From a virus: a stretch of DNA of 63,164 nucleotides. The translations under genes were made by a program, and so were the position numbers. Below are positions 1 to 63,164 of this stretch, piece after piece (position 1 is the first letter of the stretch; every line of letters begins with the position of its first letter). Below the pieces are notes generated by a model. It searched no databases and was not told where the DNA came from. It saw nothing but the letters and a program-made list of their open reading frames with translations. The DNA is taken from the IMG/VR virus record IMGVR_UViG_3300022166_000001, one strand, 5' to 3'.

Positions 1-123
1 ACGACTGGATTCAAAACGCAGTACATGAACGCTGCCGAGTAGCTATCGATGAAATCGTTCAGATCACAGTAGCAAAATGCTTAGAGACTTCTACACAGAT
101 TCCAGGTTCAAAAGAGGAAATGG
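1..123. repeat. Terminal redundancy, copy 1 (identical to 63042-63164)
   Basis: Base-by-base identity of the first and last 123 nt. A CDS reads through the junction, so this looks like the overlap of a circularly closed contig. Confidence 0.95.
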
Positions 124-221
124 TAGAACTAGCCTTCACACAAGGTTGGGTTAAGACTGCTGCTCAACGCCAAGCTGAATTTGAGGCTCAGGCACAGGAG
201 CAAATGAATGGCCCTCAGTAA
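1..221 (+). CDS. 3' part of a wrap-around CDS that starts at 62972 (hypothetical, about 96 aa when joined)
   Basis: Frame open from the window start to TAA 219-221. It continues the ORF opened by ATG 62972 once the 123-nt overlap is collapsed. Confidence 0.6.
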   Translation, partial: DWIQNAVHERCRVAIDEIVQITVAKCLETSTQIPGSKEEMVELAFTQGWVKTAAQRQAEFEAQAQEQMNGPQ

Positions 222-756
222 GATTAACTCAGCGTCTATTTTAGATGCATCTGTTGCGGCAACTGATTTAGCTTCAGGTGCAGCTAGGGATAATTTTGGT
301 GCTAATGCTATTTTACAAATTCAAACAACGGTATTAAATGGTTTTATTAGTACTTCAGTTGGTGGATCCCCTGATGTAATAACAAACGGTGCTCAGGTGT
401 TTGGTATTAATTTTACGCCTGTTTCAGCTACCAGTAAAATTTTAGTTCAAACAAGCACTATTGCTGTTAGTGAGGAATCAAATGCAGGTGATATGTGTTG
501 GGTTGCCTTATGGAATGGTAGTTCTTTCATTGCAGCTAACTCTGGTACTTGGCTATATACCCATTTTGGCGGTAACCTTGCTGGTAATTATCACACAGTG
601 CATGAATTATTTAATTCTGGAAGCACAACAACAAGATTAATTCAAGTTCGTGCAGGTATGAACACAGGCACTGCTTATATTAATGGATCGTCTTTTTACA
701 ATTACAACAGTATTAATGCTCAAGTACGGATGACTATTATGGAGATCGCAGGATGA
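208..756 (+). CDS. Tail-fibre-module protein, paralog family A (1 of 3)
   Basis: AGGAG 7 nt before the ATG. Shares SATSKILV and the C-terminal TIMEIAG with 1200-1727 and 2023-2631. ATGA-coupled to the next gene. Confidence 0.6.
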   Translation: MALSKINSASILDASVAATDLASGAARDNFGANAILQIQTTVLNGFISTSVGGSPDVITNGAQVFGINFTPVSATSKILVQTSTIAVSEESNAGDMCWVALWNGSSFIAANSGTWLYTHFGGNLAGNYHTVHELFNSGSTTTRLIQVRAGMNTGTAYINGSSFYNYNSINAQVRMTIMEIAG

Positions 757-1190
757 GTTACATAGGCGTACCCCCATTCGGACAAACCGTCCGGACCATT
801 ACCGAGAAAATCGCATCAGCATCTCAAACAACATTCCAACCTTCAGGTGGTTATATTGTAGGTTATATTGATATTGTTATTAACGGTGTCAGACTACTCA
901 ACACAGACTTTACCGCATCAGACGGTATCAACGTAGTTCTCAACGTAGCATGTGCTGCTAACGATGAATTCCAGTCAACAGCATATTGGCCTGTTAACAT
1001 CATTGATACTATCAACTCAAGCGTAGCTCGTGGTGGTGGTAACGATAAGATCTTCTTTGAGAACGACCAAGTAGTAACCTCTAACTATACAATCACAGCT
1101 GGTAAGAACGCAATGTCTGCTGGTAATATTACAATCAATGATGGAGTCTTGGTGACAGCACCTACTGGCTCTATCTGGACTATCGTTTAA
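753..1190 (+). CDS. Fibre N-terminal anchor-like protein
   Basis: ATGA overlap with the upstream gene. The N-terminus MSYIGVPPF...TFQPSGGY...VINGV resembles the N-terminus of the 325-aa fibre at 61982 (MAYIGSAPT...SFTLNRAV...VVNNV). Confidence 0.5.
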   Translation: MSYIGVPPFGQTVRTITEKIASASQTTFQPSGGYIVGYIDIVINGVRLLNTDFTASDGINVVLNVACAANDEFQSTAYWPVNIIDTINSSVARGGGNDKIFFENDQVVTSNYTITAGKNAMSAGNITINDGVLVTAPTGSIWTIV

Positions 1191-1199
1191 GGAGAACAT

Positions 1200-1727
1200 A
1201 TGCCTCTTATTTTATCAGGCTCAGGTGGTCTCTCAGGAAACGTAGGAACTACTACTAAGGATATGCTTCCTGCAGGTAGTGTTTTGCAAGTTGTACAAGG
1301 TAGTGTAAATACCACTGTAACTAATAGTACGTCAACATATGCAGGAACAGGTTTGCAAGCTACGCTTACACCACTATCCGCTTCTAGTAAAATACTTGTT
1401 ATTATTTCAGGTGGTGGTGGCTACGCTAGTGTAACTAATAGTGGTGGTGACAATAAATTATACAGACAAATTGCTTCTGGTGGTTTTTCTGCGGTAACTG
1501 CACAAACAGCTGATTGGACAAGCCCTTATTCTTCGTCCGGTACTGCAGTTATAAACCATTCATTTACTTATTTAGATAGCCCTGCTACAACTTCACCTGT
1601 AACTTACCAGCCTTATTTTAGAGTTGCACCTAATGGTGCAGGTGGTGGTTCTTATTCGTTCAACGTCAATTATTTTGGTGCTTATAGCCCAATTGTTACT
1701 ATTACACTTATGGAGATCAAAGGATGA
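1200..1727 (+). CDS. Tail-fibre-module protein, paralog family A (2 of 3)
   Basis: AAGGAG RBS. Motifs VLQVVQG, SASSKILV, YLDSPATTSPVTY and C-terminal TITLMEIKG are shared with 2023-2631. Confidence 0.6.
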   Translation: MPLILSGSGGLSGNVGTTTKDMLPAGSVLQVVQGSVNTTVTNSTSTYAGTGLQATLTPLSASSKILVIISGGGGYASVTNSGGDNKLYRQIASGGFSAVTAQTADWTSPYSSSGTAVINHSFTYLDSPATTSPVTYQPYFRVAPNGAGGGSYSFNVNYFGAYSPIVTITLMEIKG

Positions 1728-2020
1728 TCGCAAAATCACTACAAACACTACGCCCGGGTGCTCAATGGGTACTCCGAGGTGACACTTATGAGGGTCTTGA
1801 ATGGCTCTCTACAGACGTTGCTAAGCCAACTCTCGAAGAAATTCAAGCTGAGTCAGCTCGTTTAGATGCTGAGTACTTAGCAACACAATACCAACGTGAC
1901 AGGGCCAAAGCATATCCTGCTATTGGTGATCAGCTAGACGCTCTTTGGAAGGGTGGAGATGCTGCAGCTGCAATGTTAGCTCAGGTACAAGCTGTTAAAG
2001 CTCAATTCCCGAAAGGTTAA
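1724..2020 (+). CDS. Small hypothetical protein in the fibre module (possible assembly/chaperone-type protein)
   Basis: ATGA overlap with the upstream gene. 98 aa, helical and charged, lying between fibre paralogs. Confidence 0.5.
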   Translation: MIAKSLQTLRPGAQWVLRGDTYEGLEWLSTDVAKPTLEEIQAESARLDAEYLATQYQRDRAKAYPAIGDQLDALWKGGDAAAAMLAQVQAVKAQFPKG

Positions 2021-2022
2021 TC

Positions 2023-2631
2023 ATGCCATTACGTCTACGTAGTGCTGGTGGTGGGTCAGTACAATTAAACCCACCTGTTGCTACATCTACGGATGTCGTG
2101 ATGGAAGTCCCTGCGTATGACGGGGCAAAGGTGTTGACTAATAAAACACCTGGATGCGTATTACAAGTTGTTCAGGTTGTTAAAACAGATACACAATACG
2201 GTACCTTTGGTGGCTTGTGGGCTGCAGTATCAGGATTGTCTGCATCTATTACCCCTACTTTAGCTACTAGTAAAATTTTAGTTATGATTGACTTAAAAGC
2301 AGCATCACCTTCTAACTCTATTTTTTCTACCCGGCTTTTAAGAAACGGTTCACCTATAAATATTGCGGATGCCGCTTCAAATAGAAGAAGAGCTTTTGCT
2401 CAGGTTTACAACGGTAGTGGTTCAAATATTGATCTTTATGGTATGCTACAAATTACATCTAATTACTTAGATTCACCTAGCTCAACATCAGCCCTTACTT
2501 ACAGTTTAGAGATTGGTGGTGACAGTAATGGTGTTGTTTATGCTATTAATAGAACTCATGCTGATAGGGACACATCTTACTATGATTCGAGAGCAACCTC
2601 TACTATTACACTTATGGAGATAGCAGCATGA
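2023..2631 (+). CDS. Tail-fibre-module protein, paralog family A (3 of 3)
   Basis: Motifs VLQVVQV, LATSKILV, YLDSPSSTSALTY and C-terminal TITLMEIAA. ATGA-coupled to the next gene. Confidence 0.6.
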   Translation: MPLRLRSAGGGSVQLNPPVATSTDVVMEVPAYDGAKVLTNKTPGCVLQVVQVVKTDTQYGTFGGLWAAVSGLSASITPTLATSKILVMIDLKAASPSNSIFSTRLLRNGSPINIADAASNRRRAFAQVYNGSGSNIDLYGMLQITSNYLDSPSSTSALTYSLEIGGDSNGVVYAINRTHADRDTSYYDSRATSTITLMEIAA

Positions 2632-3131
2632 GTAAACTTCAAACAAACGCTATTCGCCATTTGGGGAGTTCTGTTGATAATATTACGTTGGATAGTTCTG
2701 GTCGGGTACTATTACCTAACCAGCCGTCATTTGCTATGTATTTGAATTCAACTTCTTATACTACTAATCAAATTTTACCTTTTGGATCTAATCTCCATAA
2801 TATAGGTAACAATTATGATGTTTCTAATTATAAATTTACAGCACCTGTAGCTGGCACATATTTCTTTTATGGGCAAATTAGACAAGAAACTGGTGCTCCA
2901 AGCTTAAGTTGGCATCGCATAATTTTATATAAAAACGGCGCGACTTATGACCCATCTAGGGGTACAATTTATACTAGAACAACTGGTGTTTATTCAAGTG
3001 TAGCTATGACTATGGTAATTAAATTGGCGGCGGGTGATTACATTCAACCTTATGCTGAAGCATCTACTGGTAGTGTCTCTATGGCTACTACTCCTAGCGA
3101 AACTTTGTTTGCTGGTTATTTCATTGGATAA
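2628..3131 (+). CDS. C1q/TNF-like jelly-roll receptor-binding tip candidate (family B, 1 of 3)
   Basis: FTAPVAGTYFFYG motif, then LYKNG and AAGDYIQ, then a C-terminal FAGYFIG. This is the typical C1q globular-domain pattern. Confidence 0.55.
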   Translation: MSKLQTNAIRHLGSSVDNITLDSSGRVLLPNQPSFAMYLNSTSYTTNQILPFGSNLHNIGNNYDVSNYKFTAPVAGTYFFYGQIRQETGAPSLSWHRIILYKNGATYDPSRGTIYTRTTGVYSSVAMTMVIKLAAGDYIQPYAEASTGSVSMATTPSETLFAGYFIG

Positions 3132-3140
3132 GGAGCAGAT

Positions 3141-3674
3141 ATGATTGGAAGATATTTATCAAAATTAGGTGCTCTATTAAATTCTAATGGACAAGTGCAA
3201 ACAGCAGGTATTGCTGACGCAGGTATTACCCAAGCAAAACTTGCATCTAATATTGTTGGTAATGGCCCTGCGTTTAGCGCTTATGCTACGGCGGCTCAAA
3301 CTATTGGAGCAGGTGTACAAGCAAAAGTTGTTTTGAATGCAGAAGAATTTGATACTAATAATAATTTTGACAGCACAACTACCTACCGATTTACACCAAC
3401 TGTAGCAGGTTATTATATGTTTAACGGCGCGTTTTTTAGTAACTTAAGCGGCAGTCGTATAAATTTAACATTGTTTAAAAACAATAATGAATTTAAACGC
3501 CTTGTTGACAGTAACCTTGCAAGCTCAGTCTATCAAATGTCAGGTTCTGCAGTAATTTATTTAAACGGATCAACAGACTATGTTGAATTGTTTGTATACA
3601 CATCTACCGGTTTAACTTCTCTTGGAGGTGGTAGCCTCACATATCTTAACGGCGCACTTATAAGGGCAGCATAA
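3141..3674 (+). CDS. C1q/TNF-like receptor-binding tip candidate (family B, 2 of 3)
   Basis: AAGGAG RBS. FTPTVAGYYMFNG, LFKNNNEF and STDYVELFV motifs parallel 2628-3131. Confidence 0.55.
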   Translation: MIGRYLSKLGALLNSNGQVQTAGIADAGITQAKLASNIVGNGPAFSAYATAAQTIGAGVQAKVVLNAEEFDTNNNFDSTTTYRFTPTVAGYYMFNGAFFSNLSGSRINLTLFKNNNEFKRLVDSNLASSVYQMSGSAVIYLNGSTDYVELFVYTSTGLTSLGGGSLTYLNGALIRAA

Positions 3675-3898
3675 TGAGCGATCACACAACTATTACAACA
3701 GAAACAGGAGCAGCAATTATGACTAAAGCAGCGCCTCCTGTAACAATATCCTTAGCAACTGTAGCAGGGTACCAAGTCTCAGATCTAGTTCTGTGGGCTA
3801 CTCTCATCTATACAAGCCTTATGATCACCCATAAGATTTGGCAGATGTACAAGGACTTCATTAAACCCGTATGTCCAGTATCAACAGAACCCAACTAA
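3674..3898 (+). CDS. Holin candidate
   Basis: 74 aa with a hydrophobic segment (LVLWATLIYTSLMI). TAATG-coupled upstream and directly precedes the endolysin. Confidence 0.45.
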   Translation: MSDHTTITTETGAAIMTKAAPPVTISLATVAGYQVSDLVLWATLIYTSLMITHKIWQMYKDFIKPVCPVSTEPN

Positions 3899-4338
3899 GC
3901 GGGTTAGTACTTAGTGCTTCAGCCTTAGTTAGTATTGCTCTTCACGAAGGTTATAGGTCAGAAGCCTATACACCTGTGAAGGGTGATGTTGCCACCATAG
4001 GATTTGGTACAACAGAGAATGTTAAAGCAGGTGATACTATTACTGTAGAACGTGCTTTAGCAAAGCTTTTAAACGATACAAATAAATTTAGTGGAGCAGT
4101 CAAGCAGTGTGTAACAGTACCTTTAACTCAGTATGAATACGACTCTTATGTTTCTCTATCTTATAACATTGGCCCTAATAATTTCTGTAAATCAACTTTA
4201 GTTAAAAAGCTTGAAGCTTATGACTATGATGGTGCATGTAAAGAGATTTTAAAATGGGACAAGTTCAAAGGAAACCCACTACCCGGATTGACTAAGAGAC
4301 GTCAAGAGGAATATAAACTATGTACAAATACATTGTAG
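3871..4338 (+). CDS. Endolysin, GH24 T4/lambda-type lysozyme with an N-terminal signal-anchor-like segment
   Basis: LHEGYRSEAYTPVKGDVATIGFGTT matches the lysozyme EG..aY.d..G..TiGyG signature. N-terminal LSGLVLSASALVSIAL is hydrophobic. Confidence 0.8.
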   Translation: MSSINRTQLSGLVLSASALVSIALHEGYRSEAYTPVKGDVATIGFGTTENVKAGDTITVERALAKLLNDTNKFSGAVKQCVTVPLTQYEYDSYVSLSYNIGPNNFCKSTLVKKLEAYDYDGACKEILKWDKFKGNPLPGLTKRRQEEYKLCTNTL

Positions 4339-4709
4339 GATTAGTCGTTTGTATGCTGCTCTCATTTAACTATGGTGAGTTAAGAGTACAATCTAAGTTT
4401 GATTCTTATAAAAGAGAACAAGCAGAACTAAACCTAAAACAAAACAAAGAGCATGAAGCTCTTGTTATCAAAAACAAGCAGGAGAAAGAAGATGAGATTC
4501 GTAGTATTAATGCTCGTCATGCTTCTATCCTTAGTAGCTTGCAGCAGCGTCCCACAAGAGAACAAGCACAAACTCTACCCGTTGTCAGCTCAGGAGCAAG
4601 AAGCACTGGACAACAACTATTTAGAGAGGATGCAGAATTTCTTATCGGGGAAGCTACCCGAGCTGAAACCCTAAAACAATCCCTTATCGAGTGTCGTAAG
4701 ACCCCGTAA
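4320..4709 (+). CDS. i-spanin (Rz-like)
   Basis: N-terminal TM (IVGLVVCMLLSF) followed by a charged coiled-coil region. Directly follows the endolysin and contains an embedded +1 lipoprotein ORF. Confidence 0.6.
   Translation: MYKYIVGLVVCMLLSFNYGELRVQSKFDSYKREQAELNLKQNKEHEALVIKNKQEKEDEIRSINARHASILSSLQQRPTREQAQTLPVVSSGARSTGQQLFREDAEFLIGEATRAETLKQSLIECRKTP
4492..4674 (+). CDS. o-spanin (Rz1-like lipoprotein) embedded in the i-spanin gene
   Basis: GGAGAAAGAAG precedes the ATG. MRFVVLMLVMLLSLVAC carries a lipobox Cys. The ORF lies entirely inside 4320-4709 in another frame. Confidence 0.65.
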   Translation: MRFVVLMLVMLLSLVACSSVPQENKHKLYPLSAQEQEALDNNYLERMQNFLSGKLPELKP

Positions 4710-4726
4710 TCGGTACCTAATAGGAA
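4707..4726 (+). promoter_or_regulatory. Phage promoter-like motif P1 (TAATCGGTACCTAATAGGAA)
   Basis: 19/20 match to the 9-copy consensus. TAA is the spanin stop codon. GGAA lies 6 nt before the phoH TTG start. Confidence 0.6.
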
Positions 4727-4732
4727 ACAATC

Positions 4733-5416
4733 TTGAAAAGAAACCAACGTAACAAGGTAAAAGAACAACAGGCTCGTCCTCGTTCTTTCCACATCCAACC
4801 TAAAACTCACAACCAAGGATTATTGTTAGACGCTATCGAGTACTTCCCTATCACAGTCACTTTAGGTGCGGCTGGTGTAGGTAAGACTTTCTGTGCAGCC
4901 TCAAAAGTAGCACAACTATTTCAGTCGGGTACATATGACCACATTATTCTCACAAGAAGTAATGTCCCAACAGGACGGTCATTAGGTTTCTTTCCCGGCG
5001 ACATTAAAGAGAAGTTAGCTCCGTGGCTACTTCCAATGATTACTGTGTTACAGAAACAATTAACACAAACTAAGTACGAGTATTTACTTGCTAAAGATAC
5101 TATCCAGTACCAACCTATTGAAACTATCCGTGGACGTTCATTTGAGAACGCTCTTATTTTAGTTGATGAAGTACAAAATATTACCATTGAAGAATTAAAA
5201 GCTATTACTACTCGCTTAGGTGAGAATAGTAAAATGGTTCTTATGGGTGATGCTTCTCAATCTGATATTGATAGAGGAACTAATATCCTTAAGTTCTGTA
5301 AAATGTGTGAGAATAACGGTATTGAAATTCCTATTGTGAGGTTCACAGTAGACGATATTGTTAGATCAGATATCGTAGGTGATTTAGTAAGGATGTTTAT
5401 TAAAGAAAAGATTTAA
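4733..5416 (+). CDS. phoH: PhoH-like ATPase
   Basis: Walker A GAAGVGKT and Walker B LILVDEVQN. TTG start with AGGAA 7 nt upstream; there is no in-frame ATG before the Walker A motif. Confidence 0.85.
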   Translation: MKRNQRNKVKEQQARPRSFHIQPKTHNQGLLLDAIEYFPITVTLGAAGVGKTFCAASKVAQLFQSGTYDHIILTRSNVPTGRSLGFFPGDIKEKLAPWLLPMITVLQKQLTQTKYEYLLAKDTIQYQPIETIRGRSFENALILVDEVQNITIEELKAITTRLGENSKMVLMGDASQSDIDRGTNILKFCKMCENNGIEIPIVRFTVDDIVRSDIVGDLVRMFIKEKI

Positions 5417-5426
5417 AGGAATACAC

Positions 5427-6968
5427 ATGGCAGAACCAATTAGCGGCTTAGGAAAGGGTGGTCTTAATAAAGATTTACCCCCTATGCTTGTGCCTCCAAA
5501 TACTTTCACGGATGGATATAATATTCGTTTTGATGATGAGAGTGTACAAACAATTACAGGTGAGACTACCTATAAAACAGTCGCTATTGCTCCTGACTAC
5601 GGTGTTCATTGGGCAAGACCAGATCAAGGGTACAATATCTTCGCTAAAAACGGGGATATTGTACGTGTAGATGCTGCAGGTAATACCTCATCTATGTTTC
5701 ATAGTACTGGTACAGAATATAATAACAGTGACTGGCAAGGTACTTTATTTAATGGAGGCTATGCAATTGTCCTTAATAATGGTACTTCTACCCCTCTATA
5801 TTGTCTATATGGAAGCTCTACCGCTGGTAGTTCTTTCCAACCCTTACCTGGCTGGAACTATACTTCAGGACTTACCGTTACAGCAAAAGTAATTAGGTCA
5901 TTAAATTATTCTTTAGTTGCAGCTAACTTAACAGTTGTTTCTGGTGGTGTAACTACTTACGCACCCGGAACTATTAGAATCTCTGTGCAAGCCGCTACTG
6001 GTGCTATCCCTACTGTATGGCAACCCGGCTTAACTACTGACACAGCAGATGAATTTGAATTATCATCTACATCACCTGTACTTGATATGATGGAACTACG
6101 TGGTAATATGTTTGTATATTCCCAAGATAGTATTTCATTAATTTCTATTGGTGCAACTACTCGTGTATCTTCATATAGTAAATCATATGGTATTTTAAAT
6201 ACAGATTGTGTAGCTGAATTTGATGGTAATCATTTTGTAGTAGATCGTAATGATATTTATATTCATAACGGTTCAGGTCAAATTAAATCTATTGCTGATT
6301 GGCGTGTAAAGAAATATTTCTTTAATGAATTAAATAGAGCTGCTTTAAATAAAGTACATATTACTAAACACCCTTATTATAAAGAAATTTGGATTAATTT
6401 CCCTGAAGGTAATTCTGCTGTTTGTAATGAAGCTCTTATTTATAATTATAGAAATGATACATGGTCAAAGAGAGTATTACCTTCATTGACATATTCATTT
6501 ACTGGTCCACAGAATATTAATAATACTTTCCTATATTCAAAAGAAGTAGTATATATGTGTACTAATAGTACTCAAACATTAGTTACTGATGATGGATATT
6601 TAATGTGGAATGGCACTGCATTAACTTCTTTTACTTCTTATGTTGAAAAACTAAAGATGAATACAGGTGATATTACAGGTAGTTCTTTAATTAGTTCTAT
6701 TTACCCTGTGTTTGATAAGGTACCTAGTAACGCTACTATTACAGTTCGAATTAAAGGTCAAAATAATTATGTTGATTATGCTGACTTATCAACTGATGAT
6801 CCTAACTTAAAAGATACTTTTGTATTTCAACCTAATAATGAGAAGTCACAAGGTTATAAAGTTGACCCTCGTGTTAATGGTCGTGTATTAAATTACCGTA
6901 TTACTTCAGATGGTCCTTGGAGACTTGCTTTAATTGCTGTTGATGCTAAACAAGCAGATCGGAGATAA
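5427..6968 (+). CDS. Virion structural protein (tail/tubular candidate), 513 aa
   Basis: Long ORF in the late operon with an AAGGA RBS. I recognise no motif. Confidence 0.5.
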   Translation: MAEPISGLGKGGLNKDLPPMLVPPNTFTDGYNIRFDDESVQTITGETTYKTVAIAPDYGVHWARPDQGYNIFAKNGDIVRVDAAGNTSSMFHSTGTEYNNSDWQGTLFNGGYAIVLNNGTSTPLYCLYGSSTAGSSFQPLPGWNYTSGLTVTAKVIRSLNYSLVAANLTVVSGGVTTYAPGTIRISVQAATGAIPTVWQPGLTTDTADEFELSSTSPVLDMMELRGNMFVYSQDSISLISIGATTRVSSYSKSYGILNTDCVAEFDGNHFVVDRNDIYIHNGSGQIKSIADWRVKKYFFNELNRAALNKVHITKHPYYKEIWINFPEGNSAVCNEALIYNYRNDTWSKRVLPSLTYSFTGPQNINNTFLYSKEVVYMCTNSTQTLVTDDGYLMWNGTALTSFTSYVEKLKMNTGDITGSSLISSIYPVFDKVPSNATITVRIKGQNNYVDYADLSTDDPNLKDTFVFQPNNEKSQGYKVDPRVNGRVLNYRITSDGPWRLALIAVDAKQADRR

Positions 6969-6970
6969 TA

Positions 6971-7816
6971 ATGCTTAACCCACCTATTACTGGTAATGAT
7001 GAGCTAGACGCTTATCTATATCAGATTCAATTTTGGTCTGACCCTACTACACCAACTTCATATTCAGATATTAGCAATGGTGTTACAGGTAACGCTGCTG
7101 TGGGTTATACTCAACAATATCTTCATATTAAATATGCTGATGATGACGTAGGTACTGGATTAACTAATTCACCTACAAATAAAACCTATTTTGGTTTATA
7201 TAACTCAGCATCAAGTACTGAATCAACTAATGCTGCTGACTATACTTGGTTTAGAGTAGCTAACGGATTTGGTACTACAAAGAGTTTATGGTACGTAGTA
7301 CTAGGTGGACGTCTTATTCAGACATTCATTGGTACTACTGCACCTAACTTACTTTGGTCTGTTGACGCTGGTACAGCCGTTGATATGGATGTTATCTCTA
7401 CTGTTGGCGGTAAGATTGGTCGTGTAGGTTATGCAACAGCTACGGCATACACTATTGCATCTACACCTGCAACTGTAACTACTATTGGTAATCAATCGTA
7501 TCCAGTATACAACCAATGGGGTGCTGGAGAAACATGGCAAGGTACTCCACCTACATTAGGTGAGGGTGAAGGCTTATATATTATCTCTGGTGTATATGAT
7601 GCTGGTACAGGTTATACTACTTGGTCAGCTCCATATTTAGCTTCTATTAAGGTACTTGCTCTAAGCGCTATCAGTGCTAACTTAGGTACTATTAATGCTG
7701 GCACTATTGCTGCAGGTAACACTACTAATGGTGTCATTATTAGTGCTGACTTAAAGACAATCAAAGTATACAATGCAGGTGTTCTTCGAGTACACATTGG
7801 TAACCTAGCTGCTTAA
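6971..7816 (+). CDS. Virion structural protein (fibre/spike-like), 281 aa
   Basis: Tightly packed late ORF, Thr/Gly/Ala-rich. Confidence 0.5.
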   Translation: MLNPPITGNDELDAYLYQIQFWSDPTTPTSYSDISNGVTGNAAVGYTQQYLHIKYADDDVGTGLTNSPTNKTYFGLYNSASSTESTNAADYTWFRVANGFGTTKSLWYVVLGGRLIQTFIGTTAPNLLWSVDAGTAVDMDVISTVGGKIGRVGYATATAYTIASTPATVTTIGNQSYPVYNQWGAGETWQGTPPTLGEGEGLYIISGVYDAGTGYTTWSAPYLASIKVLALSAISANLGTINAGTIAAGNTTNGVIISADLKTIKVYNAGVLRVHIGNLAA

Positions 7817-7825
7817 GGAGAATCT

Positions 7826-8104
7826 ATGTACGGGATGAATATTAAAAAGAGTGATGGTTCTTTAGCTTACTCAACATCAGATGTTACTTGGAATCAAGTA
7901 GACTTCTTTATGATAGCCGGTGGAGGTTCTGCTAGCTACGATTATCCCGTTATCTCTGGTAAAGAGGTTCTTACAACTCAAGTTTTAGTTAACTCACCAC
8001 CTACAAATAGACGAGCTTATGCTCATACTATTACAGTGTCAGGTACAAATGTATCTGTGTCTGGTGGTTCTGAAGCTGCTTATATATTGGTGTTAATGAG
8101 ATGA
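7826..8104 (+). CDS. Hypothetical virion-module protein
   Basis: AAGGAG RBS and ATGA overlap with the next gene. Confidence 0.5.
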   Translation: MYGMNIKKSDGSLAYSTSDVTWNQVDFFMIAGGGSASYDYPVISGKEVLTTQVLVNSPPTNRRAYAHTITVSGTNVSVSGGSEAAYILVLMR

Positions 8105-9012
8105 CATATGGCTTTCTTGCGGTTAACGATAGTAACCAAGTACTTATTTCGAGTGATACTCGTAACCTTCACTTAGTACAAAAGATTGGTTCACCTACTT
8201 TTATTGACTATACAAATGGTGGTTATGGTGGTATGAATATCTTAAGGTATCGTACCACTTGTGCTGTTACTCCTGTACCTTTCTTTACTGCCCCCGGTGG
8301 TAACTATGTAGCGGTATCTCGGGTAACTGACATTGGTAGTGGTCAATGGGATATTGAGATTATTCAGTCAGGTTCTTCTGGTTTATACCCTGAAGTGTAT
8401 GTCTTTGCTGACCCTCGTGGTTCTACAGCAACAGATACTTATGGTATGATTGTGTATAGAGATGATGGTACAGCTGCTTTTGACAGTCGTAAGTTACCGT
8501 TAGCTATTACTGGTGGTCTTAATGTAACTCACCCAAGTAATCCCCGCCCAAGTTTTCCTTATAGCTTATCTGCAAGGTACTGTGGTTCTGACTCTAGTGG
8601 TTTCTTTCCACCTACTGAATACAATACTTACTCAACTTCATTACCAGCTAAGCCAATGTTCTTTTATCCTTCTCTTGCTCAAGCTGAAAGAGAAGCACAG
8701 TTCCATGATAGTGAAACTAACTGTTTAGGCTCAGACAAATTTGGTATCTGTATTACAAGAACAGTGTATGATTGGAACTCATGGTATTGGGCTTTCTATC
8801 GTGGTGGTATTGCTGCAGACAGTAACGAAGTAAGAGCTGGCTGGATTACAGTTGAATACGGTTGTCACTGGAACTATAACCAAGATGACTCGCTCATTGG
8901 TATTGGTACTGGTGGTGATTCAGGTGGTGGTGGTACATGGCCCTACTCAAATGAAACTCTTAACTTATCAGCTGCTGCTGTGATTATTGGAGATGCATCA
9001 CGTTATGATTAA
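8101..9012 (+). CDS. Hypothetical virion-module protein, 303 aa
   Basis: ATGA-coupled ORF in the late operon. Confidence 0.55.
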   Translation: MTYGFLAVNDSNQVLISSDTRNLHLVQKIGSPTFIDYTNGGYGGMNILRYRTTCAVTPVPFFTAPGGNYVAVSRVTDIGSGQWDIEIIQSGSSGLYPEVYVFADPRGSTATDTYGMIVYRDDGTAAFDSRKLPLAITGGLNVTHPSNPRPSFPYSLSARYCGSDSSGFFPPTEYNTYSTSLPAKPMFFYPSLAQAEREAQFHDSETNCLGSDKFGICITRTVYDWNSWYWAFYRGGIAADSNEVRAGWITVEYGCHWNYNQDDSLIGIGTGGDSGGGGTWPYSNETLNLSAAAVIIGDASRYD

Positions 9013-9202
9013 ACCGTTTAAGATACTGTCTACAAGAGACGAAGTAGATGGTACTACTGTTTTCTTTCGGGTCTCTCGTACAGAACAGATTGATGAGACT
9101 AAGAGCAAAACTAAAGTGATGGAAACAGCTGTACATGTAAATACAGGTGAAGATATTGATGAAGTTATTTTCAACAACCTTAAAGATACGGGGTGGATTT
9201 AA
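9005..9202 (+). CDS. Hypothetical protein (start uncertain; the longest ORF begins at 8987)
   Basis: ATG 9005 overlaps the upstream stop by 8 nt. Ends in a TAATG junction. Confidence 0.45.
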   Translation: MIKPFKILSTRDEVDGTTVFFRVSRTEQIDETKSKTKVMETAVHVNTGEDIDEVIFNNLKDTGWI

Positions 9203-9867
9203 TGCCTGATGTACTATACAAACAAGACAACACTAAGGTTGTTAACCACAACAAAGATGAAAAAGAATTAACTGATTCTTTGTTTGCTGAAATCAAAAGT
9301 AAGTTTGATTGGTTCAATGAGATTGACCACAGAGCAGTATCAGACAAATACACACATGAAATCCTCGGTAACCAAGTTATTAGAACTTGTGTAATGCTTC
9401 CAACAGCAGAGGCTATGGTTGGTAAACGACTTGCAACAGCTCATCGTTTGTTTGATGTAGATACTAACACTTCAATGTTGTATAGTACAATACTGTTTGC
9501 TGATGAACAACCATCATGGGCGCATCCTGATATGTTTATCATTGGTGTGACTGAGCATTACGAAGAATATAACAAACCAGTTAATCCTGATATGTTAACC
9601 TTTAAGGAATATTTCTTTGTAACAAGTACTGAAGGCGCTCAAACATTAGGATTAGATCTTACAGGTGTTAACCATGATACAGTCTTTAGCGCATTAGTCA
9701 AAGACGATCAAGTAGTAGCTTACCGTAGATACTCTAACTTTGTTGAGACAGATACTGGTGTACTAGCTAACTGGCAAATGGCTTATGTAGTACACGCTAA
9801 ACTAGCTCGCCGCATGGACTTAGTTCGTGCTTTATTTGCTAACCCTTTTATTGAGGTTGATGTATGA
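9202..9867 (+). CDS. Hypothetical virion-module protein (alternative GTG start at 9193)
   Basis: TAATG coupling to the upstream gene and ATGA coupling downstream. Confidence 0.5.
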   Translation: MPDVLYKQDNTKVVNHNKDEKELTDSLFAEIKSKFDWFNEIDHRAVSDKYTHEILGNQVIRTCVMLPTAEAMVGKRLATAHRLFDVDTNTSMLYSTILFADEQPSWAHPDMFIIGVTEHYEEYNKPVNPDMLTFKEYFFVTSTEGAQTLGLDLTGVNHDTVFSALVKDDQVVAYRRYSNFVETDTGVLANWQMAYVVHAKLARRMDLVRALFANPFIEVDV

Positions 9868-10280
9868 AATTAGTGATGATGTCCCATGAGGATGTAATAG
9901 CTTTTTGGGACACAGTAGCTACTCATCTCAAAAAGGCAATGGTGTATGGTCAAGGTGAGTCTCAACTCTCTGACTATCTCCGAAAGATTTTAAACAATGA
10001 TGCTCAATGTTGGGCACTTATAGAGGATGCACGTATTACTGGAATTGGTTTAACTGAATTCCTACAATATGCTACTCATAAAACGCTTCATATCATTACG
10101 TTCTCTGGTGAGGACTTTGAGAAGCAATCAAAGGTATTTTCCACTGTGGAAGATTTCGCTAAGAATAGCGGCTGTAAAGCTATTGAACAATGGGGCCGAC
10201 AAGGGTGGGCTAAGGTACTTCCTAAGTATGTACCCGGATTTGAACAAGCGTACGTAGTTATGCGAAAGGAAATAGAATGA
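9864..10280 (+). CDS. Hypothetical protein, 138 aa
   Basis: ATGA overlaps on both sides. Confidence 0.55.
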   Translation: MKLVMMSHEDVIAFWDTVATHLKKAMVYGQGESQLSDYLRKILNNDAQCWALIEDARITGIGLTEFLQYATHKTLHIITFSGEDFEKQSKVFSTVEDFAKNSGCKAIEQWGRQGWAKVLPKYVPGFEQAYVVMRKEIE

Positions 10281-10921
10281 GTATTTTTAGTGATATCTTT
10301 GGTGGTGGTAATAGTGGTACAACCACTCAATCAGTCCCTGCTTGGTTACAACCATTTATGGAGAAAGCCGCTAGCACTGCAACTAGCGCTTACGATGCAG
10401 GTGAATTAAGTAAAGTAGCTGGTGAGAATCAAAACTTAACAAGTGGTTTTGATCTTGGTCAGACTATGAAGGACACTACGGGAAAGAATCTGGGAACGCT
10501 AGAAGAACAGCAAGCTAGGATTCTGAAGATGGCTCAAGGTGGTGGTCGTGAAGACTTACAAGCTGCTCTTGATTTAAACCTAGGTAAAACTAGTGCTGGT
10601 ATTGGTAATCAATACGGTGCAGCAGGTACATTAGGTTCTGCACGACATGCACTAGCAGAAGATACCGCTAAAGGCGCTATTATTGCTGATAACGAGAAGC
10701 AGATTATGGCTAATAAAGCTGCTGCAGAAGCTGCATTATCAGGTAACGTTGCTAATGAAGGTTCATTGATTAGTGGTACTGCTAATACCCTAACTGGTTT
10801 AGGTAGCCAAGAACGTGCTGTAGATCAGTCACAACTAGATTCTACATGGCAAGGTGTACAACGTATGTCATCTGCTGTGTATGGTAACCCTGCTAAACAA
10901 ACTGCTATGGGTGGTAAATAA
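10277..10921 (+). CDS. Internal virion/ejection protein candidate (Gly/Ala-rich)
   Basis: Low-complexity Ala/Gly/Thr-rich 214-aa ORF immediately upstream of the giant internal proteins. Confidence 0.5.
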   Translation: MSIFSDIFGGGNSGTTTQSVPAWLQPFMEKAASTATSAYDAGELSKVAGENQNLTSGFDLGQTMKDTTGKNLGTLEEQQARILKMAQGGGREDLQAALDLNLGKTSAGIGNQYGAAGTLGSARHALAEDTAKGAIIADNEKQIMANKAAAEAALSGNVANEGSLISGTANTLTGLGSQERAVDQSQLDSTWQGVQRMSSAVYGNPAKQTAMGGK

Positions 10922-11367
10922 TGAACAGACAAGACCCTTGGGATTGGTCAACGCCTTTTAAGGTTGACCCTCAATTACAAGCTTTAACTTCGCAAATTGT
11001 ACCTGTGGGTGGTCAAGGGAATACCCAAGCACCTCCTCCAGTAGCACCTTATTCTAGTCCATTCCAACAGGCTATGACTAATAGAGCTATGAATGCTGGG
11101 TTTAAAAAGATTGATACAGAGTACGATAAAGCATTCCCTTCAAAGCCAGAAGTACCACCAACACCGCATGATCCTTCCAAGGTTCCGGTAGAAGATGCTG
11201 TACCCACACCTGTATCACAACCTCAAGCTGCAAACACAGTTCCTACTTTAGATGTAGGTAGTGCAGCTGCTGACGCTCAAGCCAAAGCCTTATTAGATGA
11301 ACAATTAGCTCAACAAGGTTCAGGTGGGCTTATGGCTATGCTAACTACTGCTGCAGAAGCCGCTTAA
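10921..11367 (+). CDS. Internal virion protein candidate (Pro/Ala-rich)
   Basis: TAATG coupling; 148 aa, proline-rich. Confidence 0.5.
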   Translation: MNRQDPWDWSTPFKVDPQLQALTSQIVPVGGQGNTQAPPPVAPYSSPFQQAMTNRAMNAGFKKIDTEYDKAFPSKPEVPPTPHDPSKVPVEDAVPTPVSQPQAANTVPTLDVGSAAADAQAKALLDEQLAQQGSGGLMAMLTTAAEAA

Positions 11368-11377
11368 GGAGAAATAA

Positions 11378-14300
11378 ATGATTGCACCTTTGTCTGCAAA
11401 ACAAGAACGTGAGTGGGCTAAACACCACGCTAAAGAAGCTCGTGAAACCAAGAAAATGGAGAACGAGGAAAGTCGTAAACAAGAATTACACGAGATTAAA
11501 ATGCAAGAAGCAGCTGTTAAAGCTGGTCAAGGTGTTGCTCACAAAGAAGAGCTACATAATCTCAAAGTAAAAGAATTAGGCGGTCCGCTTTCTGGTAAGC
11601 GTATGAACCGAGAAAAGATGGGGTTACCAAGTAACAACCCTTTAGCCGGAGCTGAGGTATTCCACAGAGGTCAGCACATGTTACCTAAAGGTACTGATAC
11701 CGTACCTGCAATGCTCACTCCAGGTGAAGCTGTTATTCCTAAAGCTGCTGCTCAAGACCCAAAGAATAAGCCTTTAATTAAACAAATGGTTCAACAAGGT
11801 CGTCAAGCACAGTATCATGCTCAAGGGACTACTGGTATTGTTCAACAACAAAACTTAATCCCTATTCTACCTAAGGTAGCGCCTAAGCGTAATCCAAAAG
11901 GATATGCCGAAGGTACTGAATCAGTCCCTAATTTAAATAACTATTATCACACAGACAGTGCTGCTTCTATGGAAGATGGTACTACCCAAGTTGAGCCTCA
12001 TTACTACACAGTTGGTACTACTGATGTTGGTCAACCGCCTCCTGTACCTTTAAATGAGTTATCTGCTCAACCGTCTTTTACTGGTGAGTTGCCTGATAAC
12101 TATACAAGTTTTGTTATGCCTACTGTATCAGATGGCGTTAATGTAGCTGGCCCTATTGGTGGTGACGATTTCCAACGACAATTAGTTGAAAAACGTTTGC
12201 AACGTGAAGCTGAATTAAAGCAAAATGCAATTAATGAGCAAGATGCTCGTTCTGCCGAATACCAAGAGCAGCTAAAGAATAAGCCTGTTGCAGCACCTGT
12301 ACCCGGTTACAACCGTATGGGTAACGTTGCCTCTGTAGTTCCAACAGATAAATATGCTCCACCAGCAACACCTGTTGTTCCTGTTAAGGTTGAAGAACCT
12401 GTTAAAGTAGAAATGCCTGTAGCTAAAACAAGCACTTATAAAGTTATGGATGCCAATGGTAAGATTGTTGATATGGGAGATCCTGTCAAAAATATTATCA
12501 ATAAGTCTTTCCAAACAGAAGGTGGCTTTGTTGCAGATGATGCAGGACGCGGTCCAACTAATCATGGTATTAACTGGGAAGCTAACCAAAAAGAATTAGC
12601 TCAAATGGGTTATTCTCGTGATACAATGGATAAGCTTACTCGTGAAGATGCCGCTAAACTTTACGAGACTAAATACATTCGTGGTCCTGGGTTTGATAAG
12701 TTATACGCTACTAACCCTGCATTAGCTAACGCTGTTATTGATGCAAGTATTAATATGGGTCAAGATACTGCTAAGAAACTCTTAGAAGCTTCTGGTGGTG
12801 ATGTAATTAAGTTTAATGAGTTACGTAAGGCTCAATATGATAAGATCATTGCTAATGATCCATCTAAAGCTAAATACAAGAAAGCTTGGTACGAGCGTAC
12901 AGACAAAGCTGCAAGTATGAATCCTGCCGCTACAGTGGGTGAACAACGTTTAACTCCTTTAACTTATCGTGAACAGATTACTAAAGGTAATTATGTACCT
13001 GAGTTTGCTGATGATCAGTACAACCCAGACGTTAAGCAAGTTGGTGAAGTAGTTCCTCGTTTAGATGACTCTGGTAATGTTGTAACTAACAAACCAACAG
13101 TTCAACCAACTCCACAAGTAGTAGCAGAAACCTTAAAGACTACTAATCCACAAGTAGATGCTGCATACAATGCTGCTAAAGGTGATGACCGTACATTCTT
13201 AGAAACATTTAAAGACATTTTCTCTTACAAAGGTTTGAAAGATGCTTTAGGTTTGAATAACCAAGATGTTGCTCGTATGGGTGCAATGTACTTAGGTTCT
13301 CGTGCTCGTGGTTATGATGGTGCCCGTTCATTATCATTTGCTGGTCGTACTACTTTTGAAAATTCTCTACACAGACAAGATCGTGAAGAGCAGTTTAAGA
13401 ACAGTATGGCACTACAAGATCGTGCAGATGCTCGTCAAGCTAACATGCTTAACGAACAGCACCGTAGAACTATTGAAGCTAAACTCATTGAAGCAGGTTA
13501 CCCACAAGAAGCTATTGATAAATACTTCAAGACAAACGATGCTCGTCAATTAGGTGAGCCTACAAGAACTACTGTTCGTGTTGGTGAGTCTCGTACTATG
13601 ATGTCTACTGATCCTGCATTGTATAACAAGCCTATTGTTGTACATACAGTTGAAGAAAAGACAGGTAAACGTAAAGGCGATCGTTATGAAGTTGCAACTA
13701 TTGATGGTCGAGAAGTACCTCTAGACGCATTACAAAAGCAGGGATTATCATTAACACCTTGGAGCGAATCTACTCATGGTGTAACAGGTAAGACTGAACG
13801 TCAGATTAAGAATACTAAGTTTGCTTCGGAAGTAGCAGATGAAATTCTTACTGCTGAATTAGGTGCTGATAACGTCAAAGGTAAAGCCAACCCTAACCGT
13901 CAAGGTATTCCTGGACCTAAACAAATTGCTGATCAAGCTGGTAGTTATTTCTCTAATATTGGTTTCAATTTAGAAGATGGTCGTCAGATGCAAGAAGCAA
14001 GATTGTTAATGGGTAATGCTACTAAAGATATGCTTGCAGCTAAAAATGCTGGTACTAAAATAAACAGCATTGAGCCGTACTTAGCTCGTAACGTAATTAC
14101 TCAACGCATGGGTATTGATCCTAACGCTTTGATGTTAGAAAAAGATAAACCAATGCCAGCTGAAAAGATTGTTGACTTGAATAACCTTGCTCGTAGATTC
14201 TCTGCAGTAAGTAATGACGGTAAACCTAATGAAGCTCAGGCAACAAGTGAAATTCAAAGACTACATCAAGTGTGGGCTAACCCTAAGAGTGCTAAGTTAA

Positions 14301-14383
14301 GAGAGCAATTCAAAGGTACAAGCAACGAAACTGCTTTCTATCAGTTCGCTACAGAAGCTCTGAGAAAGAGCCTTGAGAAATAA
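11378..14383 (+). CDS. Giant internal virion protein with a GH108-type muramidase plus PG-binding-like region
   Basis: AAGGAG RBS. FQTEGGFVADDAGRGPTNHGINW resembles the GH108 EGGY...D.GG.T.yGI signature and is followed by a YIRGPGFDKL...ANAVIDASINMG region. Confidence 0.65.
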   Translation: MIAPLSAKQEREWAKHHAKEARETKKMENEESRKQELHEIKMQEAAVKAGQGVAHKEELHNLKVKELGGPLSGKRMNREKMGLPSNNPLAGAEVFHRGQHMLPKGTDTVPAMLTPGEAVIPKAAAQDPKNKPLIKQMVQQGRQAQYHAQGTTGIVQQQNLIPILPKVAPKRNPKGYAEGTESVPNLNNYYHTDSAASMEDGTTQVEPHYYTVGTTDVGQPPPVPLNELSAQPSFTGELPDNYTSFVMPTVSDGVNVAGPIGGDDFQRQLVEKRLQREAELKQNAINEQDARSAEYQEQLKNKPVAAPVPGYNRMGNVASVVPTDKYAPPATPVVPVKVEEPVKVEMPVAKTSTYKVMDANGKIVDMGDPVKNIINKSFQTEGGFVADDAGRGPTNHGINWEANQKELAQMGYSRDTMDKLTREDAAKLYETKYIRGPGFDKLYATNPALANAVIDASINMGQDTAKKLLEASGGDVIKFNELRKAQYDKIIANDPSKAKYKKAWYERTDKAASMNPAATVGEQRLTPLTYREQITKGNYVPEFADDQYNPDVKQVGEVVPRLDDSGNVVTNKPTVQPTPQVVAETLKTTNPQVDAAYNAAKGDDRTFLETFKDIFSYKGLKDALGLNNQDVARMGAMYLGSRARGYDGARSLSFAGRTTFENSLHRQDREEQFKNSMALQDRADARQANMLNEQHRRTIEAKLIEAGYPQEAIDKYFKTNDARQLGEPTRTTVRVGESRTMMSTDPALYNKPIVVHTVEEKTGKRKGDRYEVATIDGREVPLDALQKQGLSLTPWSESTHGVTGKTERQIKNTKFASEVADEILTAELGADNVKGKANPNRQGIPGPKQIADQAGSYFSNIGFNLEDGRQMQEARLLMGNATKDMLAAKNAGTKINSIEPYLARNVITQRMGIDPNALMLEKDKPMPAEKIVDLNNLARRFSAVSNDGKPNEAQATSEIQRLHQVWANPKSAKLREQFKGTSNETAFYQFATEALRKSLEK

Positions 14384-14398
14384 TTTAAAAGAGGTGAT

Positions 14399-17300
14399 AT
14401 GGATAAATTAGAACAAACGCTAATGGAGTTAGGAGTCAATTCAAAAGATATCCCTAAAGCCTCTAACTTTAAAATTGAAGGTGGTAGCTTGAAGGATGCT
14501 GATACAATCCTTCTTGATAACGGGACTACACTGAGAGTTCCCGGTATCAACGCTCGTGAATCGGGCAAGCTTAAAGAGGAGGGCTTTATCGCCCCTCAGT
14601 TGGGAGCCGACACACAGACAGGCTTAGTTAGAGATGTTATCAATCAGGAAGGTTATGCCACCCCTTCTCTTGGTACATCCAAAGATATTTACAAACGTAA
14701 CTTAGGTGAGTTAACAGATGCTAATGGTAAGCCATTGTCAAACCGTTTACTTGAGCTAGGTTACGTTGATCCATCTATTTCTGTTACACAACAGCAAATG
14801 GATTCAGCTTATTTGGGTCGTCTAGATAGAGCTAAACGTCAAGCAGAAGGTACTCAGACAGTAGCGGATAAGCTATTAACTGACCTTAATATTGAGCGTA
14901 ATCAAGGTGGTGTACAAGCAAAACGATACACTAACACTGCTAAAGAATTCGGTCAAGCTGTTGGTGAAGGTACGTCAAGTGACTACTTTGCTGGTCCTGC
15001 AGTTATTAGACCTGAAGAAGATCGCTATGGAAGAGCCAAGAGTAACTGGTCTACAGGTTTAGACATTGGTACTGCTCAAATGAAACAAGGTTGGTTTGGT
15101 GCTTTAGACTTAGTCGGCACTAAAACAGGTATTGATTTCTTAGCTGACATGGGTAAGGCAAACGTAAAACAACAAGAGTCTATCTTAAGAGACCTCCCTT
15201 TCCTAAAGAACGCTGAAGCCTTTGATGATAAAGGTCATTGGAAGCTAGATTCATTTGGTAAAGTAGTTGACTATTCAGTTGGTATGGCTGCATCATCAGC
15301 CCCTCAAATGGTAGCGTCTGTTATTGCAACTATGGCTTCACCATTAACCTATGGTGCTTCAATGTCAGTTCCTGCAGCTATCTATACAGGTAATGTATGG
15401 AATGCCCAAAAAGAAAAGAACGCTACTGCAGCTATTTTGTCAGGTGTAACACAAGCTGTTCTTGATAAAGTAGGTTTAGAAGGTATTAGCGCTGGTGCTG
15501 CCCTAAAAATTACTGACAAAGCTACACAGTCAATGGTTGTTAAAGAGCTTATGGGTAGAGGTATTACTCAAGAAGCTGCTGAGAAAATGGTTCTTAAATC
15601 TACCCAAGAAGCGGTTAAAGACGTATCAGATGCTATGAGAGCTGTTGCTATCAAACAGAACTTAGGTGCTGGTGCGGTTATGGGTGCTATTGGAAAAGGC
15701 GCTGTATCCGAAGGTGGTACAGAAGCATTACAAGAGATTGCTTCTTATTTAGGTGAAGAAGTTACACTAGCACCAAAGACACCTGAGGAATGGGCTAAGC
15801 TACAAAGCCGTACAGCTAATGCTGCGGTTGGTGGTGCTATCCTTGGTGGTGGTCTTTCAGGTGCTGGTAAAGGTTTAGCTACACTAACTAACTCAGCAGC
15901 TTCTACTAAAGAAGGTTCTGACTTACAATACAGAGAACGATACAAGGCAAATAACAATACAACTACTGTTCCTACTGCTTCTGAACTTTTAGTTAAAGCT
16001 CAAAAGAATGTTAGTCAATCAAATGAAATCCCTGACTTAGATAAGTTAGCTGAGATGGAAACTACTAAACGAAACATTGAAGGTGTAGCCGCTAAGACTG
16101 GTTCATTCTTCAAGGATAAAGGTTTAACATCTTTGTTTGGTAAGTGGTCTAATGTGATTATGAAGGGTAAAGATTATGCTGATGAGTCTCTTGCTGCATT
16201 AAGCACCTTACTTGGTTCTACTCGTGCTGTTAATGGTTTATCTATTGATGAAACTCAACACTTACTAGAATCAAACATCTTTAAGAACTTTGGTAATAAA
16301 GAAGAACTACAGTCAGCTTTTAATGGCATGTCCACTAAAGAAGCATCTGCTCTGTTATCTAAACAGAATGTAGTTGATGTAGTTAGTCGATTGATTCGTA
16401 ACAAACGTTTAACTGGTTCTATTGATGGTCTTGATATTGATGCTGACCTTGGTGCTGATGTACTACATAAAGAAGGTATTTTAAAATACGCTAATAAGAT
16501 TGATAACCTAGTTAACGATTATAATAGAGCAACAGGTAGTGATATCTCCGTAGAAAGATTCTTAGAGAACCATCCATTAGATAAAACACTAGTCTCTAAA
16601 AACTTCAATCAATTTATTTCTGATATTCAAAGTTCATTTGGTGTTGACCAAGCTGAAGCCACTCAAATGGCTCAAGCGGTATTAAACAATAATGATGTAA
16701 ACAGTATTGAAGACACAATTGATGATTGGCTAAACCCTGATGCTAATAAAATTAAAAGCAAAGCAGAAATTGAAAAGAAACTTAATGGTCCAGAGTTAAA
16801 AGCTAAATTTGCACCTTATATGTCTACTGATTTGCTAGACAATGCTTATTCATTAGCTGCTCGTGGCGCTGCTATTGCAGTTAACAAAGAATTAATTGGT
16901 AAAGATGGTATTAAGCTAGCCACATTACTTCAAGATGCAGTTAATAAAGGTGCAATTACTCAAGCAGAAGCTTCATTCATGGCTAAGGAAATTAAAGATT
17001 TCCTAGATATGAGAGCAGGTAAGTTCCACCCTATTACTAATGAGTACGCTCGTGGTGCATTGAATTTGGTTAATTTCTTATCTACTATTACTTCGCTACC
17101 ACTAGCTGCTATTAGCTCTACTGTAGAGTTTGCTCAGGTATACCGTAACTTAAATGCACCTCAGTCCGTTAAAGCTACTCGAATTCTTCTCAATACTTTT
17201 GGTAAAGAGTTTGGCGCTTTATTCAAAGAGCTAGGTGAATCATTTGGAATTAAAAACCCTACGGCATCTAAGCATCGTAGGGAATTATCTGAAGCTGGCT

Positions 17301-18193
17301 TCCTAAGAGAAGGTGGTATTGGAAATCGTAATGACATTTTAACAGGTTATTTCCAGAAGTGGAATGAAGGTTTCTTCAAGCTTACTGGTTTGACTTCTAT
17401 CACCGCTGTTACTCGTCACGCTAAGCTAGCTATTGCTGCTGATGCCATTAATCATTGGGTTAATGTTGCTCAGGGTAATGGTACATTCACACCTCAACAA
17501 GTTCAAGATGCCAAAGAGCATTTGATTCGTATTGGTGTTGACTTAGACTTTATGACTAGCATTGAGAAGGATACTCCACAGAATCAACAGAGAGTGTTAG
17601 CCAACTTACAAGCTGGTGCATACAACTTTGTTAACGAAGCTGTTGTTGTTCCTTCACAACTTAACAGACCTAAGTTTTATAGTGACCCGTACTTGAAGTT
17701 GTTTACTCAATTTCAAGGTTACACCTCAACATTCACAGCAACTACTCTTCCAAGATTACTAGGTGATCTAGGTAAGAAAGGTTCTGATGACCAGCGTAAT
17801 GCTGCCGCAACAATTGCCATGATGTTTGCTTTATCTATGCTTGCTCTGTATGTAAAAGACATGATCAAGTACAATGAGCATCCACCTAAATGGCTAAAAG
17901 AAGATAAAGAATTTCAACGTTTGATTAACCAAGTAGGCTTACTAGGTACTGGTCAACGTATTTGGGATACTATATCTCCTACCGTTGGTAATGATAAAAA
18001 GGCTAACAGTATTCTTGGTCAGGTATATGACCAGATCTCTGATCAATCACCCCAATTATCATTCATCAACAAAATCAATTCTGCTTTATCAGCACCTGAG
18101 GGTAAGCGAATTGAAAAGGGTGCCAGGTTGCTTCCTATTGTTGGAACAAGTCCCGCCTTGGCTAAATATTTACAAAAAGAATTAGGAGAATAA
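14399..18193 (+). CDS. Giant internal virion protein with an N-terminal staphylococcal-nuclease-like domain
   Basis: DADTILLDNGTTLRVPGINARES...DIYKRNLGEL...NRLLELGYVD parallels the SNase pattern DGDT...RL.GiDtPE...DkYGR.La...LvrqGlA. Confidence 0.6.
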   Translation: MDKLEQTLMELGVNSKDIPKASNFKIEGGSLKDADTILLDNGTTLRVPGINARESGKLKEEGFIAPQLGADTQTGLVRDVINQEGYATPSLGTSKDIYKRNLGELTDANGKPLSNRLLELGYVDPSISVTQQQMDSAYLGRLDRAKRQAEGTQTVADKLLTDLNIERNQGGVQAKRYTNTAKEFGQAVGEGTSSDYFAGPAVIRPEEDRYGRAKSNWSTGLDIGTAQMKQGWFGALDLVGTKTGIDFLADMGKANVKQQESILRDLPFLKNAEAFDDKGHWKLDSFGKVVDYSVGMAASSAPQMVASVIATMASPLTYGASMSVPAAIYTGNVWNAQKEKNATAAILSGVTQAVLDKVGLEGISAGAALKITDKATQSMVVKELMGRGITQEAAEKMVLKSTQEAVKDVSDAMRAVAIKQNLGAGAVMGAIGKGAVSEGGTEALQEIASYLGEEVTLAPKTPEEWAKLQSRTANAAVGGAILGGGLSGAGKGLATLTNSAASTKEGSDLQYRERYKANNNTTTVPTASELLVKAQKNVSQSNEIPDLDKLAEMETTKRNIEGVAAKTGSFFKDKGLTSLFGKWSNVIMKGKDYADESLAALSTLLGSTRAVNGLSIDETQHLLESNIFKNFGNKEELQSAFNGMSTKEASALLSKQNVVDVVSRLIRNKRLTGSIDGLDIDADLGADVLHKEGILKYANKIDNLVNDYNRATGSDISVERFLENHPLDKTLVSKNFNQFISDIQSSFGVDQAEATQMAQAVLNNNDVNSIEDTIDDWLNPDANKIKSKAEIEKKLNGPELKAKFAPYMSTDLLDNAYSLAARGAAIAVNKELIGKDGIKLATLLQDAVNKGAITQAEASFMAKEIKDFLDMRAGKFHPITNEYARGALNLVNFLSTITSLPLAAISSTVEFAQVYRNLNAPQSVKATRILLNTFGKEFGALFKELGESFGIKNPTASKHRRELSEAGFLREGGIGNRNDILTGYFQKWNEGFFKLTGLTSITAVTRHAKLAIAADAINHWVNVAQGNGTFTPQQVQDAKEHLIRIGVDLDFMTSIEKDTPQNQQRVLANLQAGAYNFVNEAVVVPSQLNRPKFYSDPYLKLFTQFQGYTSTFTATTLPRLLGDLGKKGSDDQRNAAATIAMMFALSMLALYVKDMIKYNEHPPKWLKEDKEFQRLINQVGLLGTGQRIWDTISPTVGNDKKANSILGQVYDQISDQSPQLSFINKINSALSAPEGKRIEKGARLLPIVGTSPALAKYLQKELGE

Positions 18194-18197
18194 TTCT

Positions 18198-21100
18198 ATG
18201 GCTATTAACATTCCATCCGGAGCTAATGTACCTTCACTAGGTCAGAGCAACCGATTCCTTGAAGATCAACTTAAACAGCAAGTACCTGTTGTACCATCGC
18301 TAGATGTAACAGACGAGTCTATTGCAGCTCGACAAGCAAATGCTATGGGAGAAATCCCTCAGAATATGCAATCAACAGGCAGTGTACCTGCTGTAGGTTA
18401 CCAAGGAGAAGAGGAAGATTATCCTTCTTTTGCTGCTTCGGGTGTTAAGGCACCTACCTATGAACCTTCACCTTTCAGTGATGTCATGGAAGGTATGCCT
18501 TCTCGTTTGATGGATATCCGTGGTAATGAGATTACGGATCCAGAAGCAATCCAACAAATGTATGAAGAAGAACGTAGCCGACAAGCTAACTTAATGAAGC
18601 CACTTAACAAGGACTGGACTTCAATTAAAGAACTTCGTGATGCGTTCCCTGATTCTGCTAAACCTACTCAAGCTGGTATTATCCAGCGAGCTTCTAAAGC
18701 TATTGGTGAAACATTAGCGGATACTACTGTTACTCTTCGTGACAGTAATTCACCTACTGCTGTTCAGCTTTCAGCAATGACTCGATTGAAGTCAGGGCTA
18801 AACACATCAACTGCATCTACTGCTAACGTAGTTAACATGGCAGGTATCCTGATGAGTCCTATGATTTCAGGTGCAGCTAGTCAAGGTAATGGTTCTGTAG
18901 CTGCTAGCGAAGAAGCGTCTGATGTAGACTTTGGATACGACTCTATCAATGATCTTCTCCGTGATGACGGCGAAGGCCCAGTTGAAATGACTGCTGTTGA
19001 TGGTGCTATGCCTCGTGCTTCAGTAGCTAAGACATATGGTCGTTTGATGAAGAAGTTAGCTCAAGGTTCTGCTCTTGATGCTAACAATCAACCGCTTGAC
19101 CCTTCTACGATGCCTCGCCAAGATATTAGTACTGAAGAAGCAGGTGAGATTGGCTTGCAAGCTGAGATTGATGCTGGTCATTTAGTTGAGGATGTATCAC
19201 CTGAAGGTATTGAGTTAGTCCGTATGGCACCTGGCTTTGGTCATGAGCGTTACGTTACTTCTCGTGCTATGGGTAAAGAAATGAACGCAGCTATGGCTGG
19301 CCAAAAGCAGCGTGTGCCTGTATCATCTAAGGGTAATTTAGTAGGTGCATCAAGGAACATTCGTACTGGTGATAAGAAGAAACATAAGTTCAAAAACACA
19401 CCAGAAATGGATGAGACTAAACGCATTGTTGGTTCTATTGCTAAACACGTAGGTGCTGGTAAAGCTGTTATTGGTTCCTTATATGTTAATCAGTTACTAA
19501 ATCAGTTATCAGACCCTAATCGAAGCACACCTTTGAATGTATTGCATCTATTTAAGATTAGTCAAAAAGATGCTAATGATGCTTACAATATGTTTGGTGA
19601 TGACTACTTTATGCCAAACTCTAAGGTGCCTGTTAAAGAGTTGACACCTGAAGCTAAGTCTATTAAAGATAAAGTTGCTGATTTACTTAAAGAAAGAACT
19701 GATCACCTAAATGAGGTTGCTTTAGGGCAAGCTTACTTTACACCTGCATGGGAAGACTATAGTACACACCGTGTGTATTTAGACCCTCGATTTAATGCTC
19801 AACGTAATAAGTACACTCGTGCTGTTGAATCTTTTGTTTCACCATCATTCCAGTTAGACCCTACTACTGAGTATCATACTAAGGGTGTTAATCGTGAAAC
19901 CGCTAATAAGTTCTGGGAACGTATTGGTGAGTTATCAAAGAACAAGAATGCTAACTTATCTGCTAAAGAAAAGGAATTAAGCTTCTTAGCTACATTAGGT
20001 CGTGTCTTAGATGTTGGTTCTAAAGTAGGTATGAAGACTGAACAGATGGTATTCCCTGAGATGCTATCTTTAGTAACACCTGACTTTATCCACGAAGCAG
20101 CATTCATTGGTGATGCCCTAAAGAGTATTGTACCTACAAACAAAGGTGATTTGCTTAAAGGATTTGACAAAATTGAGTTTGGTTTATTAGAACCTGTACA
20201 GCAAAAAGCATTAGCAAAAGTAGCTGACTTGGCTACAGGCATTGGTGACCGTGAAACATGGGGCTATGTATTACAAGCTTATGTAGATGCTGCTGATTAT
20301 GTCAACGCTAAGCGTAATGGTACTGGATTTAACCCTAAGGTAACAATTGCGATTGATGCTAACTCAGCTGGCTTAATGTTCCTTGCTTCTGACATTGGTA
20401 ACTTTGACATTCTAAGCCGTGTTGGTTTGATCTGGGAATACTTATCTGACGCAGAGTTCCAAGATACTATGCCTGAAGGTGATCCACGTCGCTACTTTAC
20501 GGATGTGGCTAAAGAACAGAGTATCAGTACTACATTTGGACCTGATAAGGTCGATACATCGGCGCTCTGGAAAGAAAAGCTAGATCAATTTGGTGGTATT
20601 GGTGTCAAAGGTGCAGGTCAGTTTAACAAAGAGTTCGCTAAGAAAACTCTACTTACAACTGGCTATGGTAAATCTTCAGCGTTCCACGTAGACGAAGCAA
20701 GAGCTTTCTTAAAAGAATACCCTGAGTTTGCAACTGAAATGTTGGAGTCAGCTGAGTACAATGGCGATAGTACTAAATTAGTGCATGACCTAAACGACAT
20801 CTTGAAGAACACTGTGAGAACAGCTCTACAAGAATGGCAGTTTACTACGCCTAAAAAGACAGTAGCTACTTTACAAATGTTCAATAGAGTACCACACCCT
20901 ATTGGTAAGTTTGGTGAAGAGCTAAGCTTTGGTAGATTCGGGTCTATTGAATCAGGTAAATCTGTTGAGATCAAGAATAAGAACAAGAGCAAGGCTCGTA
21001 AGATCAACACTAGTATTACAGTGTTTGACCCTATGGCACCTGCCAAACGTAAAGGCACAACAGATGAGTTTGGTAATGAGGTAATTCCAGGTCCAGGTAC

Positions 21101-21740
21101 TGCAGCGATCAATCAAGTTGGTCCAGCCTTTGGTCAGTATCGTGAATCTGTAATGTTGTCTATTGCTGCACGACACTTCAACGAAGGTAAGCAGCCAGCA
21201 GACATGGTACCGTTTACTCCTGTATTCGATAACTTGATTTTGAATTCACAATCATACCCATTAATGCTTCATGCTATTAACAACATCGCATTACCTCAAG
21301 TCTTAGACTGGGATATGGTAGATGCTTTTGTTAAAGACTTTGAGAAACAGTTCGGAGAAGCTGTAAATGAAGTAAGAGCGTTAGGTGGTGAAGTTTCTAT
21401 TGGTGATAAAGGTACCTACAAAGGTTTCTTACAAACATTAGATAGAGAGTATGAATACTTTGGTACTGAATTAACCCCTCGTGAGAAAGCATTTAAAGAA
21501 TTCTTAGAATCAGACAAGTCTGGTTGGAAGCCTAAAGCCGATCGCCCAGATCAATACTATATTAGTGATGCACAATTCATTAACACTGTTAAACAGTTTA
21601 TGAATTACAAACACTTAATCTTTGATTTGAAACGTTGGAACGGAGTAACCGACAAGACTGACTATAAGAGTGCTCGTAAGCGAGCTAACAGTGAGATGCA
21701 CAGACTAGCTAAAGCTGGTCGTATCTACAACGTTACTTAA
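18198..21740 (+). CDS. Diverged single-subunit RNA polymerase (virion RNAP candidate), 1180 aa
   Basis: Motifs in T7 order and spacing: ATLGRV (R602), IAIDANSAGLMF (D720), KEFAKKTLLTTGYG (K811, K815, Y823) and PVFDNLI (D1011). It is the last gene of the late operon, where N4 places its vRNAP gene. Confidence 0.6.
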   Translation: MAINIPSGANVPSLGQSNRFLEDQLKQQVPVVPSLDVTDESIAARQANAMGEIPQNMQSTGSVPAVGYQGEEEDYPSFAASGVKAPTYEPSPFSDVMEGMPSRLMDIRGNEITDPEAIQQMYEEERSRQANLMKPLNKDWTSIKELRDAFPDSAKPTQAGIIQRASKAIGETLADTTVTLRDSNSPTAVQLSAMTRLKSGLNTSTASTANVVNMAGILMSPMISGAASQGNGSVAASEEASDVDFGYDSINDLLRDDGEGPVEMTAVDGAMPRASVAKTYGRLMKKLAQGSALDANNQPLDPSTMPRQDISTEEAGEIGLQAEIDAGHLVEDVSPEGIELVRMAPGFGHERYVTSRAMGKEMNAAMAGQKQRVPVSSKGNLVGASRNIRTGDKKKHKFKNTPEMDETKRIVGSIAKHVGAGKAVIGSLYVNQLLNQLSDPNRSTPLNVLHLFKISQKDANDAYNMFGDDYFMPNSKVPVKELTPEAKSIKDKVADLLKERTDHLNEVALGQAYFTPAWEDYSTHRVYLDPRFNAQRNKYTRAVESFVSPSFQLDPTTEYHTKGVNRETANKFWERIGELSKNKNANLSAKEKELSFLATLGRVLDVGSKVGMKTEQMVFPEMLSLVTPDFIHEAAFIGDALKSIVPTNKGDLLKGFDKIEFGLLEPVQQKALAKVADLATGIGDRETWGYVLQAYVDAADYVNAKRNGTGFNPKVTIAIDANSAGLMFLASDIGNFDILSRVGLIWEYLSDAEFQDTMPEGDPRRYFTDVAKEQSISTTFGPDKVDTSALWKEKLDQFGGIGVKGAGQFNKEFAKKTLLTTGYGKSSAFHVDEARAFLKEYPEFATEMLESAEYNGDSTKLVHDLNDILKNTVRTALQEWQFTTPKKTVATLQMFNRVPHPIGKFGEELSFGRFGSIESGKSVEIKNKNKSKARKINTSITVFDPMAPAKRKGTTDEFGNEVIPGPGTAAINQVGPAFGQYRESVMLSIAARHFNEGKQPADMVPFTPVFDNLILNSQSYPLMLHAINNIALPQVLDWDMVDAFVKDFEKQFGEAVNEVRALGGEVSIGDKGTYKGFLQTLDREYEYFGTELTPREKAFKEFLESDKSGWKPKADRPDQYYISDAQFINTVKQFMNYKHLIFDLKRWNGVTDKTDYKSARKRANSEMHRLAKAGRIYNVT

Positions 21741-21746
21741 TCAAAT

Positions 21747-21794
21747 AAAAACCCCTATTAGGAATTATCCTAGTAGGGGTTATTTTTTTTTTTT
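21747..21794. terminator. Bidirectional intrinsic terminator at the convergence of the two arms
   Basis: ACCCCTATTAGGA-atta-TCCTAGTAGGGGT stem of about 13 bp (21751-21780), flanked by an A-run on the left and a long T-run on the right. Confidence 0.85.
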
Positions 21795-22074
21795 AAGCTG
21801 TCAAAGCTTTGTGTGCCTGTAAAGCGGCGCTACGCAACATATCAGCTTCTTCTTTAGCTTCTTCTGGTGTGTAGTTCTTATTTGTTTTATCGTTGATTAC
21901 TGTAGGTAGACCTGCAATATTCTGTTTGTAGATTTCATTAATAACAAACGGATTCATCTCAGGAGTATACAATAGATTGTCAGGGATATGTACACCTGAC
22001 TTAGCCATGTCTTGTTGGAATTCATGGTCATCGTAGTTGTGACCACGTAGAGCTTCCATGTTGTATGATTTCAT
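21793..22074 (-). CDS. Hypothetical protein, 93 aa (last gene of the minus arm)
   Basis: ORF ends at the terminator; 1-nt overlap with the upstream gene. Confidence 0.55.
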   Translation of the reverse strand: MKSYNMEALRGHNYDDHEFQQDMAKSGVHIPDNLLYTPEMNPFVINEIYKQNIAGLPTVINDKTNKNYTPEEAKEEADMLRSAALQAHKALTA

Positions 22075-22538
22075 TATAGACTCCGTTTCAATGTTGCTTT
22101 AACTTTCCAGTTAAGCTTAGATAGACCTGCAAGATAGTCACCTAGATAAGTCTCTAAGCCACCAACACCTTGACGACCTGCTTCTTCATACACCCATTGA
22201 CCATTACGTAATAGTGTTTCAAAGTCAGCAGTTAAAGCTTCAAGTTGTTTAGCTGGATTATCGATTACATTAGTCTCTTCATCAATTTCACTAACACTTA
22301 AGATACTCTTTAAAGTAGTAGGTGCTGGCTTGTCTAGTTGACGGATTTGTTCACCCAACGTATCGTGATTTTCATAGAGATAATCATAGATATCGTTTAA
22401 CAATGAATGGTCTTGAGAGAATGTCTGCCCTTGAACGTTGAAGTGAAAGCCGTGAGACTTATAGTACACCACAAAGTTATCAGCAAACAAACAGCGTAAT
22501 GCGGATACTAAGGTATCCTTATTTTTTGTCGTCATCAT
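22074..22538 (-). CDS. Dps-like ferritin-fold protein
   Basis: LFADNFVVYYKSHGFHFNVQGQTFSQDHSLLNDIY...LGEQIRQL matches the Dps pattern (fHWnV.G..F...H..f.e.Y...D.iAEri..LG). Confidence 0.7.
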   Translation of the reverse strand: MMTTKNKDTLVSALRCLFADNFVVYYKSHGFHFNVQGQTFSQDHSLLNDIYDYLYENHDTLGEQIRQLDKPAPTTLKSILSVSEIDEETNVIDNPAKQLEALTADFETLLRNGQWVYEEAGRQGVGGLETYLGDYLAGLSKLNWKVKATLKRSL

Positions 22539-22707
22539 TGTTTCCTTTTATTAATGCAGTGTCAACCGCATATGCGTATTCTTTAACCTTGTCATTGAAT
22601 ACATGTTCAGCTAACGTTTCTGCAGGTTTCTTTGGACTCCAAATGGCATCCCAATTACTGCGTACTTTTTCAGCATCTTCATTACGGCGTCCTGAACCTT
22701 TACCCAT
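22519..22707 (-). CDS. Hypothetical protein, 62 aa (the longest ORF extends to 22758)
   Basis: ATG 22707 is preceded by AGGAG. The longer start has no RBS. Confidence 0.45.
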   Translation of the reverse strand: MGKGSGRRNEDAEKVRSNWDAIWSPKKPAETLAEHVFNDKVKEYAYAVDTALIKGNNDDDKK

Positions 22708-22797
22708 ATTAATTCTCCTGATTGAATGTATCCCATGATGACTCATATAAGGGGTCATAGGGTAAATTTAATTCGTAGTCTTCAATAGCGTCTTCCA

Positions 22798-23154
22798 TTA
22801 TACCCCTTGTGCTTTCATTGTCTTAACAATAGCAGAGAAAATATAATCTTTAGCTTGTTGTTCAACAGGTAAGTCTTCATACTCAACCATACAAGGATGT
22901 GTCTTTTCTTCTACATTCTTTTCTTCACCGTATACCCAACCATCAGCATCTTTAACTGCATACCATTCATTATGGCTGTCTGCAGGTGTAGAGTCTGGGT
23001 TGTTAAAGTGATATACAACTCCTTTGTATGCTGACTCTTTTTGCCATTCAGGAGCATCAGCCCATGATACTTGAGAGTCATCACCTAAAGCTAGGCAATA
23101 AGCACGATTAGCTTCGTGACATACTTGTGCGATTTTTTCTAATTGGGGTTTCAT
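22798..23154 (-). CDS. RyR-domain-like protein
   Basis: HEANRAYC...W.DAPEWQKES...HNEW...DGWVYGEEKN...KTHPCMVEYEDLP resembles bacterial/phage RyR-domain proteins. Confidence 0.5.
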   Translation of the reverse strand: MKPQLEKIAQVCHEANRAYCLALGDDSQVSWADAPEWQKESAYKGVVYHFNNPDSTPADSHNEWYAVKDADGWVYGEEKNVEEKTHPCMVEYEDLPVEQQAKDYIFSAIVKTMKAQGV

Positions 23155-23174
23155 TTAATGTGTCCTATTGTTAA

Positions 23175-23250
23175 TGGTGAGTCATGACGGATTCAAACCG
23201 CCGACCAACGGTGTAGAAGACCGATGCTCTATTCACTGAGCTAATGACTC
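23175..23250 (-). tRNA. tRNA-Arg (anticodon TCT)
   Basis: Manual cloverleaf: acceptor GAGTCAT/ATGACTC, D arm GCTC/GAGC, anticodon loop CTTCTAC, T arm GGCGG-TTTGAAT-CCGTC, encoded CCA. Confidence 0.85.
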
Positions 23251-23257
23251 AGGTTAG

Positions 23258-23347
23258 TGGAGGAGACGGTGAGATTCGAACTCACGGTCGGGTTGCCCCA
23301 ACATCTGGGTTCAAGCCAGATACATTAAACCACTCTGACACGTCTCC
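23258..23347 (-). tRNA. tRNA-Ser (anticodon TGA), long variable arm
   Basis: Acceptor GGAGACG/CGTCTCC, anticodon stem TCTGG/CCAGA with loop CTTGAAC, 6-bp variable-arm stem, T arm GTGAG-TTCGAAT-CTCAC, CCA. Confidence 0.85.
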
Positions 23348-23352
23348 GTTAT

Positions 23353-23427
23353 TGGGCAGAACGATGGGTTACGCTCCCTATCTACCTGTTTCACAGACAG
23401 GTGTGCTACTATTACACTATCGACTGC
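23353..23427 (-). tRNA. Degenerate tRNA-like element with a His-type (GTG) anticodon arm; possible pseudo-tRNA
   Basis: Perfect anticodon arm CCTGT-CTGTGAA-ACAGG and D arm GTGT/GCAC. The acceptor pairs only 4 bp (GCAG/CTGC), and the T arm is aberrant (GAT-A-GGG / CCCATC with loop AGCGTAA). Confidence 0.3.
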
Positions 23428-23435
23428 ATTATTTT

Positions 23436-23514
23436 TGGCTCCGGATGTCGGAATCGAACCGACCTAACCATTGATTAACAGTCAAGCCCATGCACCTTGC
23501 TCGGGTTTTCCGGA
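23436..23514 (-). tRNA. tRNA-Asn (anticodon GTT)
   Basis: Acceptor TCCGGA/TCCGGA, T arm GTCGG-TTCGATT-CCGAC, anticodon loop CTGTTAA, long D loop, CCA. Confidence 0.6.
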
Positions 23515-23647
23515 ATAGTTGATGGCTTATCACCATCGAGAACTCAGTTACTATATACGTCTATATAGCTCACACGTAAATTCGTGATTAGGTCTTCACC
23601 AGCTTAGGTACCCGTTAAGGTGTGGGAGCGGAGTTTCTACTGATATA

Positions 23648-23723
23648 TGGAAGCGAGTGGTTGGAATCGAACCAACTATCTGCAGCTTATGAGGCTGCTG
23701 AGATACCATTTCTCCACACCGCT
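23648..23723 (-). tRNA. tRNA-Met/Ile2-type (anticodon CAT)
   Basis: D arm GAGA/TCTC, anticodon arm GCAGC-CTCATAA-GCTGC, T arm GTTGG-TTCGATT-CCAAC, CCA. The acceptor stem needs one bulged T. Confidence 0.6.
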
Positions 23724-23732
23724 ATAAATTGT

Positions 23733-23752
23733 TTCCTATTAGGCTCCAGCTA
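23733..23752 (-). promoter_or_regulatory. Phage promoter-like motif P2 (TAGCTGGAGCCTAATAGGAA on the minus strand)
   Basis: 16/20 match to the consensus. Overlaps the thioredoxin stop codon and lies 9 nt upstream of the first tRNA. Confidence 0.45.
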
Positions 23753-24002
23753 AAAACTTCCTTGTTTCTTCTAGAGTCATAGTACCGCTTTGTTTACGTA
23801 GTACATTACCTTCAGAATCTTCTAAGATAAAGTAAGGTACACCTCGGATTTGGTGTTTGATTAAAATCTCTTTATCTTGAGCGGCATCAATCTCTTCTAG
23901 CGTAGTATTAAACTCACCTACAAGATCAATGTCGTTAAGAATACCTGTCATTACTTTACAGGGACCACACCATTCAGTGTATACTTTAATTAGTTTGTTC
24001 AT
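23739..24002 (-). CDS. Thioredoxin
   Basis: WCGPCK active site; 87 aa. Confidence 0.85.
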   Translation of the reverse strand: MNKLIKVYTEWCGPCKVMTGILNDIDLVGEFNTTLEEIDAAQDKEILIKHQIRGVPYFILEDSEGNVLRKQSGTMTLEETRKFLAGA

Positions 24003-24379
24003 TGGTTTCTTTCTAAATAGTTAAGGGCTTTCTTTAGGGATTCAATAGAATCACCTAGTTTACCTATACCTGTATTACATTCACCACAAAGAATACCACG
24101 TACTTTCCCTGTGGTATGGTCATGATCAATTACTGCATTGCTTTTACCTGCACCTAATCGTATTGCACTTGTAAAGGAAATAGGGAATCCACAACACCCA
24201 CACTGATTATTTTGTGATAACAAAAGTGCGTCTCTTTGTGGAGTTGTTATTCCATATTTGCTTAATTTATTTTTACAAGACAGACATTCAGTATCAACAC
24301 AATGATACGTCTTGCCAGTCTTGTAAGTACGGGTGTATGTACGAGCTAAGTTAGTACAACCTTCGTGTTTGCAAATCAT
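23999..24379 (-). CDS. Endonuclease VII-type (HNH-like) nuclease
   Basis: VIDHDHTTGKVRGILCGECNTGIGKL matches the T4 endonuclease VII signature. ATG 24379 forms an ATGA overlap with the RNR stop (the longest ORF extends to 24403). Confidence 0.75.
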   Translation of the reverse strand: MICKHEGCTNLARTYTRTYKTGKTYHCVDTECLSCKNKLSKYGITTPQRDALLLSQNNQCGCCGFPISFTSAIRLGAGKSNAVIDHDHTTGKVRGILCGECNTGIGKLGDSIESLKKALNYLERNQ

Positions 24380-26247
24380 AGTTCGCATTGACCAGCTGTG
24401 CAAGCCAACATTTGAGCACCTTCTACATTGTCACGGTCTTCGATAAACAATTCCCAATCGATTGAGGGTAGTGTATCTTTCAAACGTTTGTACTCGGAGG
24501 AATCAATATTCTCGTATGGCGCTTGGCGATATGTACCGCCGTCATCAGGTAAGAAGGAGACTCCGGTGCATTCATCAAAATGCTTATAAACCCATGCACC
24601 TACTTCAGGCCACTCGTGTTCTTTGACCGAGATAGTAACTGAGGGCTTATGCTCACACCAATTTCTTTGGTAGGCCAACCAGATCTCAAGATGTTGAATA
24701 GCAGTTAAGTCTTCACGAGTAAACCCGGGTGAACGCATAGGGAAGCTAAACACAGCTGTCTGGTCTGGCTTCATTACGCAGTCTTCATTAGGGATACCTT
24801 GAGAGATCAAGAACTGAGTCAATGGGTCTTTCTTATCTTGACGAATACGGCGAATGTAGTATGGGGCATGACCTGCATGGATGCCACTAGATGTCAATGT
24901 CAACTGAGACACTGTACCTTCTGGCTTAACACAAGTAATAGCTGCAGACTCAGGGATACCTAAGATACCAGCCCATTCCTTGTTAGTCTCACGGGCTACA
25001 TCACGGAGTTCTGATAGCACTGCATCTAGGTTAAAAGCTTCTCCACGGAGGATAGCATTATCTAGAATACCTGTCATAGATACACCTAGTAAACGTTCTG
25101 CTTCTGTATTCTGTTTCCAGATATCACGTAGGTAAGGGAAGTCAGTCAAGGTAGACTGCATAGTACCCATGATAGTAGCAAAGCGAACCTTCAGTTTGAG
25201 TGATTCAAGGGTATCTTCTGCTTCAACTACAATGGTAGAGAGGTTACAGAACTGATATGGCTTAAGGATAATCTCTGAGCAAGGGTTAGTACCGTACTGT
25301 ACGTCTTTTGCTCGGCGACCCCATTTAGCAGCTTGTACTTGAGAAGCTTCACGGTTGAAGATACCACGTTCACCTGAGTGACTGTTGTAAATATCTAACC
25401 ATTCCTTCATGAACTCACCGACAGATGGTTTAGTCTGGTATACTGCTGAGTTATTAGCTAAGGCACGTTCGCCAAAGCCTTTCCACCATTCACCAGCCTT
25501 AGCGGTAGCATGGTCACGGTCAGACAAGTCACCTAAGGAGATCATAGCTGAACGGCGTACACCACCAACCACTACTACTTCACCAATCTTACACATGATG
25601 TCGTGTGCTTCGATGTTCTTTAGCTTACGACCCTTAGCCTTAGTGAACTTCTTAACTGTGTAGTTAAACAAAGATACCAAAGGCTCTGGACCACTAGCAC
25701 GACCACCAAAGGTTTTCAGTGGAGCACCTGCTGGACGTACCTTAGATACATCCCATGTAGGAATAATACCTTTGTATAAGCATGCTACGAGTTCTTGGAA
25801 GGCATAACACCAACCTTCTTTGCTATCCTCTACAACAATGATATGTTCTGATTGATGTAGCTGAGGTACGACAGGAAGTTGTTGGGTATATTGAGACTCA
25901 CATGAGAAACCTACACCAGTACCACATAGTAAGATGTACATCGCCTCATCGAAACAGCGGGGATGGTCTACAGGTAGGTAGCTACAGTTGTAAGCTGCTA
26001 CGTGAGTCCTGCGGAGTGCCTCACCTGCAGTCATAATTGAGCGCATTGAGGGAAGGGTACTTAGTGATTTAATTTCTTGGTTTAACATACCCCAGATGCT
26101 GTCTGTGGTATCTAATTTATCTGCTAATTGTTCCTTAAAGAAGTCTGTCCAGCGGTCTGCTGTTTCGTCCCAGTTTTCACGGCGCTTTTTCTCAGGGAGA
26201 TAGCGAGCGTATCTTGATTTTGCAATCAGTTCTTGGTAAGAGTTCAT
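24376..26247 (-). CDS. nrdJ: Ribonucleotide reductase, class II (B12-dependent) type
   Basis: 623-aa single-chain RNR. The N-terminus YARYLPEKKRRENWDET is typical of phage NrdJ, and GTNPCSEI is the active-site motif. Confidence 0.85.
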   Translation of the reverse strand: MNSYQELIAKSRYARYLPEKKRRENWDETADRWTDFFKEQLADKLDTTDSIWGMLNQEIKSLSTLPSMRSIMTAGEALRRTHVAAYNCSYLPVDHPRCFDEAMYILLCGTGVGFSCESQYTQQLPVVPQLHQSEHIIVVEDSKEGWCYAFQELVACLYKGIIPTWDVSKVRPAGAPLKTFGGRASGPEPLVSLFNYTVKKFTKAKGRKLKNIEAHDIMCKIGEVVVVGGVRRSAMISLGDLSDRDHATAKAGEWWKGFGERALANNSAVYQTKPSVGEFMKEWLDIYNSHSGERGIFNREASQVQAAKWGRRAKDVQYGTNPCSEIILKPYQFCNLSTIVVEAEDTLESLKLKVRFATIMGTMQSTLTDFPYLRDIWKQNTEAERLLGVSMTGILDNAILRGEAFNLDAVLSELRDVARETNKEWAGILGIPESAAITCVKPEGTVSQLTLTSSGIHAGHAPYYIRRIRQDKKDPLTQFLISQGIPNEDCVMKPDQTAVFSFPMRSPGFTREDLTAIQHLEIWLAYQRNWCEHKPSVTISVKEHEWPEVGAWVYKHFDECTGVSFLPDDGGTYRQAPYENIDSSEYKRLKDTLPSIDWELFIEDRDNVEGAQMLACTAGQCEL

Positions 26248-26717
26248 TGTTTAATTGTCCTTTGTAAAATTTGTTTTCCAGCAGTAACCATGCGTTTTCC
26301 GGTTACGCTTTTGTTTGATGAATTAATATTGAGTATGTCAGGTATTTCATAATACCTTTTACCACCTTCAAACAATTCGTTTGCAAGTATTGCTTGATCA
26401 GGTGTAAAGGATTTACAATAAAATTTATCTGGGTTACCTAATCTATTATAAATAGGTTTAACTTCTTTAATTAAATTTAACTCTAAATCAAGTGCATGAT
26501 CTTTAGTGAGTAAAGTATGAGTTACTTTTGCAATATCACCCATAGTGAATCCTTGCTCATAAAGATTACTAATCCACATTGAATGAGCAGGACTACGGTG
26601 ACTCCCTGAAGAAGTGCCTGTGGCCCATGCTCGACTTCCGGTACCCATACCAATGTAAACAATTTCACCTGAATCAGGATCAACATGTTGGTACAGGTAG
26701 TATAATTCTTTTATCAT
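26244..26717 (-). CDS. GIY-YIG homing-endonuclease-like protein (the longest ORF extends to 26732)
   Basis: LYYLYQHVDPDSGEIVYIGMGTGSRAW. ATG 26717 has an AGGAAAA RBS. Free-standing between the RNAP and RNR genes. Confidence 0.55.
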   Translation of the reverse strand: MIKELYYLYQHVDPDSGEIVYIGMGTGSRAWATGTSSGSHRSPAHSMWISNLYEQGFTMGDIAKVTHTLLTKDHALDLELNLIKEVKPIYNRLGNPDKFYCKSFTPDQAILANELFEGGKRYYEIPDILNINSSNKSVTGKRMVTAGKQILQRTIKQ

Positions 26718-26735
26718 TTTTATTTTCCTCATTAT

Positions 26736-26755
26736 ACGGTATTAGGTACCGACTA
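26736..26755 (-). promoter_or_regulatory. Phage promoter-like motif P3 (TAGTCGGTACCTAATACCGT on the minus strand)
   Basis: The first 16 nt are identical to the consensus; the 3' GGAA is replaced. Intergenic, between the RNAP gene and the GIY-YIG gene. Confidence 0.5.
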
Positions 26756-26799
26756 GTTGTGAATCCACAACCAAAGAATGAGAAGGGTTAAGATTGGTA

Positions 26800-29001
26800 T
26801 TAGCAAAAGAAATACTTTGAGTTATAAACGTCTTGGAGGTCTAAACTTCCTGTTTCAGGTTGAGCAAAAGTGAATGATTCTTTATTCTCCATGAGGGTAT
26901 CTTGGAGGGTGTTAAAGAAGTTCTCTGTGTCATACTGAGCAATGAAGTTCATCTTAGTTACTTCTTGTAGAAAATCCACTTCATCAGCGTGGGTACTAAA
27001 AGAATCGTGAACTGCACCAAAACTACCATTGAAGCCAACAATAGTGTTAGCCATATGAGCAGCATCATAGGAATGTACCACATTAGGGCTAATACCCGAA
27101 GCAAAACTCCTACGGCATGGTACTTTTTCCCCAGTTTCTTTATTGAGGACATCCACTTTAATAACGTGCATGATACGACCGTCTTTATTTCCCGTAATAC
27201 CTCGTATCGTACCTCGCTGTTTGCGTTCGTGCTGAAGATAAGCTTTGTAAACCACAGGGAAGCCACTAGGAGTGTGCCAAGTAAGGTTATTTCTACCGGA
27301 GTTAAGTTCATGTTCTGCAATCTTCTGTAAGTATTTAGTTGTTTTAAGTGGACCAGCACATACAGTGTTGATTGCTTTGATTAGGTTACCTGCAAGAGTA
27401 TCACACTGATCCTGATCAATGTTATACTTGACAGTGAAACCTTCTACGTGACAATCATCATACATGTTCTTGGCGATACGTTGTTTACCTGCTGAGTAAG
27501 CACGAGTCATAGAGCCTCGTTTAGCAATACCTTTACGGATATGCTTCATAGGCATCTGCTTTTCTTCAAACCATTCAGGCATAATTGTGATGAGTTCTTT
27601 AGCAACAGCTACATAGAAGTCTTTTTGGATAGGAGTAGGTACTAAGGACACTAATGTACCTGCTTGCTTATCTTTGGACATAGCTGCAAGATGCTGCCAG
27701 CCGTTATTAGAACCATCAATAGGGATAGGGAACCCTGACATATACTCTTGACGTAACATCTTAGCTACTTTGTACCCTTGAATCTCTAAACAACAAGCTA
27801 GTAAGCTATATGGCTTTTCAGCTGACATGTCAATACGTTTCTGCTTGGCAATCTCCATTAAGAAGGTCATGTTGTTATCAACCCAAGCAGCACGATCATC
27901 TAAGGTCATCTTGTCTAAAGAGATAGTATCAAGACCTTCTTCTTGTAGATAAGCTTTGTAGTCAGTCTTAAAGTAGCTTGGGATTTCATCAATGTTGAAT
28001 GATGTATTGTAGCAAGCTGCTGTATGTACCTTTAACCAGAAGAAACCTTTTTCACTGACATGCTTTTTGTTAGCGAATAAAAAGAGACTACGGGCTAAGT
28101 CACTACCTTGGAACTCAAGGAATGATTCAGCATAGTAGACTCGTCCACGATAGTCACAAGATACTTCTTGGTAGAAGGTCTGATCATTAACTAATCGTGC
28201 TTTCTTTAGTACCTGATTGTATTCGAAGTACTTACTAAGCATACGTTGTAGCTTAGGGTCTTTCTTACCCATGAACTTAGTACCGTCTAAGTGGTTAAGT
28301 TTCTTAGGTAAGTTAAGGTTCTCATGGTGAATGTTGTATACAAAGATTTCACCATTCTCATCAACCAAGTCAAGAGTTTCTGAAGGGTATGTATGCTCCA
28401 TAGCCTCTAGCACTGGTAGATTAAGCTTCCAAGGCTGTTGGCGTAATGTCTCTAGACTCTTGATGAATGGTTTGTCTAGGTACTCATGGAACAAACGACT
28501 GTTAGACCAGCCCTTAATGAACGGTTCTTTAGTAAGGTGACTATACAAACCAGTGATAGGTAATAACGGTTCAAATGATGTGCCGATTAACGTGGGCTTA
28601 AGATCGTCTGTCTGGTTAACGATACGTACCATGTATGGAGCCTTACGACCATCATACTCACGGAAGATATCGATTAGACCGTCTTGGAGGAATGTTTCAA
28701 GCAGAAGGTCTCCAAGAGATAAAGTTGATTTGATATTATGCTCGTCCGTGCCAATAGCTCTTGCAATTCGCTTCCCGATAAGGTCAGAGGCGAAAGTAAG
28801 CTTAACTGACGCAGAGTGTGTTGCATTTTTGTTACGGATACAGTAACGCAGCAAGGTGTCCCACGATTCATTGATAAACCTTTCTAAGTCGTATTCCCAT
28901 GTAGGGTGATGTGCAAGGAGTCTAGCACCCTCATTATAGATCTTATCTGAGTTTAATACTACCTTGGATACACGTTCAGTAAGATATTGTGTTGGATTCA
29001 T
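26800..29001 (-). CDS. T7-like single-subunit DNA-dependent RNA polymerase, 733 aa
   Basis: DYRGRVY (T/DxxGR), PIDGSNNGWQHLAAM (motif A), RKGIAKRGSMTRAYSAG (motif B) and GAVHDSFSTH (motif C). Confidence 0.9.
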   Translation of the reverse strand: MNPTQYLTERVSKVVLNSDKIYNEGARLLAHHPTWEYDLERFINESWDTLLRYCIRNKNATHSASVKLTFASDLIGKRIARAIGTDEHNIKSTLSLGDLLLETFLQDGLIDIFREYDGRKAPYMVRIVNQTDDLKPTLIGTSFEPLLPITGLYSHLTKEPFIKGWSNSRLFHEYLDKPFIKSLETLRQQPWKLNLPVLEAMEHTYPSETLDLVDENGEIFVYNIHHENLNLPKKLNHLDGTKFMGKKDPKLQRMLSKYFEYNQVLKKARLVNDQTFYQEVSCDYRGRVYYAESFLEFQGSDLARSLFLFANKKHVSEKGFFWLKVHTAACYNTSFNIDEIPSYFKTDYKAYLQEEGLDTISLDKMTLDDRAAWVDNNMTFLMEIAKQKRIDMSAEKPYSLLACCLEIQGYKVAKMLRQEYMSGFPIPIDGSNNGWQHLAAMSKDKQAGTLVSLVPTPIQKDFYVAVAKELITIMPEWFEEKQMPMKHIRKGIAKRGSMTRAYSAGKQRIAKNMYDDCHVEGFTVKYNIDQDQCDTLAGNLIKAINTVCAGPLKTTKYLQKIAEHELNSGRNNLTWHTPSGFPVVYKAYLQHERKQRGTIRGITGNKDGRIMHVIKVDVLNKETGEKVPCRRSFASGISPNVVHSYDAAHMANTIVGFNGSFGAVHDSFSTHADEVDFLQEVTKMNFIAQYDTENFFNTLQDTLMENKESFTFAQPETGSLDLQDVYNSKYFFC

Positions 29002-29005
29002 TTTG

Positions 29006-30610
29006 TTATTCGAAGTCTACGAAAGAAGTTTGATTTAGACGACCTGTTTTAGCATCATAAGATGTACTACCACAGTCACCAGTGCGACCAGTGTGTCGGC
29101 ATTTAAGGACACGGAGTCGGATTGTGTTACGGACTTGTTCCATCTCAGCAACCATGTTACGGCAGAAAGCAATGATATCAAACGAGATTTGTTTAATAGA
29201 GCCTGAGCCTTTGATGTCATCAATAGAAGGCATGTGGCCTTCTTCGAATGGCTTTTCACCTTTACGCAAGTGAGAAACAACACCTAACCAGATGTTATGT
29301 TTCTTAGTGATCTTAAGTAGGTCAGACATGAAAGCATCTACTGCTTCGTTGCCTGTCTTACCTTTAACACCTTCAGATACAGCAATAGTAATGTGGTCAA
29401 GGATAAGATACTTACAACCCATCAATGCTAGGTGTTCGATCTTATCAATCAATGACTCATCACTAACAGAACCTTGGTGGTCAAGTAGTACTAAGCGTTC
29501 ATCACCGAATACAGCCTTGAATGCTTCATACTGTTCTTCCTCAGGTACTTCACCTGACTTAAGGTCTTTCTTCAGGTGCATACCAATGAACTTCTCTGCA
29601 GTGTCACCTACAGATTCTTCAAGGGAAACCATACCTACCATATCTTCAGTCTTGTCTAGGATTTCTAGTACAATCTCTTTAATAACAGTAGATTTACCTG
29701 AGCCAGTACCAGAAGTGAACAGTACGATTTCACCTAAGCGCATACCAAAGAGCTTGTCGTTAAGTGAGTTCAAGCATGGTGGGTAGGCTAGTGATACAAC
29801 AGACTGTTTAAGTTTGAACTGTTCCCATACAGCTTCACCCTTGACTACATCTGAAGGACTGTATGTTGCAGCATCAAAGATACAGTTCATTAAAGCTGCA
29901 GAACCATGTTTGATTAGTACATCACATGGATCTTTCTCAGGTAGTGATGCTACCTTTACTTTATCATAGCCAATGATCTTAGCTGCAGCTTGAACAGCCT
30001 TTTGACCGGGTTCATCCATGTCAAACATCAAGACTACTTCATCAAATGAGCGTAGCCATTCACGTTGCTCTAAGATTAGCCCTGTTGCTGAGGCACTGGG
30101 AAGGGCCACTGCTGGATAGAATCGTTGGTACTTGTCGTATTGAGCTTGAGCAACTGCAAGCGCATCAAGTTCGCCTTCTGTAATGATAATTCTCTTACCA
30201 CCAGTAGCGTTGGCTTGTCCAAAGAGTTGAGTTCCTTTAAAGTCGCCATGAATGATAAATGATTTTGGTAGCTTTCGTTCTTTGTAAGCAACGACCACCC
30301 CATCTTTAGTGTATGGATAGAAATGGCTAGCCATAGTACCATCTTCAGCGTAAGATACCTTAACTCCATATTGAGCCGCCACAGTTTTTGTGATACCTCG
30401 TTCTTGAAATCCTCGTGTGTCATAATCTTTAATCTCATTTAGGTTGTGCATGTTGTAGTCTTCGGTGTAGTATTCAGTTGGTGTATATGCGGGGTCGATT
30501 GGAGATGACTTTTGGCAACTAAAACAGAAGCCATGTGAGTCATCTTCTTTGTAACTAAATGCATCGGATGATGAACATTTAGGACACGGTGCGTGGATCC
30601 ATCGTGACAT
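29006..30610 (-). CDS. Bifunctional primase-helicase (T7 gp4-like)
   Basis: N-terminal Zn finger CPKCSSSD...CFSCQ, a TOPRIM-like region, and a DnaB-type Walker A (TSGTGSGKST). Confidence 0.9.
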   Translation of the reverse strand: MSRWIHAPCPKCSSSDAFSYKEDDSHGFCFSCQKSSPIDPAYTPTEYYTEDYNMHNLNEIKDYDTRGFQERGITKTVAAQYGVKVSYAEDGTMASHFYPYTKDGVVVAYKERKLPKSFIIHGDFKGTQLFGQANATGGKRIIITEGELDALAVAQAQYDKYQRFYPAVALPSASATGLILEQREWLRSFDEVVLMFDMDEPGQKAVQAAAKIIGYDKVKVASLPEKDPCDVLIKHGSAALMNCIFDAATYSPSDVVKGEAVWEQFKLKQSVVSLAYPPCLNSLNDKLFGMRLGEIVLFTSGTGSGKSTVIKEIVLEILDKTEDMVGMVSLEESVGDTAEKFIGMHLKKDLKSGEVPEEEQYEAFKAVFGDERLVLLDHQGSVSDESLIDKIEHLALMGCKYLILDHITIAVSEGVKGKTGNEAVDAFMSDLLKITKKHNIWLGVVSHLRKGEKPFEEGHMPSIDDIKGSGSIKQISFDIIAFCRNMVAEMEQVRNTIRLRVLKCRHTGRTGDCGSTSYDAKTGRLNQTSFVDFE

Positions 30611-30612
30611 AG

Positions 30613-30780
30613 TTAGTTCCAGTCTCGTTCTTCACGAAGCTCACGTAGGAAATTTCTGCGGTCACTTGCTTGACGTTGGGTTTGTTTCTTTTCTTTGAAT
30701 TTGTTTTTGAATTCATCCTTTAATGAGACCTCATCCTCATACTGGACATTCTTGATTGGTGGTTTAAATTTCTTACTCAT
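30613..30780 (-). CDS. Small basic hypothetical protein (the longest ORF extends to 30822)
   Basis: ATG 30780 overlaps the upstream stop by 8 nt. Lys/Arg-rich. Confidence 0.4.
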   Translation of the reverse strand: MSKKFKPPIKNVQYEDEVSLKDEFKNKFKEKKQTQRQASDRRNFLRELREERDWN

Positions 30781-31423
30781 TTTCTTTACGTTTAGCCCAA
30801 GATGCTTTTTGAGCTGCAGCAATAGCAGCCTTATGCGCTTCAGTTTTAGTTTTCCCTTTACCTGCTGCAGACATTTTTGCTTTTACAGTATCAGGGATGA
30901 CTTTTCCTTTAGCTGATTCAGACATTTTAGCTCTTACTTCAGGCCGTTTAGAGCTGTTATTGTCGCCTCGTTGCCACTCACTCATTTTACGGCGAGTTTC
31001 TTCTGAGAGTTGTTCTTTAGCAATGAACTTAATATTACCAATAGCTTGGTTGATGTAGGTACGTTCACCTTTATCATCAACAGCATGCAATACTCTTGCC
31101 GCCCATTGCAGTTCTACTTCAGCTGATACTACACCAGCGCGTGTATCAAACAATTCTACAATTTCAAATGTGAAGTATTCAAGACCATATTTTTTAATAG
31201 CTTCTTTGACATATACAGACGATGTTTTATAGGTATTCCAATCAGATTCTTTTTGCTTAGTTTTCTTACCGAAGTTGGTATAGAAAAACTTACGACCAAT
31301 GTACTTCTTTTGGTATTCAGGATGAGTACAAGTAACTAAGTATACAAAACCGAACTTATTATTCGGTGTCTGGAATAGTTGACCCTGATACATCCAAGGT
31401 GTTAGTGGTTTCTTTGTTGCCAT
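30773..31423 (-). CDS. GIY-YIG homing endonuclease with NUMOD3-like repeats
   Basis: FGFVYLVTCTHPEYQKKYIGRK, plus C-terminal repeats SEETRRKMSEWQRG, PEVRAKMSESAKG and DTVKAKMSAAGKG. Confidence 0.7.
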   Translation of the reverse strand: MATKKPLTPWMYQGQLFQTPNNKFGFVYLVTCTHPEYQKKYIGRKFFYTNFGKKTKQKESDWNTYKTSSVYVKEAIKKYGLEYFTFEIVELFDTRAGVVSAEVELQWAARVLHAVDDKGERTYINQAIGNIKFIAKEQLSEETRRKMSEWQRGDNNSSKRPEVRAKMSESAKGKVIPDTVKAKMSAAGKGKTKTEAHKAAIAAAQKASWAKRKENE

Positions 31424-32159
31424 TGTTGTTCCAGGTTAGACGTTCTTTTAATTCTTCAAAGTTGAGATGTCGTAGGTCATCAAGAGACTCACGCATGTAG
31501 ATGCAGTTAGCACATTTAAGGAAGTTATTTTCCCATGTTTCAGGTTGTTTTGCTTTCCAGATTTCAATAACCTTCCCCCATAGGAGGTTATTAGGTGTGT
31601 CTTTAGTAAGCTTGATAGCTGTCTTTTCACCTACACCACGTAGACCTTGGATGTTATCTGTAGCGTCACCTGTTAATACCTGCATCATCAAGAAGCGGTA
31701 AGCCTCTGAATCATCCATGAAGTAAAACTCTTTCTTACGAAAGTTATAGTGCCAACCTGGAATACAGTTGAGGTCTTTATCAATATGAGCTACTACATAA
31801 GGACGACCTTCATCTAAAGCTTTCTTAGCGTAGATAGAACAGTAGTCATCAGCCTCACCGTCAGTACCTTCAGTACAGAAGTCTTTAGCGTACTCATACA
31901 GCTTCTCAATACGATCTTTAATCTCAGGTTCAATAGTATCCTTACGGGTATTCTTGTATTCAGGATCACAGATGTATCGAAAGTTATTAGCACCCTTCAT
32001 AAAGATAAGAGCAGTACCAGAGTCAGTAGTTTCAATGATATCCTTAATAAAGTTATCAAGAGACTTCTTAGCTAATGCCGGTGAAGGTGTAGTGAAAGCA
32101 ATCTGGTAGATGATACTATCTACGTCAATGATTACCTCATCAAAGTTACGTTCAATCAT
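31359..32159 (-). CDS. 5'-3' exonuclease / flap endonuclease
   Basis: LTGDATDNIQGLRGVGEKTAIKL (H3TH motif) plus N-terminal acidic PIN-like residues. Confidence 0.85.
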   Translation of the reverse strand: MIERNFDEVIIDVDSIIYQIAFTTPSPALAKKSLDNFIKDIIETTDSGTALIFMKGANNFRYICDPEYKNTRKDTIEPEIKDRIEKLYEYAKDFCTEGTDGEADDYCSIYAKKALDEGRPYVVAHIDKDLNCIPGWHYNFRKKEFYFMDDSEAYRFLMMQVLTGDATDNIQGLRGVGEKTAIKLTKDTPNNLLWGKVIEIWKAKQPETWENNFLKCANCIYMRESLDDLRHLNFEELKERLTWNNNGNKETTNTLDVSGSTIPDTE

Positions 32160-32331
32160 TGTTCAACCAATCATCAAACACTTTAGCACCTTCACTTGAA
32201 GCCGCCATACCTGTTACAAAATTACCTTTGATTTCTTCATAAAGAAACCCTGCAATAAAGAACGGCATACAGAATACTAAGATAGTAATACAAGCAACCA
32301 CTTTTAAAATAAGTTTAATGAACTTCTGCAT
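32152..32331 (-). CDS. Small membrane protein, 59 aa (below the ORF-track cutoff)
   Basis: MQKFIKLILKVVACITILVFCMPFFIAGFLY... Fills the gap between the DNAP and exonuclease genes and overlaps both neighbours. Confidence 0.4.
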   Translation of the reverse strand: MQKFIKLILKVVACITILVFCMPFFIAGFLYEEIKGNFVTGMAASSEGAKVFDDWLNND

Positions 32332-34162
32332 ATGTTTTTCCTACGTGGGCATCACCGCCCATACAATTAATACCAAACCACTTAGGCGCTTCAGTGAACG
32401 CTTCAATGGATAACTCTTTTACTTCTTGCTCATACTGCTCAGGAACCACAATTGCAAATTCATCATGGTAATGTAAAGCAAAGTAGTGAGGGATTCCACG
32501 CTTACGCATCTCATCCTGCATGTATACTGCTGCAGCTTTACAAGTGATACCTTCTGCTGTTTGTAAGACATAGTTTAATACCTGATGTTGAGAACTTACG
32601 AATACAATACGACCATCTAAACCTCTGACCCAAGCGTTCCCTTTACCAAACGCAGCTTCAGTTCTTTCGAATTGTCCTGTAAGCTTGGCTTTGAGTTCGG
32701 CAAGTCCGGGGATTGAATTTTCGAACTTGGACATAGCTTCTTGTCCAACTTTAGCATCACGCTTTCCGGTAAGGATACTGCCAAGCTTAGCTGCACCACC
32801 CCCGAAGAGGAAGGCATACAAGAATGGCTTAGCCAGTTTACGTGTGGTGCCAATAGCCTCAGCGTTTCGAGTATGAACGTCACCATTGATTACCTCATTA
32901 GTAAAATCATCGTTACCGATATAATGACAAAGACCACGCATCTGGTTACCTGCAGAGTCAGCCCCGATAATAACGGTTCCATCCTCACACTTAAGTAATC
33001 CACGCATCTCTTTGCCGTAAACAGCGTCAACACTAGGTAGATTAGCAATAACCTCGTGGCGACACCTAAAGGTAGGAGTACCAATAGTCCACATACGACC
33101 ATGAAGACGGTGGTCTGGGTGTTCTGTTGCTTCACGAATCCATCCCTCCAAGATACCCTTACGAGCACGTAGCGTATAGTACTCACTGATTAAAGGAGCA
33201 CCACCACCAAGAATTGCTAGCGAAGTATCAGTAATCTTAGGTGACTTATTAACGAACTTACCGTTGACACGTTCAACGTTCCATTCATCAGGTACCCATC
33301 CGATAGAATATAGATAATCCTTTACTACTTCAATACTACCTACCTTACCTTGTTCAAAGGAGATACGGCAGTAGGGGCCAGCAATAGGGCGATCTTCCTT
33401 ACCAGACTCTTGTGTGTAACCAAACCATTTGACAGTAGCAGAGGTATAGCAACCATCCTTACGCCATGCTGGTGTTTTAACTTCATCAGGCTTATCTTTC
33501 TTGATACAACGAAGACCAATCAAAGGCTCTAATACACCTTCAATACGTTCCATTTCATTGTTCATCTTGGTTAGTAGTGTCTGAGCACCAGCCATATCGA
33601 AGACCCAACCTTTAGTTCGGATAGCTGCTTCGATAGCAGCGAAACGGTTCTCAACCTCAAGACCTTTGGCGTACATAGGGAACTTACCAATGATCTTCTT
33701 AGCTTCTTCTACTAAGACCTTGTATACCTTAACGTTCAATTCAACGTCACGGATACAATAGGTAAGCATCTCTTGAGAGTACTTTTCCCAGTCATTGAAG
33801 TCTAGCTTAGGGAATCCAAGCTTAGAACCCCAACCTTCAAGACCATGTTTATGCTCACGCTTAAACTGGTTTGTCTGGGACATAATCCAAGTGTCAATTA
33901 CCTTAACGGAATCAGGAGGAGACCATCCAGTGATATGCTTGAGCACAACAAGGTCATAACCAATAAAGTTGTGACCATAGATGATATCAGCAGTACTGAT
34001 AAAGTCGAGACCATCTCGGAGCGAAGGTAAGTTTTCATCATAGTCAGAGAAAGAATGTACTTCTCCAGTGTCTGAGTTGATAGCAACCATACACCAGATT
34101 TTATCTACGTGTGGCATAAGACCATTAGTCTCGATGTCAACACACAATCTTAGTTTAGTCAT
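32315..34162 (-). CDS. DNA polymerase, family A with 3'-5' exonuclease domain
   Basis: CVDIETNGL (Exo I), GADSAGNQMRGL (motif A), RKLAKPFLYAFLFGGG (motif B) and HYHDEFAIV (motif C). Confidence 0.9.
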   Translation of the reverse strand: MTKLRLCVDIETNGLMPHVDKIWCMVAINSDTGEVHSFSDYDENLPSLRDGLDFISTADIIYGHNFIGYDLVVLKHITGWSPPDSVKVIDTWIMSQTNQFKREHKHGLEGWGSKLGFPKLDFNDWEKYSQEMLTYCIRDVELNVKVYKVLVEEAKKIIGKFPMYAKGLEVENRFAAIEAAIRTKGWVFDMAGAQTLLTKMNNEMERIEGVLEPLIGLRCIKKDKPDEVKTPAWRKDGCYTSATVKWFGYTQESGKEDRPIAGPYCRISFEQGKVGSIEVVKDYLYSIGWVPDEWNVERVNGKFVNKSPKITDTSLAILGGGAPLISEYYTLRARKGILEGWIREATEHPDHRLHGRMWTIGTPTFRCRHEVIANLPSVDAVYGKEMRGLLKCEDGTVIIGADSAGNQMRGLCHYIGNDDFTNEVINGDVHTRNAEAIGTTRKLAKPFLYAFLFGGGAAKLGSILTGKRDAKVGQEAMSKFENSIPGLAELKAKLTGQFERTEAAFGKGNAWVRGLDGRIVFVSSQHQVLNYVLQTAEGITCKAAAVYMQDEMRKRGIPHYFALHYHDEFAIVVPEQYEQEVKELSIEAFTEAPKWFGINCMGGDAHVGKTYAEVH

Positions 34163-34644
34163 AGGAGTTTATCTGCATACATTACAGTGTAGAAGTGTTC
34201 GAATACACGAGCTTCAACCTCACACGGGTCAAAGAAGTATGATTCACGGGATGACTCTTTATCGTATGTACACTTAGGAACTTTGAATCCATCACGACCT
34301 GTTAAGTGTTGACACACATGAACAAACTCGTGGCACATAATATAAAGAAACAGTTGCTTAGTGAAGTAGTTATTTTCCCAGTCACTAAGATATGGATCAC
34401 GAATCTGTACTAGGATACGACCAGCTTGGTCTTCACCATGAATAGTCATACCCATTTCGTGATCATCGTCTGCGTATTCAACACAGGCAATACTCACTTT
34501 GTATTTTTCCTCAGTGACCTTTACATTAAATCGCTTGCAGTAGTCATCAAGGATATTGAAGAATACCTTAGCAACGTTCTCTTCAGCTGCCGGTAAGCAA
34601 GCTACTTCTACTTGAACAGTAGGAAATCGTTTATCCTTCCTCAT
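34159..34644 (-). CDS. Hypothetical protein with an HExxH metallopeptidase-like motif
   Basis: IMCHEFVHVCQHL, followed by DPCEVEARVFE. ATGA-type overlap with the DNAP gene. Confidence 0.45.
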   Translation of the reverse strand: MRKDKRFPTVQVEVACLPAAEENVAKVFFNILDDYCKRFNVKVTEEKYKVSIACVEYADDDHEMGMTIHGEDQAGRILVQIRDPYLSDWENNYFTKQLFLYIMCHEFVHVCQHLTGRDGFKVPKCTYDKESSRESYFFDPCEVEARVFEHFYTVMYADKLL

Positions 34645-34822
34645 TGATCTTCTTCCATGTTACGTTAGGAGAGCCTAACTCGGTTAATTCCGTAGCCATT
34701 TGCATGGTAAGTTCCTCATAGCTTTCAATAGTTTCTTCTAGTTCACTATTAAGATATTGTAGGTATACGATATAGAATAGTGAAATGAGAAGGAGAATGT
34801 TGGTTCCACCCTCTGTGAGCAT
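34631..34822 (-). CDS. Small membrane protein, 63 aa
   Basis: Hydrophobic N-terminus (NILLLISLFYIVYL). Confidence 0.45.
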   Translation of the reverse strand: MLTEGGTNILLLISLFYIVYLQYLNSELEETIESYEELTMQMATELTELGSPNVTWKKINEEG

Positions 34823-35307
34823 TAGTTTAATCCTGTTTTAGCTAACCAAGCAGGGTCAGCAAGACTGTTTTGAGGTGAGTTCTGGTTGATACCTACTCCC
34901 ATCTTACGAAGGAAGTCTACACCATCCATACACTTGTAGTTATCTCGGTATACTACTCGCTTAATTCCAACACTAAAAATAAGTTTAGCGCAATCAATGC
35001 AAGGACTGAGGGTGCAATACAGAGTAGCCCCAACAGTACTGCTATTTGAACGCGCCACCTTAGCGATGGCTTGAGCTTCAGCATGGAGTACAGTGTTTGT
35101 TTGAGTGTCGTTGTTAGTTTTTGGAGGTGTGCCATTATAAGAGAATGAAATAATGTTGTCGTCTTTAACGATTAATGCACCAACCTTACGGTCTTCTGCA
35201 TACGATTGTTGTGCGGTTACTTCAGCAACACGCAAGTAGAATTCATCCCAGTCACGTTGACTTTTCATCTTGGTCCTTACACAGGTTGATATAAGCTTTT
35301 TGAACAT
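34822..35307 (-). CDS. dCMP deaminase (a likely shorter start is ATG 35268)
   Basis: HAEAQAI and PCIDCAKLI zinc-binding motifs. Confidence 0.85.
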   Translation of the reverse strand: MFKKLISTCVRTKMKSQRDWDEFYLRVAEVTAQQSYAEDRKVGALIVKDDNIISFSYNGTPPKTNNDTQTNTVLHAEAQAIAKVARSNSSTVGATLYCTLSPCIDCAKLIFSVGIKRVVYRDNYKCMDGVDFLRKMGVGINQNSPQNSLADPAWLAKTGLN

Positions 35308-35416
35308 CAGACATGATGTCTAACAGGTTTATTAAGGCATTTTCCTTAATGTAGTTATCTGGTTCAGGTAGTAGGATGAGTACCTTTATGGCACCCTCCG
35401 AGTGTTCAACCATCAT
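35252..35416 (-). CDS. Small hypothetical ORF, 54 aa
   Basis: ATGA overlap with the stop of 35413-35682. Below the track cutoff. Confidence 0.3.
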   Translation of the reverse strand: MMVEHSEGAIKVLILLPEPDNYIKENALINLLDIMSDVQKAYINLCKDQDEKST

Positions 35417-35682
35417 TTGAGAACTCCATGTTGTTTGTCCCAGTAGTTGTAGTTCATTAGCTTGAGGTCATAAGCACGACCTATAGCTGTACGGTCTAAC
35501 TCCCATTTGTTAGATAGTAAGTCAAGCATACACTTGAGTTGACCAATTTCAGTCTCTAAGTGTGACTTGTTTGTTACACCTGTTTCAGGGTGTGGGTGAT
35601 TCAATGTAAATCGAAAACATTTACTGATAGCTTGGATTACTTCAGCACATTCCTCTTGGGTGGCTACAGGGATTAGATTCAT
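35413..35682 (-). CDS. Hypothetical protein (weak MazG-like helical pattern)
   Basis: QEECAEVIQAISKCFRF...; 89 aa. Confidence 0.45.
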   Translation of the reverse strand: MNLIPVATQEECAEVIQAISKCFRFTLNHPHPETGVTNKSHLETEIGQLKCMLDLLSNKWELDRTAIGRAYDLKLMNYNYWDKQHGVLK

Positions 35683-35825
35683 TCTTCGATGTCCTCAATT
35701 TCTACAATTTGATAAGTTTCGTCTGGGCGTAGGCCAGCACTAAAGCAAACATCCATTAACATTTTTACATCTTCATGGTAAGTGTCTTGGAGTTCAACTA
35801 CTATGGTTACAATGGTCTTTTTCAT
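35679..35825 (-). CDS. Small acidic hypothetical ORF, 48 aa
   Basis: The ATG lies 6 nt downstream of motif P4. ATGA overlap with the next gene. Confidence 0.4.
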   Translation of the reverse strand: MKKTIVTIVVELQDTYHEDVKMLMDVCFSAGLRPDETYQIVEIEDIEE

Positions 35826-35831
35826 GGTGTG

Positions 35832-35851
35832 TTCCTATAAGGTACCGACTA
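35832..35851 (-). promoter_or_regulatory. Phage promoter-like motif P4 (TAGTCGGTACCTTATAGGAA on the minus strand)
   Basis: 19/20 match. TAG is the stop codon of the upstream gene, and GGAA acts as the RBS for the downstream ORF. Confidence 0.6.
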
Positions 35852-36157
35852 GGGTTTGAAGTCTTTCAATAAGATTGCTCGTTCAGAAAACATTTGTAGA
35901 GTACTACATTTGTTGTCATATTTCTCGCGTTCTTTAGGTGTCATTGGGCGATAACCGTATTTACCTTCTTCTAGAAGATCAAATACTTCATATGGATTAC
36001 CATACAAACCATAAGAACGTTCTATCGGGTGCGCTTTAACTTTTCCATTAACAATATCTCTGAATTGATACACATTCATAGATGCACTACGTCCAACAAT
36101 AGTTGGGTAAGCAAAGTAGTCACCTACATTTACTTCTTGTCCAAGAAAATCTTTCAT
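35849..36157 (-). CDS. Hypothetical protein, 102 aa
   Basis: GGAGAC RBS; clean ORF. Confidence 0.55.
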   Translation of the reverse strand: MKDFLGQEVNVGDYFAYPTIVGRSASMNVYQFRDIVNGKVKAHPIERSYGLYGNPYEVFDLLEEGKYGYRPMTPKEREKYDNKCSTLQMFSERAILLKDFKP

Positions 36158-36217
36158 AATTAGTCTCCAGATGAACAGCTTGATGACGAGTCAGATGATG
36201 AGTAAGAGCTACCACTA

Positions 36218-37099
36218 TCACATGTCGATGACATCCCTAAACCCCAAGAAGATTGGGTGTCGTGGCTTGTCCTTGACTCCGATTGGAAAGTGTTTGTACT
36301 TAACAAATTTTCCCACCAAAGATTCTTTATTTTTCCAAAAGTTAAGTCGATCTTGCTGGTCAAAACCTGAGCCGATGTTAAAGTCAATATTGTCACTGGT
36401 TCTGCAGATAAAAGCACCAAGAGTTCCTTTCCCAGTGAGTCCAGCTTTTGCTGTTGATCGTTTAGTTCGTCCAAGTTCATTTGTTTCAGCATCGTTCCCA
36501 TTGTGCATCTCTTCCTCAAAACCAACAATAACAGCCTCAGCATCTTCAAAGCGTTTAAGCTTAAAGGCATTAGCTTCTTTCATAGTACAACGACCATACT
36601 TATATTTACCATGAGGACTACGTAGTACTACTCCTTCATATCCTTTCTCAAGACATACTTCTTCTAGTTCTAATAACTTTGTTTTATCATAAGCAGGATG
36701 TGCAATAATCCTACGGTAGTTATCAGGCATACTACGTGCTTCGTGATACCCTTCCATCCGATTATGGTATGTGTTGATTAGGTCATTCCAATAGTCAAAG
36801 TGGAAGAAAAAGAATTCACCTACTTTATCATGTGACATAACAAAAGAGTTAGTATCACGATATACTGTAGGTGATGTCGCTGGTCCTACAATAAGTTCAC
36901 CATCCATACCTTCAAGCTTTTTAGCGTTAATGAAAGCCCACGATTGAATGTGTTTGTTAGGGATAGGTTTAAGAGTGCGACTAAGGGCAACGCCATTATG
37001 AAACAATACACGGATACCATCTAGTTTAGGCGTTACATAGATAGGGTACTTGAGAGTATCTAAGTCAGGTAACTCTCGTGGTAATAACATTGGTTTCAT
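36218..37099 (-). CDS. ATP-dependent DNA ligase
   Basis: Motif I TPKLDGIRV (KxDG), with an adenylation domain plus OB-domain length (293 aa). Confidence 0.85.
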   Translation of the reverse strand: MKPMLLPRELPDLDTLKYPIYVTPKLDGIRVLFHNGVALSRTLKPIPNKHIQSWAFINAKKLEGMDGELIVGPATSPTVYRDTNSFVMSHDKVGEFFFFHFDYWNDLINTYHNRMEGYHEARSMPDNYRRIIAHPAYDKTKLLELEEVCLEKGYEGVVLRSPHGKYKYGRCTMKEANAFKLKRFEDAEAVIVGFEEEMHNGNDAETNELGRTKRSTAKAGLTGKGTLGAFICRTSDNIDFNIGSGFDQQDRLNFWKNKESLVGKFVKYKHFPIGVKDKPRHPIFLGFRDVIDM

Positions 37100-37344
37100 T
37101 TGAAAGCCTCCTCTGCTGTTGCGAATAGGAATTTTTCAGCTACTATTTTCTGGACAGTACCTCTTACATAGTACCTGATAGACGTCTCAATAGTAGGGTT
37201 CTCATAGGTACCGCTTTGATGGATGATCGGTTGGATACTAATGATCTCTAACTTGTGTACTGCTTCTTTGTCATCATTGTAGTAGTACACGAATGCCCCG
37301 ATGGGATACTTAGGGGTGAATGTGTATGATACTGGTTCTCTCAT
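37096..37344 (-). CDS. Hypothetical protein, 82 aa
   Basis: ATGA-type overlap with the ligase gene. Confidence 0.55.
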   Translation of the reverse strand: MREPVSYTFTPKYPIGAFVYYYNDDKEAVHKLEIISIQPIIHQSGTYENPTIETSIRYYVRGTVQKIVAEKFLFATAEEAFK

Positions 37345-37345
37345 A

Positions 37346-37951
37346 TTACTTTCCTGTTAGGTTGTGTGACATATTATAGTATAGATGACTCTTCTTAGCT
37401 TGGAGTGTGATCAAAAGTTGAGTCTCTAATTCCAACATCTCCTGATCAGTACCATAGGCTAAGATTGTACGGATGAATCTTGAGGGGCATTCATTGTACT
37501 CTGCGATAAGGCTTTCACTGCTGCAGACATATCCATCATCAGCTGTTCCCTTGTGCTTTCCGATATACTTTCTATCGGTGTCCTTGCAAATCCACAAGTA
37601 CACAAATGACTCACCGCTATTGCTGTAGGCGTTAGTCTCGGCAGGGACTTCGACATTGTATTCTCCCTTGATATGGTCTTGCCATATTTCTTTCACATAA
37701 GCAACCATAGGTTTACCCTTAGGTGCTCGCCACATTACTACGAATGAAGGACTACCTTCGTTTTCACAGAGATGTTCATAGACCCATTTGTTATGGAGTC
37801 CTGTATACTCAGTGTCACCGATAGTAACCTTCACCATAGACTTACCTGAGTCAGAGGTATACTCTTCAACTTCATCTACGGTACATTCGTAGATATCAAA
37901 GAGTTTATCACTACCTGCGACCCATCGTTTGACAGTCTTGATTAAGTTCAT
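37346..37951 (-). CDS. Protein with a C-terminal GIY-YIG-like nuclease domain
   Basis: FVYLWICKDTDRKYIGKHKG...DGYVCSSE...LELETQLL...YYNMSHN. Confidence 0.5.
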   Translation of the reverse strand: MNLIKTVKRWVAGSDKLFDIYECTVDEVEEYTSDSGKSMVKVTIGDTEYTGLHNKWVYEHLCENEGSPSFVVMWRAPKGKPMVAYVKEIWQDHIKGEYNVEVPAETNAYSNSGESFVYLWICKDTDRKYIGKHKGTADDGYVCSSESLIAEYNECPSRFIRTILAYGTDQEMLELETQLLITLQAKKSHLYYNMSHNLTGK

Positions 37952-38075
37952 TGTGCTAACATATATAAGCCCACGTTACCGAGAGCATATCCGAAGTAAG
38001 TTATTGACATACCTATGTTGCCTTTCATATACTGTTCTATAGCAATATAGAGGTATACGAAACCAACACAGGCGA

Positions 38076-38303
38076 TTAAGATAGGAGATTCAACTTGCAT
38101 ACATGCTCTTTGTATTCCTGTTTAGTTAACCAGATGGATTTACATCTAGGGCATTCATAAGCATGACCTATGACGACTTTACCATTGACTTTTGATTGTT
38201 GGGTCTTTACGATTCTAGGCTTTAGAATCATATGCTTGTGTCCTAAGTTGTTCAATGATTTCAGGTGAGATGTCGTTAGGGGAACCATACTCGTATTCAG
38301 CAA
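38076..38303 (-). CDS. Small zinc-finger protein (start uncertain: TTG 38303 or ATG 38231)
   Basis: YECPRCKSIWLTKQEYKEHVC is a C2H2-like motif. Confidence 0.45.
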   Translation of the reverse strand: MLNTSMVPLTTSHLKSLNNLGHKHMILKPRIVKTQQSKVNGKVVIGHAYECPRCKSIWLTKQEYKEHVCKLNLLS

Positions 38304-38351
38304 GCATAGTTCTACCTTCGTATACTCGTAGGATGTCTTTGAGTATAAGGA

Positions 38352-38903
38352 CTAGTCGCATTTTAATTTACAGTTGTCTAAGTGCCACCGTTTCATATTT
38401 AAAAGGTCTCCTTCTTTATTACAGTGTGGACATTTAATTTTTGATTTACGCATGTCAGTATTGACATTGTTATTTGTTGTTAATTTAACTCTAGAGATTC
38501 CTGTAGCAATGGAAGCTTCTCTTAGAGATTTGTATTCTATACCATTAACTGTAATTGGTTTAGCTGTTGCATATATAGTTGGATCTCTACCCTCTAGTAC
38601 GGCTTTTACTATACGTTTATAAGATAATCCTAGAGCCTTTTGAGCTGCAGCTATTGATTCGTATTCAATATTATTTACTGTAATTGATTTTGAAGTCACT
38701 AGTTTGCTAGCTAATATTCTAGCTTCTTGGTTAGATATACTACCTTCTAGACATTTCCATGCAATATAGTCTTGGGGTTTACCGTAAATTTCGTATAGTT
38801 TTTTATGAGCTAATGCGTGTTCTTCTACAGTTATGGGTGCTGTTAAATTCCATTCATCATTTGTACCACCCATGTGTTTTGGGATTATATGGTGACGGTG
38901 CAT
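38352..38903 (-). CDS. HNH homing endonuclease with repeated DNA-binding modules
   Basis: HRHHIIPKHMGGTNDEWNL...HALAHKK, plus two repeats: ITVNNIEYESIAAAQKALGLS and ITVNGIEYKSLREASIATGIS. Confidence 0.8.
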   Translation of the reverse strand: MHRHHIIPKHMGGTNDEWNLTAPITVEEHALAHKKLYEIYGKPQDYIAWKCLEGSISNQEARILASKLVTSKSITVNNIEYESIAAAQKALGLSYKRIVKAVLEGRDPTIYATAKPITVNGIEYKSLREASIATGISRVKLTTNNNVNTDMRKSKIKCPHCNKEGDLLNMKRWHLDNCKLKCD

Positions 38904-38920
38904 AATATTCCTTTCTTATT

Positions 38921-38940
38921 TTCCTATTAGGCACCGGCTA
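38921..38940 (-). promoter_or_regulatory. Phage promoter-like motif P5 (TAGCCGGTGCCTAATAGGAA on the minus strand)
   Basis: 18/20 match. Intergenic, 17 nt upstream of the HNH gene start. Confidence 0.55.
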
Positions 38941-38946
38941 AAAGGA

Positions 38947-39300
38947 TTATTTACTTGATACTTCAATTAGTTTGTCTAAGTACCATTTAGCTTTTGTTAG
39001 GTCTTGTACAAATGGGTCTTTGAGTTTTGATCTCATTAAGTATTTGTAGATTTGACCCATTAAGTGGGCTTCTACCCCATTAAAACGATCTAGCATAGGT
39101 ACCATTAGGTCCATGTATTGGTAGCCATATGCTACATTTTTGTAGTGGTCAGGATTGATTTGGTCTTTGATCATAGGCGGTTCCTGTGTAGTTAAGATTT
39201 GAAATGAGGTTTCATGTTCATCAATTTCACTGTTGTATGATTTTGCTCGTGCATTAGGCCACAGCTGTTTAAATGATTGTTGATCGTAGAAGTCAGTCAT
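38947..39300 (-). CDS. DUF3310-like phage protein
   Basis: INPDHYKN...GQIYKYLMRSKLKD...DLTKAKWYLDKLIE is a pattern typical of that family. Confidence 0.5.
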   Translation of the reverse strand: MTDFYDQQSFKQLWPNARAKSYNSEIDEHETSFQILTTQEPPMIKDQINPDHYKNVAYGYQYMDLMVPMLDRFNGVEAHLMGQIYKYLMRSKLKDPFVQDLTKAKWYLDKLIEVSSK

Positions 39301-39569
39301 TAGTACACATCTCCGTTTTCAATGATTTTAGAATCTTCATAAGGTGCAGCTACACGGCGGTAGAATTCGAGTTTAGCACCTTCGAGAGCACCTACGATAT
39401 CATTAATACTTTGATAACAGGGTTTGTTATTGAAGTAGTTTTTGATAATCATAGTAATAACATAGTTTAATTCACCTGCTTGGTCAGGGAATTCTGTATT
39501 GAGATCAACTACATTACCACGGTGTTGTGTGATTAGTTTACTTTTTGTTTCAGGGGGTAAGTAGGGCAT
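39300..39569 (-). CDS. Hypothetical protein, 89 aa
   Basis: 1-nt overlap with the next gene. Conserved-looking GELNY...GALEGAKLEFYRR...PYED. Confidence 0.55.
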   Translation of the reverse strand: MPYLPPETKSKLITQHRGNVVDLNTEFPDQAGELNYVITMIIKNYFNNKPCYQSINDIVGALEGAKLEFYRRVAAPYEDSKIIENGDVY

Positions 39570-39637
39570 TAATTTTCCTTAGTGAAATGATACTCGGTAC
39601 CAGATATAGTATACTGCAATGATTCCTACTAAACCAA

Positions 39638-40045
39638 TCATAGATACTCCGCAATGATAGTGTCGCATGCTTTATCGACAGTTGAACGCCATTCAGTGAC
39701 AAGGGATTCAAAGAATGGATGGATAATAGAAGCATCAGCTTTGAATGCTACTACGGGTTTGCGTAGAACATACGAAGCATAGAATACTTCCATAGCAGTA
39801 CCATGCTTGGCTACTGTTGGATTATCAAGGTTGACAAGGATGATATCAGATTCTTGAATGTCTCGTAGATCTAACTCGAAGATACGCTTCATGTAGCGTT
39901 GTTCGAAGTTATGTACTCGGCGGGTAGGGTCTAATGTTAGTACATCATTTTGGTTTAGTTGCCATGATGCAATGTCACGCCAACCTTTAGCGGCTTCAGC
40001 TGATACATGCTCCATTGGACCTGCGAGATACACGGTTCTTTTCAT
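39638..40045 (-). CDS. Nucleoside 2-deoxyribosyltransferase-like protein
   Basis: The VYLAGPME N-terminal motif and size (135 aa) are typical of the family. Confidence 0.6.
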   Translation of the reverse strand: MKRTVYLAGPMEHVSAEAAKGWRDIASWQLNQNDVLTLDPTRRVHNFEQRYMKRIFELDLRDIQESDIILVNLDNPTVAKHGTAMEVFYASYVLRKPVVAFKADASIIHPFFESLVTEWRSTVDKACDTIIAEYL

Positions 40046-40190
40046 TTAGTTTACTTTCAAGATTAGTTATGTATTCACGAGCATCATTACAGGGTACTTG
40101 GCTGTGCCAGAACAATAATGCAGCGTTTGTTAAGGTAATACTACCAATTTTACCTTTTAGTAAGTATTTTAAGTACTCACCTTTGCTCAT
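39996..40190 (-). CDS. Hypothetical protein, 64 aa
   Basis: Starts directly after the RNA ligase stop. Overlaps the next gene by 50 nt. Confidence 0.4.
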   Translation of the reverse strand: MSKGEYLKYLLKGKIGSITLTNAALLFWHSQVPCNDAREYITNLESKLNEKNRVSRRSNGACIS

Positions 40191-41084
40191 TTAGAATACC
40201 TCTAGTTTAAGTTCTTTAACTTTTTGAGTACACAGATTGTTTAATGTTCTGAAGTCAATCTTAGGATTTTTAAAGTCTTTAAGGATGTTCCACATTTCTT
40301 CAGTGATTAGATCATGGTACACAGTTGTCAACAAACGAGGGATGTACTTAGAAGACCAACCATCCATCTCATTTGTGATTTTAGCATGGACTTTATCAAC
40401 AAGGTGTTTATCAACGAACTTGCTAATGATTTTATCTTCAATGATTTCACCACCTACTAATGGAGCGCCCATCTCTTTGTGATGACTTTCTTTGAAAGCA
40501 TTAGTGATTAGCTTAGCCCATGTTTGACGACCATACTTATTTTCGTAAGCATAGTTCTTGATAACAATACCTTCGCCATTACCTTTACCGTCATCAATCA
40601 AGAAGAAGTTACGGCTGAGACATTCTTGGTATGTTTCATAGTTACCGTTCTTGATGATAGCGATAGGTGCAATGTAGTCTACAAGTGCAGCATCCAAGAT
40701 GTCTTTGTATTTATCATAGTGGATGTACTTTTCAGAACTACGATCATACACATCGAAGATATAGAATTTACGCCATGCATCATCACGATAGGTTTTAAGG
40801 CTATGTGGTACAAGCCATTCACCATAGAACACTAGATGAGGGTGTGCTTTAGTAAGCTCGATATGTGCTTGACTGATAGACATTGCATGGTAGAAACCTG
40901 CGTTGTCAGCTTCAAGTGTTAGGTGACGATTACGACTACCTGCTTGAATACAGTCATTTTGATACCAGATACTACCGTTAGTACCGTCAATTTTAGGAAA
41001 TACATATGATGTACCTACTTCGATACCGTCAGTTTCATCAGTGTGAAGCTTTTCAAGGTGTTGGTATTTGATGAATTCAGTCAT
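40191..41084 (-). CDS. RNA ligase (nucleotidyltransferase KxDG family)
   Basis: YVFPKIDGTNGSIW adenylation motif. The architecture is unlike the DNA ligase at 36218. Confidence 0.65.
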   Translation of the reverse strand: MTEFIKYQHLEKLHTDETDGIEVGTSYVFPKIDGTNGSIWYQNDCIQAGSRNRHLTLEADNAGFYHAMSISQAHIELTKAHPHLVFYGEWLVPHSLKTYRDDAWRKFYIFDVYDRSSEKYIHYDKYKDILDAALVDYIAPIAIIKNGNYETYQECLSRNFFLIDDGKGNGEGIVIKNYAYENKYGRQTWAKLITNAFKESHHKEMGAPLVGGEIIEDKIISKFVDKHLVDKVHAKITNEMDGWSSKYIPRLLTTVYHDLITEEMWNILKDFKNPKIDFRTLNNLCTQKVKELKLEVF

Positions 41085-41362
41085 TTAATTTCCTTATCAT
41101 TAATCCATGTAGGTGTTTGATGAAAGCCATAGTCTCTTGCCTTATTATGTACAATTTCCCAGAAATGATCAACGTCACAGATGATAACACGACAGGAGTA
41201 AGTAGTATTGAAATCGGCTACGTGCTCTTTTATTGTTGCTTCTGCGATATGTGATGCAATTTGGTTAATTAGTTTATGTTTAATTTCATTCTTTATATCG
41301 AATGAGCCTAGATTCCTTTGCACGTTTGATACTACACATTGTGCTGAGAAGGTTTCTTTCAT
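41081..41362 (-). CDS. Hypothetical protein, 93 aa
   Basis: ATGA overlaps on both sides. Confidence 0.55.
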   Translation of the reverse strand: MKETFSAQCVVSNVQRNLGSFDIKNEIKHKLINQIASHIAEATIKEHVADFNTTYSCRVIICDVDHFWEIVHNKARDYGFHQTPTWINDKEIK

Positions 41363-41670
41363 TTAAGAACCTTTGTTACTTTAAGGGAGTTTGCTGTGTA
41401 CCATACGCCACCTTGAGACTCTGGGCGTACATGCTTAGTGTAGTCTTTGATGATCACACGACACCATACACGACCTTTCTTTGATAGGTGTGGTGCTTTC
41501 ATTTCAGCACAACAATGCCAACCGGGACGATGTGCATAACCTTTAGTTGGATGATCTTCTGCTTGGTATTCTTTATTTAATTCAACTCGTTGGGTACGGT
41601 TGATAAATAGTGGACCAAGTGAACCATCTTTACGGAGTCGAAAGAGTTTATATGCGTGTTTAGCCATCAT
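41359..41670 (-). CDS. Hypothetical conserved phage protein, 103 aa
   Basis: KLFRLRKDGSLGPLFI...GYAHRPGWHCC pattern. Confidence 0.55.
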   Translation of the reverse strand: MMAKHAYKLFRLRKDGSLGPLFINRTQRVELNKEYQAEDHPTKGYAHRPGWHCCAEMKAPHLSKKGRVWCRVIIKDYTKHVRPESQGGVWYTANSLKVTKVLK

Positions 41671-41864
41671 ACTTCCTCTACTTCAGACCATGCTTCAAAA
41701 TGATACACATTATTGTCTTCACCTACACAGTGGCTATACATACCATCAATGTTTGTTAGTTTGTATTCAAAGTCAGGTGTCATTGGGACAAGTGCATCAG
41801 GTGGAACTTGTGGTTTTTCAGTTAGTTTGAAATGTGAACCTCGTTTTAACTCATACAGTTTCAT
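41667..41864 (-). CDS. Hypothetical protein (alternative TTG start at 41870)
   Basis: ATGA overlap downstream. Confidence 0.5.
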   Translation of the reverse strand: MKLYELKRGSHFKLTEKPQVPPDALVPMTPDFEYKLTNIDGMYSHCVGEDNNVYHFEAWSEVEEV

Positions 41865-42013
41865 CAACAACTCCGTTTAGTTTATCTGCATAGGTTTGTG
41901 CTTCTTTTTCGGTTAGGAATAGTGTAGCATCTTTGTACTCGATTTCTTTACCAGCAACACCGTAGTACATACGATCAAGACCTTGTCGGCGAAATACTAG
42001 GTAATGGTTTACT

Positions 42014-42274
42014 TCAGAAGTTTTCACTTTTAAATTCCTCTAAGAATTGTTGTACGATATAGTCTTTGATACCTTCATCAATCATTGGGGAGATATCACG
42101 GTTGTGGTGATCAGTGATCATGGACATTTTTTCAATGTAGCACTCTTCTGGGTAGTCAGGTTCGTTTTTTAAGCCATAACCATCAAGGGAGCCTTTCTCT
42201 TCAGGTGAATAGTAGATATCACACATGAATGTGATTTTAGTTTCTTCATCAAAGTATACAAAATCGTGGTTCAT
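42014..42274 (-). CDS. Hypothetical acidic protein (the longest ORF extends to 42349)
   Basis: ATG 42274 forms an ATGA overlap with the upstream micro-ORF. Confidence 0.5.
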   Translation of the reverse strand: MNHDFVYFDEETKITFMCDIYYSPEEKGSLDGYGLKNEPDYPEECYIEKMSMITDHHNRDISPMIDEGIKDYIVQQFLEEFKSENF

Positions 42275-42408
42275 GTTGATAATACCTGTAGAGTCATATT
42301 GATAGCTTGCACAATCATCATTTGTTCTTGTGGATGTAGTTGATCCCAAGGTCGGCTGTTAGGAAAATGTTCTTGCATTTTCTTGTAGTACTTTTCTACA
42401 TCACTCAT
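42271..42408 (-). CDS. Micro-ORF, 45 aa
   Basis: ATGA-coupled at both ends. Below the track cutoff. Confidence 0.35.
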   Translation of the reverse strand: MSDVEKYYKKMQEHFPNSRPWDQLHPQEQMMIVQAINMTLQVLST

Positions 42409-42536
42409 TTTAGTTTCCATTTCACAAAGCTAACAAGTTCGCATGCTAACCATACGACACCTCCGATAGCACAGCTCCACATGATAATACCGAGGGGCAG
42501 CACCAAGAAGTACAGTTCCATTTCTTTATCACTCAT
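42405..42536 (-). CDS. Micro-ORF, 43 aa, single TM
   Basis: ELYFLVLPLGIIMWSCAIGGVVWLA; ATGA-coupled. Confidence 0.35.
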   Translation of the reverse strand: MSDKEMELYFLVLPLGIIMWSCAIGGVVWLACELVSFVKWKLK

Positions 42537-42687
42537 CATCGTAACTCCACGACTCAGATACGTAGGGTTCGCTATCGATAGATGTTATATCGAAGCACTC
42601 TAGGGCTAGTTTTTCTGCTTCTTCACGAGAGTCAGCATCTATCATCATTCCTTGTGAAATTTCTATTGTTACAAACCATTCAGACAT
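42529..42687 (-). CDS. Micro-ORF, 52 aa, acidic
   Basis: ATGTCTGA overlap with the stop of 42680-43042. Confidence 0.4.
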   Translation of the reverse strand: MSEWFVTIEISQGMMIDADSREEAEKLALECFDITSIDSEPYVSESWSYDDE

Positions 42688-43042
42688 TCTTTAGTACCTC
42701 AATTAGTTCATTTGCAAAAGTGTTTTCGTCACGGTATGTTTTACCTAGATTACCCTCAGTGATACGGTGCATTAAGGCTTCTTTGGTAGTTTCTTCTGGA
42801 TCCCATTGACCTTCAAGACCGTAGCAAGAGCAGTGACCACCGTTTACTTCAAACAGTTTACCGTCTTTACGGAATAGTACGAAAGCATCACCTTCATAGC
42901 ATTCATAGGTGTATGCTGCTAGCAGGATTTCAATGTCATCAAGCTCACCGTTATATAGGTGCATACTTTGCCATGCAGGGTCATCAAAGAATTCTTTAAT
43001 GATATCTTCTTTAGATTCAAAATCGCCGATGAATACTGTCAT
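42680..43042 (-). CDS. Hypothetical protein, 120 aa
   Basis: Clean ORF; GGHCSCYGLEGQW motif. Confidence 0.55.
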   Translation of the reverse strand: MTVFIGDFESKEDIIKEFFDDPAWQSMHLYNGELDDIEILLAAYTYECYEGDAFVLFRKDGKLFEVNGGHCSCYGLEGQWDPEETTKEALMHRITEGNLGKTYRDENTFANELIEVLKNV

Positions 43043-43170
43043 TTAATCACCTTTAGAGCTTCTTTCATTAAGTCTTTGTCGTCATCATAGAGACATACAC
43101 CAGGGACATCTGCTAGCTTATCGATTATGAGTAGCAGCAGGGCAATAATTAGTTTGTCTTTAATGTTCAT
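43039..43170 (-). CDS. Micro-ORF, 43 aa
   Basis: TAATG overlap upstream and ATGA overlap downstream. Confidence 0.35.
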   Translation of the reverse strand: MNIKDKLIIALLLLIIDKLADVPGVCLYDDDKDLMKEALKVIK

Positions 43171-43454
43171 TAATTTCCCATCATTTCAACATAAGGTTTA
43201 TACAATGTGTTACGAGTTTCGAAGCTACCGTCATCAAACTTTTTAAGTACAGATGATGTACGCACTTTATCAGAACCCCATGCAGGGTGGTTAACAGTAC
43301 GAACATGAGCTACTTCATGACCTTCGAACATATCTGTATCAAAGATAGGTGTACCTACAAAGAATACAGTTGGTTTTTCATAGTCAGCTGGACGTTCATC
43401 AAGGTGTTTGCGGTATGCAACAGCTGTTTCGATTGATATAATATCGTGGATCAT
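43170..43454 (-). CDS. Hypothetical protein, 94 aa
   Basis: ATGA overlap with the upstream gene. Confidence 0.55.
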   Translation of the reverse strand: MIHDIISIETAVAYRKHLDERPADYEKPTVFFVGTPIFDTDMFEGHEVAHVRTVNHPAWGSDKVRTSSVLKKFDDGSFETRNTLYKPYVEMMGN

Positions 43455-43690
43455 TTGAGTTCCTTAAGAGCTTTACGGATGCGAGTAGCTTTGTTGCGGT
43501 CGTTACGTAGTTCTGTTTTCCAGAAGTTTAGTCGGCGAAAGTCTTCACTTGTTTCTTCAGCGAGTAGGATGTCACAACGGTCGTAGTTTTTAGCTACCAT
43601 TGCTTTACTGAAGCAGATGTTGTATTCTACGTTTTCTAGTTGTTCAATTAGGGCTTTACGGGCTAATACACGGGCTGAATGACTGATCAT
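43451..43690 (-). CDS. Hypothetical protein, 79 aa
   Basis: AAGGAA RBS. Confidence 0.55.
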   Translation of the reverse strand: MISHSARVLARKALIEQLENVEYNICFSKAMVAKNYDRCDILLAEETSEDFRRLNFWKTELRNDRNKATRIRKALKELK

Positions 43691-43707
43691 ATGGGTTCCT
43701 TTTGGAT

Positions 43708-43757
43708 GAAATAAAAAGCCCGTTCAACAGACTTGTGGGTCTGCCGAAGGGCTAGTT
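43708..43757. terminator. Imperfect long hairpin flanked by A- and T-runs, downstream of the SSB gene
   Basis: AGCCC-g-TTC-aa-CAGAC ttgtgg GTCTG-cc-GAA-GGGCT, with AAAAA on the left and TTTT on the right. Confidence 0.6.
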
Positions 43758-43778
43758 TTACAGTGGGTAGTTGTCAGC

Positions 43779-44312
43779 TCAGAAGTCTGAATCATCGTGA
43801 GTAGAAGGTGTAGAGCCACCATCTTCATCATCGAAGTCAACAAAGTTACCACTCTTTGGTTCGTATTTAACGAGGTCAGTTACTTGTACTGCAGTGAGCA
43901 TTACAGAGGTACCTTCTTTGGTTACAACACCTTTGGGTGTCTTGATTTGGTAGTCTTTTAAGAATACCATGACGTTACCTGTAGAGCCGTTACCGATAGA
44001 CTTAGGGTCTAATGGTTGTTTATTGGAGTCAACAATACGAACTGGTGCTGCTGGTGAACCATCTTTCTTTTCGGCTTTCTTCTTGAGGTTAATAGATACT
44101 TTACCTGTATCTTTACCGTCTTTATCTTTAACTGCTTTAACTTTACCGAATACTTCGAGTTCTGCAGCACGCTTCTTAGGCACAGCAAGGCTGATTTCCC
44201 ATTGGTCAGTACCGAAGGGGCTAACTGGTTTAGCTGGATCGAGCTTAGCCCAGTTGAGTTCAACGTTTTTGATGATTTCGTTGCGGCCTTCGTTGTTGTT
44301 TGCTTGTGTCAT
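43779..44312 (-). CDS. Single-stranded DNA-binding protein (T7 gp2.5-like organisation)
   Basis: 177 aa with an acidic C-terminal tail ending DFDDEDGGSTPSTHDDSDF. Lies in the replication module. Confidence 0.65.
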   Translation of the reverse strand: MTQANNNEGRNEIIKNVELNWAKLDPAKPVSPFGTDQWEISLAVPKKRAAELEVFGKVKAVKDKDGKDTGKVSINLKKKAEKKDGSPAAPVRIVDSNKQPLDPKSIGNGSTGNVMVFLKDYQIKTPKGVVTKEGTSVMLTAVQVTDLVKYEPKSGNFVDFDDEDGGSTPSTHDDSDF

Positions 44313-44357
44313 TTTGATTTCCTTTTGGAAGATAGTTTACGTTTAGATGAAATTTAC

Positions 44358-44377
44358 TAGATGGTACCTAATAGGTA
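44358..44377 (+). promoter_or_regulatory. Phage promoter-like motif P6 (TAGATGGTACCTAATAGGTA)
   Basis: 17/20 match. Plus-oriented, 58 nt upstream of the only plus-strand gene inside the minus arm. Confidence 0.5.
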
Positions 44378-44435
44378 ATGGTGTTGTTTTGGTTTGTGCC
44401 GAAGGCTCCTTACAAAGTTTTAAAGAAAGAATTTT

Positions 44436-44861
44436 ATGACAGAATCACAATCACAAACAGGTTACCCTGAGTATGAGCGTTCAACTAAAGGGCGTAGTGT
44501 TCACCCTAATTCGTTAGCTAACCTTAAACGACTTACACCTGAGACCGCAAGAGTTAATCAAGTTAAGTCAGTAGAAGCTAAGAAAGCTAACATTGCAGCT
44601 CGTGAAGCAATGAAACTTAATGCTAAGCACTTTCAAGAGGTCATGGATGAACTTCCTAAGTTATCCAGCTTAGACATTATGAGAATGGCTATTCACAAAG
44701 CTATTGCTGAGGATAATTACGAGGATGCTGCAAGGTATGCTGCTTTATTAGCAGAATATGAACAACCGAAGTTAGCCCGTATTGAACAGACTAACACTAA
44801 TCGTACTGCAGACCTTTCAGATGAAGAGTTGCAAGAGATTATTCGTAAAGAAGGTTTATAA
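44436..44861 (+). CDS. Hypothetical protein, 141 aa, reverse-oriented (weak resemblance to small-terminase/DNA-binding proteins)
   Basis: Basic N-terminus with HPNSLANLKRLTPE, a helical middle and an acidic LSDEELQEII tail. Has its own promoter motif and terminator. Confidence 0.55.
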   Translation: MTESQSQTGYPEYERSTKGRSVHPNSLANLKRLTPETARVNQVKSVEAKKANIAAREAMKLNAKHFQEVMDELPKLSSLDIMRMAIHKAIAEDNYEDAARYAALLAEYEQPKLARIEQTNTNRTADLSDEELQEIIRKEGL

Positions 44862-44869
44862 AAAAAAAT

Positions 44870-44898
44870 AAAGAGAGAATCGTAATGATTCTCTTTTT
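44870..44898. terminator. Bidirectional intrinsic terminator
   Basis: AAAGAGAGAATC-gtaat-GATTCTCTTTTT, flanked by an A-run and a T-run. Confidence 0.75.
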
Positions 44899-44917
44899 TA
44901 TTTCTACTTAGAGATGT

Positions 44918-44937
44918 TCCCTATTAGGTACCGACTA
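44918..44937 (-). promoter_or_regulatory. Phage promoter-like motif P7 (TAGTCGGTACCTAATAGGGA on the minus strand)
   Basis: 19/20 match. TAG is the stop codon of 44935-45120. It fires straight into the terminator 19 nt downstream. Confidence 0.55.
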
Positions 44938-45120
44938 AGCGATATGCCAAGTTACGGTTGCTGTTTTAGATGAACCAAGTTCATAAAACAACATATCTTC
45001 TGCGTCAACTTCATTATCATGGTAGTCACGATATTGTTTGTATGCTGCTTCAGGACAGTTACCGAAAGAGACGTCAGCGCTACGGCCCCATTCATCTTCT
45101 TGTTTCATGCACATCCACAT
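44935..45120 (-). CDS. Hypothetical protein, 61 aa
   Basis: ORF packed directly after 45123-45449. Confidence 0.5.
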   Translation of the reverse strand: MWMCMKQEDEWGRSADVSFGNCPEAAYKQYRDYHDNEVDAEDMLFYELGSSKTATVTWHIA

Positions 45121-45122
45121 AT

Positions 45123-45449
45123 TTAGTCTTTCTTAGACAAATAGAGAGCCATACGAGTAGCCAATGGGTAGGTTACTTCAGAGTACATGCTTTCAGTTTT
45201 GTACTTTTCAGGTACTTCAAAGGCATTAAACAAAGCATGCATACTGTTGAGTTCAGCTTTAGCGGTATCTTCTAATTTTGAGTAATGATCTTTCATACGT
45301 TTTTCGTAGTCAATATCTTTTGTTAGCTGTTCAATTTTAGCTTTCATGTCTTTGTTAGCTTCATAGATAGACTTTACTTCAGTATCAGTGAGAGTGATGT
45401 TGATTGTTTCGAGGTCAGTACCGTTGACGTTGATAGAGATTGTGTTCAT
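45123..45449 (-). CDS. Hypothetical coiled-coil protein, 108 aa
   Basis: Clean ORF with an RBS. Confidence 0.55.
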   Translation of the reverse strand: MNTISINVNGTDLETINITLTDTEVKSIYEANKDMKAKIEQLTKDIDYEKRMKDHYSKLEDTAKAELNSMHALFNAFEVPEKYKTESMYSEVTYPLATRMALYLSKKD

Positions 45450-45458
45450 GGTAGTTCC

Positions 45459-45713
45459 TTAGAGTGGTTGATATTGAGTGACAGTTACTTGTACAGGTTT
45501 TACTTCAACGATTTCTACGTCACCGTAGTCATAGTCGCTGTAGTAGTTACCTGAGCGATTGTGTGTTACAGCGTAGAATTTAGTATTGCATTTAACAATA
45601 TCTTGTTTAAAGGCATAATCTTTGAAGCTGATTTCCCATTCACCTTCTTCGATTACTTCAATATGACTATTGTATTCGTTATCGTCATCTAAGATTAGTT
45701 TGTGGATTGTCAT
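45459..45713 (-). CDS. Hypothetical protein, 84 aa
   Basis: Clean ORF. Confidence 0.55.
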   Translation of the reverse strand: MTIHKLILDDDNEYNSHIEVIEEGEWEISFKDYAFKQDIVKCNTKFYAVTHNRSGNYYSDYDYGDVEIVEVKPVQVTVTQYQPL

Positions 45714-45714
45714 A

Positions 45715-46248
45715 TTAAGCTCGCTTTTCGAGTTCAGCTAACACAGCTGCTTTAGCTAGGGCAAGTTCTTGGAGTTGTTTAACTACATAGGCATTTAATC
45801 CTGCATCAAGGTTGGACAGTTCGGTTTGTTTGTTTTTGATTCGTACAAGAAGCTCCATGAGGCTATCAGGGCAAGTCTTTTCAATGACTGCTCCGAATAC
45901 GATAGTTTGAGTGGTGATGATAGGTGTTGACATAGTGTTCTCCAAGGTACAGGGTTGAGTATTGCTGATGTTGACTTCAGCACAAGGGTTGGTTATTTCC
46001 CGAGCTACATAGTAACAGCAACTAACGGGGTCAAAAGTTAGAAGGTTTAGGGCTTTAGCTTTTATGCAGATAGAGTTAACAGAACGCTTTAGTTCTTTTG
46101 CTATTTGTAGAGATGACAGATTACCTGCATTGATTTCTACGCGTAGTAGCTGCATGTCATAGTTTGACCATATTTTACCATGGTTTTCTCTATGATTCGC
46201 TTCATCCTTCTGGATGATTAGGTATGTTGCGAATATGACTTGGTTCAT
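45715..46248 (-). CDS. Putative HTH DNA-binding protein
   Basis: WSNYDMQLLRVEINAGNLSSLQIAKELKRSVNSICIKAKAL is an HTH-like segment. Confidence 0.45.
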   Translation of the reverse strand: MNQVIFATYLIIQKDEANHRENHGKIWSNYDMQLLRVEINAGNLSSLQIAKELKRSVNSICIKAKALNLLTFDPVSCCYYVAREITNPCAEVNISNTQPCTLENTMSTPIITTQTIVFGAVIEKTCPDSLMELLVRIKNKQTELSNLDAGLNAYVVKQLQELALAKAAVLAELEKRA

Positions 46249-46514
46249 ACAAGTTCAACAGTTTCTTTGATACGCTTGATGTCAGTGTTCTTAACTTTAA
46301 CAACACGAACACGGCTTAGGTCAGCATTATCCCATTGTTCACGGATATCTTGGATGATTCGTTCTAGGGTGATATCACCAGCGAAATCCCATAACATATC
46401 TTCTTCAACGATACCATGCTCATCTACGGTGTAGATTAGGTATGTGTAATTTGCTTTATTGGTGTTAGGTTTATTGCCCTTTGACACGCTAGGCACGGTT
46501 TTGCTAGTAGCCAT
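46245..46514 (-). CDS. Hypothetical protein (start taken at MATSKT; the longest ORF extends to 46574)
   Basis: Overlaps the 3' end of the deaminase-like gene in another frame. ATGA overlap downstream. Confidence 0.4.
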   Translation of the reverse strand: MATSKTVPSVSKGNKPNTNKANYTYLIYTVDEHGIVEEDMLWDFAGDITLERIIQDIREQWDNADLSRVRVVKVKNTDIKRIKETVELV

Positions 46515-46753
46515 TTTCCTGACTTTCCTGTTCTGAAGATGTGAATAGAATGTGCTTTGGTTAGGTCTTTGCATCGGATGATAGCATCAATTTCAGCATG
46601 TAGGAATATTTTTTCAGGTAAACCTACAGCTGCAGCACATTCAGCTTGGAATGGGTGAGACTTCGTATAGTTGTTTTGACCTATACTTAGGACTCTACCT
46701 CGTTTATCATAGATGATTGCAGTTAGACTCTCCTTATTCCTGATCTTTGTCAA
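46436..46753 (-). CDS. Small cytidine/deoxycytidylate-deaminase-fold protein
   Basis: LHAEIDAI and PCLACQRAI zinc motifs in 105 aa. Confidence 0.6.
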   Translation of the reverse strand: MTKIRNKESLTAIIYDKRGRVLSIGQNNYTKSHPFQAECAAAVGLPEKIFLHAEIDAIIRCKDLTKAHSIHIFRTGKSGKWLLAKPCLACQRAINLTPIKQITHT

Positions 46754-46940
46754 ATGTTACTCCTGAACCTCTCACATACTTAACCCATATGAGTTTACCA
46801 TCTAGAAAGCATTTTTGAACACCTGTTATGGGATCAAACACAATACGCTCTTTATCTTTAACAGACTTCCTTACTTTTACAATGAGTTGTCTGTAGATTT
46901 CAGCGGCGTTTTCTGGATTCCTCGGCTGTAAGCTTGGCAT
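46734..46940 (-). CDS. Hypothetical protein, 68 aa
   Basis: Clean ORF. Confidence 0.5.
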   Translation of the reverse strand: MPSLQPRNPENAAEIYRQLIVKVRKSVKDKERIVFDPITGVQKCFLDGKLIWVKYVRGSGVTFDKDQE

Positions 46941-47073
46941 TTAGGTTCTTTCCTTTGTCTATTTCTCTTGAATCAAGGATTTCTTTACGTTTCTTTTCAG
47001 AGCGTCTATCGTACCATACTCTGAACAGCATCATAATGAGAAACCATACACTGAGTATAGCTAGCCAGATCAT
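46900..47073 (-). CDS. Small membrane protein, 57 aa
   Basis: MIWLAILSVWFLIMMLF followed by a basic tail. ATGA overlap with the upstream stop. Confidence 0.35.
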   Translation of the reverse strand: MIWLAILSVWFLIMMLFRVWYDRRSEKKRKEILDSREIDKGKNLNAKLTAEESRKRR

Positions 47074-47273
47074 GGTAGTTCTCTGACGATCGAAATCATT
47101 ACTTTAGCGCATGTTTTTTGTTTTTCTTCTGAGTGGTATAGGAATTCAGGGACAGAGATGTTATGACGCATTATGTTTTTGAACGCTTCATACTCGTTTT
47201 CGTCATCGAATGTTATAGACACATTTACAGGTCCAAACTTTGGTTTTTCTTTGGTTGATATGATTGTAATCAT
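47070..47273 (-). CDS. Hypothetical protein, 67 aa
   Basis: Clean ORF. Confidence 0.5.
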   Translation of the reverse strand: MITIISTKEKPKFGPVNVSITFDDENEYEAFKNIMRHNISVPEFLYHSEEKQKTCAKVMISIVRELP

Positions 47274-47591
47274 TTAGATAATCTCTGCTTTGATTGGTGT
47301 ACCATGCTCATCAAATGTTACTTTGATATTGTCAGCACAAGGTTGTTGATCAGCTGTAGCCCATACAGTGTTGTAACGGGTATCAATATGAACATGGATG
47401 TTAGCAGTAGTAGTCATAGGTTTAGAAGTGAATTCATACATATCACTACTTACACGGTAGACATCACCCGGGTGTTTGTATGGAGCTACTTTTTGCCATT
47501 CTTGGCTTTCATCTCTACGAAACGAGATAGTTTTACCAAATAGGAAGTCATTGACGATGGCTGGATGGAATCCACGATAGATTTTCTTCAT
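47274..47591 (-). CDS. Hypothetical protein, tandem paralog 1
   Basis: GKTISFRRDE...KVTFDEHGTPIKAEII parallels the next gene. Confidence 0.55.
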   Translation of the reverse strand: MKKIYRGFHPAIVNDFLFGKTISFRRDESQEWQKVAPYKHPGDVYRVSSDMYEFTSKPMTTTANIHVHIDTRYNTVWATADQQPCADNIKVTFDEHGTPIKAEII

Positions 47592-47891
47592 TTAGATTAC
47601 CTCTGCTTTGGTTAGTTTGTTATCTTCGAATGTTAGTTTGAGATTGTGGTATGGTTGTTTAGCATCCTCATGTACTGCGTCAGTGAATTGTGTATTATAA
47701 GCTCCATCTTTAAACACCTTAGTGTATCGCGCATGAGTTTCAGGTTTGATGCGATATTCGAAGTCATTAGGAAAAAAAGTAATTTCACCTTTGTATGGGT
47801 TTTTAATATTCCATCTTTGTAGTTTACTACGGTCTAACTCGCGATATTCAATAGTCTTACCAGCGATATAGGCTTTGATGATCTCAATCAT
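47592..47891 (-). CDS. Hypothetical protein, tandem paralog 2 (the longest ORF extends to 47963)
   Basis: GKTIEYRELD...LKLTFEDNKLTKAEVI. Start taken at MIEIIKAY. Confidence 0.5.
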   Translation of the reverse strand: MIEIIKAYIAGKTIEYRELDRSKLQRWNIKNPYKGEITFFPNDFEYRIKPETHARYTKVFKDGAYNTQFTDAVHEDAKQPYHNLKLTFEDNKLTKAEVI

Positions 47892-47892
47892 T

Positions 47893-48237
47893 TTAGTACT
47901 CCTTAGTAACGATATAACCACATTCTTTGTATGAAGATTCTTTAACCCTGAAGTAATCTTCAAAATGATAAGTTTTCATTGTTACACTACCGCTATTACT
48001 AGCATATTTTTGTAATCCACTCCAGATACTATCAGTTAGACGTCTTGTTGGACCTCCACCAGTAATATTTCCACAGATAGCAACAATAACATCTAACTGT
48101 TCTTGAGTTAACTCTACTTCATATACTTGTTCCTCTTTCTTTACTAGTTCTTCTACTTCTTTGTAAGTAGTAGTAACCACTGGAACCTCTTTGATAACCT
48201 TCTCATAGGATACATTGGTGTATTGATTAACATTCAT
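47893..48237 (-). CDS. Hypothetical protein, 114 aa
   Basis: First ORF downstream of motif P8. Confidence 0.55.
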   Translation of the reverse strand: MNVNQYTNVSYEKVIKEVPVVTTTYKEVEELVKKEEQVYEVELTQEQLDVIVAICGNITGGGPTRRLTDSIWSGLQKYASNSGSVTMKTYHFEDYFRVKESSYKECGYIVTKEY

Positions 48238-48327
48238 TGATTAACCTCTTTGATTAAAACTCTTTGATGATATTCTCTTAATTAATACTCTATTATTAAT
48301 AATCACCTACCTAACGGAGGAGGAAAA

Positions 48328-48347
48328 TTCCTAATAGGTACCGACTG
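48328..48347 (-). promoter_or_regulatory. Phage promoter-like motif P8 (CAGTCGGTACCTATTAGGAA on the minus strand)
   Basis: 18/20 match. Intergenic, 90 nt upstream of ATG 48237. Confidence 0.55.
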
Positions 48348-48365
48348 TGAAGTTGTTGATTTATA

Positions 48366-48725
48366 TCACTTTTTAGATTTAGACTCCTCTTTTTCGATGA
48401 TTTCATCTAACTTAGAGTTAACGGCTTTAAGGAGCTTAGAACCAAACTCTTTAGCTTCAGGTGTCTCGACAACACGCTCAACAGCGTAAGCACCAACCAT
48501 CAGATACATGGTTTTCTTAGCAGGTAAGAATACCATTAAGAAGGCTGTGACGATGATTACGATAAAAGATGCTTTAAACATTTTCTTTTCGGTATCACAC
48601 TCACGCCATGTAGTGGTTGCTAAGGTCATTCCTGAGATGAATGCTATGAAAGCAGCAATGATGAAACAGATTAATGACAGACATGCGAGGTTTTCGATGA
48701 CGTCAATGAGGTAGATTGTCCACAT
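48366..48725 (-). CDS. Membrane protein, 119 aa (2-3 TM)
   Basis: Hydrophobic segments LACLSLICFIIAAFIAFISGM and FIVIIVTAFLMVFL. Confidence 0.6.
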   Translation of the reverse strand: MWTIYLIDVIENLACLSLICFIIAAFIAFISGMTLATTTWRECDTEKKMFKASFIVIIVTAFLMVFLPAKKTMYLMVGAYAVERVVETPEAKEFGSKLLKAVNSKLDEIIEKEESKSKK

Positions 48726-48754
48726 ATGGATGTTCCTTTAGATGTTTTTGGATG

Positions 48755-48844
48755 ATGGTCTGATGGGTATTAAGTTAGTGGTTACTAACTATGAGTGTCT
48801 GAAAGGTATGGTCTGATAGTAAGTTAGCACTCACTAACTATCAG
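48755..48844. repeat. Two tandem units of about 40 nt, each containing a 6-bp-stem hairpin
   Basis: ATGGTCTGAT..AAGTTAG-n6-CTAACTAT.AG at 48755-48795 and 48808-48844, with a 53-nt period. Confidence 0.8.
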
Positions 48845-48974
48845 CTTTTGACACCCACAAAACACTCTCCACAAACCCCGATTTCTCCCGAGAATCTCCG
48901 CTATGACACTTCTCTGGGTATTTTCCTCTCAGAATATACCCAAGGAATGCCATAACGGTACCTTCTTGGAGCCG

Positions 48975-49202
48975 TTATTGGTGTTCCTTCTCTAGGTATG
49001 CGTCATAAGCGTATGCCTCTCGTTGGTACACTGTGAGTTCCTGTAGGTATTCTGCTAGTTTATTCTCCACTGTTGGTGCATTTACCTGTTTATCCAGTAT
49101 TTGGATGGTCTGTTGGTAGCCTTTCAGCAGAAAACATAGCACATTTACCTCTTCTGAGGACATTTCTAGAGAGAATGTCCCTCTATGCTTGGTTAGTCGC
49201 AT
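48975..49202 (-). CDS. Hypothetical early protein, 75 aa
   Basis: AGGAG RBS. Confidence 0.5.
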   Translation of the reverse strand: MRLTKHRGTFSLEMSSEEVNVLCFLLKGYQQTIQILDKQVNAPTVENKLAEYLQELTVYQREAYAYDAYLEKEHQ

Positions 49203-49283
49203 GATTTCTTCTCCTGTTTTGTGTTAAACCTACGAAATCTGTAGGAAGAGCGTTGTTTCAGCTCCTCCTTTGTGTATTTCTCC

Positions 49284-49532
49284 TTAGATTCGGACGAGTT
49301 GGTCATAAGTTGCTGTGTATTCTACCATAGTTCCGTCAAGATCTACGATAGTACACATCTGTTCGAGTGCTGCCTTGGTAGAAGCATAGGCGAATGCTAC
49401 AGGACGACCCTCGACATCAGCCGACATGAGAGCGTTACATGCGAATTCTTCGAGAGATTCGTAGAGAGCGTCCCAAGAGTCCATTCCGAACTGTTCTGGT
49501 GTGAGTGGGTTGAGCAAAAGGTATTTAGACAT
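49284..49532 (-). CDS. Hypothetical early acidic protein, 82 aa
   Basis: Clean ORF with a strong C-ending codon bias. Confidence 0.55.
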   Translation of the reverse strand: MSKYLLLNPLTPEQFGMDSWDALYESLEEFACNALMSADVEGRPVAFAYASTKAALEQMCTIVDLDGTMVEYTATYDQLVRI

Positions 49533-49558
49533 GATTTTCTCCTTGAAATGTCTGTGGA

Positions 49559-49888
49559 TTATTCAGCTGACTCGATGTTGTAGAACCAAACCTTTGGATC
49601 GTTACCACCAGCAGCAATAAAGCGTACCAGATCACCATTGTCGTAGGCTTTCTGGAGGTCTTTAGTGAGTGCCTTCAATGTCTCAGTGTGAGTGATACGA
49701 TCGATACGGCATTGACGCTTGTATCCATCAGAGCCTGTCGCTTCGATACTACGAGTGATCTCATTGAACGAGAGTTCTTTGATCTTCACAGGATTAGACA
49801 TACGATCTTCTCCCAATGGGTTGTTAGTAGAGAACAATACATCGATCTTGTTGATAGATGTGAATTTAGGTGTGAAAGCTTTAGTCAT
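49559..49888 (-). CDS. Hypothetical early protein, 109 aa
   Basis: AAGGAAA RBS. Confidence 0.55.
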   Translation of the reverse strand: MTKAFTPKFTSINKIDVLFSTNNPLGEDRMSNPVKIKELSFNEITRSIEATGSDGYKRQCRIDRITHTETLKALTKDLQKAYDNGDLVRFIAAGGNDPKVWFYNIESAE

Positions 49889-49969
49889 AATATTTCCTTT
49901 GAGTTGATGATTGTTGCTTGGTACCTACCCCAAGTGGTCTCTCCGTTATAAGCCCGAGAAGAGCATTAC

Positions 49970-50080
49970 TCAGTAGTAACGAACTACATCTACCATCGCT
50001 GGTAAATATTTGTTTAGCTCATTGACATCATTTGTCTTGGTGATCAAACGACCTGTCTGTTTAAAGTACACGTAGTACAT
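49970..50080 (-). CDS. Micro-ORF, 36 aa
   Basis: The ATG lies 1 nt after the upstream TAA, with an AAGGAGAG RBS. Confidence 0.3.
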   Translation of the reverse strand: MYYVYFKQTGRLITKTNDVNELNKYLPAMVDVVRYY

Positions 50081-50081
50081 A

Positions 50082-50249
50082 TTACTCTCCTTTGAGGTTG
50101 TAGTAATCAATGGTTTGTTGCAATGCGATCTCTTCGGCTTGGTCACGATGCATGTTAGCTTGGTACTCTAAAATACCAGCACGTTCTTCAAAGAACTCTC
50201 TTTGGACTTCATTCAAGGCTGATACCTTGATTTGGATCATTAACGACAT
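50082..50249 (-). CDS. Hypothetical early protein (the longest ORF extends to 50294)
   Basis: ATG 50249 is preceded by GAGGAG. Confidence 0.5.
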   Translation of the reverse strand: MSLMIQIKVSALNEVQREFFEERAGILEYQANMHRDQAEEIALQQTIDYYNLKGE

Positions 50250-50425
50250 ACGATCTCCTCTGCTTCGGTTAGTAAGATGAATAGTTGTGCACAAGCAGTG
50301 ACACCACTAAAGAACAAGACACCAACCAACAAGAGGTCATAGCCTTGTTGCTCAAGAGCGATCATAGCGTAGTGTACACAGTTAGCCCAGAACAATAGCA
50401 CTGAGCCGTGGATGAGGTATTTCAT
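50240..50425 (-). CDS. Small membrane protein (the longest ORF extends to 50467)
   Basis: ATG 50425 is preceded by GGAGAC. Two hydrophobic segments. Confidence 0.5.
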   Translation of the reverse strand: MKYLIHGSVLLFWANCVHYAMIALEQQGYDLLLVGVLFFSGVTACAQLFILLTEAEEIVCR

Positions 50426-50493
50426 GTTGGTCTCCTTAGAACATGACAGAGCAAGAGCGCTCTCCACAGGGCATAACCCTGTAGGCAGGACTC

Positions 50494-50865
50494 TTAGGCA
50501 ACAACGAGATCCTCAGCAGCCATGACCTCGTCGATCAAAGCAACGACAGCAACAGTACGACCACCAGACCAGATGGTAGAGACCAGCTCCTTGAGCAACA
50601 GGTACTGAGCAAGAGGAACATCACCAGCATGACCGTGAGCAGACGGCTCAGCCAACGCCCACAGGAACACCTTCAGGTCAGCAGCATAGCGATCACGGTC
50701 CTCAGCACGGAGAGGACACAGGTCAGACGACCAGTGCTCAACACGCCAACCACTGGAAGACGAGCGACACAAGCGGTGGTTGGACAGGCGAACAAACCAC
50801 ATACCAACACGGAACAAAGAACCAGTCAACACAGACCAAGAGCGGAACAAGACACGAGCAAACAT
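50494..50865 (-). CDS. First early gene candidate, 123 aa (upstream in-frame starts exist, up to GTG 51168)
   Basis: GGAGG lies 5 nt before ATG 50865. The C-terminal 100 aa look like ordinary protein sequence, while the N-terminal extension lies in the adenine-free tract. Confidence 0.45.
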   Translation of the reverse strand: MFARVLFRSWSVLTGSLFRVGMWFVRLSNHRLCRSSSSGWRVEHWSSDLCPLRAEDRDRYAADLKVFLWALAEPSAHGHAGDVPLAQYLLLKELVSTIWSGGRTVAVVALIDEVMAAEDLVVA

Positions 50866-51168
50866 AGGAACCTCCAAAGAAAGAAAGAAAGAGAACAGGT
50901 CAAGCAGCCCAGAGAGCCACAAGAGAACCACACAAACAGAACGAGTACACAGCACCAACCCAAAGAGGAAGGACAGACCACACGACACCCGCCACAACAG
51001 CGAGCAAACAGAAGCAGCAACCAACAGTGAGAAGAGAAAGAAGAGCAGACACAGGACACCTCCAAGAGAGAACAGAGACAAGGGACGACACGCCCGAGCA
51101 ACCACCACGACAGCCCAAGCAAAAGCAGGGGGGGACACGGAAGGAAGCACAAGGGCGAACCAACACAC
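50803..51168. other. Three-letter tract: only 7 T in 366 nt of the plus strand
   Basis: Manual count. The T positions are 50826, 50865, 50873, 50900, 50946, 51028 and 51061. Confidence 0.95.
50900..51052 (-). CDS. Speculative 50-aa hydrophobic peptide encoded almost without adenine
   Basis: GGAGG (51063-51059), a 6-nt spacer, GTG 51052, and TGA at 50902-50900. It may be an artefact of composition. Confidence 0.2.
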   Translation of the reverse strand: MSALLSLLTVGCCFCLLAVVAGVVWSVLPLWVGAVYSFCLCGSLVALWAA

Positions 51169-51350
51169 TTTAATCCTTTTTCACACACAAAGAAACTTTA
51201 CCCCACAGACTTCCTCCCACAGACACTCCCCAGAAAACTTCACTTTCCGATTCTTTCTGAAGAGTGGTAGGGGTACCCAAAAATTATAGTATATTTTCTC
51301 CCAAGAAAATAATAATAAATATTACTATGGGCTTTTATAAACGAAAGTAT

Positions 51351-51370
51351 TAGTCGGTTCCTATTAGGAA
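51351..51370 (+). promoter_or_regulatory. Phage promoter-like motif P9 (TAGTCGGTTCCTATTAGGAA)
   Basis: 18/20 match, 24 nt upstream of the terminase ATG. It heads the whole late arm. Confidence 0.6.
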
Positions 51371-51394
51371 AATCTATTTAATATAGGACACATA

Positions 51395-53026
51395 ATGAAC
51401 AACCATAAAAAGCTAGAGGCTTTAAGGGAATTAAAAAGACGGGAAAAGATTAAAGAATATACAGGTAACTTTGAGACATTCGCCAAAGAACAAATCCGTA
51501 TTCTCCCGAAAGATTCCCGAGAGGGGTTCCAACCTTTTGTCTTTAACGAGGCACAACATATTGTAAATGATGCTATTGAAAAACAGTTGAAAGAAACTGG
51601 TAAAGTAAGAGCTATCATTTTAAAAGCGAGACAGATGGGGTTATCGACCTATTCTGCGAGTAGAGTATTTTGGAAATCATATTTCAATAAGTATAACAAG
51701 TCTGTTGTTATGGCGCATGATAGTGCTACTTCGGATGCTTTGTTTACGATGTCAAGAAATATTATTTCCCACATGACGGATGAGTTCCGTCCAGAATTAA
51801 AGAAGTCTAACGCCAAAGAGATTATGTTTGAACATAATGAGAGTGGATATAGGCTATATACTGCGGGTTCTCCTGAAGCGGGTCGAGGTATTACACCTAC
51901 GATTGCTCACCTTTCAGAGGTAGCTTTCTGGCTTCACGATGAGAAGATCTTAGCGGGTTTATTTCAGGGTATTTCACAGGCTGACGGTACCGAGGTTATC
52001 CTTGAGAGTACAGCTAACGGCGTAGGTAATTCTTTCCATAGATTATGGAAGGGTGCCGTAGAAGGTACCAACGAGTATATCCCTATTTTCGTACCATGGT
52101 TTTTGATGACGGAATATAGACGGGCTGCGCCAGAAGGTTTTGAAAGAACTCCTGAAGAAGAGCTTCTTGTTACAAGATTTAATCTTGATAATGATCAGTT
52201 ATATTGGAGAAGATTAAAGGTAGCTGAGGGTGGGTTGGATAAGTTCCGACAAGAGTACCCTAGCACACCTGATGAAGCATTTATTGTTTCAGGTAGTAAT
52301 GTATTTAATGTAGAGAAGTTATCAGCTCTTGTTCCTCAACCTATACTTGCTCAGATGGACTTTAACTTTGAGTCTCAAATGATGGAGCAGGTAAAGAATG
52401 GATCGATTGAAATTTTTAAGTATCCTACTTTTGAAGATTCTTTTGCTATTGGGGCTGATGTTAGTCTCGGGGTTGGGAAGGACTATTCCACGGCGATAGT
52501 GATGAATGCAAAAAGAGAAGTATGTGCAGTATATAGAAATAATACTATTGACCCATCCCAGTTTGGCGATCTATTGTTCTACCTTGGCAGGTATTATAAT
52601 AATGCTTTATTGGCTGTAGAATCTAACAGTATGGGTATTGCTACTCTAAATAGGCTAACTCAAATGGGTTATGTCAATATGTACTTCCAAACGAAGATGG
52701 CTAACGTGAGTAAAGAAGAAGGCACCCGTATTGGGTGGAGAACCACAATGGCTTCTAAACCAGCCATTATTGGATTCTTGAAGAATGCTATCGAGCAGGA
52801 AGACATTTGGATTCCTTCCCGAATTGTTATTGGGGAGTTGATGAATTATGTTGCTGACGATAACGGACGCACTAACGCTATTGTCGGTCATAATGACGAT
52901 ACTGTTATTGCTCTTGCGATTGCGCTCGAAGTGATCCGTACTCACGGAGATAGACTAACAACCAACAAGGTATCCTTCACACAGAAGATAGGATCCTTTG
53001 AACCGGATAATACAAAATGGCTATAG
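51395..53026 (+). CDS. terL: Terminase large subunit
   Basis: 543 aa, first gene of the late arm. The ILKARQMGLSTY ATPase-region motif and the C-terminal nuclease-length region are typical of N4-type TerL. Confidence 0.8.
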   Translation: MNNHKKLEALRELKRREKIKEYTGNFETFAKEQIRILPKDSREGFQPFVFNEAQHIVNDAIEKQLKETGKVRAIILKARQMGLSTYSASRVFWKSYFNKYNKSVVMAHDSATSDALFTMSRNIISHMTDEFRPELKKSNAKEIMFEHNESGYRLYTAGSPEAGRGITPTIAHLSEVAFWLHDEKILAGLFQGISQADGTEVILESTANGVGNSFHRLWKGAVEGTNEYIPIFVPWFLMTEYRRAAPEGFERTPEEELLVTRFNLDNDQLYWRRLKVAEGGLDKFRQEYPSTPDEAFIVSGSNVFNVEKLSALVPQPILAQMDFNFESQMMEQVKNGSIEIFKYPTFEDSFAIGADVSLGVGKDYSTAIVMNAKREVCAVYRNNTIDPSQFGDLLFYLGRYYNNALLAVESNSMGIATLNRLTQMGYVNMYFQTKMANVSKEEGTRIGWRTTMASKPAIIGFLKNAIEQEDIWIPSRIVIGELMNYVADDNGRTNAIVGHNDDTVIALAIALEVIRTHGDRLTTNKVSFTQKIGSFEPDNTKWL

Positions 53027-53160
53027 ATTTAAAATTAACAAGTGAACAAAAGAAACAAATGAGTTCTTTTGTTAAACCAACTCCTCAGGGTAAATTAATG
53101 AACCCTAAGGAAAAGGTAGGCGAGAAGTCTGAAAGGACTTTACCTATCAGAGGTCGCTAA
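53017..53160 (+). CDS. Possible small ORF, 47 aa
   Basis: Overlaps the terL stop. It is the only sizeable ORF in the 250-nt gap and has no clear RBS. Confidence 0.25.
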   Translation: MAIDLKLTSEQKKQMSSFVKPTPQGKLMNPKEKVGEKSERTLPIRGR

Positions 53161-53273
53161 GGAATATCCCTTGTGTCCTATCCGTTGGCTACTCATGGCA
53201 GGGATGATAGTAGTAGCACCCATAACAGTCGTGTTGACTGATTGAATGATTGAATGTTCCAAGGAAGGTTAAC

Positions 53274-55526
53274 ATGACAGACAAACAAGGTATCCATCGC
53301 TTTAAAGCAGATAGGTATAAAGAGTCCGTTGGAGATGACGAACTCTTACAGATGATTGAACAGGGTATTACTAACTCTGTTGGTGACTTCTTAAACAGTT
53401 CCGACTTAGCTCGTGAACGCCAGAAGGCTACATACGAATATGGTATGATGCCTAACTTCCACTTGACTCCTCAAGGTGTATCTCAGATTGTTTCATCTGA
53501 TACAGTAGAGGCGGTAGAAGGTTATACAGCAATCTTAGCTGAACTTATGTTTAACAACAATAGGTTGGCTAGGTTTATTCCCGCCGGATCTCAACCTAAA
53601 GATTTTCATGAAGCCAAGACTGCTTCTGACCTAGTTAACTATGCTATCTTTAAGCAAAATAACGGTTGGGAAATCCTTAATACGTGGGTTAAATCTGCTT
53701 TGTTATGGAAGAACAGTATTGTTCGTTGGGAGTTCATTGAGGACTTCGACTACTCATTTGAAGAGTACGATACTATCAGTCAAGATAACCTAGACATCTT
53801 GTTAGCCGATGACGGTATCGAAGTCATGGGTAAACTTGAGTATGATAACGAACTTGGTAATGATGAACAGGGTAACGCTGTTTACCAAATGGTTTACAAG
53901 AACGTAAGACTTCGCCGTAAACATAATAAGACAAGAATTAATATTAAGAACGTACATCCAGAATGTTTCCGTATCACTCGTGATGCGCACTCATTAGATG
54001 ATGCAGCGTTCGTGGGTGTTCAGATCGACATGACTCGTTCTGAAATCCGTAAGTATTTTCCACATATTGCTGAAGAGATCAACTGGGACACTATTGGTGA
54101 TGGGTCATATGATTGGGCCACCAAGTACACCGAAGAGCAGTCTGCTCGTAAACGTCTGGTTGGCGAAGAGTATTGGCTTGGTGGAAATTCCCGTGAACTA
54201 TTTCCTTCAGAGGCGAATAGACAAATTACTGTTATCGAATGTTGGCTGAGAGTTGACAGAGATGGTGACGGTATCGCAGAGCTAAAGCACTTTATTATTG
54301 CTGGCTCAATGATTCTTCTTGAAGAAGACTGTGACACTATTCCGCTGGCGACTCTTTGCCCTTTCGAAGTACCTCACGAGTTCTTTGGTTTGTCTGTTGC
54401 GGATATGATTCGCCCAGCTACGTTAGCTACTACCGCTATCATGCGCGGTTTCGTAGAGAACGTATACTTGACAAACTACTCACCTAAGTTAGCTGACCCT
54501 AACGTAGTTGACTTCAGTGCGCTTCAAAACATGAAGCCTAAGCAAATCATTGCTACTAACGGTAATCCTACAGGCGCTGTTCAAGCGTTGACTCCTGACA
54601 CTATTAGCTCAGGTACTGTACCATTACTAGAGATGCTACAACTCCACAAAGAGCAAGCCACTGGTCTGTCAAAAGCAGCTCAGGGTCTCAATGACACGTT
54701 GTACGTATCAGGTAACAGTGAAGAGAAAATGGCTAAGGCTATGTCTGCAGCACAAGTACGTATTCAGTACATGGCTCGTAGATTTGCCGAGACAGGCTTT
54801 AAACGACTTACTGAGGGTATCTACAAGACTCTCCGTGATAAGATGCGTGGTAAGACCATGCACTACTACGATCAAAATGATATCTTTAAGAGTGTAGATC
54901 CAGGTACATTACCCTCTAACCTCTTGTTATACATTGATGTGGACGTAGGTGAGAATTCTAACCATAACACTATCAAAAAGATGGCTATGGTTGGTCAACA
55001 GCTAATTCCAGCCCTGCAAGCAGCGGGTGCAGGTGGTGCTGTAAATCCTGAAGCTGCAGTGCGTATTGCCTGTAAGACTTTAGAAGCTTTAGATTTAGAC
55101 CCATTAGACTACATGGTAGACTACACGGACCCTAAGTTTAAAGAACAAGCCCAAAAGTCTCGACAAGCTGAACAACAAGCTCAAGAGAAACAAAAAGCTT
55201 TAGAAGAGCAAGCCAAGCAATTGGACTTAGCACAAAGACAGGCTACGGTCGATCTTACTAATGTACAAGCTAAGAACGCTCTTCAAGATAATACTAAACA
55301 ACTTATGGTTGCTCTTGATAAATCTTATCAGGAGTGGGGTAAGCTGTATATCATGGCGGCTAAAGAAGGTGTTGATCCACCTAAGCAACCTGATATTCAA
55401 CAACTCCTACAAATGGCACAGGCATTCATCAAAGGTGAAGTGACTGGTGATGCTTCCCGCCCACAAGGTGGACAGCCCATGCCGCAGGTTCAAGGGCCAG
55501 CTGCAGCTATGGAACAACCACAATAA
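53274..55526 (+). CDS. Portal protein candidate (the longest ORF starts at TTG 53250)
   Basis: About 750 aa, directly after terL. AAGGAAGG lies 5 nt before ATG 53274. Gln/Ala-rich C-terminal tail. Confidence 0.65.
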   Translation: MTDKQGIHRFKADRYKESVGDDELLQMIEQGITNSVGDFLNSSDLARERQKATYEYGMMPNFHLTPQGVSQIVSSDTVEAVEGYTAILAELMFNNNRLARFIPAGSQPKDFHEAKTASDLVNYAIFKQNNGWEILNTWVKSALLWKNSIVRWEFIEDFDYSFEEYDTISQDNLDILLADDGIEVMGKLEYDNELGNDEQGNAVYQMVYKNVRLRRKHNKTRINIKNVHPECFRITRDAHSLDDAAFVGVQIDMTRSEIRKYFPHIAEEINWDTIGDGSYDWATKYTEEQSARKRLVGEEYWLGGNSRELFPSEANRQITVIECWLRVDRDGDGIAELKHFIIAGSMILLEEDCDTIPLATLCPFEVPHEFFGLSVADMIRPATLATTAIMRGFVENVYLTNYSPKLADPNVVDFSALQNMKPKQIIATNGNPTGAVQALTPDTISSGTVPLLEMLQLHKEQATGLSKAAQGLNDTLYVSGNSEEKMAKAMSAAQVRIQYMARRFAETGFKRLTEGIYKTLRDKMRGKTMHYYDQNDIFKSVDPGTLPSNLLLYIDVDVGENSNHNTIKKMAMVGQQLIPALQAAGAGGAVNPEAAVRIACKTLEALDLDPLDYMVDYTDPKFKEQAQKSRQAEQQAQEKQKALEEQAKQLDLAQRQATVDLTNVQAKNALQDNTKQLMVALDKSYQEWGKLYIMAAKEGVDPPKQPDIQQLLQMAQAFIKGEVTGDASRPQGGQPMPQVQGPAAAMEQPQ

Positions 55527-55575
55527 TGTAACCCGAACTTTCCCGAAAGGGAGAGTTCACCTAACACTTTAAATA

Positions 55576-55941
55576 ATGGACAAATACAAAGAAGGCTTTC
55601 AGAAGAGAACAAAGCCAAAAATGAACCATGATACTGGTGAATATGTTGTAGAACCTTTCCGTGATGCTCAAGTATCACTAGGTAAAGCAGAATTCGCAGT
55701 AAGAGAACGAGAACAATTCTTTGGTGAAGCGTACTCAGAGATCTTAGCAGACCTCTTTGTTACTTGGCTGAAGACTGAACCTCACGCTGTTAAAGAGCGA
55801 GAGTTCCTATACCATACCGCTATGGCATTAGGTAGCGTTAAAGAAAAGCTTGTAGGTATTGAGATGCTTGGTAACAACATCAAATACATTAACAAGTTAA
55901 AACAAGAAGCCAAAGAAGAGGGCAAGAAAGAAAATGAGTAA
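55576..55941 (+). CDS. Hypothetical head-module protein, 121 aa
   Basis: Clean ORF between the portal and scaffold genes. Confidence 0.55.
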   Translation: MDKYKEGFQKRTKPKMNHDTGEYVVEPFRDAQVSLGKAEFAVREREQFFGEAYSEILADLFVTWLKTEPHAVKEREFLYHTAMALGSVKEKLVGIEMLGNNIKYINKLKQEAKEEGKKENE

Positions 55942-56185
55942 ATACGTTAAAGCAAAAGAAGTTCTAGTTCGTTCACGAGACGAAGTATTAGGTGAGCTCG
56001 TTCGTGCAGGTGAGAGTGGTGGTGTGGGTCTATCCCAACGTTTCGCCCCTATTCTTGTTAACTTGCAGGGTGCTATCGAAGCAATCGATCGCATTACGGG
56101 TACACAAGATCAGCCAAAGGAAAACTTTGCTGAGAAAATGAAGGCTGCTAAGGCAGCTAAAGCGGCTGAAAAAGCTGCACAATAA
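55934..56185 (+). CDS. Hypothetical head-module protein, 83 aa
   Basis: 8-nt overlap with the upstream gene. Confidence 0.55.
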   Translation: MSKYVKAKEVLVRSRDEVLGELVRAGESGGVGLSQRFAPILVNLQGAIEAIDRITGTQDQPKENFAEKMKAAKAAKAAEKAAQ

Positions 56186-56207
56186 AACGGACACAAGGAA
56201 TTAATAT

Positions 56208-57344
56208 ATGAATTTATCACATCTCTCTACCAACACCCCTGCTTCAGAAATAAGCAGTGCGAGTTTTGATGACGGAAGTGTAAGTGCAGATTTGGAAGCA
56301 AAAAGTCTTGATGACATTCTACGTAATAGCCCTGCAGCAGAATTGCTCGGGTTAAAAGAATCTCTACCAGAAGAAGACGAAAGCGTCCCAAATCCAGATG
56401 AAGAGTCGGAAGAAGAACAAGCCCAAGAGAACGACTCGGAAGCTGAAAATGACCTAGATGAAAATGAAGAATCAGAAGAATCTGAGGAAGAGAATACTGT
56501 TGAGGATGACAAGTCTACCCAAGATACAGAGCTACCAACTGAAGAGGATATTGATTGGGAATACAAAGTACCCGTCACTGTTGATGGTAAAACTGAGTAT
56601 GTTACCCTAGAGGAAATCCGTAAGGGTTACTCTACTGATAAGCATCTATCTCAAAAAGGGCGCGAACTCGGCGAGCTGAAGAAGCAGATCGAGACTGAAA
56701 GAAATGAAAAGCTACAAGAAGTACTAACACTAGCTACGGTAATCAATGAAGAATTGACTGCCACTGAAACTAAGTTTGCTAATGAGTATCACAAAATCAA
56801 AGCCAATATCGATAAGGCTCGTGAAGAAGGTGACTCATATACAGCACGAGAACTTAAAGAGCAGCTAGAGGAAGCACAAGAAAAGTATTGGAACGCACGA
56901 AATAAACGTGAGGCTAATGCAAATCAAGTAGCAGAACAGCTAAAAGCGAATCAAGAAGCACAGCAACAAGCGTTACTGAAAGCGTATGAGGAAAATATTA
57001 CGAAAGTAATTCCCGATTATTCAGATAAAGTTGCTAAATCTATTCGTGAGTTTGCTGTTAAAGAAGGTCTACCTGAGACTATTCTTGATGTAATTTATGA
57101 TGTTAACATTGTAAAGTTCATTAATGATTATCGCAAGTTAAAGACTGCCAAGGAAACTGGTGAAGCAAAGCGTAAAGCAGCCCCAAGCGTTAAGTCGGTA
57201 CCCACGAAAAATGGAACACCTGCTGCGAAGAAGGTTCAACAAGCTGTAACTGAAAACCGTTCTAAGGTTCTTTCTGGTCAAGGATCAAAACAAGACGAAT
57301 TAGATTTTCTAAAACGTATTTCTTCTGTGAGCAAAAAACTATAA
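56208..57344 (+). CDS. Scaffolding protein candidate
   Basis: Very acidic N-terminal region (EESEEEQAQENDSEAEND...), then a long charged coiled-coil. Immediately upstream of the capsid gene. Confidence 0.6.
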   Translation: MNLSHLSTNTPASEISSASFDDGSVSADLEAKSLDDILRNSPAAELLGLKESLPEEDESVPNPDEESEEEQAQENDSEAENDLDENEESEESEEENTVEDDKSTQDTELPTEEDIDWEYKVPVTVDGKTEYVTLEEIRKGYSTDKHLSQKGRELGELKKQIETERNEKLQEVLTLATVINEELTATETKFANEYHKIKANIDKAREEGDSYTARELKEQLEEAQEKYWNARNKREANANQVAEQLKANQEAQQQALLKAYEENITKVIPDYSDKVAKSIREFAVKEGLPETILDVIYDVNIVKFINDYRKLKTAKETGEAKRKAAPSVKSVPTKNGTPAAKKVQQAVTENRSKVLSGQGSKQDELDFLKRISSVSKKL

Positions 57345-57374
57345 AACCAAATTTCACTTTAAGGAAATAATAAA

Positions 57375-58490
57375 ATGTCTGCAACAAACTTTGCAACTGG
57401 CGGTCCTAAGGCCGCAGCCCGTAGCGCATCTGCTACTGGTAACGCTGTCAACTCTGGTGAACGCGAGGACTTGGCTAACTTCATCTCTATGATTAGCCGT
57501 GACGAAACCCCTTTCTTGTCTTCAATCGGCAAGACTAAGGCTACTGCTGTTTTCCACGAATGGCAAACTGACGAATTGGCTGCTCCTACTTCTGCTGCTG
57601 TTGCTGAAGGCGTATCATACGCTACTCAGAACGCTGCTCAAGGCGCAGAACCTTTCCGTACTCGTTTGGGCAACTACACCCAGATCAACTCTAAGACTGT
57701 TACCGTAACTGGTACTAAGCGTGCTGTTGATCAAGCTGGTGTTGCTGACGAATACGCATACCAACTCAAGAAGCGTGGTACTGAATTGCGCCGTGACGTA
57801 GAGTTCGACTTGGTCAACTCATGGAACAGCTCAAACGGTTCTGGCACTCGTAAGTTTGGTGGCTACCAAGCTTGGGTCAACTACACTGCTGCTACAACTA
57901 CTCCTGCAACAGCATTGAACGTATTGACTACTGGCGCTGAGTACACTGCACCTACCAACATGGGTGGTGGTCAAGCTGGTACTTTCACTACTGTTACTAG
58001 CTCTGATAAGAACAGCTTACAGTTGTCACACGTTGACACCGTAATGCAAGCTATCTATGAGAACGGTGGTAAAGCTACTAAGTTGATGTTGTCTCCTGCT
58101 AACCGCCGTGTATTCAGTGCTAAGGCACAGTCTGCTGGTTCTAGCACAAGCAACGCTGGTGACGGTAACGTTCGCCGTAACATCGATGCTGATGGTAAAC
58201 TCCGTCAGTCAGTCGAGATCTACATGTCTGACTTCGGCGACATCATGGTTGTTCCTAACTACGTAATGGGTATTTCTAATACCAGCGTATCAGGTCTTGA
58301 CCAAGCCGCTAACTTCAGCGCATTCTTGTACGACCCAATGTGGTTCAGCTACGCTTCTCTACGTCCTCTACAAGAAGTTGACCTCGGTCAGCTTGGTGAC
58401 TCTATCATCGGTCAAATCGTTGAAGAGGGTACCTTGGAGTGCCGTAATCCAAAAGGCGCTGGCTTGATCTTCGGTTTGTCAGGTGCTTAA
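57375..58490 (+). CDS. Major capsid protein
   Basis: REDLANFISMISRDETPFLSSIGKTKATAVFHEWQTDEL resembles a capsid N-terminal signature. It shows the strongest codon bias in the genome and is followed by a hairpin terminator. Confidence 0.75.
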   Translation: MSATNFATGGPKAAARSASATGNAVNSGEREDLANFISMISRDETPFLSSIGKTKATAVFHEWQTDELAAPTSAAVAEGVSYATQNAAQGAEPFRTRLGNYTQINSKTVTVTGTKRAVDQAGVADEYAYQLKKRGTELRRDVEFDLVNSWNSSNGSGTRKFGGYQAWVNYTAATTTPATALNVLTTGAEYTAPTNMGGGQAGTFTTVTSSDKNSLQLSHVDTVMQAIYENGGKATKLMLSPANRRVFSAKAQSAGSSTSNAGDGNVRRNIDADGKLRQSVEIYMSDFGDIMVVPNYVMGISNTSVSGLDQAANFSAFLYDPMWFSYASLRPLQEVDLGQLGDSIIGQIVEEGTLECRNPKGAGLIFGLSGA

Positions 58491-58501
58491 TTGACCAATT
58501 A

Positions 58502-58535
58502 AAAGGGAGGGGAGAAATCCTTTCCCTTTTTATTT
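58502..58535 (+). terminator. Hairpin plus T-run after the capsid gene
   Basis: AAAGGGAGG-ggagaaat-CCTTTCCCTTT, followed by TTTATTT. Confidence 0.5.
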
Positions 58536-58549
58536 CAAAAGGAAAACAA

Positions 58550-58837
58550 ATGGAGTTTCTAAGAATTACCGCAACAGACGGTACTAAGCAATACATTCCC
58601 GATAACTATGTCGTAAAGATTACAACTGCAGCTGATACACAAGATGCTGGTTCTAACTATAGCGCACCTAAGGTTATTCGTGGTCGTATTACAGGCGTAA
58701 CATATTATGACGGTGCCAATGCAACAGCAGGTGCTTTAGTTGTAACAGCAGTTGGTGCATATGATGGTACTAACGCACGATACCAATATGGTTGTTTCAC
58801 AGTAGATGGTGCATTTGTCGCCACTATGTCTAACTAA
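58550..58837 (+). CDS. Hypothetical head protein (decoration candidate), 95 aa
   Basis: Clean ORF directly after the capsid gene. Confidence 0.5.
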   Translation: MEFLRITATDGTKQYIPDNYVVKITTAADTQDAGSNYSAPKVIRGRITGVTYYDGANATAGALVVTAVGAYDGTNARYQYGCFTVDGAFVATMSN

Positions 58838-58852
58838 AATAAAGAGGACACA

Positions 58853-59176
58853 ATGGGGTTTCTATCACAAGAAGACAATAAAAATAGTTTCACAGTTAAA
58901 GCTGATGAAAAAGATTTTAGATTAGAACAAGACGTTCAGGCATACAAAGACTATGCTGCACTTTCCCGTGAACGCGATTCATTTGCAGCTAACGGAAGAA
59001 CATATCGCTCATTTGCTATCATTCCAGATATTGTAGCTATTGATATGTTAACTAAATTTGGTTTAGACATTCATGCACCCGACTTCATGCATGACCCTCT
59101 TAACCTACGTAAATTAAAGAAACTAATTGACACCGAATATCCGGCGCTCAAGACAAGTAACGTAAGAGCCTTATAA
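58853..59176 (+). CDS. Hypothetical protein, 107 aa
   Basis: GAGGA RBS. Confidence 0.55.
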   Translation: MGFLSQEDNKNSFTVKADEKDFRLEQDVQAYKDYAALSRERDSFAANGRTYRSFAIIPDIVAIDMLTKFGLDIHAPDFMHDPLNLRKLKKLIDTEYPALKTSNVRAL

Positions 59177-59188
59177 GGAGAATAACAT

Positions 59189-60100
59189 ATGGCAACACCT
59201 AAATTTGACGCTCTGGTAGCAAAAGTAAGAGATTGGTCAAACAAACCCGAAGTACAAACTATTCCCGACAGCGTCATTGGTGATTGCCTATCTTATTCTG
59301 CGGATGAGGCTTACCGCCAATTAAGAATTCCACCTTTAGAATATTCTGTTACTTACACAGTAACTGCGGAAGATAATATTGGTGAGAATAGTTTAGGGCT
59401 ACCTTTTGGTAATGCGTACACTTCATTCGCTATGCCTGAAGATTTAACACAGTTTGTGTTTGTACGTACATTAGCTCAAGAAAACGCTGGTACATCGTAC
59501 TCAACATACCCATCAAACGTCAGTAAAGTATTTAACGAAGTAACTGATAAGCGTACTTTCTTTGACCTCTATGGTGAAAAGTATTCAGTATATAACTGGA
59601 TGTGGATGGAAGGTAAGATCTTTATTCACCCACAATTAGCTGTAGGCGCTCAAGTAGAGATTCACTACTACCGTAGACTACCTGCTTTGAATGCAGTGTA
59701 TGATGTAACACCTATTAACTACGTTATTGGTTTAGCGGATGCAGAACAACCTTATTTGTCGCCTGTAGGTTCAGGTGGAACTAACTTGTATTTGTCTACT
59801 TCAGGTGGTGTGCAGAAATGTTTTCAAACATTATCAGAAGCTCAAGCATATAACTCAACAGTAACTACTAAAATGTTTACTGGTAAAGAAGTATCTAACT
59901 GGCTACGAGATAGTAACGAACGGTTAGTAGTATGGGGTGCATTGTATAACTTAGGTGCGTACCTATTTGACGATACAATGGAAAAGAGATATGAAAAGAA
60001 GTTTATGGAAACATTATTGTCCATGAACAAAGAAGAGAAAATGCGTAGAGCATCTGGTGGTAACGTTCAGATGAACTTTAACACCAACGGAAACATCTAA
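59189..60100 (+). CDS. Virion structural protein (head-tail adaptor candidate), 303 aa
   Basis: AAGGAG RBS. Positioned between the head and fibre genes. Confidence 0.5.
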   Translation: MATPKFDALVAKVRDWSNKPEVQTIPDSVIGDCLSYSADEAYRQLRIPPLEYSVTYTVTAEDNIGENSLGLPFGNAYTSFAMPEDLTQFVFVRTLAQENAGTSYSTYPSNVSKVFNEVTDKRTFFDLYGEKYSVYNWMWMEGKIFIHPQLAVGAQVEIHYYRRLPALNAVYDVTPINYVIGLADAEQPYLSPVGSGGTNLYLSTSGGVQKCFQTLSEAQAYNSTVTTKMFTGKEVSNWLRDSNERLVVWGALYNLGAYLFDDTMEKRYEKKFMETLLSMNKEEKMRRASGGNVQMNFNTNGNI

Positions 60101-60110
60101 GGAGAGTCTA

Positions 60111-61628
60111 ATGGCATACGAACAAAAACCGGGTATGACCGGAAATATCTCAGGTGGTGGTGAGTATGATGACTTAGACACGGTCAATTCCCATAACTAC
60201 TTTATTTTAGGTGCTGAAGATGCTGCTGCTGCAGCTCTTAGCGCCGCCGCTGCATTAGCTTCTCAAAATGCTGCTCATGCATCTGAAGTAGCTGCTTTGG
60301 CTTCTCAAAATGCTGCTGCAACGTCAGAGGCTAACGCGCTATCTTATAAAAATTCAGCTTCAGCAAGCGCTACTGCAGCTGCTACATCAGCAACCAACAG
60401 TGCTAATAGTGCTTCTGCCTCAGCTACGTCAGCAACTAGCTCAGCTAACAGTGCTACAACAGCAACCACACAGGCTGGTATTGCAACAACTCAAGCAGGT
60501 ATTGCCACTACACAGGCTACTAATGCTACTGCCTCTGCAACTGCTGCTGCAGCTACTCTTGCGGCTGTTCAAACCGTATTTGATAACTTTGATGATATCT
60601 ATTTAGGTGCTAAGAATAGTGATCCAACAGTAGATAATGACGGTAACCCTCTTGTTGCAGGTCAAATGTACTGGAATACACCTGTACAAGAGATTCGTTT
60701 TTATAACGGTTCTGTATGGGAACGCCCAGAATACGCTGCTTCACAATCGGCTATCGCAGCTAATAATAGCGCAACAGCTGCGGCAACATCTGCAACTAAT
60801 GCTGCTGCAAGTGCAACTAGCGCTTCAGGATTTGCAACGACAGCAACTACTCAAGCGGCAAATGCAAGTACTTCTGCAACAAGTGCTTCTACTAGTGCGA
60901 CTACTGCTACAACCCAAGCAGGTATTGCTACTACACAGGCTACTAATGCAGCAACATCCGCAACTAACTCTGCAGCTTCGGCTACATCAGCTGCTTCAAG
61001 CGCATCTACTGCAACAACTCAAGCAACTAATGCTTCTGCAAGCGCCGCTAGTGCAGCCACATCAGCAACTAACGCTTACAACTACTCTACATCAGCAACA
61101 ACTACTGTACGCAACGAGTCAGGCGCAACATACCTAGCTGGTACTGTTATTTTACTAAACGGTAACTCAGGTAATAAACCTTTAGCTGTTAAAGCTCAGG
61201 CAAACAGCGAAGCAACTTCTTCAGGTACCTTTGGTGTTATCCGCTATGATTTAACAACTAATACTAACGGTGACGCTGTTACAGGCGGTCTTGTAGCAGG
61301 TTTAGATACATCAGCATACACAGCCGGACAAGTCTTATGGCTATCTCCAACAACAGCTGGTGGATACACAACTACAAAACCAGTTGCGCCTAATCACGCA
61401 GTTAAAGTAGGTGTAGTACAACGTTCACACGCTAATCAAGGTGAAATCATTGTATCGATTGCTAATGGTTACGAACTAGAAGAACTACATAACGTACTTA
61501 TTACTTCAGTAGCAGACAAGAACATCATTGCATACGACTCAGCAACAAGCTTATACAAAAACATTGACGGTACAACTATCTATGATGCTGCGGGTGTAGG
61601 TGTCGCAATGGCGATTGCTTTAGGTTGA
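60111..61628 (+). CDS. Tail fibre with two Ala/Ser/Thr-rich repeat blocks
   Basis: Repeats of SATNSANSASASATSA and TTQAGIATTQATNA flank a conserved-looking DDIYLGAKNSDPTVDNDGNPLVAGQMYWNT motif. Confidence 0.65.
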   Translation: MAYEQKPGMTGNISGGGEYDDLDTVNSHNYFILGAEDAAAAALSAAAALASQNAAHASEVAALASQNAAATSEANALSYKNSASASATAAATSATNSANSASASATSATSSANSATTATTQAGIATTQAGIATTQATNATASATAAAATLAAVQTVFDNFDDIYLGAKNSDPTVDNDGNPLVAGQMYWNTPVQEIRFYNGSVWERPEYAASQSAIAANNSATAAATSATNAAASATSASGFATTATTQAANASTSATSASTSATTATTQAGIATTQATNAATSATNSAASATSAASSASTATTQATNASASAASAATSATNAYNYSTSATTTVRNESGATYLAGTVILLNGNSGNKPLAVKAQANSEATSSGTFGVIRYDLTTNTNGDAVTGGLVAGLDTSAYTAGQVLWLSPTTAGGYTTTKPVAPNHAVKVGVVQRSHANQGEIIVSIANGYELEELHNVLITSVADKNIIAYDSATSLYKNIDGTTIYDAAGVGVAMAIALG

Positions 61629-61645
61629 CACATAAAGGAAAATAA

Positions 61646-61972
61646 ATGGCAAATACATTTACATCCTACGGTAATAAATCCGTGGGTACATCTGCTGCAA
61701 CAATCGTAACGGTTGGCGCATCTACACAGACAACTATTATCGGTTTGTCATGTGCAAACACTACTTCAACTGCTGTATATGCAGACGTCTATTTTACACG
61801 TTCAGGTGTAGACTACTATTTAATTAAATCTGCTTTAGTACCCGTAGGTGGTACTCTTGTGGTTGTTGGTGGCGATCAAAAGGTTGTATTAACAACTGGT
61901 GATGTGCTTAAGGTAGTATCATCTGTAGCATCTTCACTTGATGTTGTGACCTCTGTATTGAACATTACTTAA
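61646..61972 (+). CDS. Hypothetical fibre-module protein, 108 aa
   Basis: AAGGAAA RBS; beta-rich sequence. Confidence 0.55.
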   Translation: MANTFTSYGNKSVGTSAATIVTVGASTQTTIIGLSCANTTSTAVYADVYFTRSGVDYYLIKSALVPVGGTLVVVGGDQKVVLTTGDVLKVVSSVASSLDVVTSVLNIT

Positions 61973-61981
61973 GGAGTTTTT

Positions 61982-62959
61982 ATGGCATATATTGGATCAG
62001 CTCCAACAGCTAATACTTCTCAGTTTAGTTCTATTTATACGCAGTCCTTTAATGGTACTGGTTCAGCTACTTCATTTACTTTAAATAGAGCAGTAGCTAG
62101 TGTTAACAATATTGAGGTTGTTGTTAATAACGTTCAACAATCTCCTTTTGATGGTTCTTATACTGTCACTGGATTGACTACATTGTTGTTTAGTGAGGCA
62201 CCTTCAAGCGGTACAAATAATATTTATGTTATTTACCGTGATCAGCCTTTGCAAAGTATTACGGATACGGGTGCTGTAAGACGTACTGGTGATACAATGA
62301 CTGGTCAGCTTAAAATAGATGGTCCTCTAACAACTATTTCGCCTACTGCAAGAGGTATTTATGCGGGTTATGACCCTATAACTCCAAACAATATTGGCCT
62401 TGAAATTGTATCAGGTACAAATGGTATTTCTTGGTTAGATTTCAGTGATGGTAACGGCTCTGATTTTAGAGGACGCGTAGCTTACAATAACTCAAATAAT
62501 ACTCTTGAATTTGGCACTAATGGTATATCAAGAGCTAGTATTGATAGCGCTGGTAGATTAACTGTATTATACCAGCCCATGTTTTGTGGATTTAGAAGTA
62601 CTTCACCAAACACTATAGGCGCGGGTAACGTTGTAATTCATAATTCAGTTATAACTGATATTGGTAGTTGTTATAGCCAATCTACTGGTAGATTTACTTG
62701 CCCTGTTGCTGGAAAATATTTAGTATCAATAGAGGGTCATGCTGAAAATTCTCAGCCTACTGCGCACAATATCAGAAAAAATGGTACAAGCATTGCATAC
62801 ACTTATGCATCTGTTCCATCTGGTAGCTATGCTGCATCTTCTAAAACATTAATTTTAAATTGCGCAGTAAACGATTATATTGATCACTACATTTCTAGCG
62901 GCACATTATGGTGTGGTGACGCTTCTGGCGTATCAGTATCTATTTCGCTAATCGCTTAA
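61982..62959 (+). CDS. Tail fibre with a C-terminal C1q/TNF-like tip (family B, 3 of 3)
   Basis: N-terminal MAYIGSAPT anchor-like region. C-terminal FTCPVAGKYLVSIEGH...IRKNGTS...VNDYIDHY. Confidence 0.6.
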   Translation: MAYIGSAPTANTSQFSSIYTQSFNGTGSATSFTLNRAVASVNNIEVVVNNVQQSPFDGSYTVTGLTTLLFSEAPSSGTNNIYVIYRDQPLQSITDTGAVRRTGDTMTGQLKIDGPLTTISPTARGIYAGYDPITPNNIGLEIVSGTNGISWLDFSDGNGSDFRGRVAYNNSNNTLEFGTNGISRASIDSAGRLTVLYQPMFCGFRSTSPNTIGAGNVVIHNSVITDIGSCYSQSTGRFTCPVAGKYLVSIEGHAENSQPTAHNIRKNGTSIAYTYASVPSGSYAASSKTLILNCAVNDYIDHYISSGTLWCGDASGVSVSISLIA

Positions 62960-62971
62960 AGGATAAAACAA

Positions 62972-63164
62972 ATGACAAATTACACAATCACACTCTCTAC
63001 TGCAGAAGACTCTGCACTCTCTTACGCAGCTCTTTCACAAGACGACTGGATTCAAAACGCAGTACATGAACGCTGCCGAGTAGCTATCGATGAAATCGTT
63101 CAGATCACAGTAGCAAAATGCTTAGAGACTTCTACACAGATTCCAGGTTCAAAAGAGGAAATGG
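62972..63164 (+). CDS. 5' part of the wrap-around CDS that ends at 221
   Basis: AAGGA RBS and ATG 62972. The frame stays open to the window end and into copy 1 of the overlap. Confidence 0.6.
   Translation, partial: MTNYTITLSTAEDSALSYAALSQDDWIQNAVHERCRVAIDEIVQITVAKCLETSTQIPGSKEEM
63042..63164. repeat. Terminal redundancy, copy 2 (identical to 1-123)
   Basis: Same evidence as for copy 1. Confidence 0.95.

Follow-up and report, generated by a model that had tools for sequence, protein, structure and literature searches.

The promoters of phages T7, T3, SP6 and K11 are asymmetric elements of ~20-23 bp found in many co-oriented intergenic copies, and in the T7 group an A/T-rich block lies right before the initiating GG, which opens a purine-rich initial transcript. 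In phiKMV-like and KP34-like phages the RNA polymerase (RNAP) gene ends the DNA-metabolism block, outside the early region, and the promoters, whose consensus is unrelated to that of T7 and is found genome by genome, are few, weakly conserved and mainly associated with late genes. The latter systems have been handled as separate categories (PMC11880802). For T7-like RNAPs, coupling has been described between residue Q758 and position 10 of a 21-bp promoter matrix, and between R746 and C at -7 for 91% of pairs (PMC11880802); we take this matrix to begin at -17, whereby its position 10 corresponds to -8.

The window analysed here, i.e. the whole 63,164-nucleotide stretch of viral DNA in IMG/VR record IMGVR_UViG_3300022166_000001, is a podophage-like genome of ~63 kb whose nearest cultured relative is Roseobacter phage CRP-7, and whose two divergent arms and SU10-type portal make its layout unlike that of the Autographiviridae. 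It contains exactly nine copies of TAGTCGGTACCTAATAGGAA, each matching the consensus at 16-19 of 20 positions, and the coordinates, strands, sequences and match range given for them in the first-pass annotation all proved correct (Table 1), the copies at 23733 and 26736 having 4 mismatches each. Seven copies were recovered at ≤3 mismatches versus none in 100 dinucleotide shuffles. In a PWM scan of the genome the nine stand clear with scores of 25-34, followed by a next best site at 8.8, a gap that implies the absence of intermediate copies. Under leave-one-out scoring, 8 of 9 copies exceeded the best match in 100 Markov-simulated genomes; that at 26736 scored 16.4 versus a mean maximum of 12.2 in the simulated genomes, its lower score being due to deviation in the last four bases, as its first 16 are the exact consensus. 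Over 149 unique instances the information content climbs from ~0 to >1.5 bits at position 1-2 and drops after position 21, which gives the element sharp boundaries and a length of 20-21 bp.

All nine copies share the orientation of the next gene downstream, as had been claimed, and eight fall within the ~7.6% of the window that is non-coding (a rough ORF-based estimate), with ≤3 nt of coding overlap each (chance about 1e-10). The earlier description of the copies as all intergenic holds for these eight, but is slightly too strong given that the 23733 copy overlaps an ORF end by 14 nt. Stop codons of upstream genes do lie inside the motif at 4707, 35851 and 44937, where they make up the entire coding overlap, and GGAA is found at ribosome-binding-site spacing, 6 nt before the starts at 4733 (a PhoH-like gene, 4733-5416, with a TTG start) and 35825.

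The copy at 51351 heads the late arm, which extends from 51395 to 63164 and from 1 on to 21740. On the minus arm the PWM scan found no copy in 48366-50865, in keeping with the motif-free first part described earlier, and the copies at 48328, 44918, 38921 and 35832 are indeed upstream of the RNAP gene. Beyond the 35832 copy come a 48-aa ORF (start 35825) and the genes for dCMP deaminase, DNA polymerase, exonuclease, primase-helicase and RNAP. A tRNA-Met, the first of a four-tRNA cluster, begins 8 nt past the 23733 motif. The ORF at 44436-44861 (141 aa, no assigned function) is the sole plus-strand ORF within the minus arm, and the next minus-strand gene after the 44918 copy encodes a gp2.5-like ssDNA-binding protein (SSB, 43779-44312).

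Table 1. Coordinates of putative promoter copies, terminator-like hairpins and RNAP features in the window.
Feature	Sequence	Coordinates	Strand	Remarks
Putative promoter copy	TAATCGGTACCTAATAGGAA	4707..4726	+	In late arm; TAA ends ORF 4320-4709
Putative promoter copy	TAGCTGGAGCCTAATAGGAA	23733..23752	-	Covers last 14 nt of thioredoxin-like ORF
Putative promoter copy	TAGTCGGTACCTAATACCGT	26736..26755	-	44 nt past RNAP stop codon; upstream of GIY-YIG-like ORF and ribonucleotide reductase (RNR) gene
Putative promoter copy	TAGTCGGTACCTTATAGGAA	35832..35851	-	TAG ends ORF 35849-36157
Putative promoter copy	TAGCCGGTGCCTAATAGGAA	38921..38940	-	Upstream of homing-endonuclease-like gene 38352-38903
Putative promoter copy	TAGATGGTACCTAATAGGTA	44358..44377	+	Upstream of ORF 44436-44861
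Putative promoter copy	TAGTCGGTACCTAATAGGGA	44918..44937	-	TAG ends ORF 44935-45120
Putative promoter copy	CAGTCGGTACCTATTAGGAA	48328..48347	-	First on minus arm, behind ~2.5 kb of motif-free early genes
Putative promoter copy	TAGTCGGTTCCTATTAGGAA	51351..51370	+	24 nt before terL start (51395)
Bidirectional terminator-like hairpin		21750..21781	.	14-bp stem, A-rich 5' flank, T-run after; late and minus arms converge
Terminator-like hairpin		58505..58525	+	Just past major-capsid homologue 57375-58490; putative function
T7-type single-subunit RNAP gene, 733 aa		26800..29001	-	Pfam RNA_pol, phmmer, AlphaFold, Foldseek
Specificity-loop beta-hairpin homologue, RNAP residues 590-617	QHERKQRGTIRGITGNKDGRIMHVIKVD	27151..27234	-	Codons; M611 at 27169-27171

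The 733-aa RNAP matches Pfam RNA_pol (E 3e-56) and, by phmmer, T7 RNAP, and a T7 alignment locates equivalents of the catalytic residues D537, K631, Y639, H784 and D812. Its AlphaFold model (pLDDT 90.2) has as best Foldseek structural match the T7 RNAP-promoter complex 1cez (TM 0.73), and the protein has the T7 fold. It is 150 aa shorter than T7 RNAP and only 17-18% identical to it in the structural alignment. Where the first-pass annotation had spoken of two RNAPs, a single RNAP gene, and no second, was found in the window. HMMER aligns M611 with T7 Q758 and R609 with T7 R756, whereas the hhalign register differs within the loop, which is ~11 residues longer here; the residue-level equivalence of the loop to that of T7 is uncertain on these sequence alignments.

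In ~100 uncultured relatives the motif is found at syntenic positions between diverged flanks. It is kept in ~75 IMG/VR contigs, whose RNAPs are 66-96% identical to that of the window, and occurs in further metagenome contigs with RNAP identity down to 53%. For 8 of the 9 window sites the same downstream gene follows in at least one relative; these conserved genes include RNR, the 35413 homologue, the tRNA cluster, terL, SSB and the 141-aa ORF, and homologues of 38352 and 5427 have the motif upstream in one relative each. The copy following the RNAP gene (26736) is kept in nearly all relatives, and a syntenic counterpart of the 23733 copy lies directly upstream of the tRNAs in many, tRNA-associated copies being 4-9 nt from the tRNA 5' ends.

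The promoter and the polymerase also change together. All 149 canonical instances carry C at motif position 10 (-7), and their position 9 (-8) is A in 118, G in 21, T in 10 and C in none, but in three independent lineages residue 611 has gone from M/T to R/N, N or Q and every identified copy has C at position 9. One of these is a nested variant clade in which all identified copies read CAGYTG(T/A/G)CCCCTAATA, at no fewer than 5 distinct sites per genome. Its RNAPs differ from 63 canonical RNAPs at 11 fully diagnostic columns, 4 of which (Q595H, K606P/T/S, D607K and M611R/N) fall in an otherwise invariant 17-residue stretch of the loop hairpin (hypergeometric P 6e-5). The clade represents a single evolutionary event. 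The other two lineages, phylogenetically separate from the clade and from one another, are P0072, with N611 as the sole change and C at position 9 in its one copy, and P0088, with Q611 as the sole change and C at position 9 in its three copies. GGTACC is retained in lineages that retain M611, at RNAP identities down to 53%. Promoter positions -8 to -12 co-vary, across every copy identified in a genome, with loop-hairpin residues 595, 606, 607 and 611, like the co-variation of positions ~-8 to -12 with the specificity-loop hairpin in T7-like enzymes (PMC11880802), and the coupling of residue 611 to -8 is of the same kind as that of Q758. L073 has a variant-type RNAP yet one canonical promoter, in a demonstrably recombinant genome; no recognisable motif was obtained for P0087, whose loop is remodelled.

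We consider it highly probable that the nine repeats serve as promoters and are read by the 733-aa T7-type single-subunit RNAP that this uncultured phage itself encodes. The likeness to T7-type promoters drawn in the first-pass annotation gains support from the T7-like RNAP encoded in the window, from the bounded element conserved in ~100 relatives, from its placement before tRNAs and from the loop co-variation, which further points to the 733-aa enzyme as the polymerase that reads the motif, a question the annotation had left open. The kind of element is well known, yet this is almost certainly a new polymerase/promoter pair, whose recognition code is seen changing among related phages. With +1 presumed, by analogy with T7, at the GG of the motif, the upstream half TAGTCGGTACC (about -16 to -6) would be bound as duplex DNA, with beta-hairpin 590-617 reading bases ~-8 to -12 through the major groove; melting would take place at the A/T-rich TAATA (-5 to -1), and initiation at the first G of GGAA would yield a purine-rich initial transcript. 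The promoter at 51351 would then serve the entire late arm with that at 4707 as an internal booster, those at 48328, 44918, 38921, 35832, 26736 and 23733 would be successive co-directional promoters for the minus-arm middle, replication and tRNA genes, and that at 44358 would drive the lone opposite-strand ORF. The ~2.5 kb of motif-free early genes are presumably transcribed by host RNAP, which would supply the first RNAP molecules, and the four upstream copies could then make RNAP expression self-reinforcing.

Counting against this promoter reading is the RNAP gene's distance of ~22 kb from the start of the minus arm, with four copies in front, which makes its first expression hard to explain. 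Sigma-70-like sites show no enrichment in the window (43 found versus 52 expected). The post-RNAP-gene copy has CC in place of GG at the presumed start, and in most relatives ACC rather than AGG follows TAATA, which would be an unfavourable start for a T7-type enzyme. Transcription from the 44918 copy would run at once into an AT-rich hairpin and, in antisense, ORF 44436-44861, and this too counts against the reading. So do the L073 and P0087 cases and, for the co-variation with the RNAP, the single event behind the variant clade, the single copy from P0072 and the uncertain register of the loop alignment.

It is very unlikely that the motif is instead bound by another DNA-binding protein, be it a transcription factor of the phage or a sigma-like one redirecting host RNAP. 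Two short palindromes within it, GGTACC and CCTAATAGG, can suggest a dimeric binder, and the placement and co-orientation would also suit an activator site, but these palindromes are broken in relatives (GGAGCC, GGTGCC, GGTTCC, CCTAATACC and CCTAATAGAAA) and the element itself is asymmetric, strictly oriented and of neither -35/-10 nor -24/-12 layout. Among ~35 larger ORFs scanned there was no sigma factor, and the sole regulator-like match was a marginal one at 45715-46248 (phrog_323, 'transcriptional regulator, D5-like', E 6e-4). Concerted promoter changes, moreover, follow the RNAP specificity-loop residues in three independent lineages. This co-variation with a hairpin that reads DNA would be unexpected for an element working as RNA, that is, as an endonuclease processing site or translation-initiation element in long transcripts begun elsewhere, which we judge even less likely despite the presence of every copy on the sense strand, a Shine-Dalgarno-like GGA(A/G) 5-8 nt before the start codon in many copies and the plausibility of processing sites before tRNAs. 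Several copies either have 58-90 nt between them and the following start codon or stand directly before tRNAs, the latter excluding a purely translational role; conservation is strongest upstream of GGAA, and no family was matched in an Rfam search.

Scarcely credible, finally, is the notion that mobile cassettes (homing-endonuclease genes, small mobile modules) left the copies behind as scars or carry them as cargo, with no regulatory role common to them. Two copies do directly precede free-standing endonuclease-like genes (26244-26717 and 38352-38903), the 44358/44918 pair flanks an inserted-looking opposite-strand ORF, and the L073 promoter moved with a recombined module. Most copies, however, precede core genes (terL, RNR, the tRNAs and the DNA-polymerase block), and mobility leaves unexplained why promoters across a genome changed in concert with the RNAP loop. 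Cassette-dependent presence is also contradicted by 23 relatives that lack an intervening endonuclease, RNR being the first gene after the post-RNAP copy; from these it follows that the endonucleases were inserted behind existing promoters and not the other way round.

Set against the systems described above, the putative promoters share with the T7 group the asymmetric form of ~20 bp, the many co-oriented intergenic copies and the A/T-rich block right before a presumed initiating GG that would open a purine-rich transcript. At the presumed +1 alignment to what we take to be the T7 consensus, 10 of 20 positions are identical (-15 A, -12 C, -11 G, -7 C, -3 to +2 ATAGG and +4 A), and T7 has its phi1.1A promoter 26 nt past the RNAP gene, much like the 26736 copy. 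The consensus nevertheless differs from those of the T7 group, being TAGTCGGTACCTAATA followed by GGAA, and the RNAP gene is located far into the middle region, preceded by four presumed promoters of its own. Its location at the end of the DNA-metabolism block is shared with phiKMV-like and KP34-like phages, as is a promoter consensus unrelated to that of T7 that has to be found for each genome, and the window differs from them in having nine strongly conserved copies across middle and late genes. No close sequence kinship to these phages was seen, the best cultured RNAP match being CRP-7 (MK613349) at 32% identity.

CRP-7 has syntenic core genes (terL 58%, portal 52%, capsid 53% and primase-helicase 46% identity). 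The sister lineage around it carries an intergenic co-oriented motif of its own, TATAGTCC(C/A)(C/T)TATTAAAAGG, present in 5 copies in CRP-7 and conserved in 41 relatives, which favours the promoter reading. Promoters are not mentioned in the CRP-7 paper (PMC6918029), so this motif appears to be undescribed too. The CRP-7 motif has AGTC...CCTAWTA...GG in common with the window motif and resembles GTCCCCTAATA of the variant clade, and the CRP-7 RNAP has N at the M611 position. The spacing and 3' half (TATTAAAAGG) are unlike those of the window motif, and promoter positions differ, e.g. one copy lies before, not after, the RNAP gene.

Of the two terminator-like hairpins in the window, that at 21750..21781 is likely the end of both transcript sets, while that at 58505..58525 is positioned like T-phi after gene 10 of T7.

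All nine copies of the 20-nt motif were recovered at the positions proposed in the first-pass annotation, each matching the consensus at 16-19 of 20 positions. None of 100 dinucleotide shuffles contained any match at three or fewer mismatches, and in a genome-wide PWM scan the nine copies score 25-34, with the next best site at 8.8. Under leave-one-out scoring eight of the nine exceed the best match in 100 simulated genomes; the ninth, at 26736, is exact over its first 16 bases, its differences being confined to the last four. By a rough ORF-based estimate only 7.6% or so of the window is non-coding, and the earlier claim that every copy is intergenic holds for the eight that carry at most 3 nt of coding sequence, but not for the copy at 23733, which extends over the final 14 nt of an ORF. 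The remaining details of placement stood as described: every copy is co-oriented with the next gene (9/9), the TAG/TAA of the motif supplies the upstream stop codon in three copies, GGAA lies 6 nt ahead of the starts at 4733 (a PhoH-like gene) and 35825 (a 48-aa ORF), and the opening 2.5 kb of the minus arm are free of copies. tRNA genes were also found directly behind motif copies, both in the window and in relatives. A scan for the sigma-70 consensus (-35/-10 hexamers 16-18 bp apart) reported none of the nine, and sites of this kind show no enrichment in any part of the window (found versus expected: 33 versus 43, 43 versus 52 and 49 versus 54).

With its two divergent arms, the window behaves like the complete and circularly permuted genome of a phage, and its features are collected in the table below. 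The portal of the late arm is of the SU10 type (Pfam E 1e-127), and the minus arm encodes a gp2.5-like SSB, RNA and DNA ligases, dCMP deaminase, a family-A DNA polymerase, exonuclease, primase-helicase, the 733-aa T7-type RNAP, a B12-type RNR, endonuclease VII, a thioredoxin-like protein and four tRNAs. When the 7.4-kb replication/RNAP block was compared by megablast with 50,697 phage records, no DNA-level relative appeared. Protein-level searches alone found the nearest cultured relative, Roseobacter phage CRP-7, with which the window has its core gene order in common (identities of 58% for terL, 52% for portal, 53% for capsid and 32% for RNAP). The family to which the window belongs is uncultured and probably freshwater.

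Features of the window, conserved motif sites in its relatives, and motif copies in CRP-7
Feature	Position	Strand	Remarks
Late arm	51395 (terL), across the window end, to 21740	+	Portal, scaffold, capsid and tail genes, then three very large virion proteins
Minus arm	About 50865 down to 21793	-	Replication and metabolism genes, tRNAs
Motif copies	4707, 44358, 51351	+	
Motif copies	48328, 44918, 38921, 35832, 26736, 23733	-	
RNAP gene	26800-29001	-	733 aa, T7-type single-subunit; Pfam RNA_pol E 3e-56; AlphaFold pLDDT 90.2
Convergent promoter pair region (putative)	44313-44937	44358 (+), 44918 (-)	Encloses a 141-aa ORF and an AT-rich bidirectional hairpin
Enclosed ORF	44436-44861	+	141 aa
Enclosed AT-rich hairpin	44870-44898	both	25-45 nt after the copy at 44918
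Terminator-like hairpin, strong, bidirectional	21750-21781	both	Convergence of the arms
Terminator-like hairpin with T-run	58505-58525		Immediately 3' of the major-capsid homologue (57375-58490)
GIY-YIG-like gene, free-standing	26244-26717		Homing-endonuclease-like; directly behind a motif copy
NUMOD1/HNH-type gene, free-standing	38352-38903		Homing-endonuclease-like; directly behind a motif copy
Further endonuclease-like ORFs	30773-31423, 37346-37951		
Early leader	50871-51180, reaching about 50500	-	Separates the late promoter from the first early ORF
Conserved motif site, relatives	Immediately 3' of the RNAP stop codon	co-oriented	
Conserved motif site, relatives	2-3 kb past RNAP, directly before tRNA genes		tRNA 5' end 4-9 nt after the motif
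Conserved motif site, relatives	Before the small ATGAAAAAG ORF		ORF heads the deaminase/DNA-polymerase block
Conserved motif site, relatives	Before terL		
Conserved motif site, relatives	Convergent pair		Flanks the opposite-strand ORF
CRP-7 motif copies (L001/L002, MK613349)	2025, 7146, 14763	+	
CRP-7 motif copies (L001/L002, MK613349)	38262, 57212	-	
CAGTTGTCCCCTAATAGG			Putative promoter partner of the quadruple loop change Q595H/K606P/D607K/M611R

The best Foldseek matches of the RNAP model are T7 RNAP complexes, among which 3e2e ranks first by E-value and the promoter complex 1cez by TM-score (0.73), and the catalytic residues could be placed by alignment with T7 RNAP. The region 595-611, lying between the conserved TPSGFPV and SGISPN motifs, corresponds to the part of T7 RNAP that makes up the specificity loop; in the AlphaFold model it is predicted to be a β-hairpin (strands 590-596 and 611-617) whose tip is flexible and less confident. 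HMMER aligns M611 with T7 Q758 and R609 with R756. Since hhalign gives a different register within the loop, which is some 11 residues longer than that of T7, these residue equivalences are plausible rather than proven.

Two phage RNAPs had initially been assumed, whereas we found one RNAP gene. Nothing resembling a second RNAP or a sigma factor was seen in the part of the ORF set that was scanned, namely the three large late proteins and about 25 further larger ORFs, the latter carrying replication, ligase, endonuclease or tail annotations, or none. As candidates for a second RNAP the three late proteins (1001, 1264 and 1180 aa) were rejected, having no Pfam, PDB or RNAP-motif signal; a lysozyme domain and a PHROG for virion structure were recognised among them, and they resemble internal or ejected proteins of the virion.

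A search of IMG/VR with the RNAP protein gave 146 related stretches, and among the best 80 of these, at 66-96% RNAP identity, the motif recurs co-oriented at the same sites. A search seeded with an alignment listed these same best 80 loci. Over 149 unique instances, gathered by a score threshold that a single change at any position still passes, the information content climbs abruptly at position 1-2 and drops after position 21, with random flanks, so that the element is a sharply bounded block of 20-21 bp. Within this canonical set position 10 (presumed -7) is C in 149/149 and position 9 is A118/G21/T10/C0, while positions 17-21 are mostly G, G/A, A/G, A and A, the +1 being assumed at the first G after TAATA. 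Under that assumption the sequence would be compatible with an A/T-rich melting segment, a purine start and a purine-rich initial transcript. The copy behind the RNAP gene, however, reads TAATACC, not TAATAGG, in most relatives, which places CC at the presumed start (positions 17-18). In some relatives tandem copies lie 22-23 nt apart, for example before terL (L018, 3639/3661; L025, 1447/1469, 3373/3396 and 3449/3471).

The evidence that ties the motif to the polymerase comes from a clade of relatives in which every identified copy, at no fewer than five distinct sites per genome and with the convergent pair included, is rewritten to CAGYTG(T/A/G)CCCCTAATA, changing motif positions 5, 7, 8 and 9. 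A 14-mer search for the variant motif gave mostly unrelated contigs, of which only the members of the family were used. This variant clade is monophyletic and nested deep among the canonical lineages. When its RNAPs were compared with all 63 canonical ones, 11 of the 733 columns proved fully diagnostic, and four of these (Q595H, K606P/T/S, D607K and M611R/N) fall within 17 otherwise invariant residues of the hairpin (P ~6e-5). The wider protein search showed that the hairpin, KQRGTI(K/R)GIxGNKDGR(V/I)(M/T)HV, is kept with few exceptions down to about 53% overall identity, and lineages retaining M611 at 53-58% RNAP identity also keep GGTACC. In the separate lineage of P0072, N611 is the sole loop change and the post-RNAP copy reads TAGGTGTCCCCTAATAGAGA; P0088, from another separate lineage, has Q611 and three copies reading TAGTCGGACCC, TAGTCGGTCCC and TAGTTGGCCCC; and P0044, the basal member of the variant clade, has R611 and three GGCCCC copies. 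M/T611 has thus been replaced by a polar residue (R/N, N or Q) three times independently, each time with C at position 9. For a further lineage with a remodelled loop (P0087, L324) a search for a promoter motif returned none. One relative, L073 (IMGVR_UViG_3300020050_010600), combines an RNAP and a post-RNAP copy of the variant type with a canonical copy before the tRNAs (~5300-5450). In its RNR module it shows 86-91% identity to variant-clade phages, in its tRNA module it is nearest to canonical ones, and the canonical promoter sits at the junction. Judged from these module affinities, this genome is a recombinant mosaic in which the promoter moved with the tRNA module.

In T7-like RNAPs Q758 couples to position 10 of a 21-bp promoter matrix (Zhu et al. 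2025, PMC11880802), equivalent to -8 if, as we assume, the matrix starts at -17, and R746 couples to C at -7 in 91% of pairs (PMC11880802). A start at the first G after TAATA would likewise put motif position 9 at -8. We give roughly even chances to the combined proposal that the RNAP/promoter code has undergone at least three separate re-tunings, each consisting of the replacement of one residue in the hairpin (M611 by N, Q or R) together with A-to-C at -8 in all identified promoters, and that the initial GGA(A/G) doubles as a ribosome-binding site, with mRNA leaders of 7-10 nt that begin with the Shine-Dalgarno sequence. If true, the family would hold a naturally arisen set of compact (733 aa) RNAP-promoter pairs that are orthogonal to one another, and the Q758/-8 rule would apply outside the Autographiviridae as well.

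The same co-variation speaks against the other explanations of the motif that we weighed. It might be the site of another DNA-binding factor, an element of RNA processing or translation, or a scar left by moving cassettes, but none of the three explains why the sequence should change in step with the RNAP hairpin. They also clash with one or another of the remaining observations: a dimeric binder was rejected as the palindromes are not conserved in relatives, a purely translational role is ruled out by the copies standing before tRNAs, and the placement at core genes is at odds with cassette scars.

The promoter reading places the element among the same kind as the T7, T3 and SP6 promoters: there is a cognate RNAP gene, an asymmetric multi-copy element, intergenic and co-oriented placement, and co-variation of -8 to -12 with the specificity-loop hairpin. 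It does not match the T7/T3/SP6 consensus and so lies outside a narrowly drawn 'T7-like' category; compared directly with the T7 promoter and aligned at the presumed +1, 10 of 20 positions are identical, the RNAP is 17-18% identical to that of T7, and the genome architecture differs. The motif is a separate promoter class, in the way that the phiKMV-, KP34- and Syn5-like classes are. Promoter mining has been published for T7-, phiKMV-, KP34- and Syn5-like single-subunit RNAPs, with no definite prediction for 741 of 1757 genomes (PMC11880802), and the motif string of the window was found in no indexed paper. CRP-7 has no copy of it, and possesses instead a motif of its own, TATAGTCC(C/A)(C/T)TATTAAAAGG, in five copies that are all intergenic and co-oriented; this motif is kept in 41 marine IMG/VR relatives, presumably represents the promoters of the 819-aa CRP-7 RNAP, and is apparently undescribed, the CRP-7 paper making no mention of promoters. 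For a third RNAP lineage (L285-L322, ~705 aa) k-mer repeat searches gave no shared promoter, only ribosome-binding-site-like and coding repeats. In this lineage the arm often ends right after the RNAP gene, at a conserved bidirectional hairpin, AAAACCCCACAAGGTTTCCATTAAGGATTCCCTGTGGGGTATTTTT.

We propose that the 733-aa RNAP uses the nine copies as its promoters, with assumed start sites. The late arm would be driven by the copy at 51351 and internally by that at 4707, the minus arm by the series of six copies running from 48328 to 23733, and the opposite-strand ORF by the copy at 44358, with transcripts probably ending at the hairpins where the arms converge and after the capsid gene, the latter placed like T-phi after T7 gene 10. 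Four copies and ~22 kb of the minus arm precede the RNAP gene, and the first RNAP molecules would have to be supplied by host transcription or by the virion. The convergent pair is kept in many relatives, including the variant-promoter clade; the copy at 44918 would read through the AT-rich hairpin toward the SSB gene, making its minus-arm transcripts antisense to the enclosed ORF.

Such promoters are expected, not surprising, to a phage specialist; the finding is nonetheless solid and useful. It supplies a predicted transcription map for a widespread uncultured phage family, with ~250 related RNAP genes in IMG/VR and 694 metagenome-collection proteins matching at E ≤1e-20, and defines a new, compact single-subunit RNAP together with the 20-bp promoter proposed as its partner. 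Specificity variants of each occur naturally, and such pairs are the starting material wanted for in vitro transcription and for building orthogonal gene circuits. The finding also contributes independent natural replicates to the rule by which a single specificity-loop position reads the -8 base.

Several minor features accompany these elements. Within the hairpin where the arms converge lies CCCCTATTAGGAA (CCTAATAGGGG on the minus strand), which is the promoter motif's 3' half, and a hairpin of the same type occurs in the relative L072 near 16343. The GIY-YIG-like gene is an apparent insertion between promoter and RNR gene, since the post-RNAP promoter directly precedes RNR in 23 relatives. 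The early leader has 4.2% A on its early-sense strand, with A-free runs of 107, 81, 45, 38 and 32 nt, and A makes up only 9% of the first early ORF; an A-free strand allows no stop codon and no palindromic restriction site containing A or T. The A-poor stretch beside the terL promoter is kept in relatives, where A-free runs reach up to 269 nt and A falls to 0.3% over 300 nt.

Follow-up and report, generated by a model that had tools for sequence, protein, structure and literature searches.

A second, highly diverged single-subunit RNA polymerase encoded at the end of the virion operon of a CRP-7-type marine podovirus, a candidate free-standing virion RNA polymerase

The window analyzed here is the whole 63,164-nucleotide stretch of viral DNA in IMG/VR record IMGVR_UViG_3300022166_000001. 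The last gene of its virion operon raises the question of whether a phage that encodes a T7-like RNA polymerase (RNAP) has a second enzyme of the same superfamily, and whether that enzyme travels in the virion. The gene (18198–21740, + strand, stop codon included) encodes a protein of 1180 aa, starts with ATG and has a ribosome binding site (AGGAG) 9 nt upstream. It is the final gene of the + strand virion block and is followed at the convergence point by a bidirectional intrinsic terminator (21744–21794), read from the sequence as a 12-bp stem (CCCCTATTAGGA/TCCTAGTAGGGG, one mismatch) with a 4-nt loop, an A-run before it and a T-run after it.

Two genes for giant proteins precede the 1180-aa gene, and both products are presumed ejection or internal virion proteins. 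The first (11378–14383, + strand; 1001 aa) contains an internal GH108 lysozyme domain (PF05838, E 8e-12; phrog_315; PDB 6v3z). The second (14399–18193, + strand; 1264 aa) matches a PHROG annotated as 'virion structural protein' (phrog_6958, E 1.5e-23). A canonical T7-like RNAP of 733 aa is encoded on the other strand (26800–29001, − strand; PF00940, E 3e-56; phrog_414, E 4e-99). It is the other, non-virion RNAP of this phage, which also encodes a primase-helicase. The first-pass annotation had described the same open reading frame, terminator, upstream giants and T7-like RNAP, and this layout was confirmed.

The 1180-aa protein gave no match in Pfam, in PHROGs, in PDB sequence searches or in a tblastn search of 50,697 phage records. 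Neither it nor eight distant relatives matched PF00940 at E values up to 1 in the same Pfam scan that scores the 733-aa RNAP at 3e-56, and the four Pfam models of the N4 virion RNAP (vRNAP) detected none of these proteins. In particular, vRNAP_dom, N4_RNAP_helical and vRNAP_plug have no Pfam match in the 1180-aa sequence. However, a profile search retrieved approximately 124 representative clusters at E <1e-3, nearly all of 1100–1440 aa. The protein belongs to this previously unannotated family.

An AlphaFold (AF2) model, made with an alignment of 58 family members, reached a pLDDT of 85.4 and a pTM of 0.85. Within this good model the N-terminal segment (residues 1–86; 18198–18455, + strand) is predicted to be disordered (pLDDT <50), and it is poorly conserved beyond the close clade. 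The first-pass annotation had proposed comparing such a model with the N4 mini-vRNAP and T7 structures, and the comparison recovered a polymerase fold (E about 1e-13). Every one of the top 50 Foldseek matches in the PDB is a T7, mitochondrial or N4 RNAP (probability 1.00, E 1e-13 to 2e-11), with alignments spanning 970–1360 columns. They include yeast mitochondrial RNAP (8atv, 1.1e-13), N4 mini-vRNAP (3c3l, 7e-13), T7 RNAP and POLRMT. TM scores are as high as 0.58, normalized to target length, for T7-like and mitochondrial RNAPs and are 0.44–0.47 for N4. Matches in BFVD are T7-like RNAPs and fragments of N4-like vRNAPs. The model thus has the right-hand fold with an RNAP-type N-terminal domain.

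Profile-profile comparison gives the same result at the sequence level. With hhalign, the family aligns to the polymerase domain of N4-like vRNAPs with a probability of 97.8% and an E value of 1.1e-12 over 868 columns (family 110–1140 against mini-vRNAP 53–1096), and to T7-like RNAPs with a probability of 95.9% and an E value of 5.8e-9. The controls stayed at E values of 0.49 (family A DNA polymerases) and of 0.79 and 0.83 (reversed alignments), so the relationship to RNAPs is beyond chance. The comparison of N4-like with T7-like RNAPs reaches only 5e-7.

The catalytic motifs T/DxxGR, A, B and C are present in order. We counted residue conservation over 99 family members, which are otherwise only 15–30% identical. 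The T/DxxGR-type region lies at residues 519–541 (19752–19820, + strand; EDYSTH-R525-VYLDPRFNAQRNKYT-R541), with R525 aligned to T7 R425 and N4 R424. The alignment to T7 423–441 is gapless (STH-R525-VYLDPRF-N533-A-Q535-RNKYT-R541 compared with WRG-R425-VYAVSMF-N433-P-Q435-GNDMT-K441). R525 is invariant, and position 541 is arginine in 98 members and lysine in one. The first-pass annotation had instead placed this motif at ATLGRV, with R602 as its arginine. Only 33 of the 99 members have an arginine there, and the alignment pairs the residue with T7 A465. The other three signatures of the annotation (D720, K815/Y823/G824 and D1011) do align to the T7 and N4 enzymes.

Motif A (residues 716–734, TIAI-D720-ANSAG...; 20343–20399, + strand) carries the catalytic aspartate D720, which is aligned to T7 D537 and N4 D559 and is invariant in all 99 sequences; G725 is found in 97. 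In motif B (residues 811–825, KEFA-K815-KTLLTTG-Y823-G824-K; 20628–20672, + strand), profile-profile alignment equates K815, Y823 and G824 with T7 K631, Y639 and G640 and with N4 K670, Y678 and G679. Y823 is invariant (99/99), position 815 is lysine in 94 members and arginine in five, and G824 occurs in 94. However, K811, the equivalent of T7 R627 and previously thought to sit in an exact T7 register, is not conserved (lysine in only 58 members, aspartate in 27). Motif C (residues 1006–1016, FTPVF-D1011-NLILN; 21213–21245, + strand) supplies the second catalytic aspartate, D1011, which is aligned to T7 D812 and N4 D951 and is again invariant (99/99); in the model its flanking strands (1006–1009 and 1012–1016) form a hairpin.

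The motif intervals are 195 aa (T/DxxGR to A), 95 aa and 196 aa, the last two being 94 and 181 aa in T7. The latter two had been reported correctly, and the earlier figure of 118 aa for the first becomes 195 because R525, not R602, is the true motif arginine. Between motifs B and C the model contains a long beta-hairpin (residues 913–944; 20934–21029, + strand; strands 913–926 and 933–944). It aligns to approximately T7 720–745, just before and into what we take to be the specificity-loop region. The fold search, the profile-profile comparison with its controls and the invariance of catalytic residues across 99 diverged homologues strongly support the earlier view that the protein is a second, highly diverged single-subunit RNAP of the T7/N4 type. 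From its sequence, it is predicted to be a catalytically competent DNA-dependent enzyme with the right-hand fold of the T7, mitochondrial and N4 polymerases.

Family members are confined to one clade of marine podoviruses with genomes of about 58–63 kb, here called the CRP-7 type. The order of giant, giant, family gene and then a convergent PF00940 RNAP is the same in the window, in the isolate CRP-7 (family protein gp33) and in three further loci (L004, L005 and L006), even though the family proteins of the latter four are only 15–19% identical to the 1180-aa protein. Homologues of the 1264-aa giant occupy the same position in all four (gp34 in CRP-7), the first syntenic giant of L004 carries a lysozyme domain, and an RNAP equivalent to the 733-aa enzyme converges on the family gene in each. 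In CRP-7-type phages, the family gene always closes a block that encodes giant internal or ejection proteins free of cysteine, and this block converges on a replication module ending in a canonical T7-like RNAP of approximately 700 aa. The portal protein of the window best matches that of CRP-7 (52%), followed by those of Bjorn/tf/HTVC106P-type podoviruses (26–29%). No schitovirus portal is among the 20 best portal matches listed, and by this comparison the phage does not have the hallmark virion genes of the Schitoviridae.

The composition of the protein resembles that of the N4 enzyme. There is no cysteine in its 1180 residues, compared with 1.2% cysteine in the remaining proteome, and 87 of the 99 family members are also free of cysteine, with a maximum of two per protein. 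Both upstream giants and the 3500-aa N4 vRNAP likewise contain none, whereas ten non-virion T7-like RNAPs have 7–16 each and the 733-aa RNAP has 10. That the protein is probably a free-standing virion RNAP, packaged and injected like the N4 enzyme, has circumstantial support from three features: its gene lies behind those for a lysozyme-bearing giant and a virion structural protein, this gene order is kept in five very diverged genomes, and cysteine is absent. Neither gene position nor avoidance of cysteine, both correlates of ejected proteins, proves ejection. The membrane-anchoring N-terminal domain and the autoinhibitory C-terminal domain of N4 have no counterpart in the 1180-aa protein, which also lacks a TM-like segment.

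A conserved 18-mer (TAGTCGGTACCTAATAGG) that resembles a T7-type promoter (…TAATAGGAAA) occurs in nine copies in the window. One copy (51351–51368, + strand) precedes the terminase (TerL) gene by 27 nt and is retained in 18 of 22 related contigs. The other copies are at 4707–4724 and 44358–44375 on the + strand and at 23735–23752, 26738–26755, 35834–35851, 38923–38940, 44920–44937 and 48330–48347 on the − strand. Eight matches have at most three mismatches, compared with 0.01 expected, there is one further copy, and all nine are oriented with the local genes. We infer that the 18-mers are promoters of the 733-aa RNAP. The gene for this enzyme is approximately 19 kb downstream of the first 18-mer. 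Should the 18-mers be promoters of this same enzyme, its gene would first have to be transcribed by a different polymerase.

None of the T7-like 18-mers falls in the early region (48.4–50.5 kb). Sigma-70-like sites number two in this region compared with 5.0 in shuffled sequences, a comparison to be read knowing that the promoter type of the host may differ from sigma-70; one weak site points into the early genes. The early promoters of N4 are small DNA hairpins with a 5–7 bp stem and a 3-nt loop (PMC4496689). No N4-type set of hairpin promoters was found in the window, where the sole hairpin repeats are two copies of a 49-nt element (48754–48851) that does not recur elsewhere and is conserved only in the closest relatives.

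The explanation that we favor, with a probability of roughly 0.6, is that the family comprises competent single-subunit RNAPs that are packaged, ejected and start transcription without the host RNAP. The polymerase would be packaged in the capsid alongside the two upstream giants and would leave through the tail upon infection, as N4 gp50 does. In the cytoplasm it could initiate transcription of the phage genome independently of host RNAP and perhaps help to draw the DNA in. It would drive expression of the early genes and, in time, of the 733-aa RNAP, which would then take over from the nine 18-mer promoters covering the middle and late genes. Several points stand against this explanation. 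The host RNAP could also transcribe the early genes, into which one weak sigma-70-like site points, and no N4-type set of hairpin promoters was found. The protein has no N4-like flanking domains or TM-like segment, and neither PF00940 nor the Pfam models of N4 vRNAP detect it or its eight distant relatives.

It is also conceivable, but rather unlikely, that the enzyme is active and stays unpackaged. It would then be a second intracellular RNAP made late, having only its operon in common with virion genes and serving, for example, a late gene class, replication priming or transcription-coupled packaging. The identity of the protein as an RNAP is solid while its packaging is inferred, and the missing N4-like terminal domains and membrane segment are consistent with such a role. 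However, with expression from the late operon alone a polymerase is unable to initiate the programme, and the phage already encodes both a T7-like RNAP and a primase-helicase. The lack of cysteine, common to this protein, N4 vRNAP and the two co-operonic giants and seen in none of the ten cytoplasmic T7-like RNAPs, would have no explanation in an enzyme confined to the cytoplasm. The last position in the ejection-protein block is also kept across very deep divergence. Far less credible is an ejection or inner-membrane-complex protein derived from an RNAP by structural exaptation, with polymerization lost. An operon position equivalent to that of T7 gp16 and N4 gp50 and a divergence beyond recognition by Pfam would fit this idea, yet 99 sequences show little or no variation at the two metal-binding aspartates, at the lysine and tyrosine of motif B or at the T/DxxGR arginine. 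With identity otherwise at 15–30%, such conservation is to be expected only if catalysis is under selection.

The first-pass annotation had suggested that an N4 gp50-like polyprotein is split here, so that the three giants would correspond to its N-terminal, polymerase and C-terminal portions, now separate genes. Together they amount to 3445 aa compared with 3500 aa, all three proteins lack cysteine as gp50 does, and the polymerase portion has its best match in N4 vRNAP. We nevertheless regard the proposal as improbable, and the agreement in length as a coincidence. When the 1001-aa and 1264-aa proteins were compared with the gp50 N- and C-terminal domains (NTD and CTD), gp51 and gp52, hhalign gave E values of 0.04–0.5 and probabilities below 2% (with small profiles, N4 being a single sequence), and neither giant matches a PDB chain of N4 gp50 or an N4 Pfam domain. 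The order does not fit either, since the polymerase is last here and lies between the NTD and CTD in gp50. The 1001-aa protein has a lysozyme domain, which is also found in T7 gp16-type internal proteins, and the portal groups with Bjorn/tf-type podoviruses rather than with the Schitoviridae.

If the favored explanation is correct, virion-delivered single-subunit RNAPs are not confined to the Schitoviridae, and the abundant and widespread CRP-7-type marine podoviruses package a minimal, free-standing enzyme of approximately 1200 aa, intermediate by sequence between N4 vRNAP and T7 RNAP, in a two-polymerase transcription cascade independent of host RNAP. We judge this broader picture slightly better than an even bet. 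The family could then be the ancestral stand-alone state, later fused into the 3500-aa N4 enzyme, or a reduced derivative of it.

Among known systems, the best profile match of the family is the N4 gp50 mini-vRNAP (residues 998–2103; PDB 2PO4, 3C3L, 9PNQ), with the same catalytic residues in register. Distant members share N4-specific forms of the motifs, namely EADGxxNG (ExDGxxxG in N4), K-x-P-L-x-T-T-I-Y-G and, in motif C, FD in place of HD. Like gp50, the 1180-aa protein lacks cysteine and is encoded last in an ejection-protein operon by the convergence point. However, vRNAPs of the gp50 type in Schitoviridae are giant chains of about 2800–3800 aa (PMC10654107), and gp50 carries a membrane-anchoring NTD and an autoinhibitory CTD (PMC13434306). 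The 1180-aa protein is a third of the length of gp50 and has neither flanking domain, nor is any family member such a giant single chain. The phage itself is not a schitovirus, its portal being nearest to CRP-7, and its other RNAP is a fused T7-like enzyme, unlike the two-subunit RNAPII of N4.

The T7-like and mitochondrial RNAPs share the fold over approximately 800–1000 residues, and the T7-like enzymes have similar spacing of motifs B and C and a long beta-hairpin at the specificity-loop position. In contrast, the 1180-aa enzyme is approximately 300–450 aa longer, has approximately 80 extra residues between T/DxxGR and motif A, is free of cysteine and is encoded in the virion module instead of the early or replication module. 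In its position as the third and last large internal or ejection protein after the tail genes, co-operonic with a protein bearing a cell-wall hydrolase domain, it resembles T7 gp16; the three N4 ejection proteins have been described as analogous to T7 gp14, gp15 and gp16 (PMC13434306). However, gp16 is not a polymerase, and T7 uses host RNAP recruited at entry. The crAss-like vRNAP, the multisubunit vRNAPs of phiKZ and AR9 and the tape-measure-fused RNAP of P23-45 embody the same concept of an RNAP delivered with the DNA for host-independent early transcription, realized with a two-barrel, multisubunit-type fold unrelated to the right-hand T7/N4 type.

By fold, motifs and profile statistics, the 1180-aa product of the ORF at 18198–21740 (+ strand) is a member of the single-subunit RNA polymerase superfamily, and we place the probability that it is an RNA polymerase at about 0.97. 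An AlphaFold model built on a 58-sequence alignment has a pLDDT of 85.4 and a pTM of 0.85, with disorder only at residues 1–86 and 236–248 (a 7-sequence alignment gave an unusable pLDDT of 51). When this model is compared with the PDB using Foldseek, single-subunit RNA polymerases make up 50 of the 50 matches listed (probability 1.00, E 1e-13 to 2e-11, alignments of 970–1360 columns), and these include the yeast and human mitochondrial enzymes, T7 RNAP, and the N4 mini-vRNAP, the polymerase domain of the N4 virion RNA polymerase gp50. In a viral structure library, the model matches T7-like RNAPs as well as fragments of N4-like vRNAPs.

The same relationship is found in profile-profile comparisons (hhalign) using profiles assembled from fetched loci. 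A homologue search with the N4 mini-vRNAP returned only two proteins, and therefore the N4-like profile was assembled from an IMG/VR scan and GenBank loci. The alignment of 99 diverged homologues of the 1180-aa protein (hereafter the family) matches the N4-like vRNAP polymerase domain (14 sequences) at 97.8% (E 1.1e-12, 868 columns) and T7-like RNAPs (10 sequences) at 95.9% (E 5.8e-9), while the N4-like and T7-like profiles match each other at 92.4% (E 5.1e-7). Controls with the reversed N4-like alignment (0.1%, E 0.79) and the reversed T7-like alignment (0.0%, E 0.83) give no signal. The T7/N4-type assignment proposed in the first-pass annotation is thus borne out by both structure and profile searches. 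A family A DNA polymerase can be set aside, as the comparison with that family gives 0.1% (E 0.49) and the phage encodes its own PF00476 polymerase. The protein lies outside PF00940 proper because it has no match to that HMM. It also falls outside the Schitoviridae gp50 family: it has neither the giant multidomain chain nor the gp50 Pfam domains, and the schitovirus virion genes are missing.

The profile alignment places R525, D720, K815, Y823, G824 and D1011 on T7 R425, D537, K631, Y639, G640 and D812, and on N4 R424, D559, K670, Y678, G679 and D951, respectively. R525, D720, Y823 and D1011 are invariant across the 99 family members, many of which are just 15–30% identical to the 1180-aa protein, and position 815 is lysine in 94 and arginine in five. 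This pattern indicates that catalysis is under selection and that the fold is not a relic. The protein is very probably an active enzyme, with a mode of action predicted to be like that of the N4 mini-vRNAP and T7 RNAP. Four catalytic motifs had been assigned from the sequence, and those containing D720, K815/Y823/G824 and D1011 do fall on the T7/N4 catalytic residues. The remaining assignments require correction. R602, within ATLGRV, had been taken as the T/DxxGR motif, but arginine is present there in just 33 of 99 members, and the position corresponds to T7 A465. The true equivalent is found at residues 519–541, which align without gaps to T7 423–441 (R-V-Y-x4-F-N-x-Q-x-N-x2-T-K/R), and the spacing from this motif to motif A is consequently 195 aa rather than 118, compared with 112 in T7. 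K811, proposed as a motif B residue, is not conserved: it is lysine in 58 members and aspartate in 27.

Residues 913–944 form a long beta-hairpin in the model at the position of the T7 specificity loop. Given this placement, the polymerase is probably promoter-specific. Distant family members resemble the N4 enzyme in several motifs: AEADGINNG is similar to N4 VEADGVTNG, KDFIKIPLMTTIYG is similar to N4 RGIAKNPLTITIYG, and motif C carries FD, as in N4, instead of HD. The pattern ExDGxxxG, which VEADGVTNG fits, is considered a hallmark of N4-type enzymes (PMC10654107).

Sequence-level searches recover little of this. The 1180-aa protein has no match in Pfam or PHROGs, and eight distant relatives scanned against Pfam are likewise negative. 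PDB sequence searches with the protein alone and with a 7-sequence profile returned nothing, as did tblastn of 50,697 phage records with the protein and two distant family members. Only eight relatives were identified in an index of 5.8 billion proteins, each unnamed or annotated as hypothetical. When 1.84 billion cluster representatives were searched exhaustively with a profile, 124 clusters scored E <1e-3 (106 scored E <1e-10), almost all of 1100–1440 aa and none matching the N4 vRNAP or T7 RNAP in size. Residues 660–1150 form the conserved core. A profile of the close clade alone is too narrow (E 0.001 against the N4-like and 0.39 against the T7-like profile), and therefore routine annotation misses the protein. 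A large metagenomic survey of N4-like enzymes intentionally dropped matches shorter than 2500 aa (PMC10654107). In the literature, with subscription journals partly covered, we found no description of the family or of its member in Roseobacter phage CRP-7 (gp33) as a polymerase; an earlier description may exist.

The genome is apparently complete, as a circular assembly of 63,041 bp (bases 1–123 are identical to 63042–63164, an exact 123-bp overlap), and the position chosen as the start is arbitrary. Because of this circularity, the virion operon extends from the terminase gene (51395) across the end of the record to 21740, encoding terminase, portal, scaffold, major capsid and tail-fibre-like proteins. 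One tail-fibre-like gene (60111–61628, +, 505 aa) contains long degenerate arrays of 21/42-nt repeats that encode Ala/Ser/Thr-rich sequence. The polymerase ORF starts with ATG, 9 nt downstream of an AGGAG that partly coincides with the preceding gene's stop codon. As first described, it is the final gene of the long + strand virion block and follows two giant genes of 1001 aa (11378–14383, +, with an internal GH108 lysozyme domain) and 1264 aa (14399–18193, +, phrog_6958, 'virion structural protein'). A terminator hairpin at ~21744–21794, whose 12-bp stem is placed between an A-run and a T-run, lies downstream, and genes are on the – strand from there on. These include the 733-aa protein at 26800–29001 (–), a canonical T7-like RNAP (PF00940, 3e-56), again as originally noted. 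Auxiliary genes of the replication block, all on the – strand, encode a ferritin-like protein (22074–22538), a B12-dependent ribonucleotide reductase (24376–26247), an ATP-dependent DNA ligase (36218–37099) and an RNA ligase (40191–41084); a SegE-type GIY-YIG homing endonuclease is encoded at 30773–31423. Four tRNA genes (Arg-TCT, Ser-TGA, Asn-GTT and Met-CAT) are clustered at 23175–23724 (–), compared with a single tRNA-Arg(TCT) in CRP-7.

Several independent lines agree in suggesting that the polymerase is a virion protein, namely gene position, synteny, composition and transcription programme, and we consider it reasonably likely that it is packaged and ejected to initiate transcription. 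Its gene closes the giant-gene block downstream of the tail genes, an equivalent place to that of N4 gp50, which follows gp52 and gp51, and one of the giants carries a cell-wall hydrolase domain, also a trait of podovirus ejection proteins. The order giant, giant, family gene and then a convergent PF00940 RNAP of ~700 aa is found in the cultured phage CRP-7 (L001, MK613349) and in three metagenomic loci (L004, L005 and L006). The family proteins of these three loci are only 15–19% identical to the one described here; in L004 the first giant also has a lysozyme domain. In CRP-7 the trio is gp35, gp34 and gp33 (17859–29367, –), all annotated as hypothetical proteins, opposite gp30, the sole RNA polymerase named in GenBank and in the 2019 CRP-7 paper. 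CRP-7 gp33 is linked to the family through the family protein P0113 (BLASTP 2e-45) and contains the motifs EADARQSNAG, KDYARGLVVAGLYGK and AIHDALI. The polymerase and both giants (11378–21740) contain no cysteine in 3445 residues, compared with 1.2% in the remaining proteome, and their homologues in CRP-7 and the three loci are also cysteine-free. Cysteine is absent from 87 of the 99 family members (maximum two) and from the 3500 residues of the N4 vRNAP, whereas ten cytoplasmic T7-like RNAPs have 7–16 each. DSS3_PM1 (Naomviridae, with a tail tape-measure gene) encodes a similar RNAP, and the 24 kb inspected in the surroundings of that RNAP gene contain no such giant gene.

It had also been proposed that the functions of the N4 polyprotein are here divided among three proteins. 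This is very unlikely. Comparison of the giants with the gp50 N- and C-terminal domains, gp51 and gp52 gives hhalign E values of 0.04–0.5, a comparison of limited sensitivity, and no N4 chain in the PDB or N4 Pfam model is matched. Nor does the arrangement of the genes, in which the polymerase comes last, correspond to that of the domains in gp50, and among the matches listed the portal groups with CRP-7 and Bjorn/tf-type podoviruses and not with Schitoviridae. We regard the agreement between the summed lengths and gp50 as coincidence.

We identified nine copies of an 18-mer, TAGTCGGTACCTAATAGG, eight with at most three mismatches (0.01 expected) plus one more: 4707–4724, 44358–44375 and 51351–51368 on the + strand, and 23735–23752, 26738–26755, 35834–35851, 38923–38940, 44920–44937 and 48330–48347 on the – strand. 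All have the orientation of the downstream genes, several lie 6–27 nt from a start codon, and the element ends in the T7-promoter-like TAATAGGAAA. The copy upstream of terminase is kept in 18 of 22 related contigs. The 18-mers are probably promoters of the 733-aa RNAP. Their core, CCTAWTAGG, is palindromic and is found also in the convergent terminator stem (21752–21779). One copy lies just upstream of the tRNA cluster. A small rightward island in the – strand block (44358–45275, +; ORFs 44436–44861 and 44970–45275) has its own 18-mer at 44358, back-to-back with the leftward site at 44937, and this divergent pair occurs in most related contigs.

The 18-mers span the middle and late genes, and none is found in the first ~2 kb of the leftward operon (48.4–50.5 kb). 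The 733-aa RNAP gene is located ~19 kb downstream of the first 18-mer; if these are its promoters, another polymerase must therefore transcribe this gene first. Sigma-70-like sites are rarer in the 48.4–50.5 kb region than in shuffled sequence (2 vs 5.0), though the sigma-70 type may not be that of the host. A search of the genome and its relatives for hairpin-type vRNAP promoters did not yield a defined set, which is a point against packaging. The early region does contain two tandem 49-nt repeats (48754–48851; ATGGTCTGAT…AGTTAG-N6-CTAACT), each with a 6–7 bp hairpin, that are absent elsewhere in the genome and kept only in the closest relatives. Since they neither recur nor are more than barely conserved, a vRNAP promoter cannot be defined from them; they could be such a promoter, or sites of RNA processing or regulation. 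The 681-nt intergenic stretch (50490–51170, +) that separates the divergent early (–) and late (+) operons is almost devoid of T on the + strand (268 A, 200 C, 168 G and 45 T) and includes two T-free runs, of 107 nt and 81 nt. The sequence is not alignable among 22 related IMG/VR contigs, and T depletion recurs 350–850 nt upstream of terminase in related contigs (minimum T fraction 0.003–0.18 per 400 nt). Possible roles for this stretch are those of a genome end, of an origin or of a leader of the first transcript; ORFs within it (e.g. 50494–51168, –) are artefacts of its stop-free composition.

These assignments account for an annotation gap, as the largest genes of CRP-7-type genomes have been left as hypothetical, and the predictions are testable because CRP-7 is a cultured isolate. 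If the packaging reading is correct, the presence of this compact, stand-alone, cysteine-free relative of the vRNAP in an unrelated and abundant clade of marine phages would mean that injection of T7-type polymerases is broader and older than thought. For work on the threading of polymerases through phage tails, the protein, at ~130 kDa, would also be a far simpler subject than the N4 enzyme at 383 kDa. The N4 vRNAP and T7 RNAP are each closer to the family than to one another, which makes the family an intermediate for the origin of the N4 enzyme.

Follow-up and report, generated by a model that had tools for sequence, protein, structure and literature searches.

A nearly adenine-free tract at the head of the early gene arm in a phage related to Roseobacter phage CRP-7

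The DNA analyzed here (the window) is the complete 63,164-nt stretch of IMG/VR record IMGVR_UViG_3300022166_000001, assembled as a circle whose ends overlap by 123 nt. Its layout resembles that of the cultured Roseobacter phage CRP-7: two divergent arms, with a T7-like RNA polymerase gene at the distal end of the early, minus-strand arm. The terminase large subunit gene (51395-53026, plus strand, assigned by homology) is the first gene of the late arm, and its product is 58.5% identical to the CRP-7 terminase over 98% of its length. Homology of terminase, portal and capsid, together with the two-arm architecture, places the phage among the CRP-7-type podoviruses. The cumulative GC skew of the genome has its minimum at the locus between the arms.

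An earlier note, made from the sequence alone, had correctly put the tract described below where the two gene arms diverge, and had compared this place with the physical left end of N4-like genomes. The comparison is not supported. The sole RNA polymerase is a 733-aa T7-type enzyme of the early arm (PF00940, E 3e-56); the giant virion RNA polymerase (about 3500 aa) and the gene order of N4-type phages are missing, and the three large virion proteins (1001-1264 aa) gave no polymerase match. The terminase matches Terminase_6N/6C, the T4-like (headful) Pfam type. Contigs of relatives break at arbitrary places, a few of them 9-30 nt before the terminase ATG and not at one position. Given a T4-like terminase and arbitrary contig ends, no terminus can be placed at the tract. 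The single-subunit RNA polymerase is shared with T7-like phages (Autographiviridae), but their gene order, all on one strand with the terminase at its far end, is not: there are two divergent arms here, and the terminase gene adjoins the putative early promoter region.

Reading along the minus strand, the early arm is preceded by a TATAAT hexamer (51288-51283, resembling a -10 element) followed by the palindrome GGGTACCC; both lie within 51271-51288 and are conserved in close relatives. They form a candidate early promoter and start region, and a consensus promoter scan did not call the TATAAT. Downstream lies a leader (51169-51276) which contains A, is poor in C, and carries GGGG runs, a repeated GTCTGTGGG and a CUUU-GUGUGUG-AAAG hairpin. 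Leader C averages 10% in the family against a background of 19.7%; in the window alone the corresponding G-poor score is not exceptional. Over its approximately 100 nt the leader is about 25-30% A, these A's being kept upstream of the first start codon. Consensus folding of the leader gave only a 5-bp hairpin, without covariation. On the terminase side, just upstream of that gene (51350-51372, plus strand), there is a conserved 23-nt motif, TTAGTCGGTTCCTATTAGGAAAA, with a palindromic core. It is invariant in relatives and has a second copy at 38919-38941 on the minus strand (two matches were obtained in 0 of 100 shuffles). The motif could serve as an operator or as a promoter for the phage polymerase.

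The leader ends at AAGGA-n5-GTG (51178-51166, minus strand), which supplies a leader ORF, orfL, with its Shine-Dalgarno box and start and marks the exact 5′ edge of the zone considered below. Relatives carry AAGGATTAAAATG at this position. As a conserved gene orfL was rejected: its length varies from 2 to 263 aa among relatives and its end is not conserved, which leaves at most a leader peptide. Next come a GGAGG box (51063-51059) with orfA (GTG 51052 to TGA 50900; 50900-51063 including the box), coding for 50 aa with 2 A in 150 nt, and a second GGAGG box (50875-50871) with orfB (ATG 50865 to TAA 50494; 50494-50875), coding for a conserved 123-aa protein. All these boxes, starts and the orfA stop were positioned as the earlier note had them. 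At 50446-50495, still on the minus strand, folding predicts a boundary element composed of an 8-bp hairpin and GAGAGCGCTCTTGCTCTGT, with a long interrupted stem, ahead of the Shine-Dalgarno box of the next gene. The element is present in a single copy in the window, and no promoter was recognised in it. The gene that follows (50240-50425, minus strand) codes for a small membrane protein and is the first early gene of normal composition, 14 of its 61 third codon positions (about 20%) being A. From the sequence we infer both the nature of the hairpins and the start of transcription.

The tract as first described (50803-51168) was said to contain 7 T in 366 nt of the plus strand, and a recount gave the same number: 7 T, at 50826, 50865, 50873, 50900, 50946, 51028 and 51061, next to 166 A, 104 C and 89 G. 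On the early-sense (minus) strand these are 7 A. In a sliding-window analysis no base fell below this count in any stretch of 366 nt across the whole 63-kb sequence. The minima for the other bases were 64 (A), 40 (C) and 40 (G), and T averaged 111.6 per window with a standard deviation of 18.1. The maximal T-poor segment, 50703-51168 (466 nt, 15 T), had a segment score of 316, against a maximum of 41 in 20 shuffles and of 36 in the remaining window.

The purge extends beyond the tract as first described, with A missing at all third codon positions of the 123-aa ORF, down to 50494. In orfB, A occurs 12, 23 and 0 times at codon positions 1, 2 and 3, and none of the 123 codons ends in A. The full adenine-purged zone begins with the first start codon downstream of the leader and ends with the orfB stop (50494-51168, minus strand), with 6% A overall and 1% at third codon positions. 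The A's that remain are found only where they are needed: in the GGAGG boxes, in ATG, in stops, and at the first or second codon position of D, E, Y and K. The observation that the residual A's of the tract fall in translation signals was well founded. Synonymous sites and spacers have been emptied of A, and the zone proteins are shifted toward the ten amino acids that have A-free codons. The zone ends sharply at the conserved hairpin element; relaxation follows, with A rising from 0.23 to 0.35 across about 1.25 kb past the zone, and this is family-wide and seen in CRP-7 too. The A-less strand is always the sense strand.

The statement that all six frames are open in the tract was incorrect. 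Four stops were found, TGA 51028-51030 and TAG 50865-50867 on the plus strand and TGA 50902-50900 and TGA 50828-50826 on the minus strand, and each strand has only one fully open frame. The RNA structure of the tract was ordinary (z = -0.34), no second copy was present in the window, and a promoter and terminator scan gave no signal beyond shuffles. Chi sites and T7-type primase sites (GTC) were not enriched in 38 zones, an Rfam search returned tRNAs only, and a distant blastn search with the region found no match among 50,697 phage records.

Comparison among relatives shows that the genes of the zone are real and under purifying selection. Homologues of orfA, 49-51 aa long, were found in six related loci (L003, L005, L006, L008, L027, L031) after an identical GGAGGTGTYCYGTG; dN/dS is 0.15-0.56 and the differences are concentrated at third codon positions. 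The 50-aa candidate peptide proposed earlier is therefore a genuine conserved gene, and its product is apparently a two-helix hydrophobic membrane peptide. The 123-aa ORF likewise proved to be a genuine protein family, of 13 clusters. An AlphaFold model of the orfB product had a mean pLDDT of 74. A fold search against PDB and BFVD gave no significant match, the best, to the C-terminal domain of ribosomal L11, having an E of about 0.1, and no match was obtained in Pfam, PHROG or PADLOC; PADLOC matched none of the zone proteins. Relatives carry other A-purged cassettes, such as orfC, a family of 33 clusters, none of them annotated. The median dN/dS of orfC is 0.31, its differences at codon positions 1, 2 and 3 number 2579, 1721 and 4535, and A occupies these positions 22, 129 and 21 times in 1766 codons. 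The products of orfB and orfC appear to be soluble.

As accessory genes, those of the zone are absent in L007, and in both L007 and L009 the small membrane protein gene stands directly after an 87-nt A-less core. Where the leader ORF is broken, in L012 and L080, A's are back in its 5′ part. On the gene calls given here, the tract is the 5′ translated-gene module of the early (minus-strand) operon: orfL, orfA and orfB. For most of the tract, a purely non-coding interpretation is wrong.

Within the zone, the motif best conserved across the family is a poly-C run (51128-51134, minus strand; poly-G on the plus strand), with CCCCCT present in 37 of 38 non-redundant zones. Over 600 nt the window agrees base for base with five further assemblies of this phage, obtained from JGI, Logan and ENA samples, apart from the length of this run: the window has 7 C's, the others 8, 8, 8, 9 and 9. 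With seven C's the frame is continuous with orfB in a 224-aa fusion, with eight it leads into the orfA frame, and with nine it ends at 50826. The run is thus at least 7 long, in frame and of varying length, as in a homopolymer contingency locus, and the variation could be assembly noise. In most relatives the C run is a stable 5-6. A membrane extension of roughly 100 aa on the 123-aa protein, suggested earlier, did not survive this comparison: the fusion frame needs a run of 7, and in the other assemblies, with 8 or 9, the frame is shifted.

Reproduction of the feature in these five independent assemblies, and in relatives, shows that the tract is not an assembly error. Related IMG/VR loci were gathered with the terminase large subunit as anchor; in all 69 for which upstream flank is available there is a T-poor tract, 68-905 nt long, and between its end and the terminase gene downstream lie 97-336 nt. 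In CRP-7 the early arm opens with approximately 750 nt that contain about 17 A. The comparison with related genomes thus bore the observation out. Among the genomes scanned, the feature was missing in CRP-6, CRP-4 and MW202692. The family that has it consists of marine and freshwater CRP-7-type phages. The boundary element stands at the zone end in relatives regardless of zone length, sometimes in two copies, and early-gene cassettes are exchanged among relatives by recombination, not hypermutated in place.

The patterns at synonymous sites speak for graded selection against A in the sense strand and against an A-to-G mutation bias. The proportion of A at third codon positions of orfB homologues is 0%, 6-10% or 23%, tracking the number of upstream boundary elements, so that the purge is set by position and not by the gene. 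In partly purged copies, 4-fold sites contain 3-7% A and have T instead, and 2-fold purine sites are still 37-57% A; in the full zone 91% of the 2-fold purine sites are G. The zone also bears signatures at the level of RNA or translation: it keeps conserved Shine-Dalgarno boxes and starts, the anti-Shine-Dalgarno sequence CCTCC has an observed/expected ratio of 0.41, U-runs of at least 4 are depleted, and AT dinucleotides are avoided outside ATG.

Strand-specific mutation pressure, by single-strand exposure at an origin or terminus or by a DGR-like adenine-specific RNA-templated process, would look superficially alike in its swept synonymous sites and protein drift; the position of the GC skew minimum and the leader G-runs, which resemble primer-forming sites, also fit it. 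We nevertheless regard it as very improbable. No reverse transcriptase domain was found in the early-arm ORFs scanned and there is no template repeat, C is not depleted, which argues against deamination, and the boundary at the hairpin is sharp with cassettes moving by recombination; moreover, partly purged genes have T in place of A at their 4-fold sites but still have A at 2-fold purine sites. It is more improbable still, indeed scarcely credible, that the plus strand is the coding one, for a highly charged disordered protein comparable to CRP7_gp72. Long plus-strand ORFs are present, including one of 169 aa at 50780-51289, and one is annotated for CRP-7 in GenBank, but such ORFs exist solely because stop codons need T; they have no family matches, and codon phase and dN/dS put the coding on the minus strand. 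Alternatively, a slippery poly-C run ahead of a stop-free tract might make translation frame-agnostic: slippage in replication or transcription would put ribosomes into any of the three frames with no early stop and so give alternative hydrophobic products or fusions. The conservation of the C run, its varying length (7, 8 or 9) in six assemblies that agree elsewhere and the different outcomes of these lengths would agree with such a device. Against it, the runs of most relatives are stable at 5-6, the length differences are possibly assembly noise, and orfA, orfB and orfC are each preceded by a separate Shine-Dalgarno box, with purifying selection in a single frame. Furthermore, given an A, stop trinucleotides make up about 30% where about 26% is expected; stops are as common as they should be and are not the specific target of the purge. 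We consider this explanation improbable.

The strongest of the alternatives, unlikely as it is, concerns restriction: the DNA exposed first would be free of A/T palindromes and Type I sites, and the first genes, possibly anti-defence ones, would be expressed before the rest was at risk. The tract has 2.7 4-mer palindromes per kb against 51.9 elsewhere, and no 6-mer palindromes against 12.6 per kb; this near-absence follows from the composition by construction. Among the palindromes that the composition still permits, GGCC (0.27), CCGG (0.23), CGCG (0.31), CCTGG (0.12) and CGTCG (0.13) are depleted in the 38 zones. Site avoidance is clearly used by the phage genome-wide, and the position at the early-arm head with stepwise relaxation would suit staged DNA entry. 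However, GC-only and W-centred palindromes are about equally avoided genome-wide and not specifically in the zone. GATC (three times), CATG and TCGA, all removable by synonymous change, are retained in orfB, the palindrome GGGTACCC is conserved in the leader 100 nt upstream of the zone, and the promoter region is full of A/T palindromes. In addition, the headful type of terminase and the circular assemblies with arbitrary ends leave a fixed leading end unproven, and the gain per site from removing each A would be small. Protection of the template strand is rather less likely than this. A T-less template would be unaffected by thymine lesions or modifications, and opposed nicks with their double-strand breaks would be avoided; the candidate agents are UV dimers, DarT-type ADP-ribosylation and a glycosylase acting on modified T or U. 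Strand specificity and selection on every nucleotide would be accounted for, these phages live in sunlit surface waters, the source of CRP-7, and genes for a CDA-fold deaminase and for a deoxyribosyltransferase-like protein are present with no thymidylate synthase detected, which makes an unusual thymidine metabolism possible. Yet the leader, also transcribed, has about 25-30 template T per 100 nt, sense GG (template CC) is barely avoided (0.83-0.86), the zone genes are accessory to the point of being missing in L007, and no obvious DNA-hypermodification genes or other sign of DNA modification were found. A membrane zip code, in which U-rich, A-poor RNA would bring the early message and the transcribing DNA to the inner membrane, has a precedent in the U-rich membrane-protein mRNAs of bacteria, and orfA, the leader ORF and the next gene specify hydrophobic membrane peptides. 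Adenine-poor signal-sequence coding regions of vertebrates are a further precedent (a paper of this kind is PMC2100147). The idea seems to us a poor candidate: orfB and orfC, whose products look soluble, are purged equally, G is up as well as U, and no known signal of this type needs zero A. Least convincing in this group is transcription independent of ATP, an idea of the earlier note, by which the early polymerase would cross the zone when ATP is scarce. The zone indeed needs no ATP, by construction, but the leader, every later gene and translation do, the core of short-zone relatives measures only 68-90 nt, and ATP is normally the most abundant NTP.

Our best guess, with a probability of about 0.3, is protection at the RNA level of the first-expressed message from A-dependent attack. 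Selection would act on the early RNA, and through the nucleotide itself. An A-free message would be immune to agents that need adenine, such as MazF-, ToxN- and HEPN-type ribonucleases or RNA adenine modifiers, and the first proteins of infection would be made whichever such agent was active. Hairpins would split the transcript into segments, exposure and strength of selection dropping stepwise from one to the next. It is established for ACA-less mRNAs and MazF that removal of a toxin's target motif makes an mRNA immune, and the zone shows one feature of toxin-motif-free mRNA: avoidance in the sense strand at synonymous sites with the protein conserved. The dependence of the purge on position, its gradient, the constant orientation, the A's kept in the leader and those that return in a broken leader ORF are further points in favour of this reading. 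The phage also carries an RNA ligase and four tRNA genes, which in other phages answer RNA-damaging defences.

Protection of the message has evidence against it as well. No A-dependent RNase or modifier was identified in the phage or its host, and the A content of the 5′ leader means that the transcript is not wholly A-free. Complete exclusion of A goes far beyond the need of any single known nuclease. RNase-E-type GNUUU motifs are not depleted, no particular A-containing motif shows a gradient, and the AT observed/expected ratio is flat outside the zone. CRP-6 shares its host strain with CRP-7 and lacks the tract, so that a host-imposed pressure would not be universal. The short A-less cores of 68-88 nt may be non-coding, and these are not obviously explained by protection of a coding message.

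Known systems resemble the zone in part. ACA-less, MazF-resistant mRNAs are alike in that a toxin target is removed, the protein is kept and sense-strand synonymous sites are constrained. They differ in avoiding one trinucleotide, whereas here a whole nucleotide is avoided over up to 900 nt, several genes and their spacers; the protein alphabet shrinks, and no toxin is known for this phage. The first-step-transfer region of T5 and the leading end of T7, with ocr as first gene, would be counterparts as promoter-proximal early segments nearly without restriction-type sites, ahead of a staged exposure of the remaining genome. There, DNA of ordinary composition lacks particular sites and the physical leading end is known, while here the terminase is T4-like and A/T palindromes persist in orfB and the leader. 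The adenine-poor signal-sequence regions of vertebrates and the U-rich membrane-protein mRNAs of bacteria would share 5′ hydrophobic coding, a depletion of A greater than the protein calls for and a signal at the RNA level; these tracts are tens of nt long, depleted rather than emptied, and do not extend across genes of soluble proteins or spacers. The PeSL cassettes of T4-like phages are similar in being small early ORFs behind conserved stem-loop or translation-start modules, mosaic among close relatives, and dissimilar in having no compositional exclusion; no promoter was recognised in the boundary element here. Skews caused by single-strand exposure, as in the heavy strand of vertebrate mitochondria or associated with transcription in T7, have a G/T-rich sense or displaced strand and a gradient in common with the zone. 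Those skews are mild products of C-to-T and A-to-G mutation. In the zone C is unaffected and T is the main replacement for A, with an abrupt boundary and with site classes that indicate selection. In the literature searched, including the CRP-7 genome paper, we found no description of several translated genes from which one nucleotide is all but excluded, and the feature appears to be unreported.

A broader statement, slightly easier to accept than message protection alone and still tentative, is that CRP-7-type phages write their immediate-early genes in a U, G, C alphabet. This would make message or template invisible, independently of any particular target, to adenine- or thymine-recognising factors and would imply an undescribed conflict in the first minute of infection, with ten-amino-acid proteins as a product and the poly-C run possibly exploiting the open frames. 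The data also flag a systematic annotation error, in which spurious opposite-strand ORFs such as CRP7_gp72 are called and the real genes are not. The question lends itself to direct experiment, since both CRP-7 and its Roseobacter hosts have been cultured. The exclusion, apparently upheld by selection throughout the phage family, implies that something early in infection penalises each A of the message, or each T of the template, and that the penalty is strong enough to reshape proteins, giving natural proteins built almost wholly from ten amino acids. Identification of the agent could bring to light a further level of conflict between phage and host, or a rule of early gene expression not recognised before.

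The tract at 50803-51168, which the earlier note had described as nearly devoid of T on the plus strand (i.e. of A on the minus, early-sense strand), does contain only 7 T in 366 nt (A 166, C 104, G 89). Analysis of the 63-kb sequence in sliding windows of 366 nt gave a mean of 111.6 T (s.d. 18.1), and the minimum for A, C or G did not fall below 40 in any of them. The maximal-segment score for T-poverty was 316, at 50703-51168 (466 nt, 15 T), compared with at most 41 in shuffled sequences and 36 in the remaining part of the window. All the translation signals listed in the note were found. Its statement that all six frames are open was incorrect: four stop codons are present, two per strand, and only one frame per strand is fully open. 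The 123-aa protein encoded at the tract edge is encoded, unchanged in sequence, by 11 contigs that come from separate JGI, Logan and ENA samples, and five of these, aligned with the window, were identical to it over about 600 positions except for the length of a poly-C run. A misassembly or chimera, considered in the note, can be dismissed because the tract is reproduced in independent assemblies and in relatives.

As judged from its sequence, most of the tract codes for protein on the minus strand. The gene for the 123-aa protein, orfB, runs from ATG 50865 to TAA 50494 (123 codons), with A at codon positions 1, 2 and 3 in 12, 23 and 0 codons; third-position A in other genes of the phage amounts to 22-45%. 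All 35 A residues of orfB shun one phase, which fixes the reading frame and indicates that A is tolerated only where the amino acid demands it. Its family comprises 13 protein clusters (121-128 aa), in which many residues are invariant. The candidate 50-aa peptide, orfA (GTG 51052 to TGA 50900, minus strand, GGAGG upstream), appears to consist of two hydrophobic helices, and its proposal in the note gained support from homologues of 49-51 aa in relatives, with dN/dS of 0.15-0.56 and differences mostly at third positions. It was left uncalled by gene callers. A third gene, orfC (117-212 aa), is carried as a cassette by relatives, including the cultured Roseobacter phage CRP-7. Its median dN/dS is 0.31 (105 pairs), differences at codon positions 1, 2 and 3 number 2579, 1721 and 4535, and A is found at these positions in 22, 129 and 21 of 1766 codons. 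Residual A's in 38 non-redundant zones lie mainly in GAG, GAC, TAC, AAG, ATG, stop codons and GGAGG. The ORF starting at GTG 51168 varies from 2 to 263 aa across relatives and is at best a leader peptide.

The note had suggested looking for a comparable skew in relatives. Using the terminase gene adjoining the tract as an anchor, we collected 80 IMG/VR loci, and a T-poor tract of 68-905 nt was present in 69 out of 69 with sufficient upstream sequence. Its composition is almost constant (A ~0.41, C ~0.29, G ~0.27) and it ends 97-336 nt upstream of the terminase start. In two loci (L007 and L009) the zone is an 87-nt core only, with the boundary element directly after it. CRP-7, the nearest cultured phage (terminase identity 58.5%), has about 17 A in a stretch of about 750 nt of the early-sense strand, immediately upstream of the first early gene. 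The feature is absent in the three other phages checked, CRP-6 (which has the same host strain as CRP-7), CRP-4 and one more distant relative, indicating that it is a property of this lineage and not of a host.

Long plus-strand ORFs were considered as genes and rejected, as they are open only because stop codons need T. One of them, CRP7_gp72, is a GenBank CDS for a hypothetical protein on the strand opposite to the early sense (57271-57966 of the CRP-7 record, 141-836 of our locus L001). It covers the CRP-7 tract on the T-free strand and is very probably a spurious call; the genuine A-purged gene of CRP-7, a 128-aa member of the orfC family, is encoded opposite to it and lacks GenBank annotation. 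Most of the contigs with zone genes are short, at 1-5 kb, and several with the terminase (among L002, L004, L023 and L071) end 9-30 nt short of its ATG. Assembly is prone to break off in this neighbourhood, and the reason may be strain variation, biased coverage or true DNA ends.

The window was assembled as a complete circle, with positions 1-123 perfectly repeating 63042-63164 (123 nt), which gives a genome of 63,041 bp; the break of the contig falls in an intergenic gap of the structural arm. There are two divergent gene arms, and the layout of CRP-7 is identical. The early (minus) arm runs from 51168 to about 22074, so that the tract is the first thing on it. Its genes for replication and nucleotide metabolism encode a primase-helicase, a family-A DNA polymerase, a 5'-3' exonuclease, a DNA ligase, an RNA ligase, ribonucleotide reductase and a CDA-fold deaminase, and a 733-aa T7-type RNA polymerase is encoded near its distal end. 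On the plus arm the terminase gene comes first, at 51395, and the others include those for portal, scaffold, capsid, tail and three very large virion proteins. By this layout and polymerase the phage is of CRP-7 type and not, as the note had assumed, N4-like. Four tRNA genes (Arg-TCT, Ser-TGA, Asn-GTT and Met-CAT; 23175-23724), all reading A-containing codons, cluster at the distal end of the early arm and, together with the RNA ligase gene (40191-41084), hint that tRNA/RNA damage is a theme of the biology of this phage. The 161-aa deaminase (34822-35307, minus) matches dCMP-deaminase, MafB19/TadA-like and dCTP-deaminase models, a nucleoside deoxyribosyltransferase-like gene is located at 39638-40045, and thymidylate synthase was not detected in the window; pyrimidine metabolism may thus be unusual. 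Homing-endonuclease-like genes (GIY-YIG SegE-type, NUMOD domains) are scattered through the replication module (30773-31423, 37346-37951 and 38352-38903, minus), and a tail-fibre-like gene (60111-61628) contains long degenerate 21/42-nt repeats at 60357-61073 (plus), rich in Ala, Ser and Thr codons.

Read in the early sense, the locus begins with an A/T-rich divergent control region containing TATAAT and a conserved GGGTACCC palindrome. A C-poor leader of about 100 nt follows, with A's, G-runs, repeated GTCTGTGGG motifs and a small CUUU-GUGUGUG-AAAG hairpin, and then AAGGA-n5-GTG, a conserved poly-C run and the A-free zone with its cassettes. The zone is closed by a conserved boundary element, a hairpin plus GAGAGCG(C)TCTTGCTCT that folds as a long interrupted stem, beyond which genes have ordinary composition. 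The GGGG runs and GTCTGTGGG repeats of the leader are clustered at 51200-51260 (minus) and at the equivalent place in relatives, and the leader of L077 has four tandem GGAATTTTAGTTTAA repeats. These resemble G-quadruplexes or iterons and could mark an origin or a site bound by a regulator. A conserved 23-nt motif, TTAGYCGGTKCCTAWTAGGAAAA, with the palindromic core TTCCTA-T-TAGGAA, is found upstream of the terminase gene (51350-51372, plus) and within the early arm (38919-38941, minus); it may be a phage-polymerase promoter or operator.

The poly-C run (51128-51134, minus) has a length of 7 in the window and 8, 8, 8, 9 and 9 in five assemblies otherwise identical over about 600 nt. The ORF from GTG 51168 reaches the run after about 11 codons, and every length puts this ORF in a different frame: C7 a 224-aa fusion with orfB, C8 the orfA frame with a stop at 50900, and C9 a stop at 50826. 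The membrane extension of the 123-aa protein suggested in the note needs a run of 7, so that as a fixed product the fusion loses support. The run may be a phase-variable or slippage site shifting the frame of this ORF, and slippage could possibly exploit the stop-poor tract.

The orfB family indicates that the purge, the removal of sense-strand A, is position-dependent. Third-position A is 0% in the window, upstream of the sole boundary element, 6-10% in L016, L031 and L034, where the gene is placed between two such elements, and 23% in L037, where it is downstream of two elements and another gene. Family-wide, the A fraction past the zone starts at 0.23 and rises for about 1.25 kb until it levels off at 0.35, a distance across which T and G drop and C is flat; CRP-7 has the same gradient. 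Fourfold sites are A 31, C 14, G 5 and T 50% in the background and A 0.4, C 13.5, G 18.6 and T 67.4% in the zone. In partly purged orfB copies A has already given way to T at fourfold sites and twofold purine sites keep 37-57% A; in the full zone the latter are 91% G. Such an order is expected from a gradient of selection, with A lost first where the substitute is cheap. A-to-G deamination bias would predict another pattern, and cytosine deamination is ruled out by the untouched C. In one pair of loci the terminases are 99.4% identical and the zones measure 663 and 200 nt; in another, with terminases 91% identical, the zones share 95% identity. Zone content is thus not coupled to terminase divergence, indicating that cassettes move by recombination and are not mutated in place. 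With neither a reverse transcriptase nor a second tract copy found in the window, mutation pressure is given a lower probability than a benefit at the RNA level.

That benefit is our tentative reading (probability about 0.3): an A-free immediate-early message would escape any adenine-requiring ribonuclease or RNA modifier, much as ACA-less mRNAs resist the toxin MazF. Several observations point towards RNA or translation. The A-less strand is always the sense strand; the A-free state starts at the first start codon, the leader retaining A's; and in relatives with a disrupted leader ORF A's return. CCTCC, the anti-Shine-Dalgarno pentamer, is rarer than expected (0.41), U-runs of at least 4 are depleted and AT is shunned outside ATG. 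The presence of RNA ligase and tRNA genes suggests that the phage has to contend with RNA damage. Restriction-proofing of the leading DNA is less probable: the possible three-letter palindromes (GGCC, CCGG, CGCG, CCTGG, CGTCG) are rare in the zone but about equally rare genome-wide, orfB has three GATC sites, GGGTACCC is conserved in the leader, and the terminase is of the T4-like Pfam type, with no fixed terminus inferable from contig ends of relatives. Many template T's in the leader likewise lower the probability that a T-free template strand is being protected from lesions. A frame-agnostic translation device driven by poly-C would fit the varying run length of the six assemblies; stable runs of 5-6 in most relatives make it less probable too. 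A membrane-targeting RNA signal and ATP-free transcription are also ranked below the RNA-level benefit, and about a quarter of the probability belongs to causes outside those listed. Chi, primase sites, RNase-E motifs, RNA structure and dinucleotide gradients gave no positive signal. Over the whole window (both strands) strongly avoided palindromes include CGWCG (O/E 0.04), CCWGG (0.23), GGCC (0.29), CGCG (0.33) and CTAG (0.51), which suggests heavy restriction pressure by particular host systems; GCWGC is about twofold over-represented.

No account of a tract of this kind turned up in full-text literature searches, and it goes unmentioned in the CRP-7 genome paper (PMC6918029). Motif-free toxin-resistant mRNAs, restriction-site-free first-entering DNA, adenine-poor signal-sequence coding regions and strand skews from single-strand exposure come near, but differ from the zone in kind or degree. 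At the level of sequence, the data establish a conserved, translated and recombining early-gene module from which sense-strand A has been removed by graded selection, with a hairpin element as its bound. As CRP-7 is in culture, the question is open to a decisive experiment.
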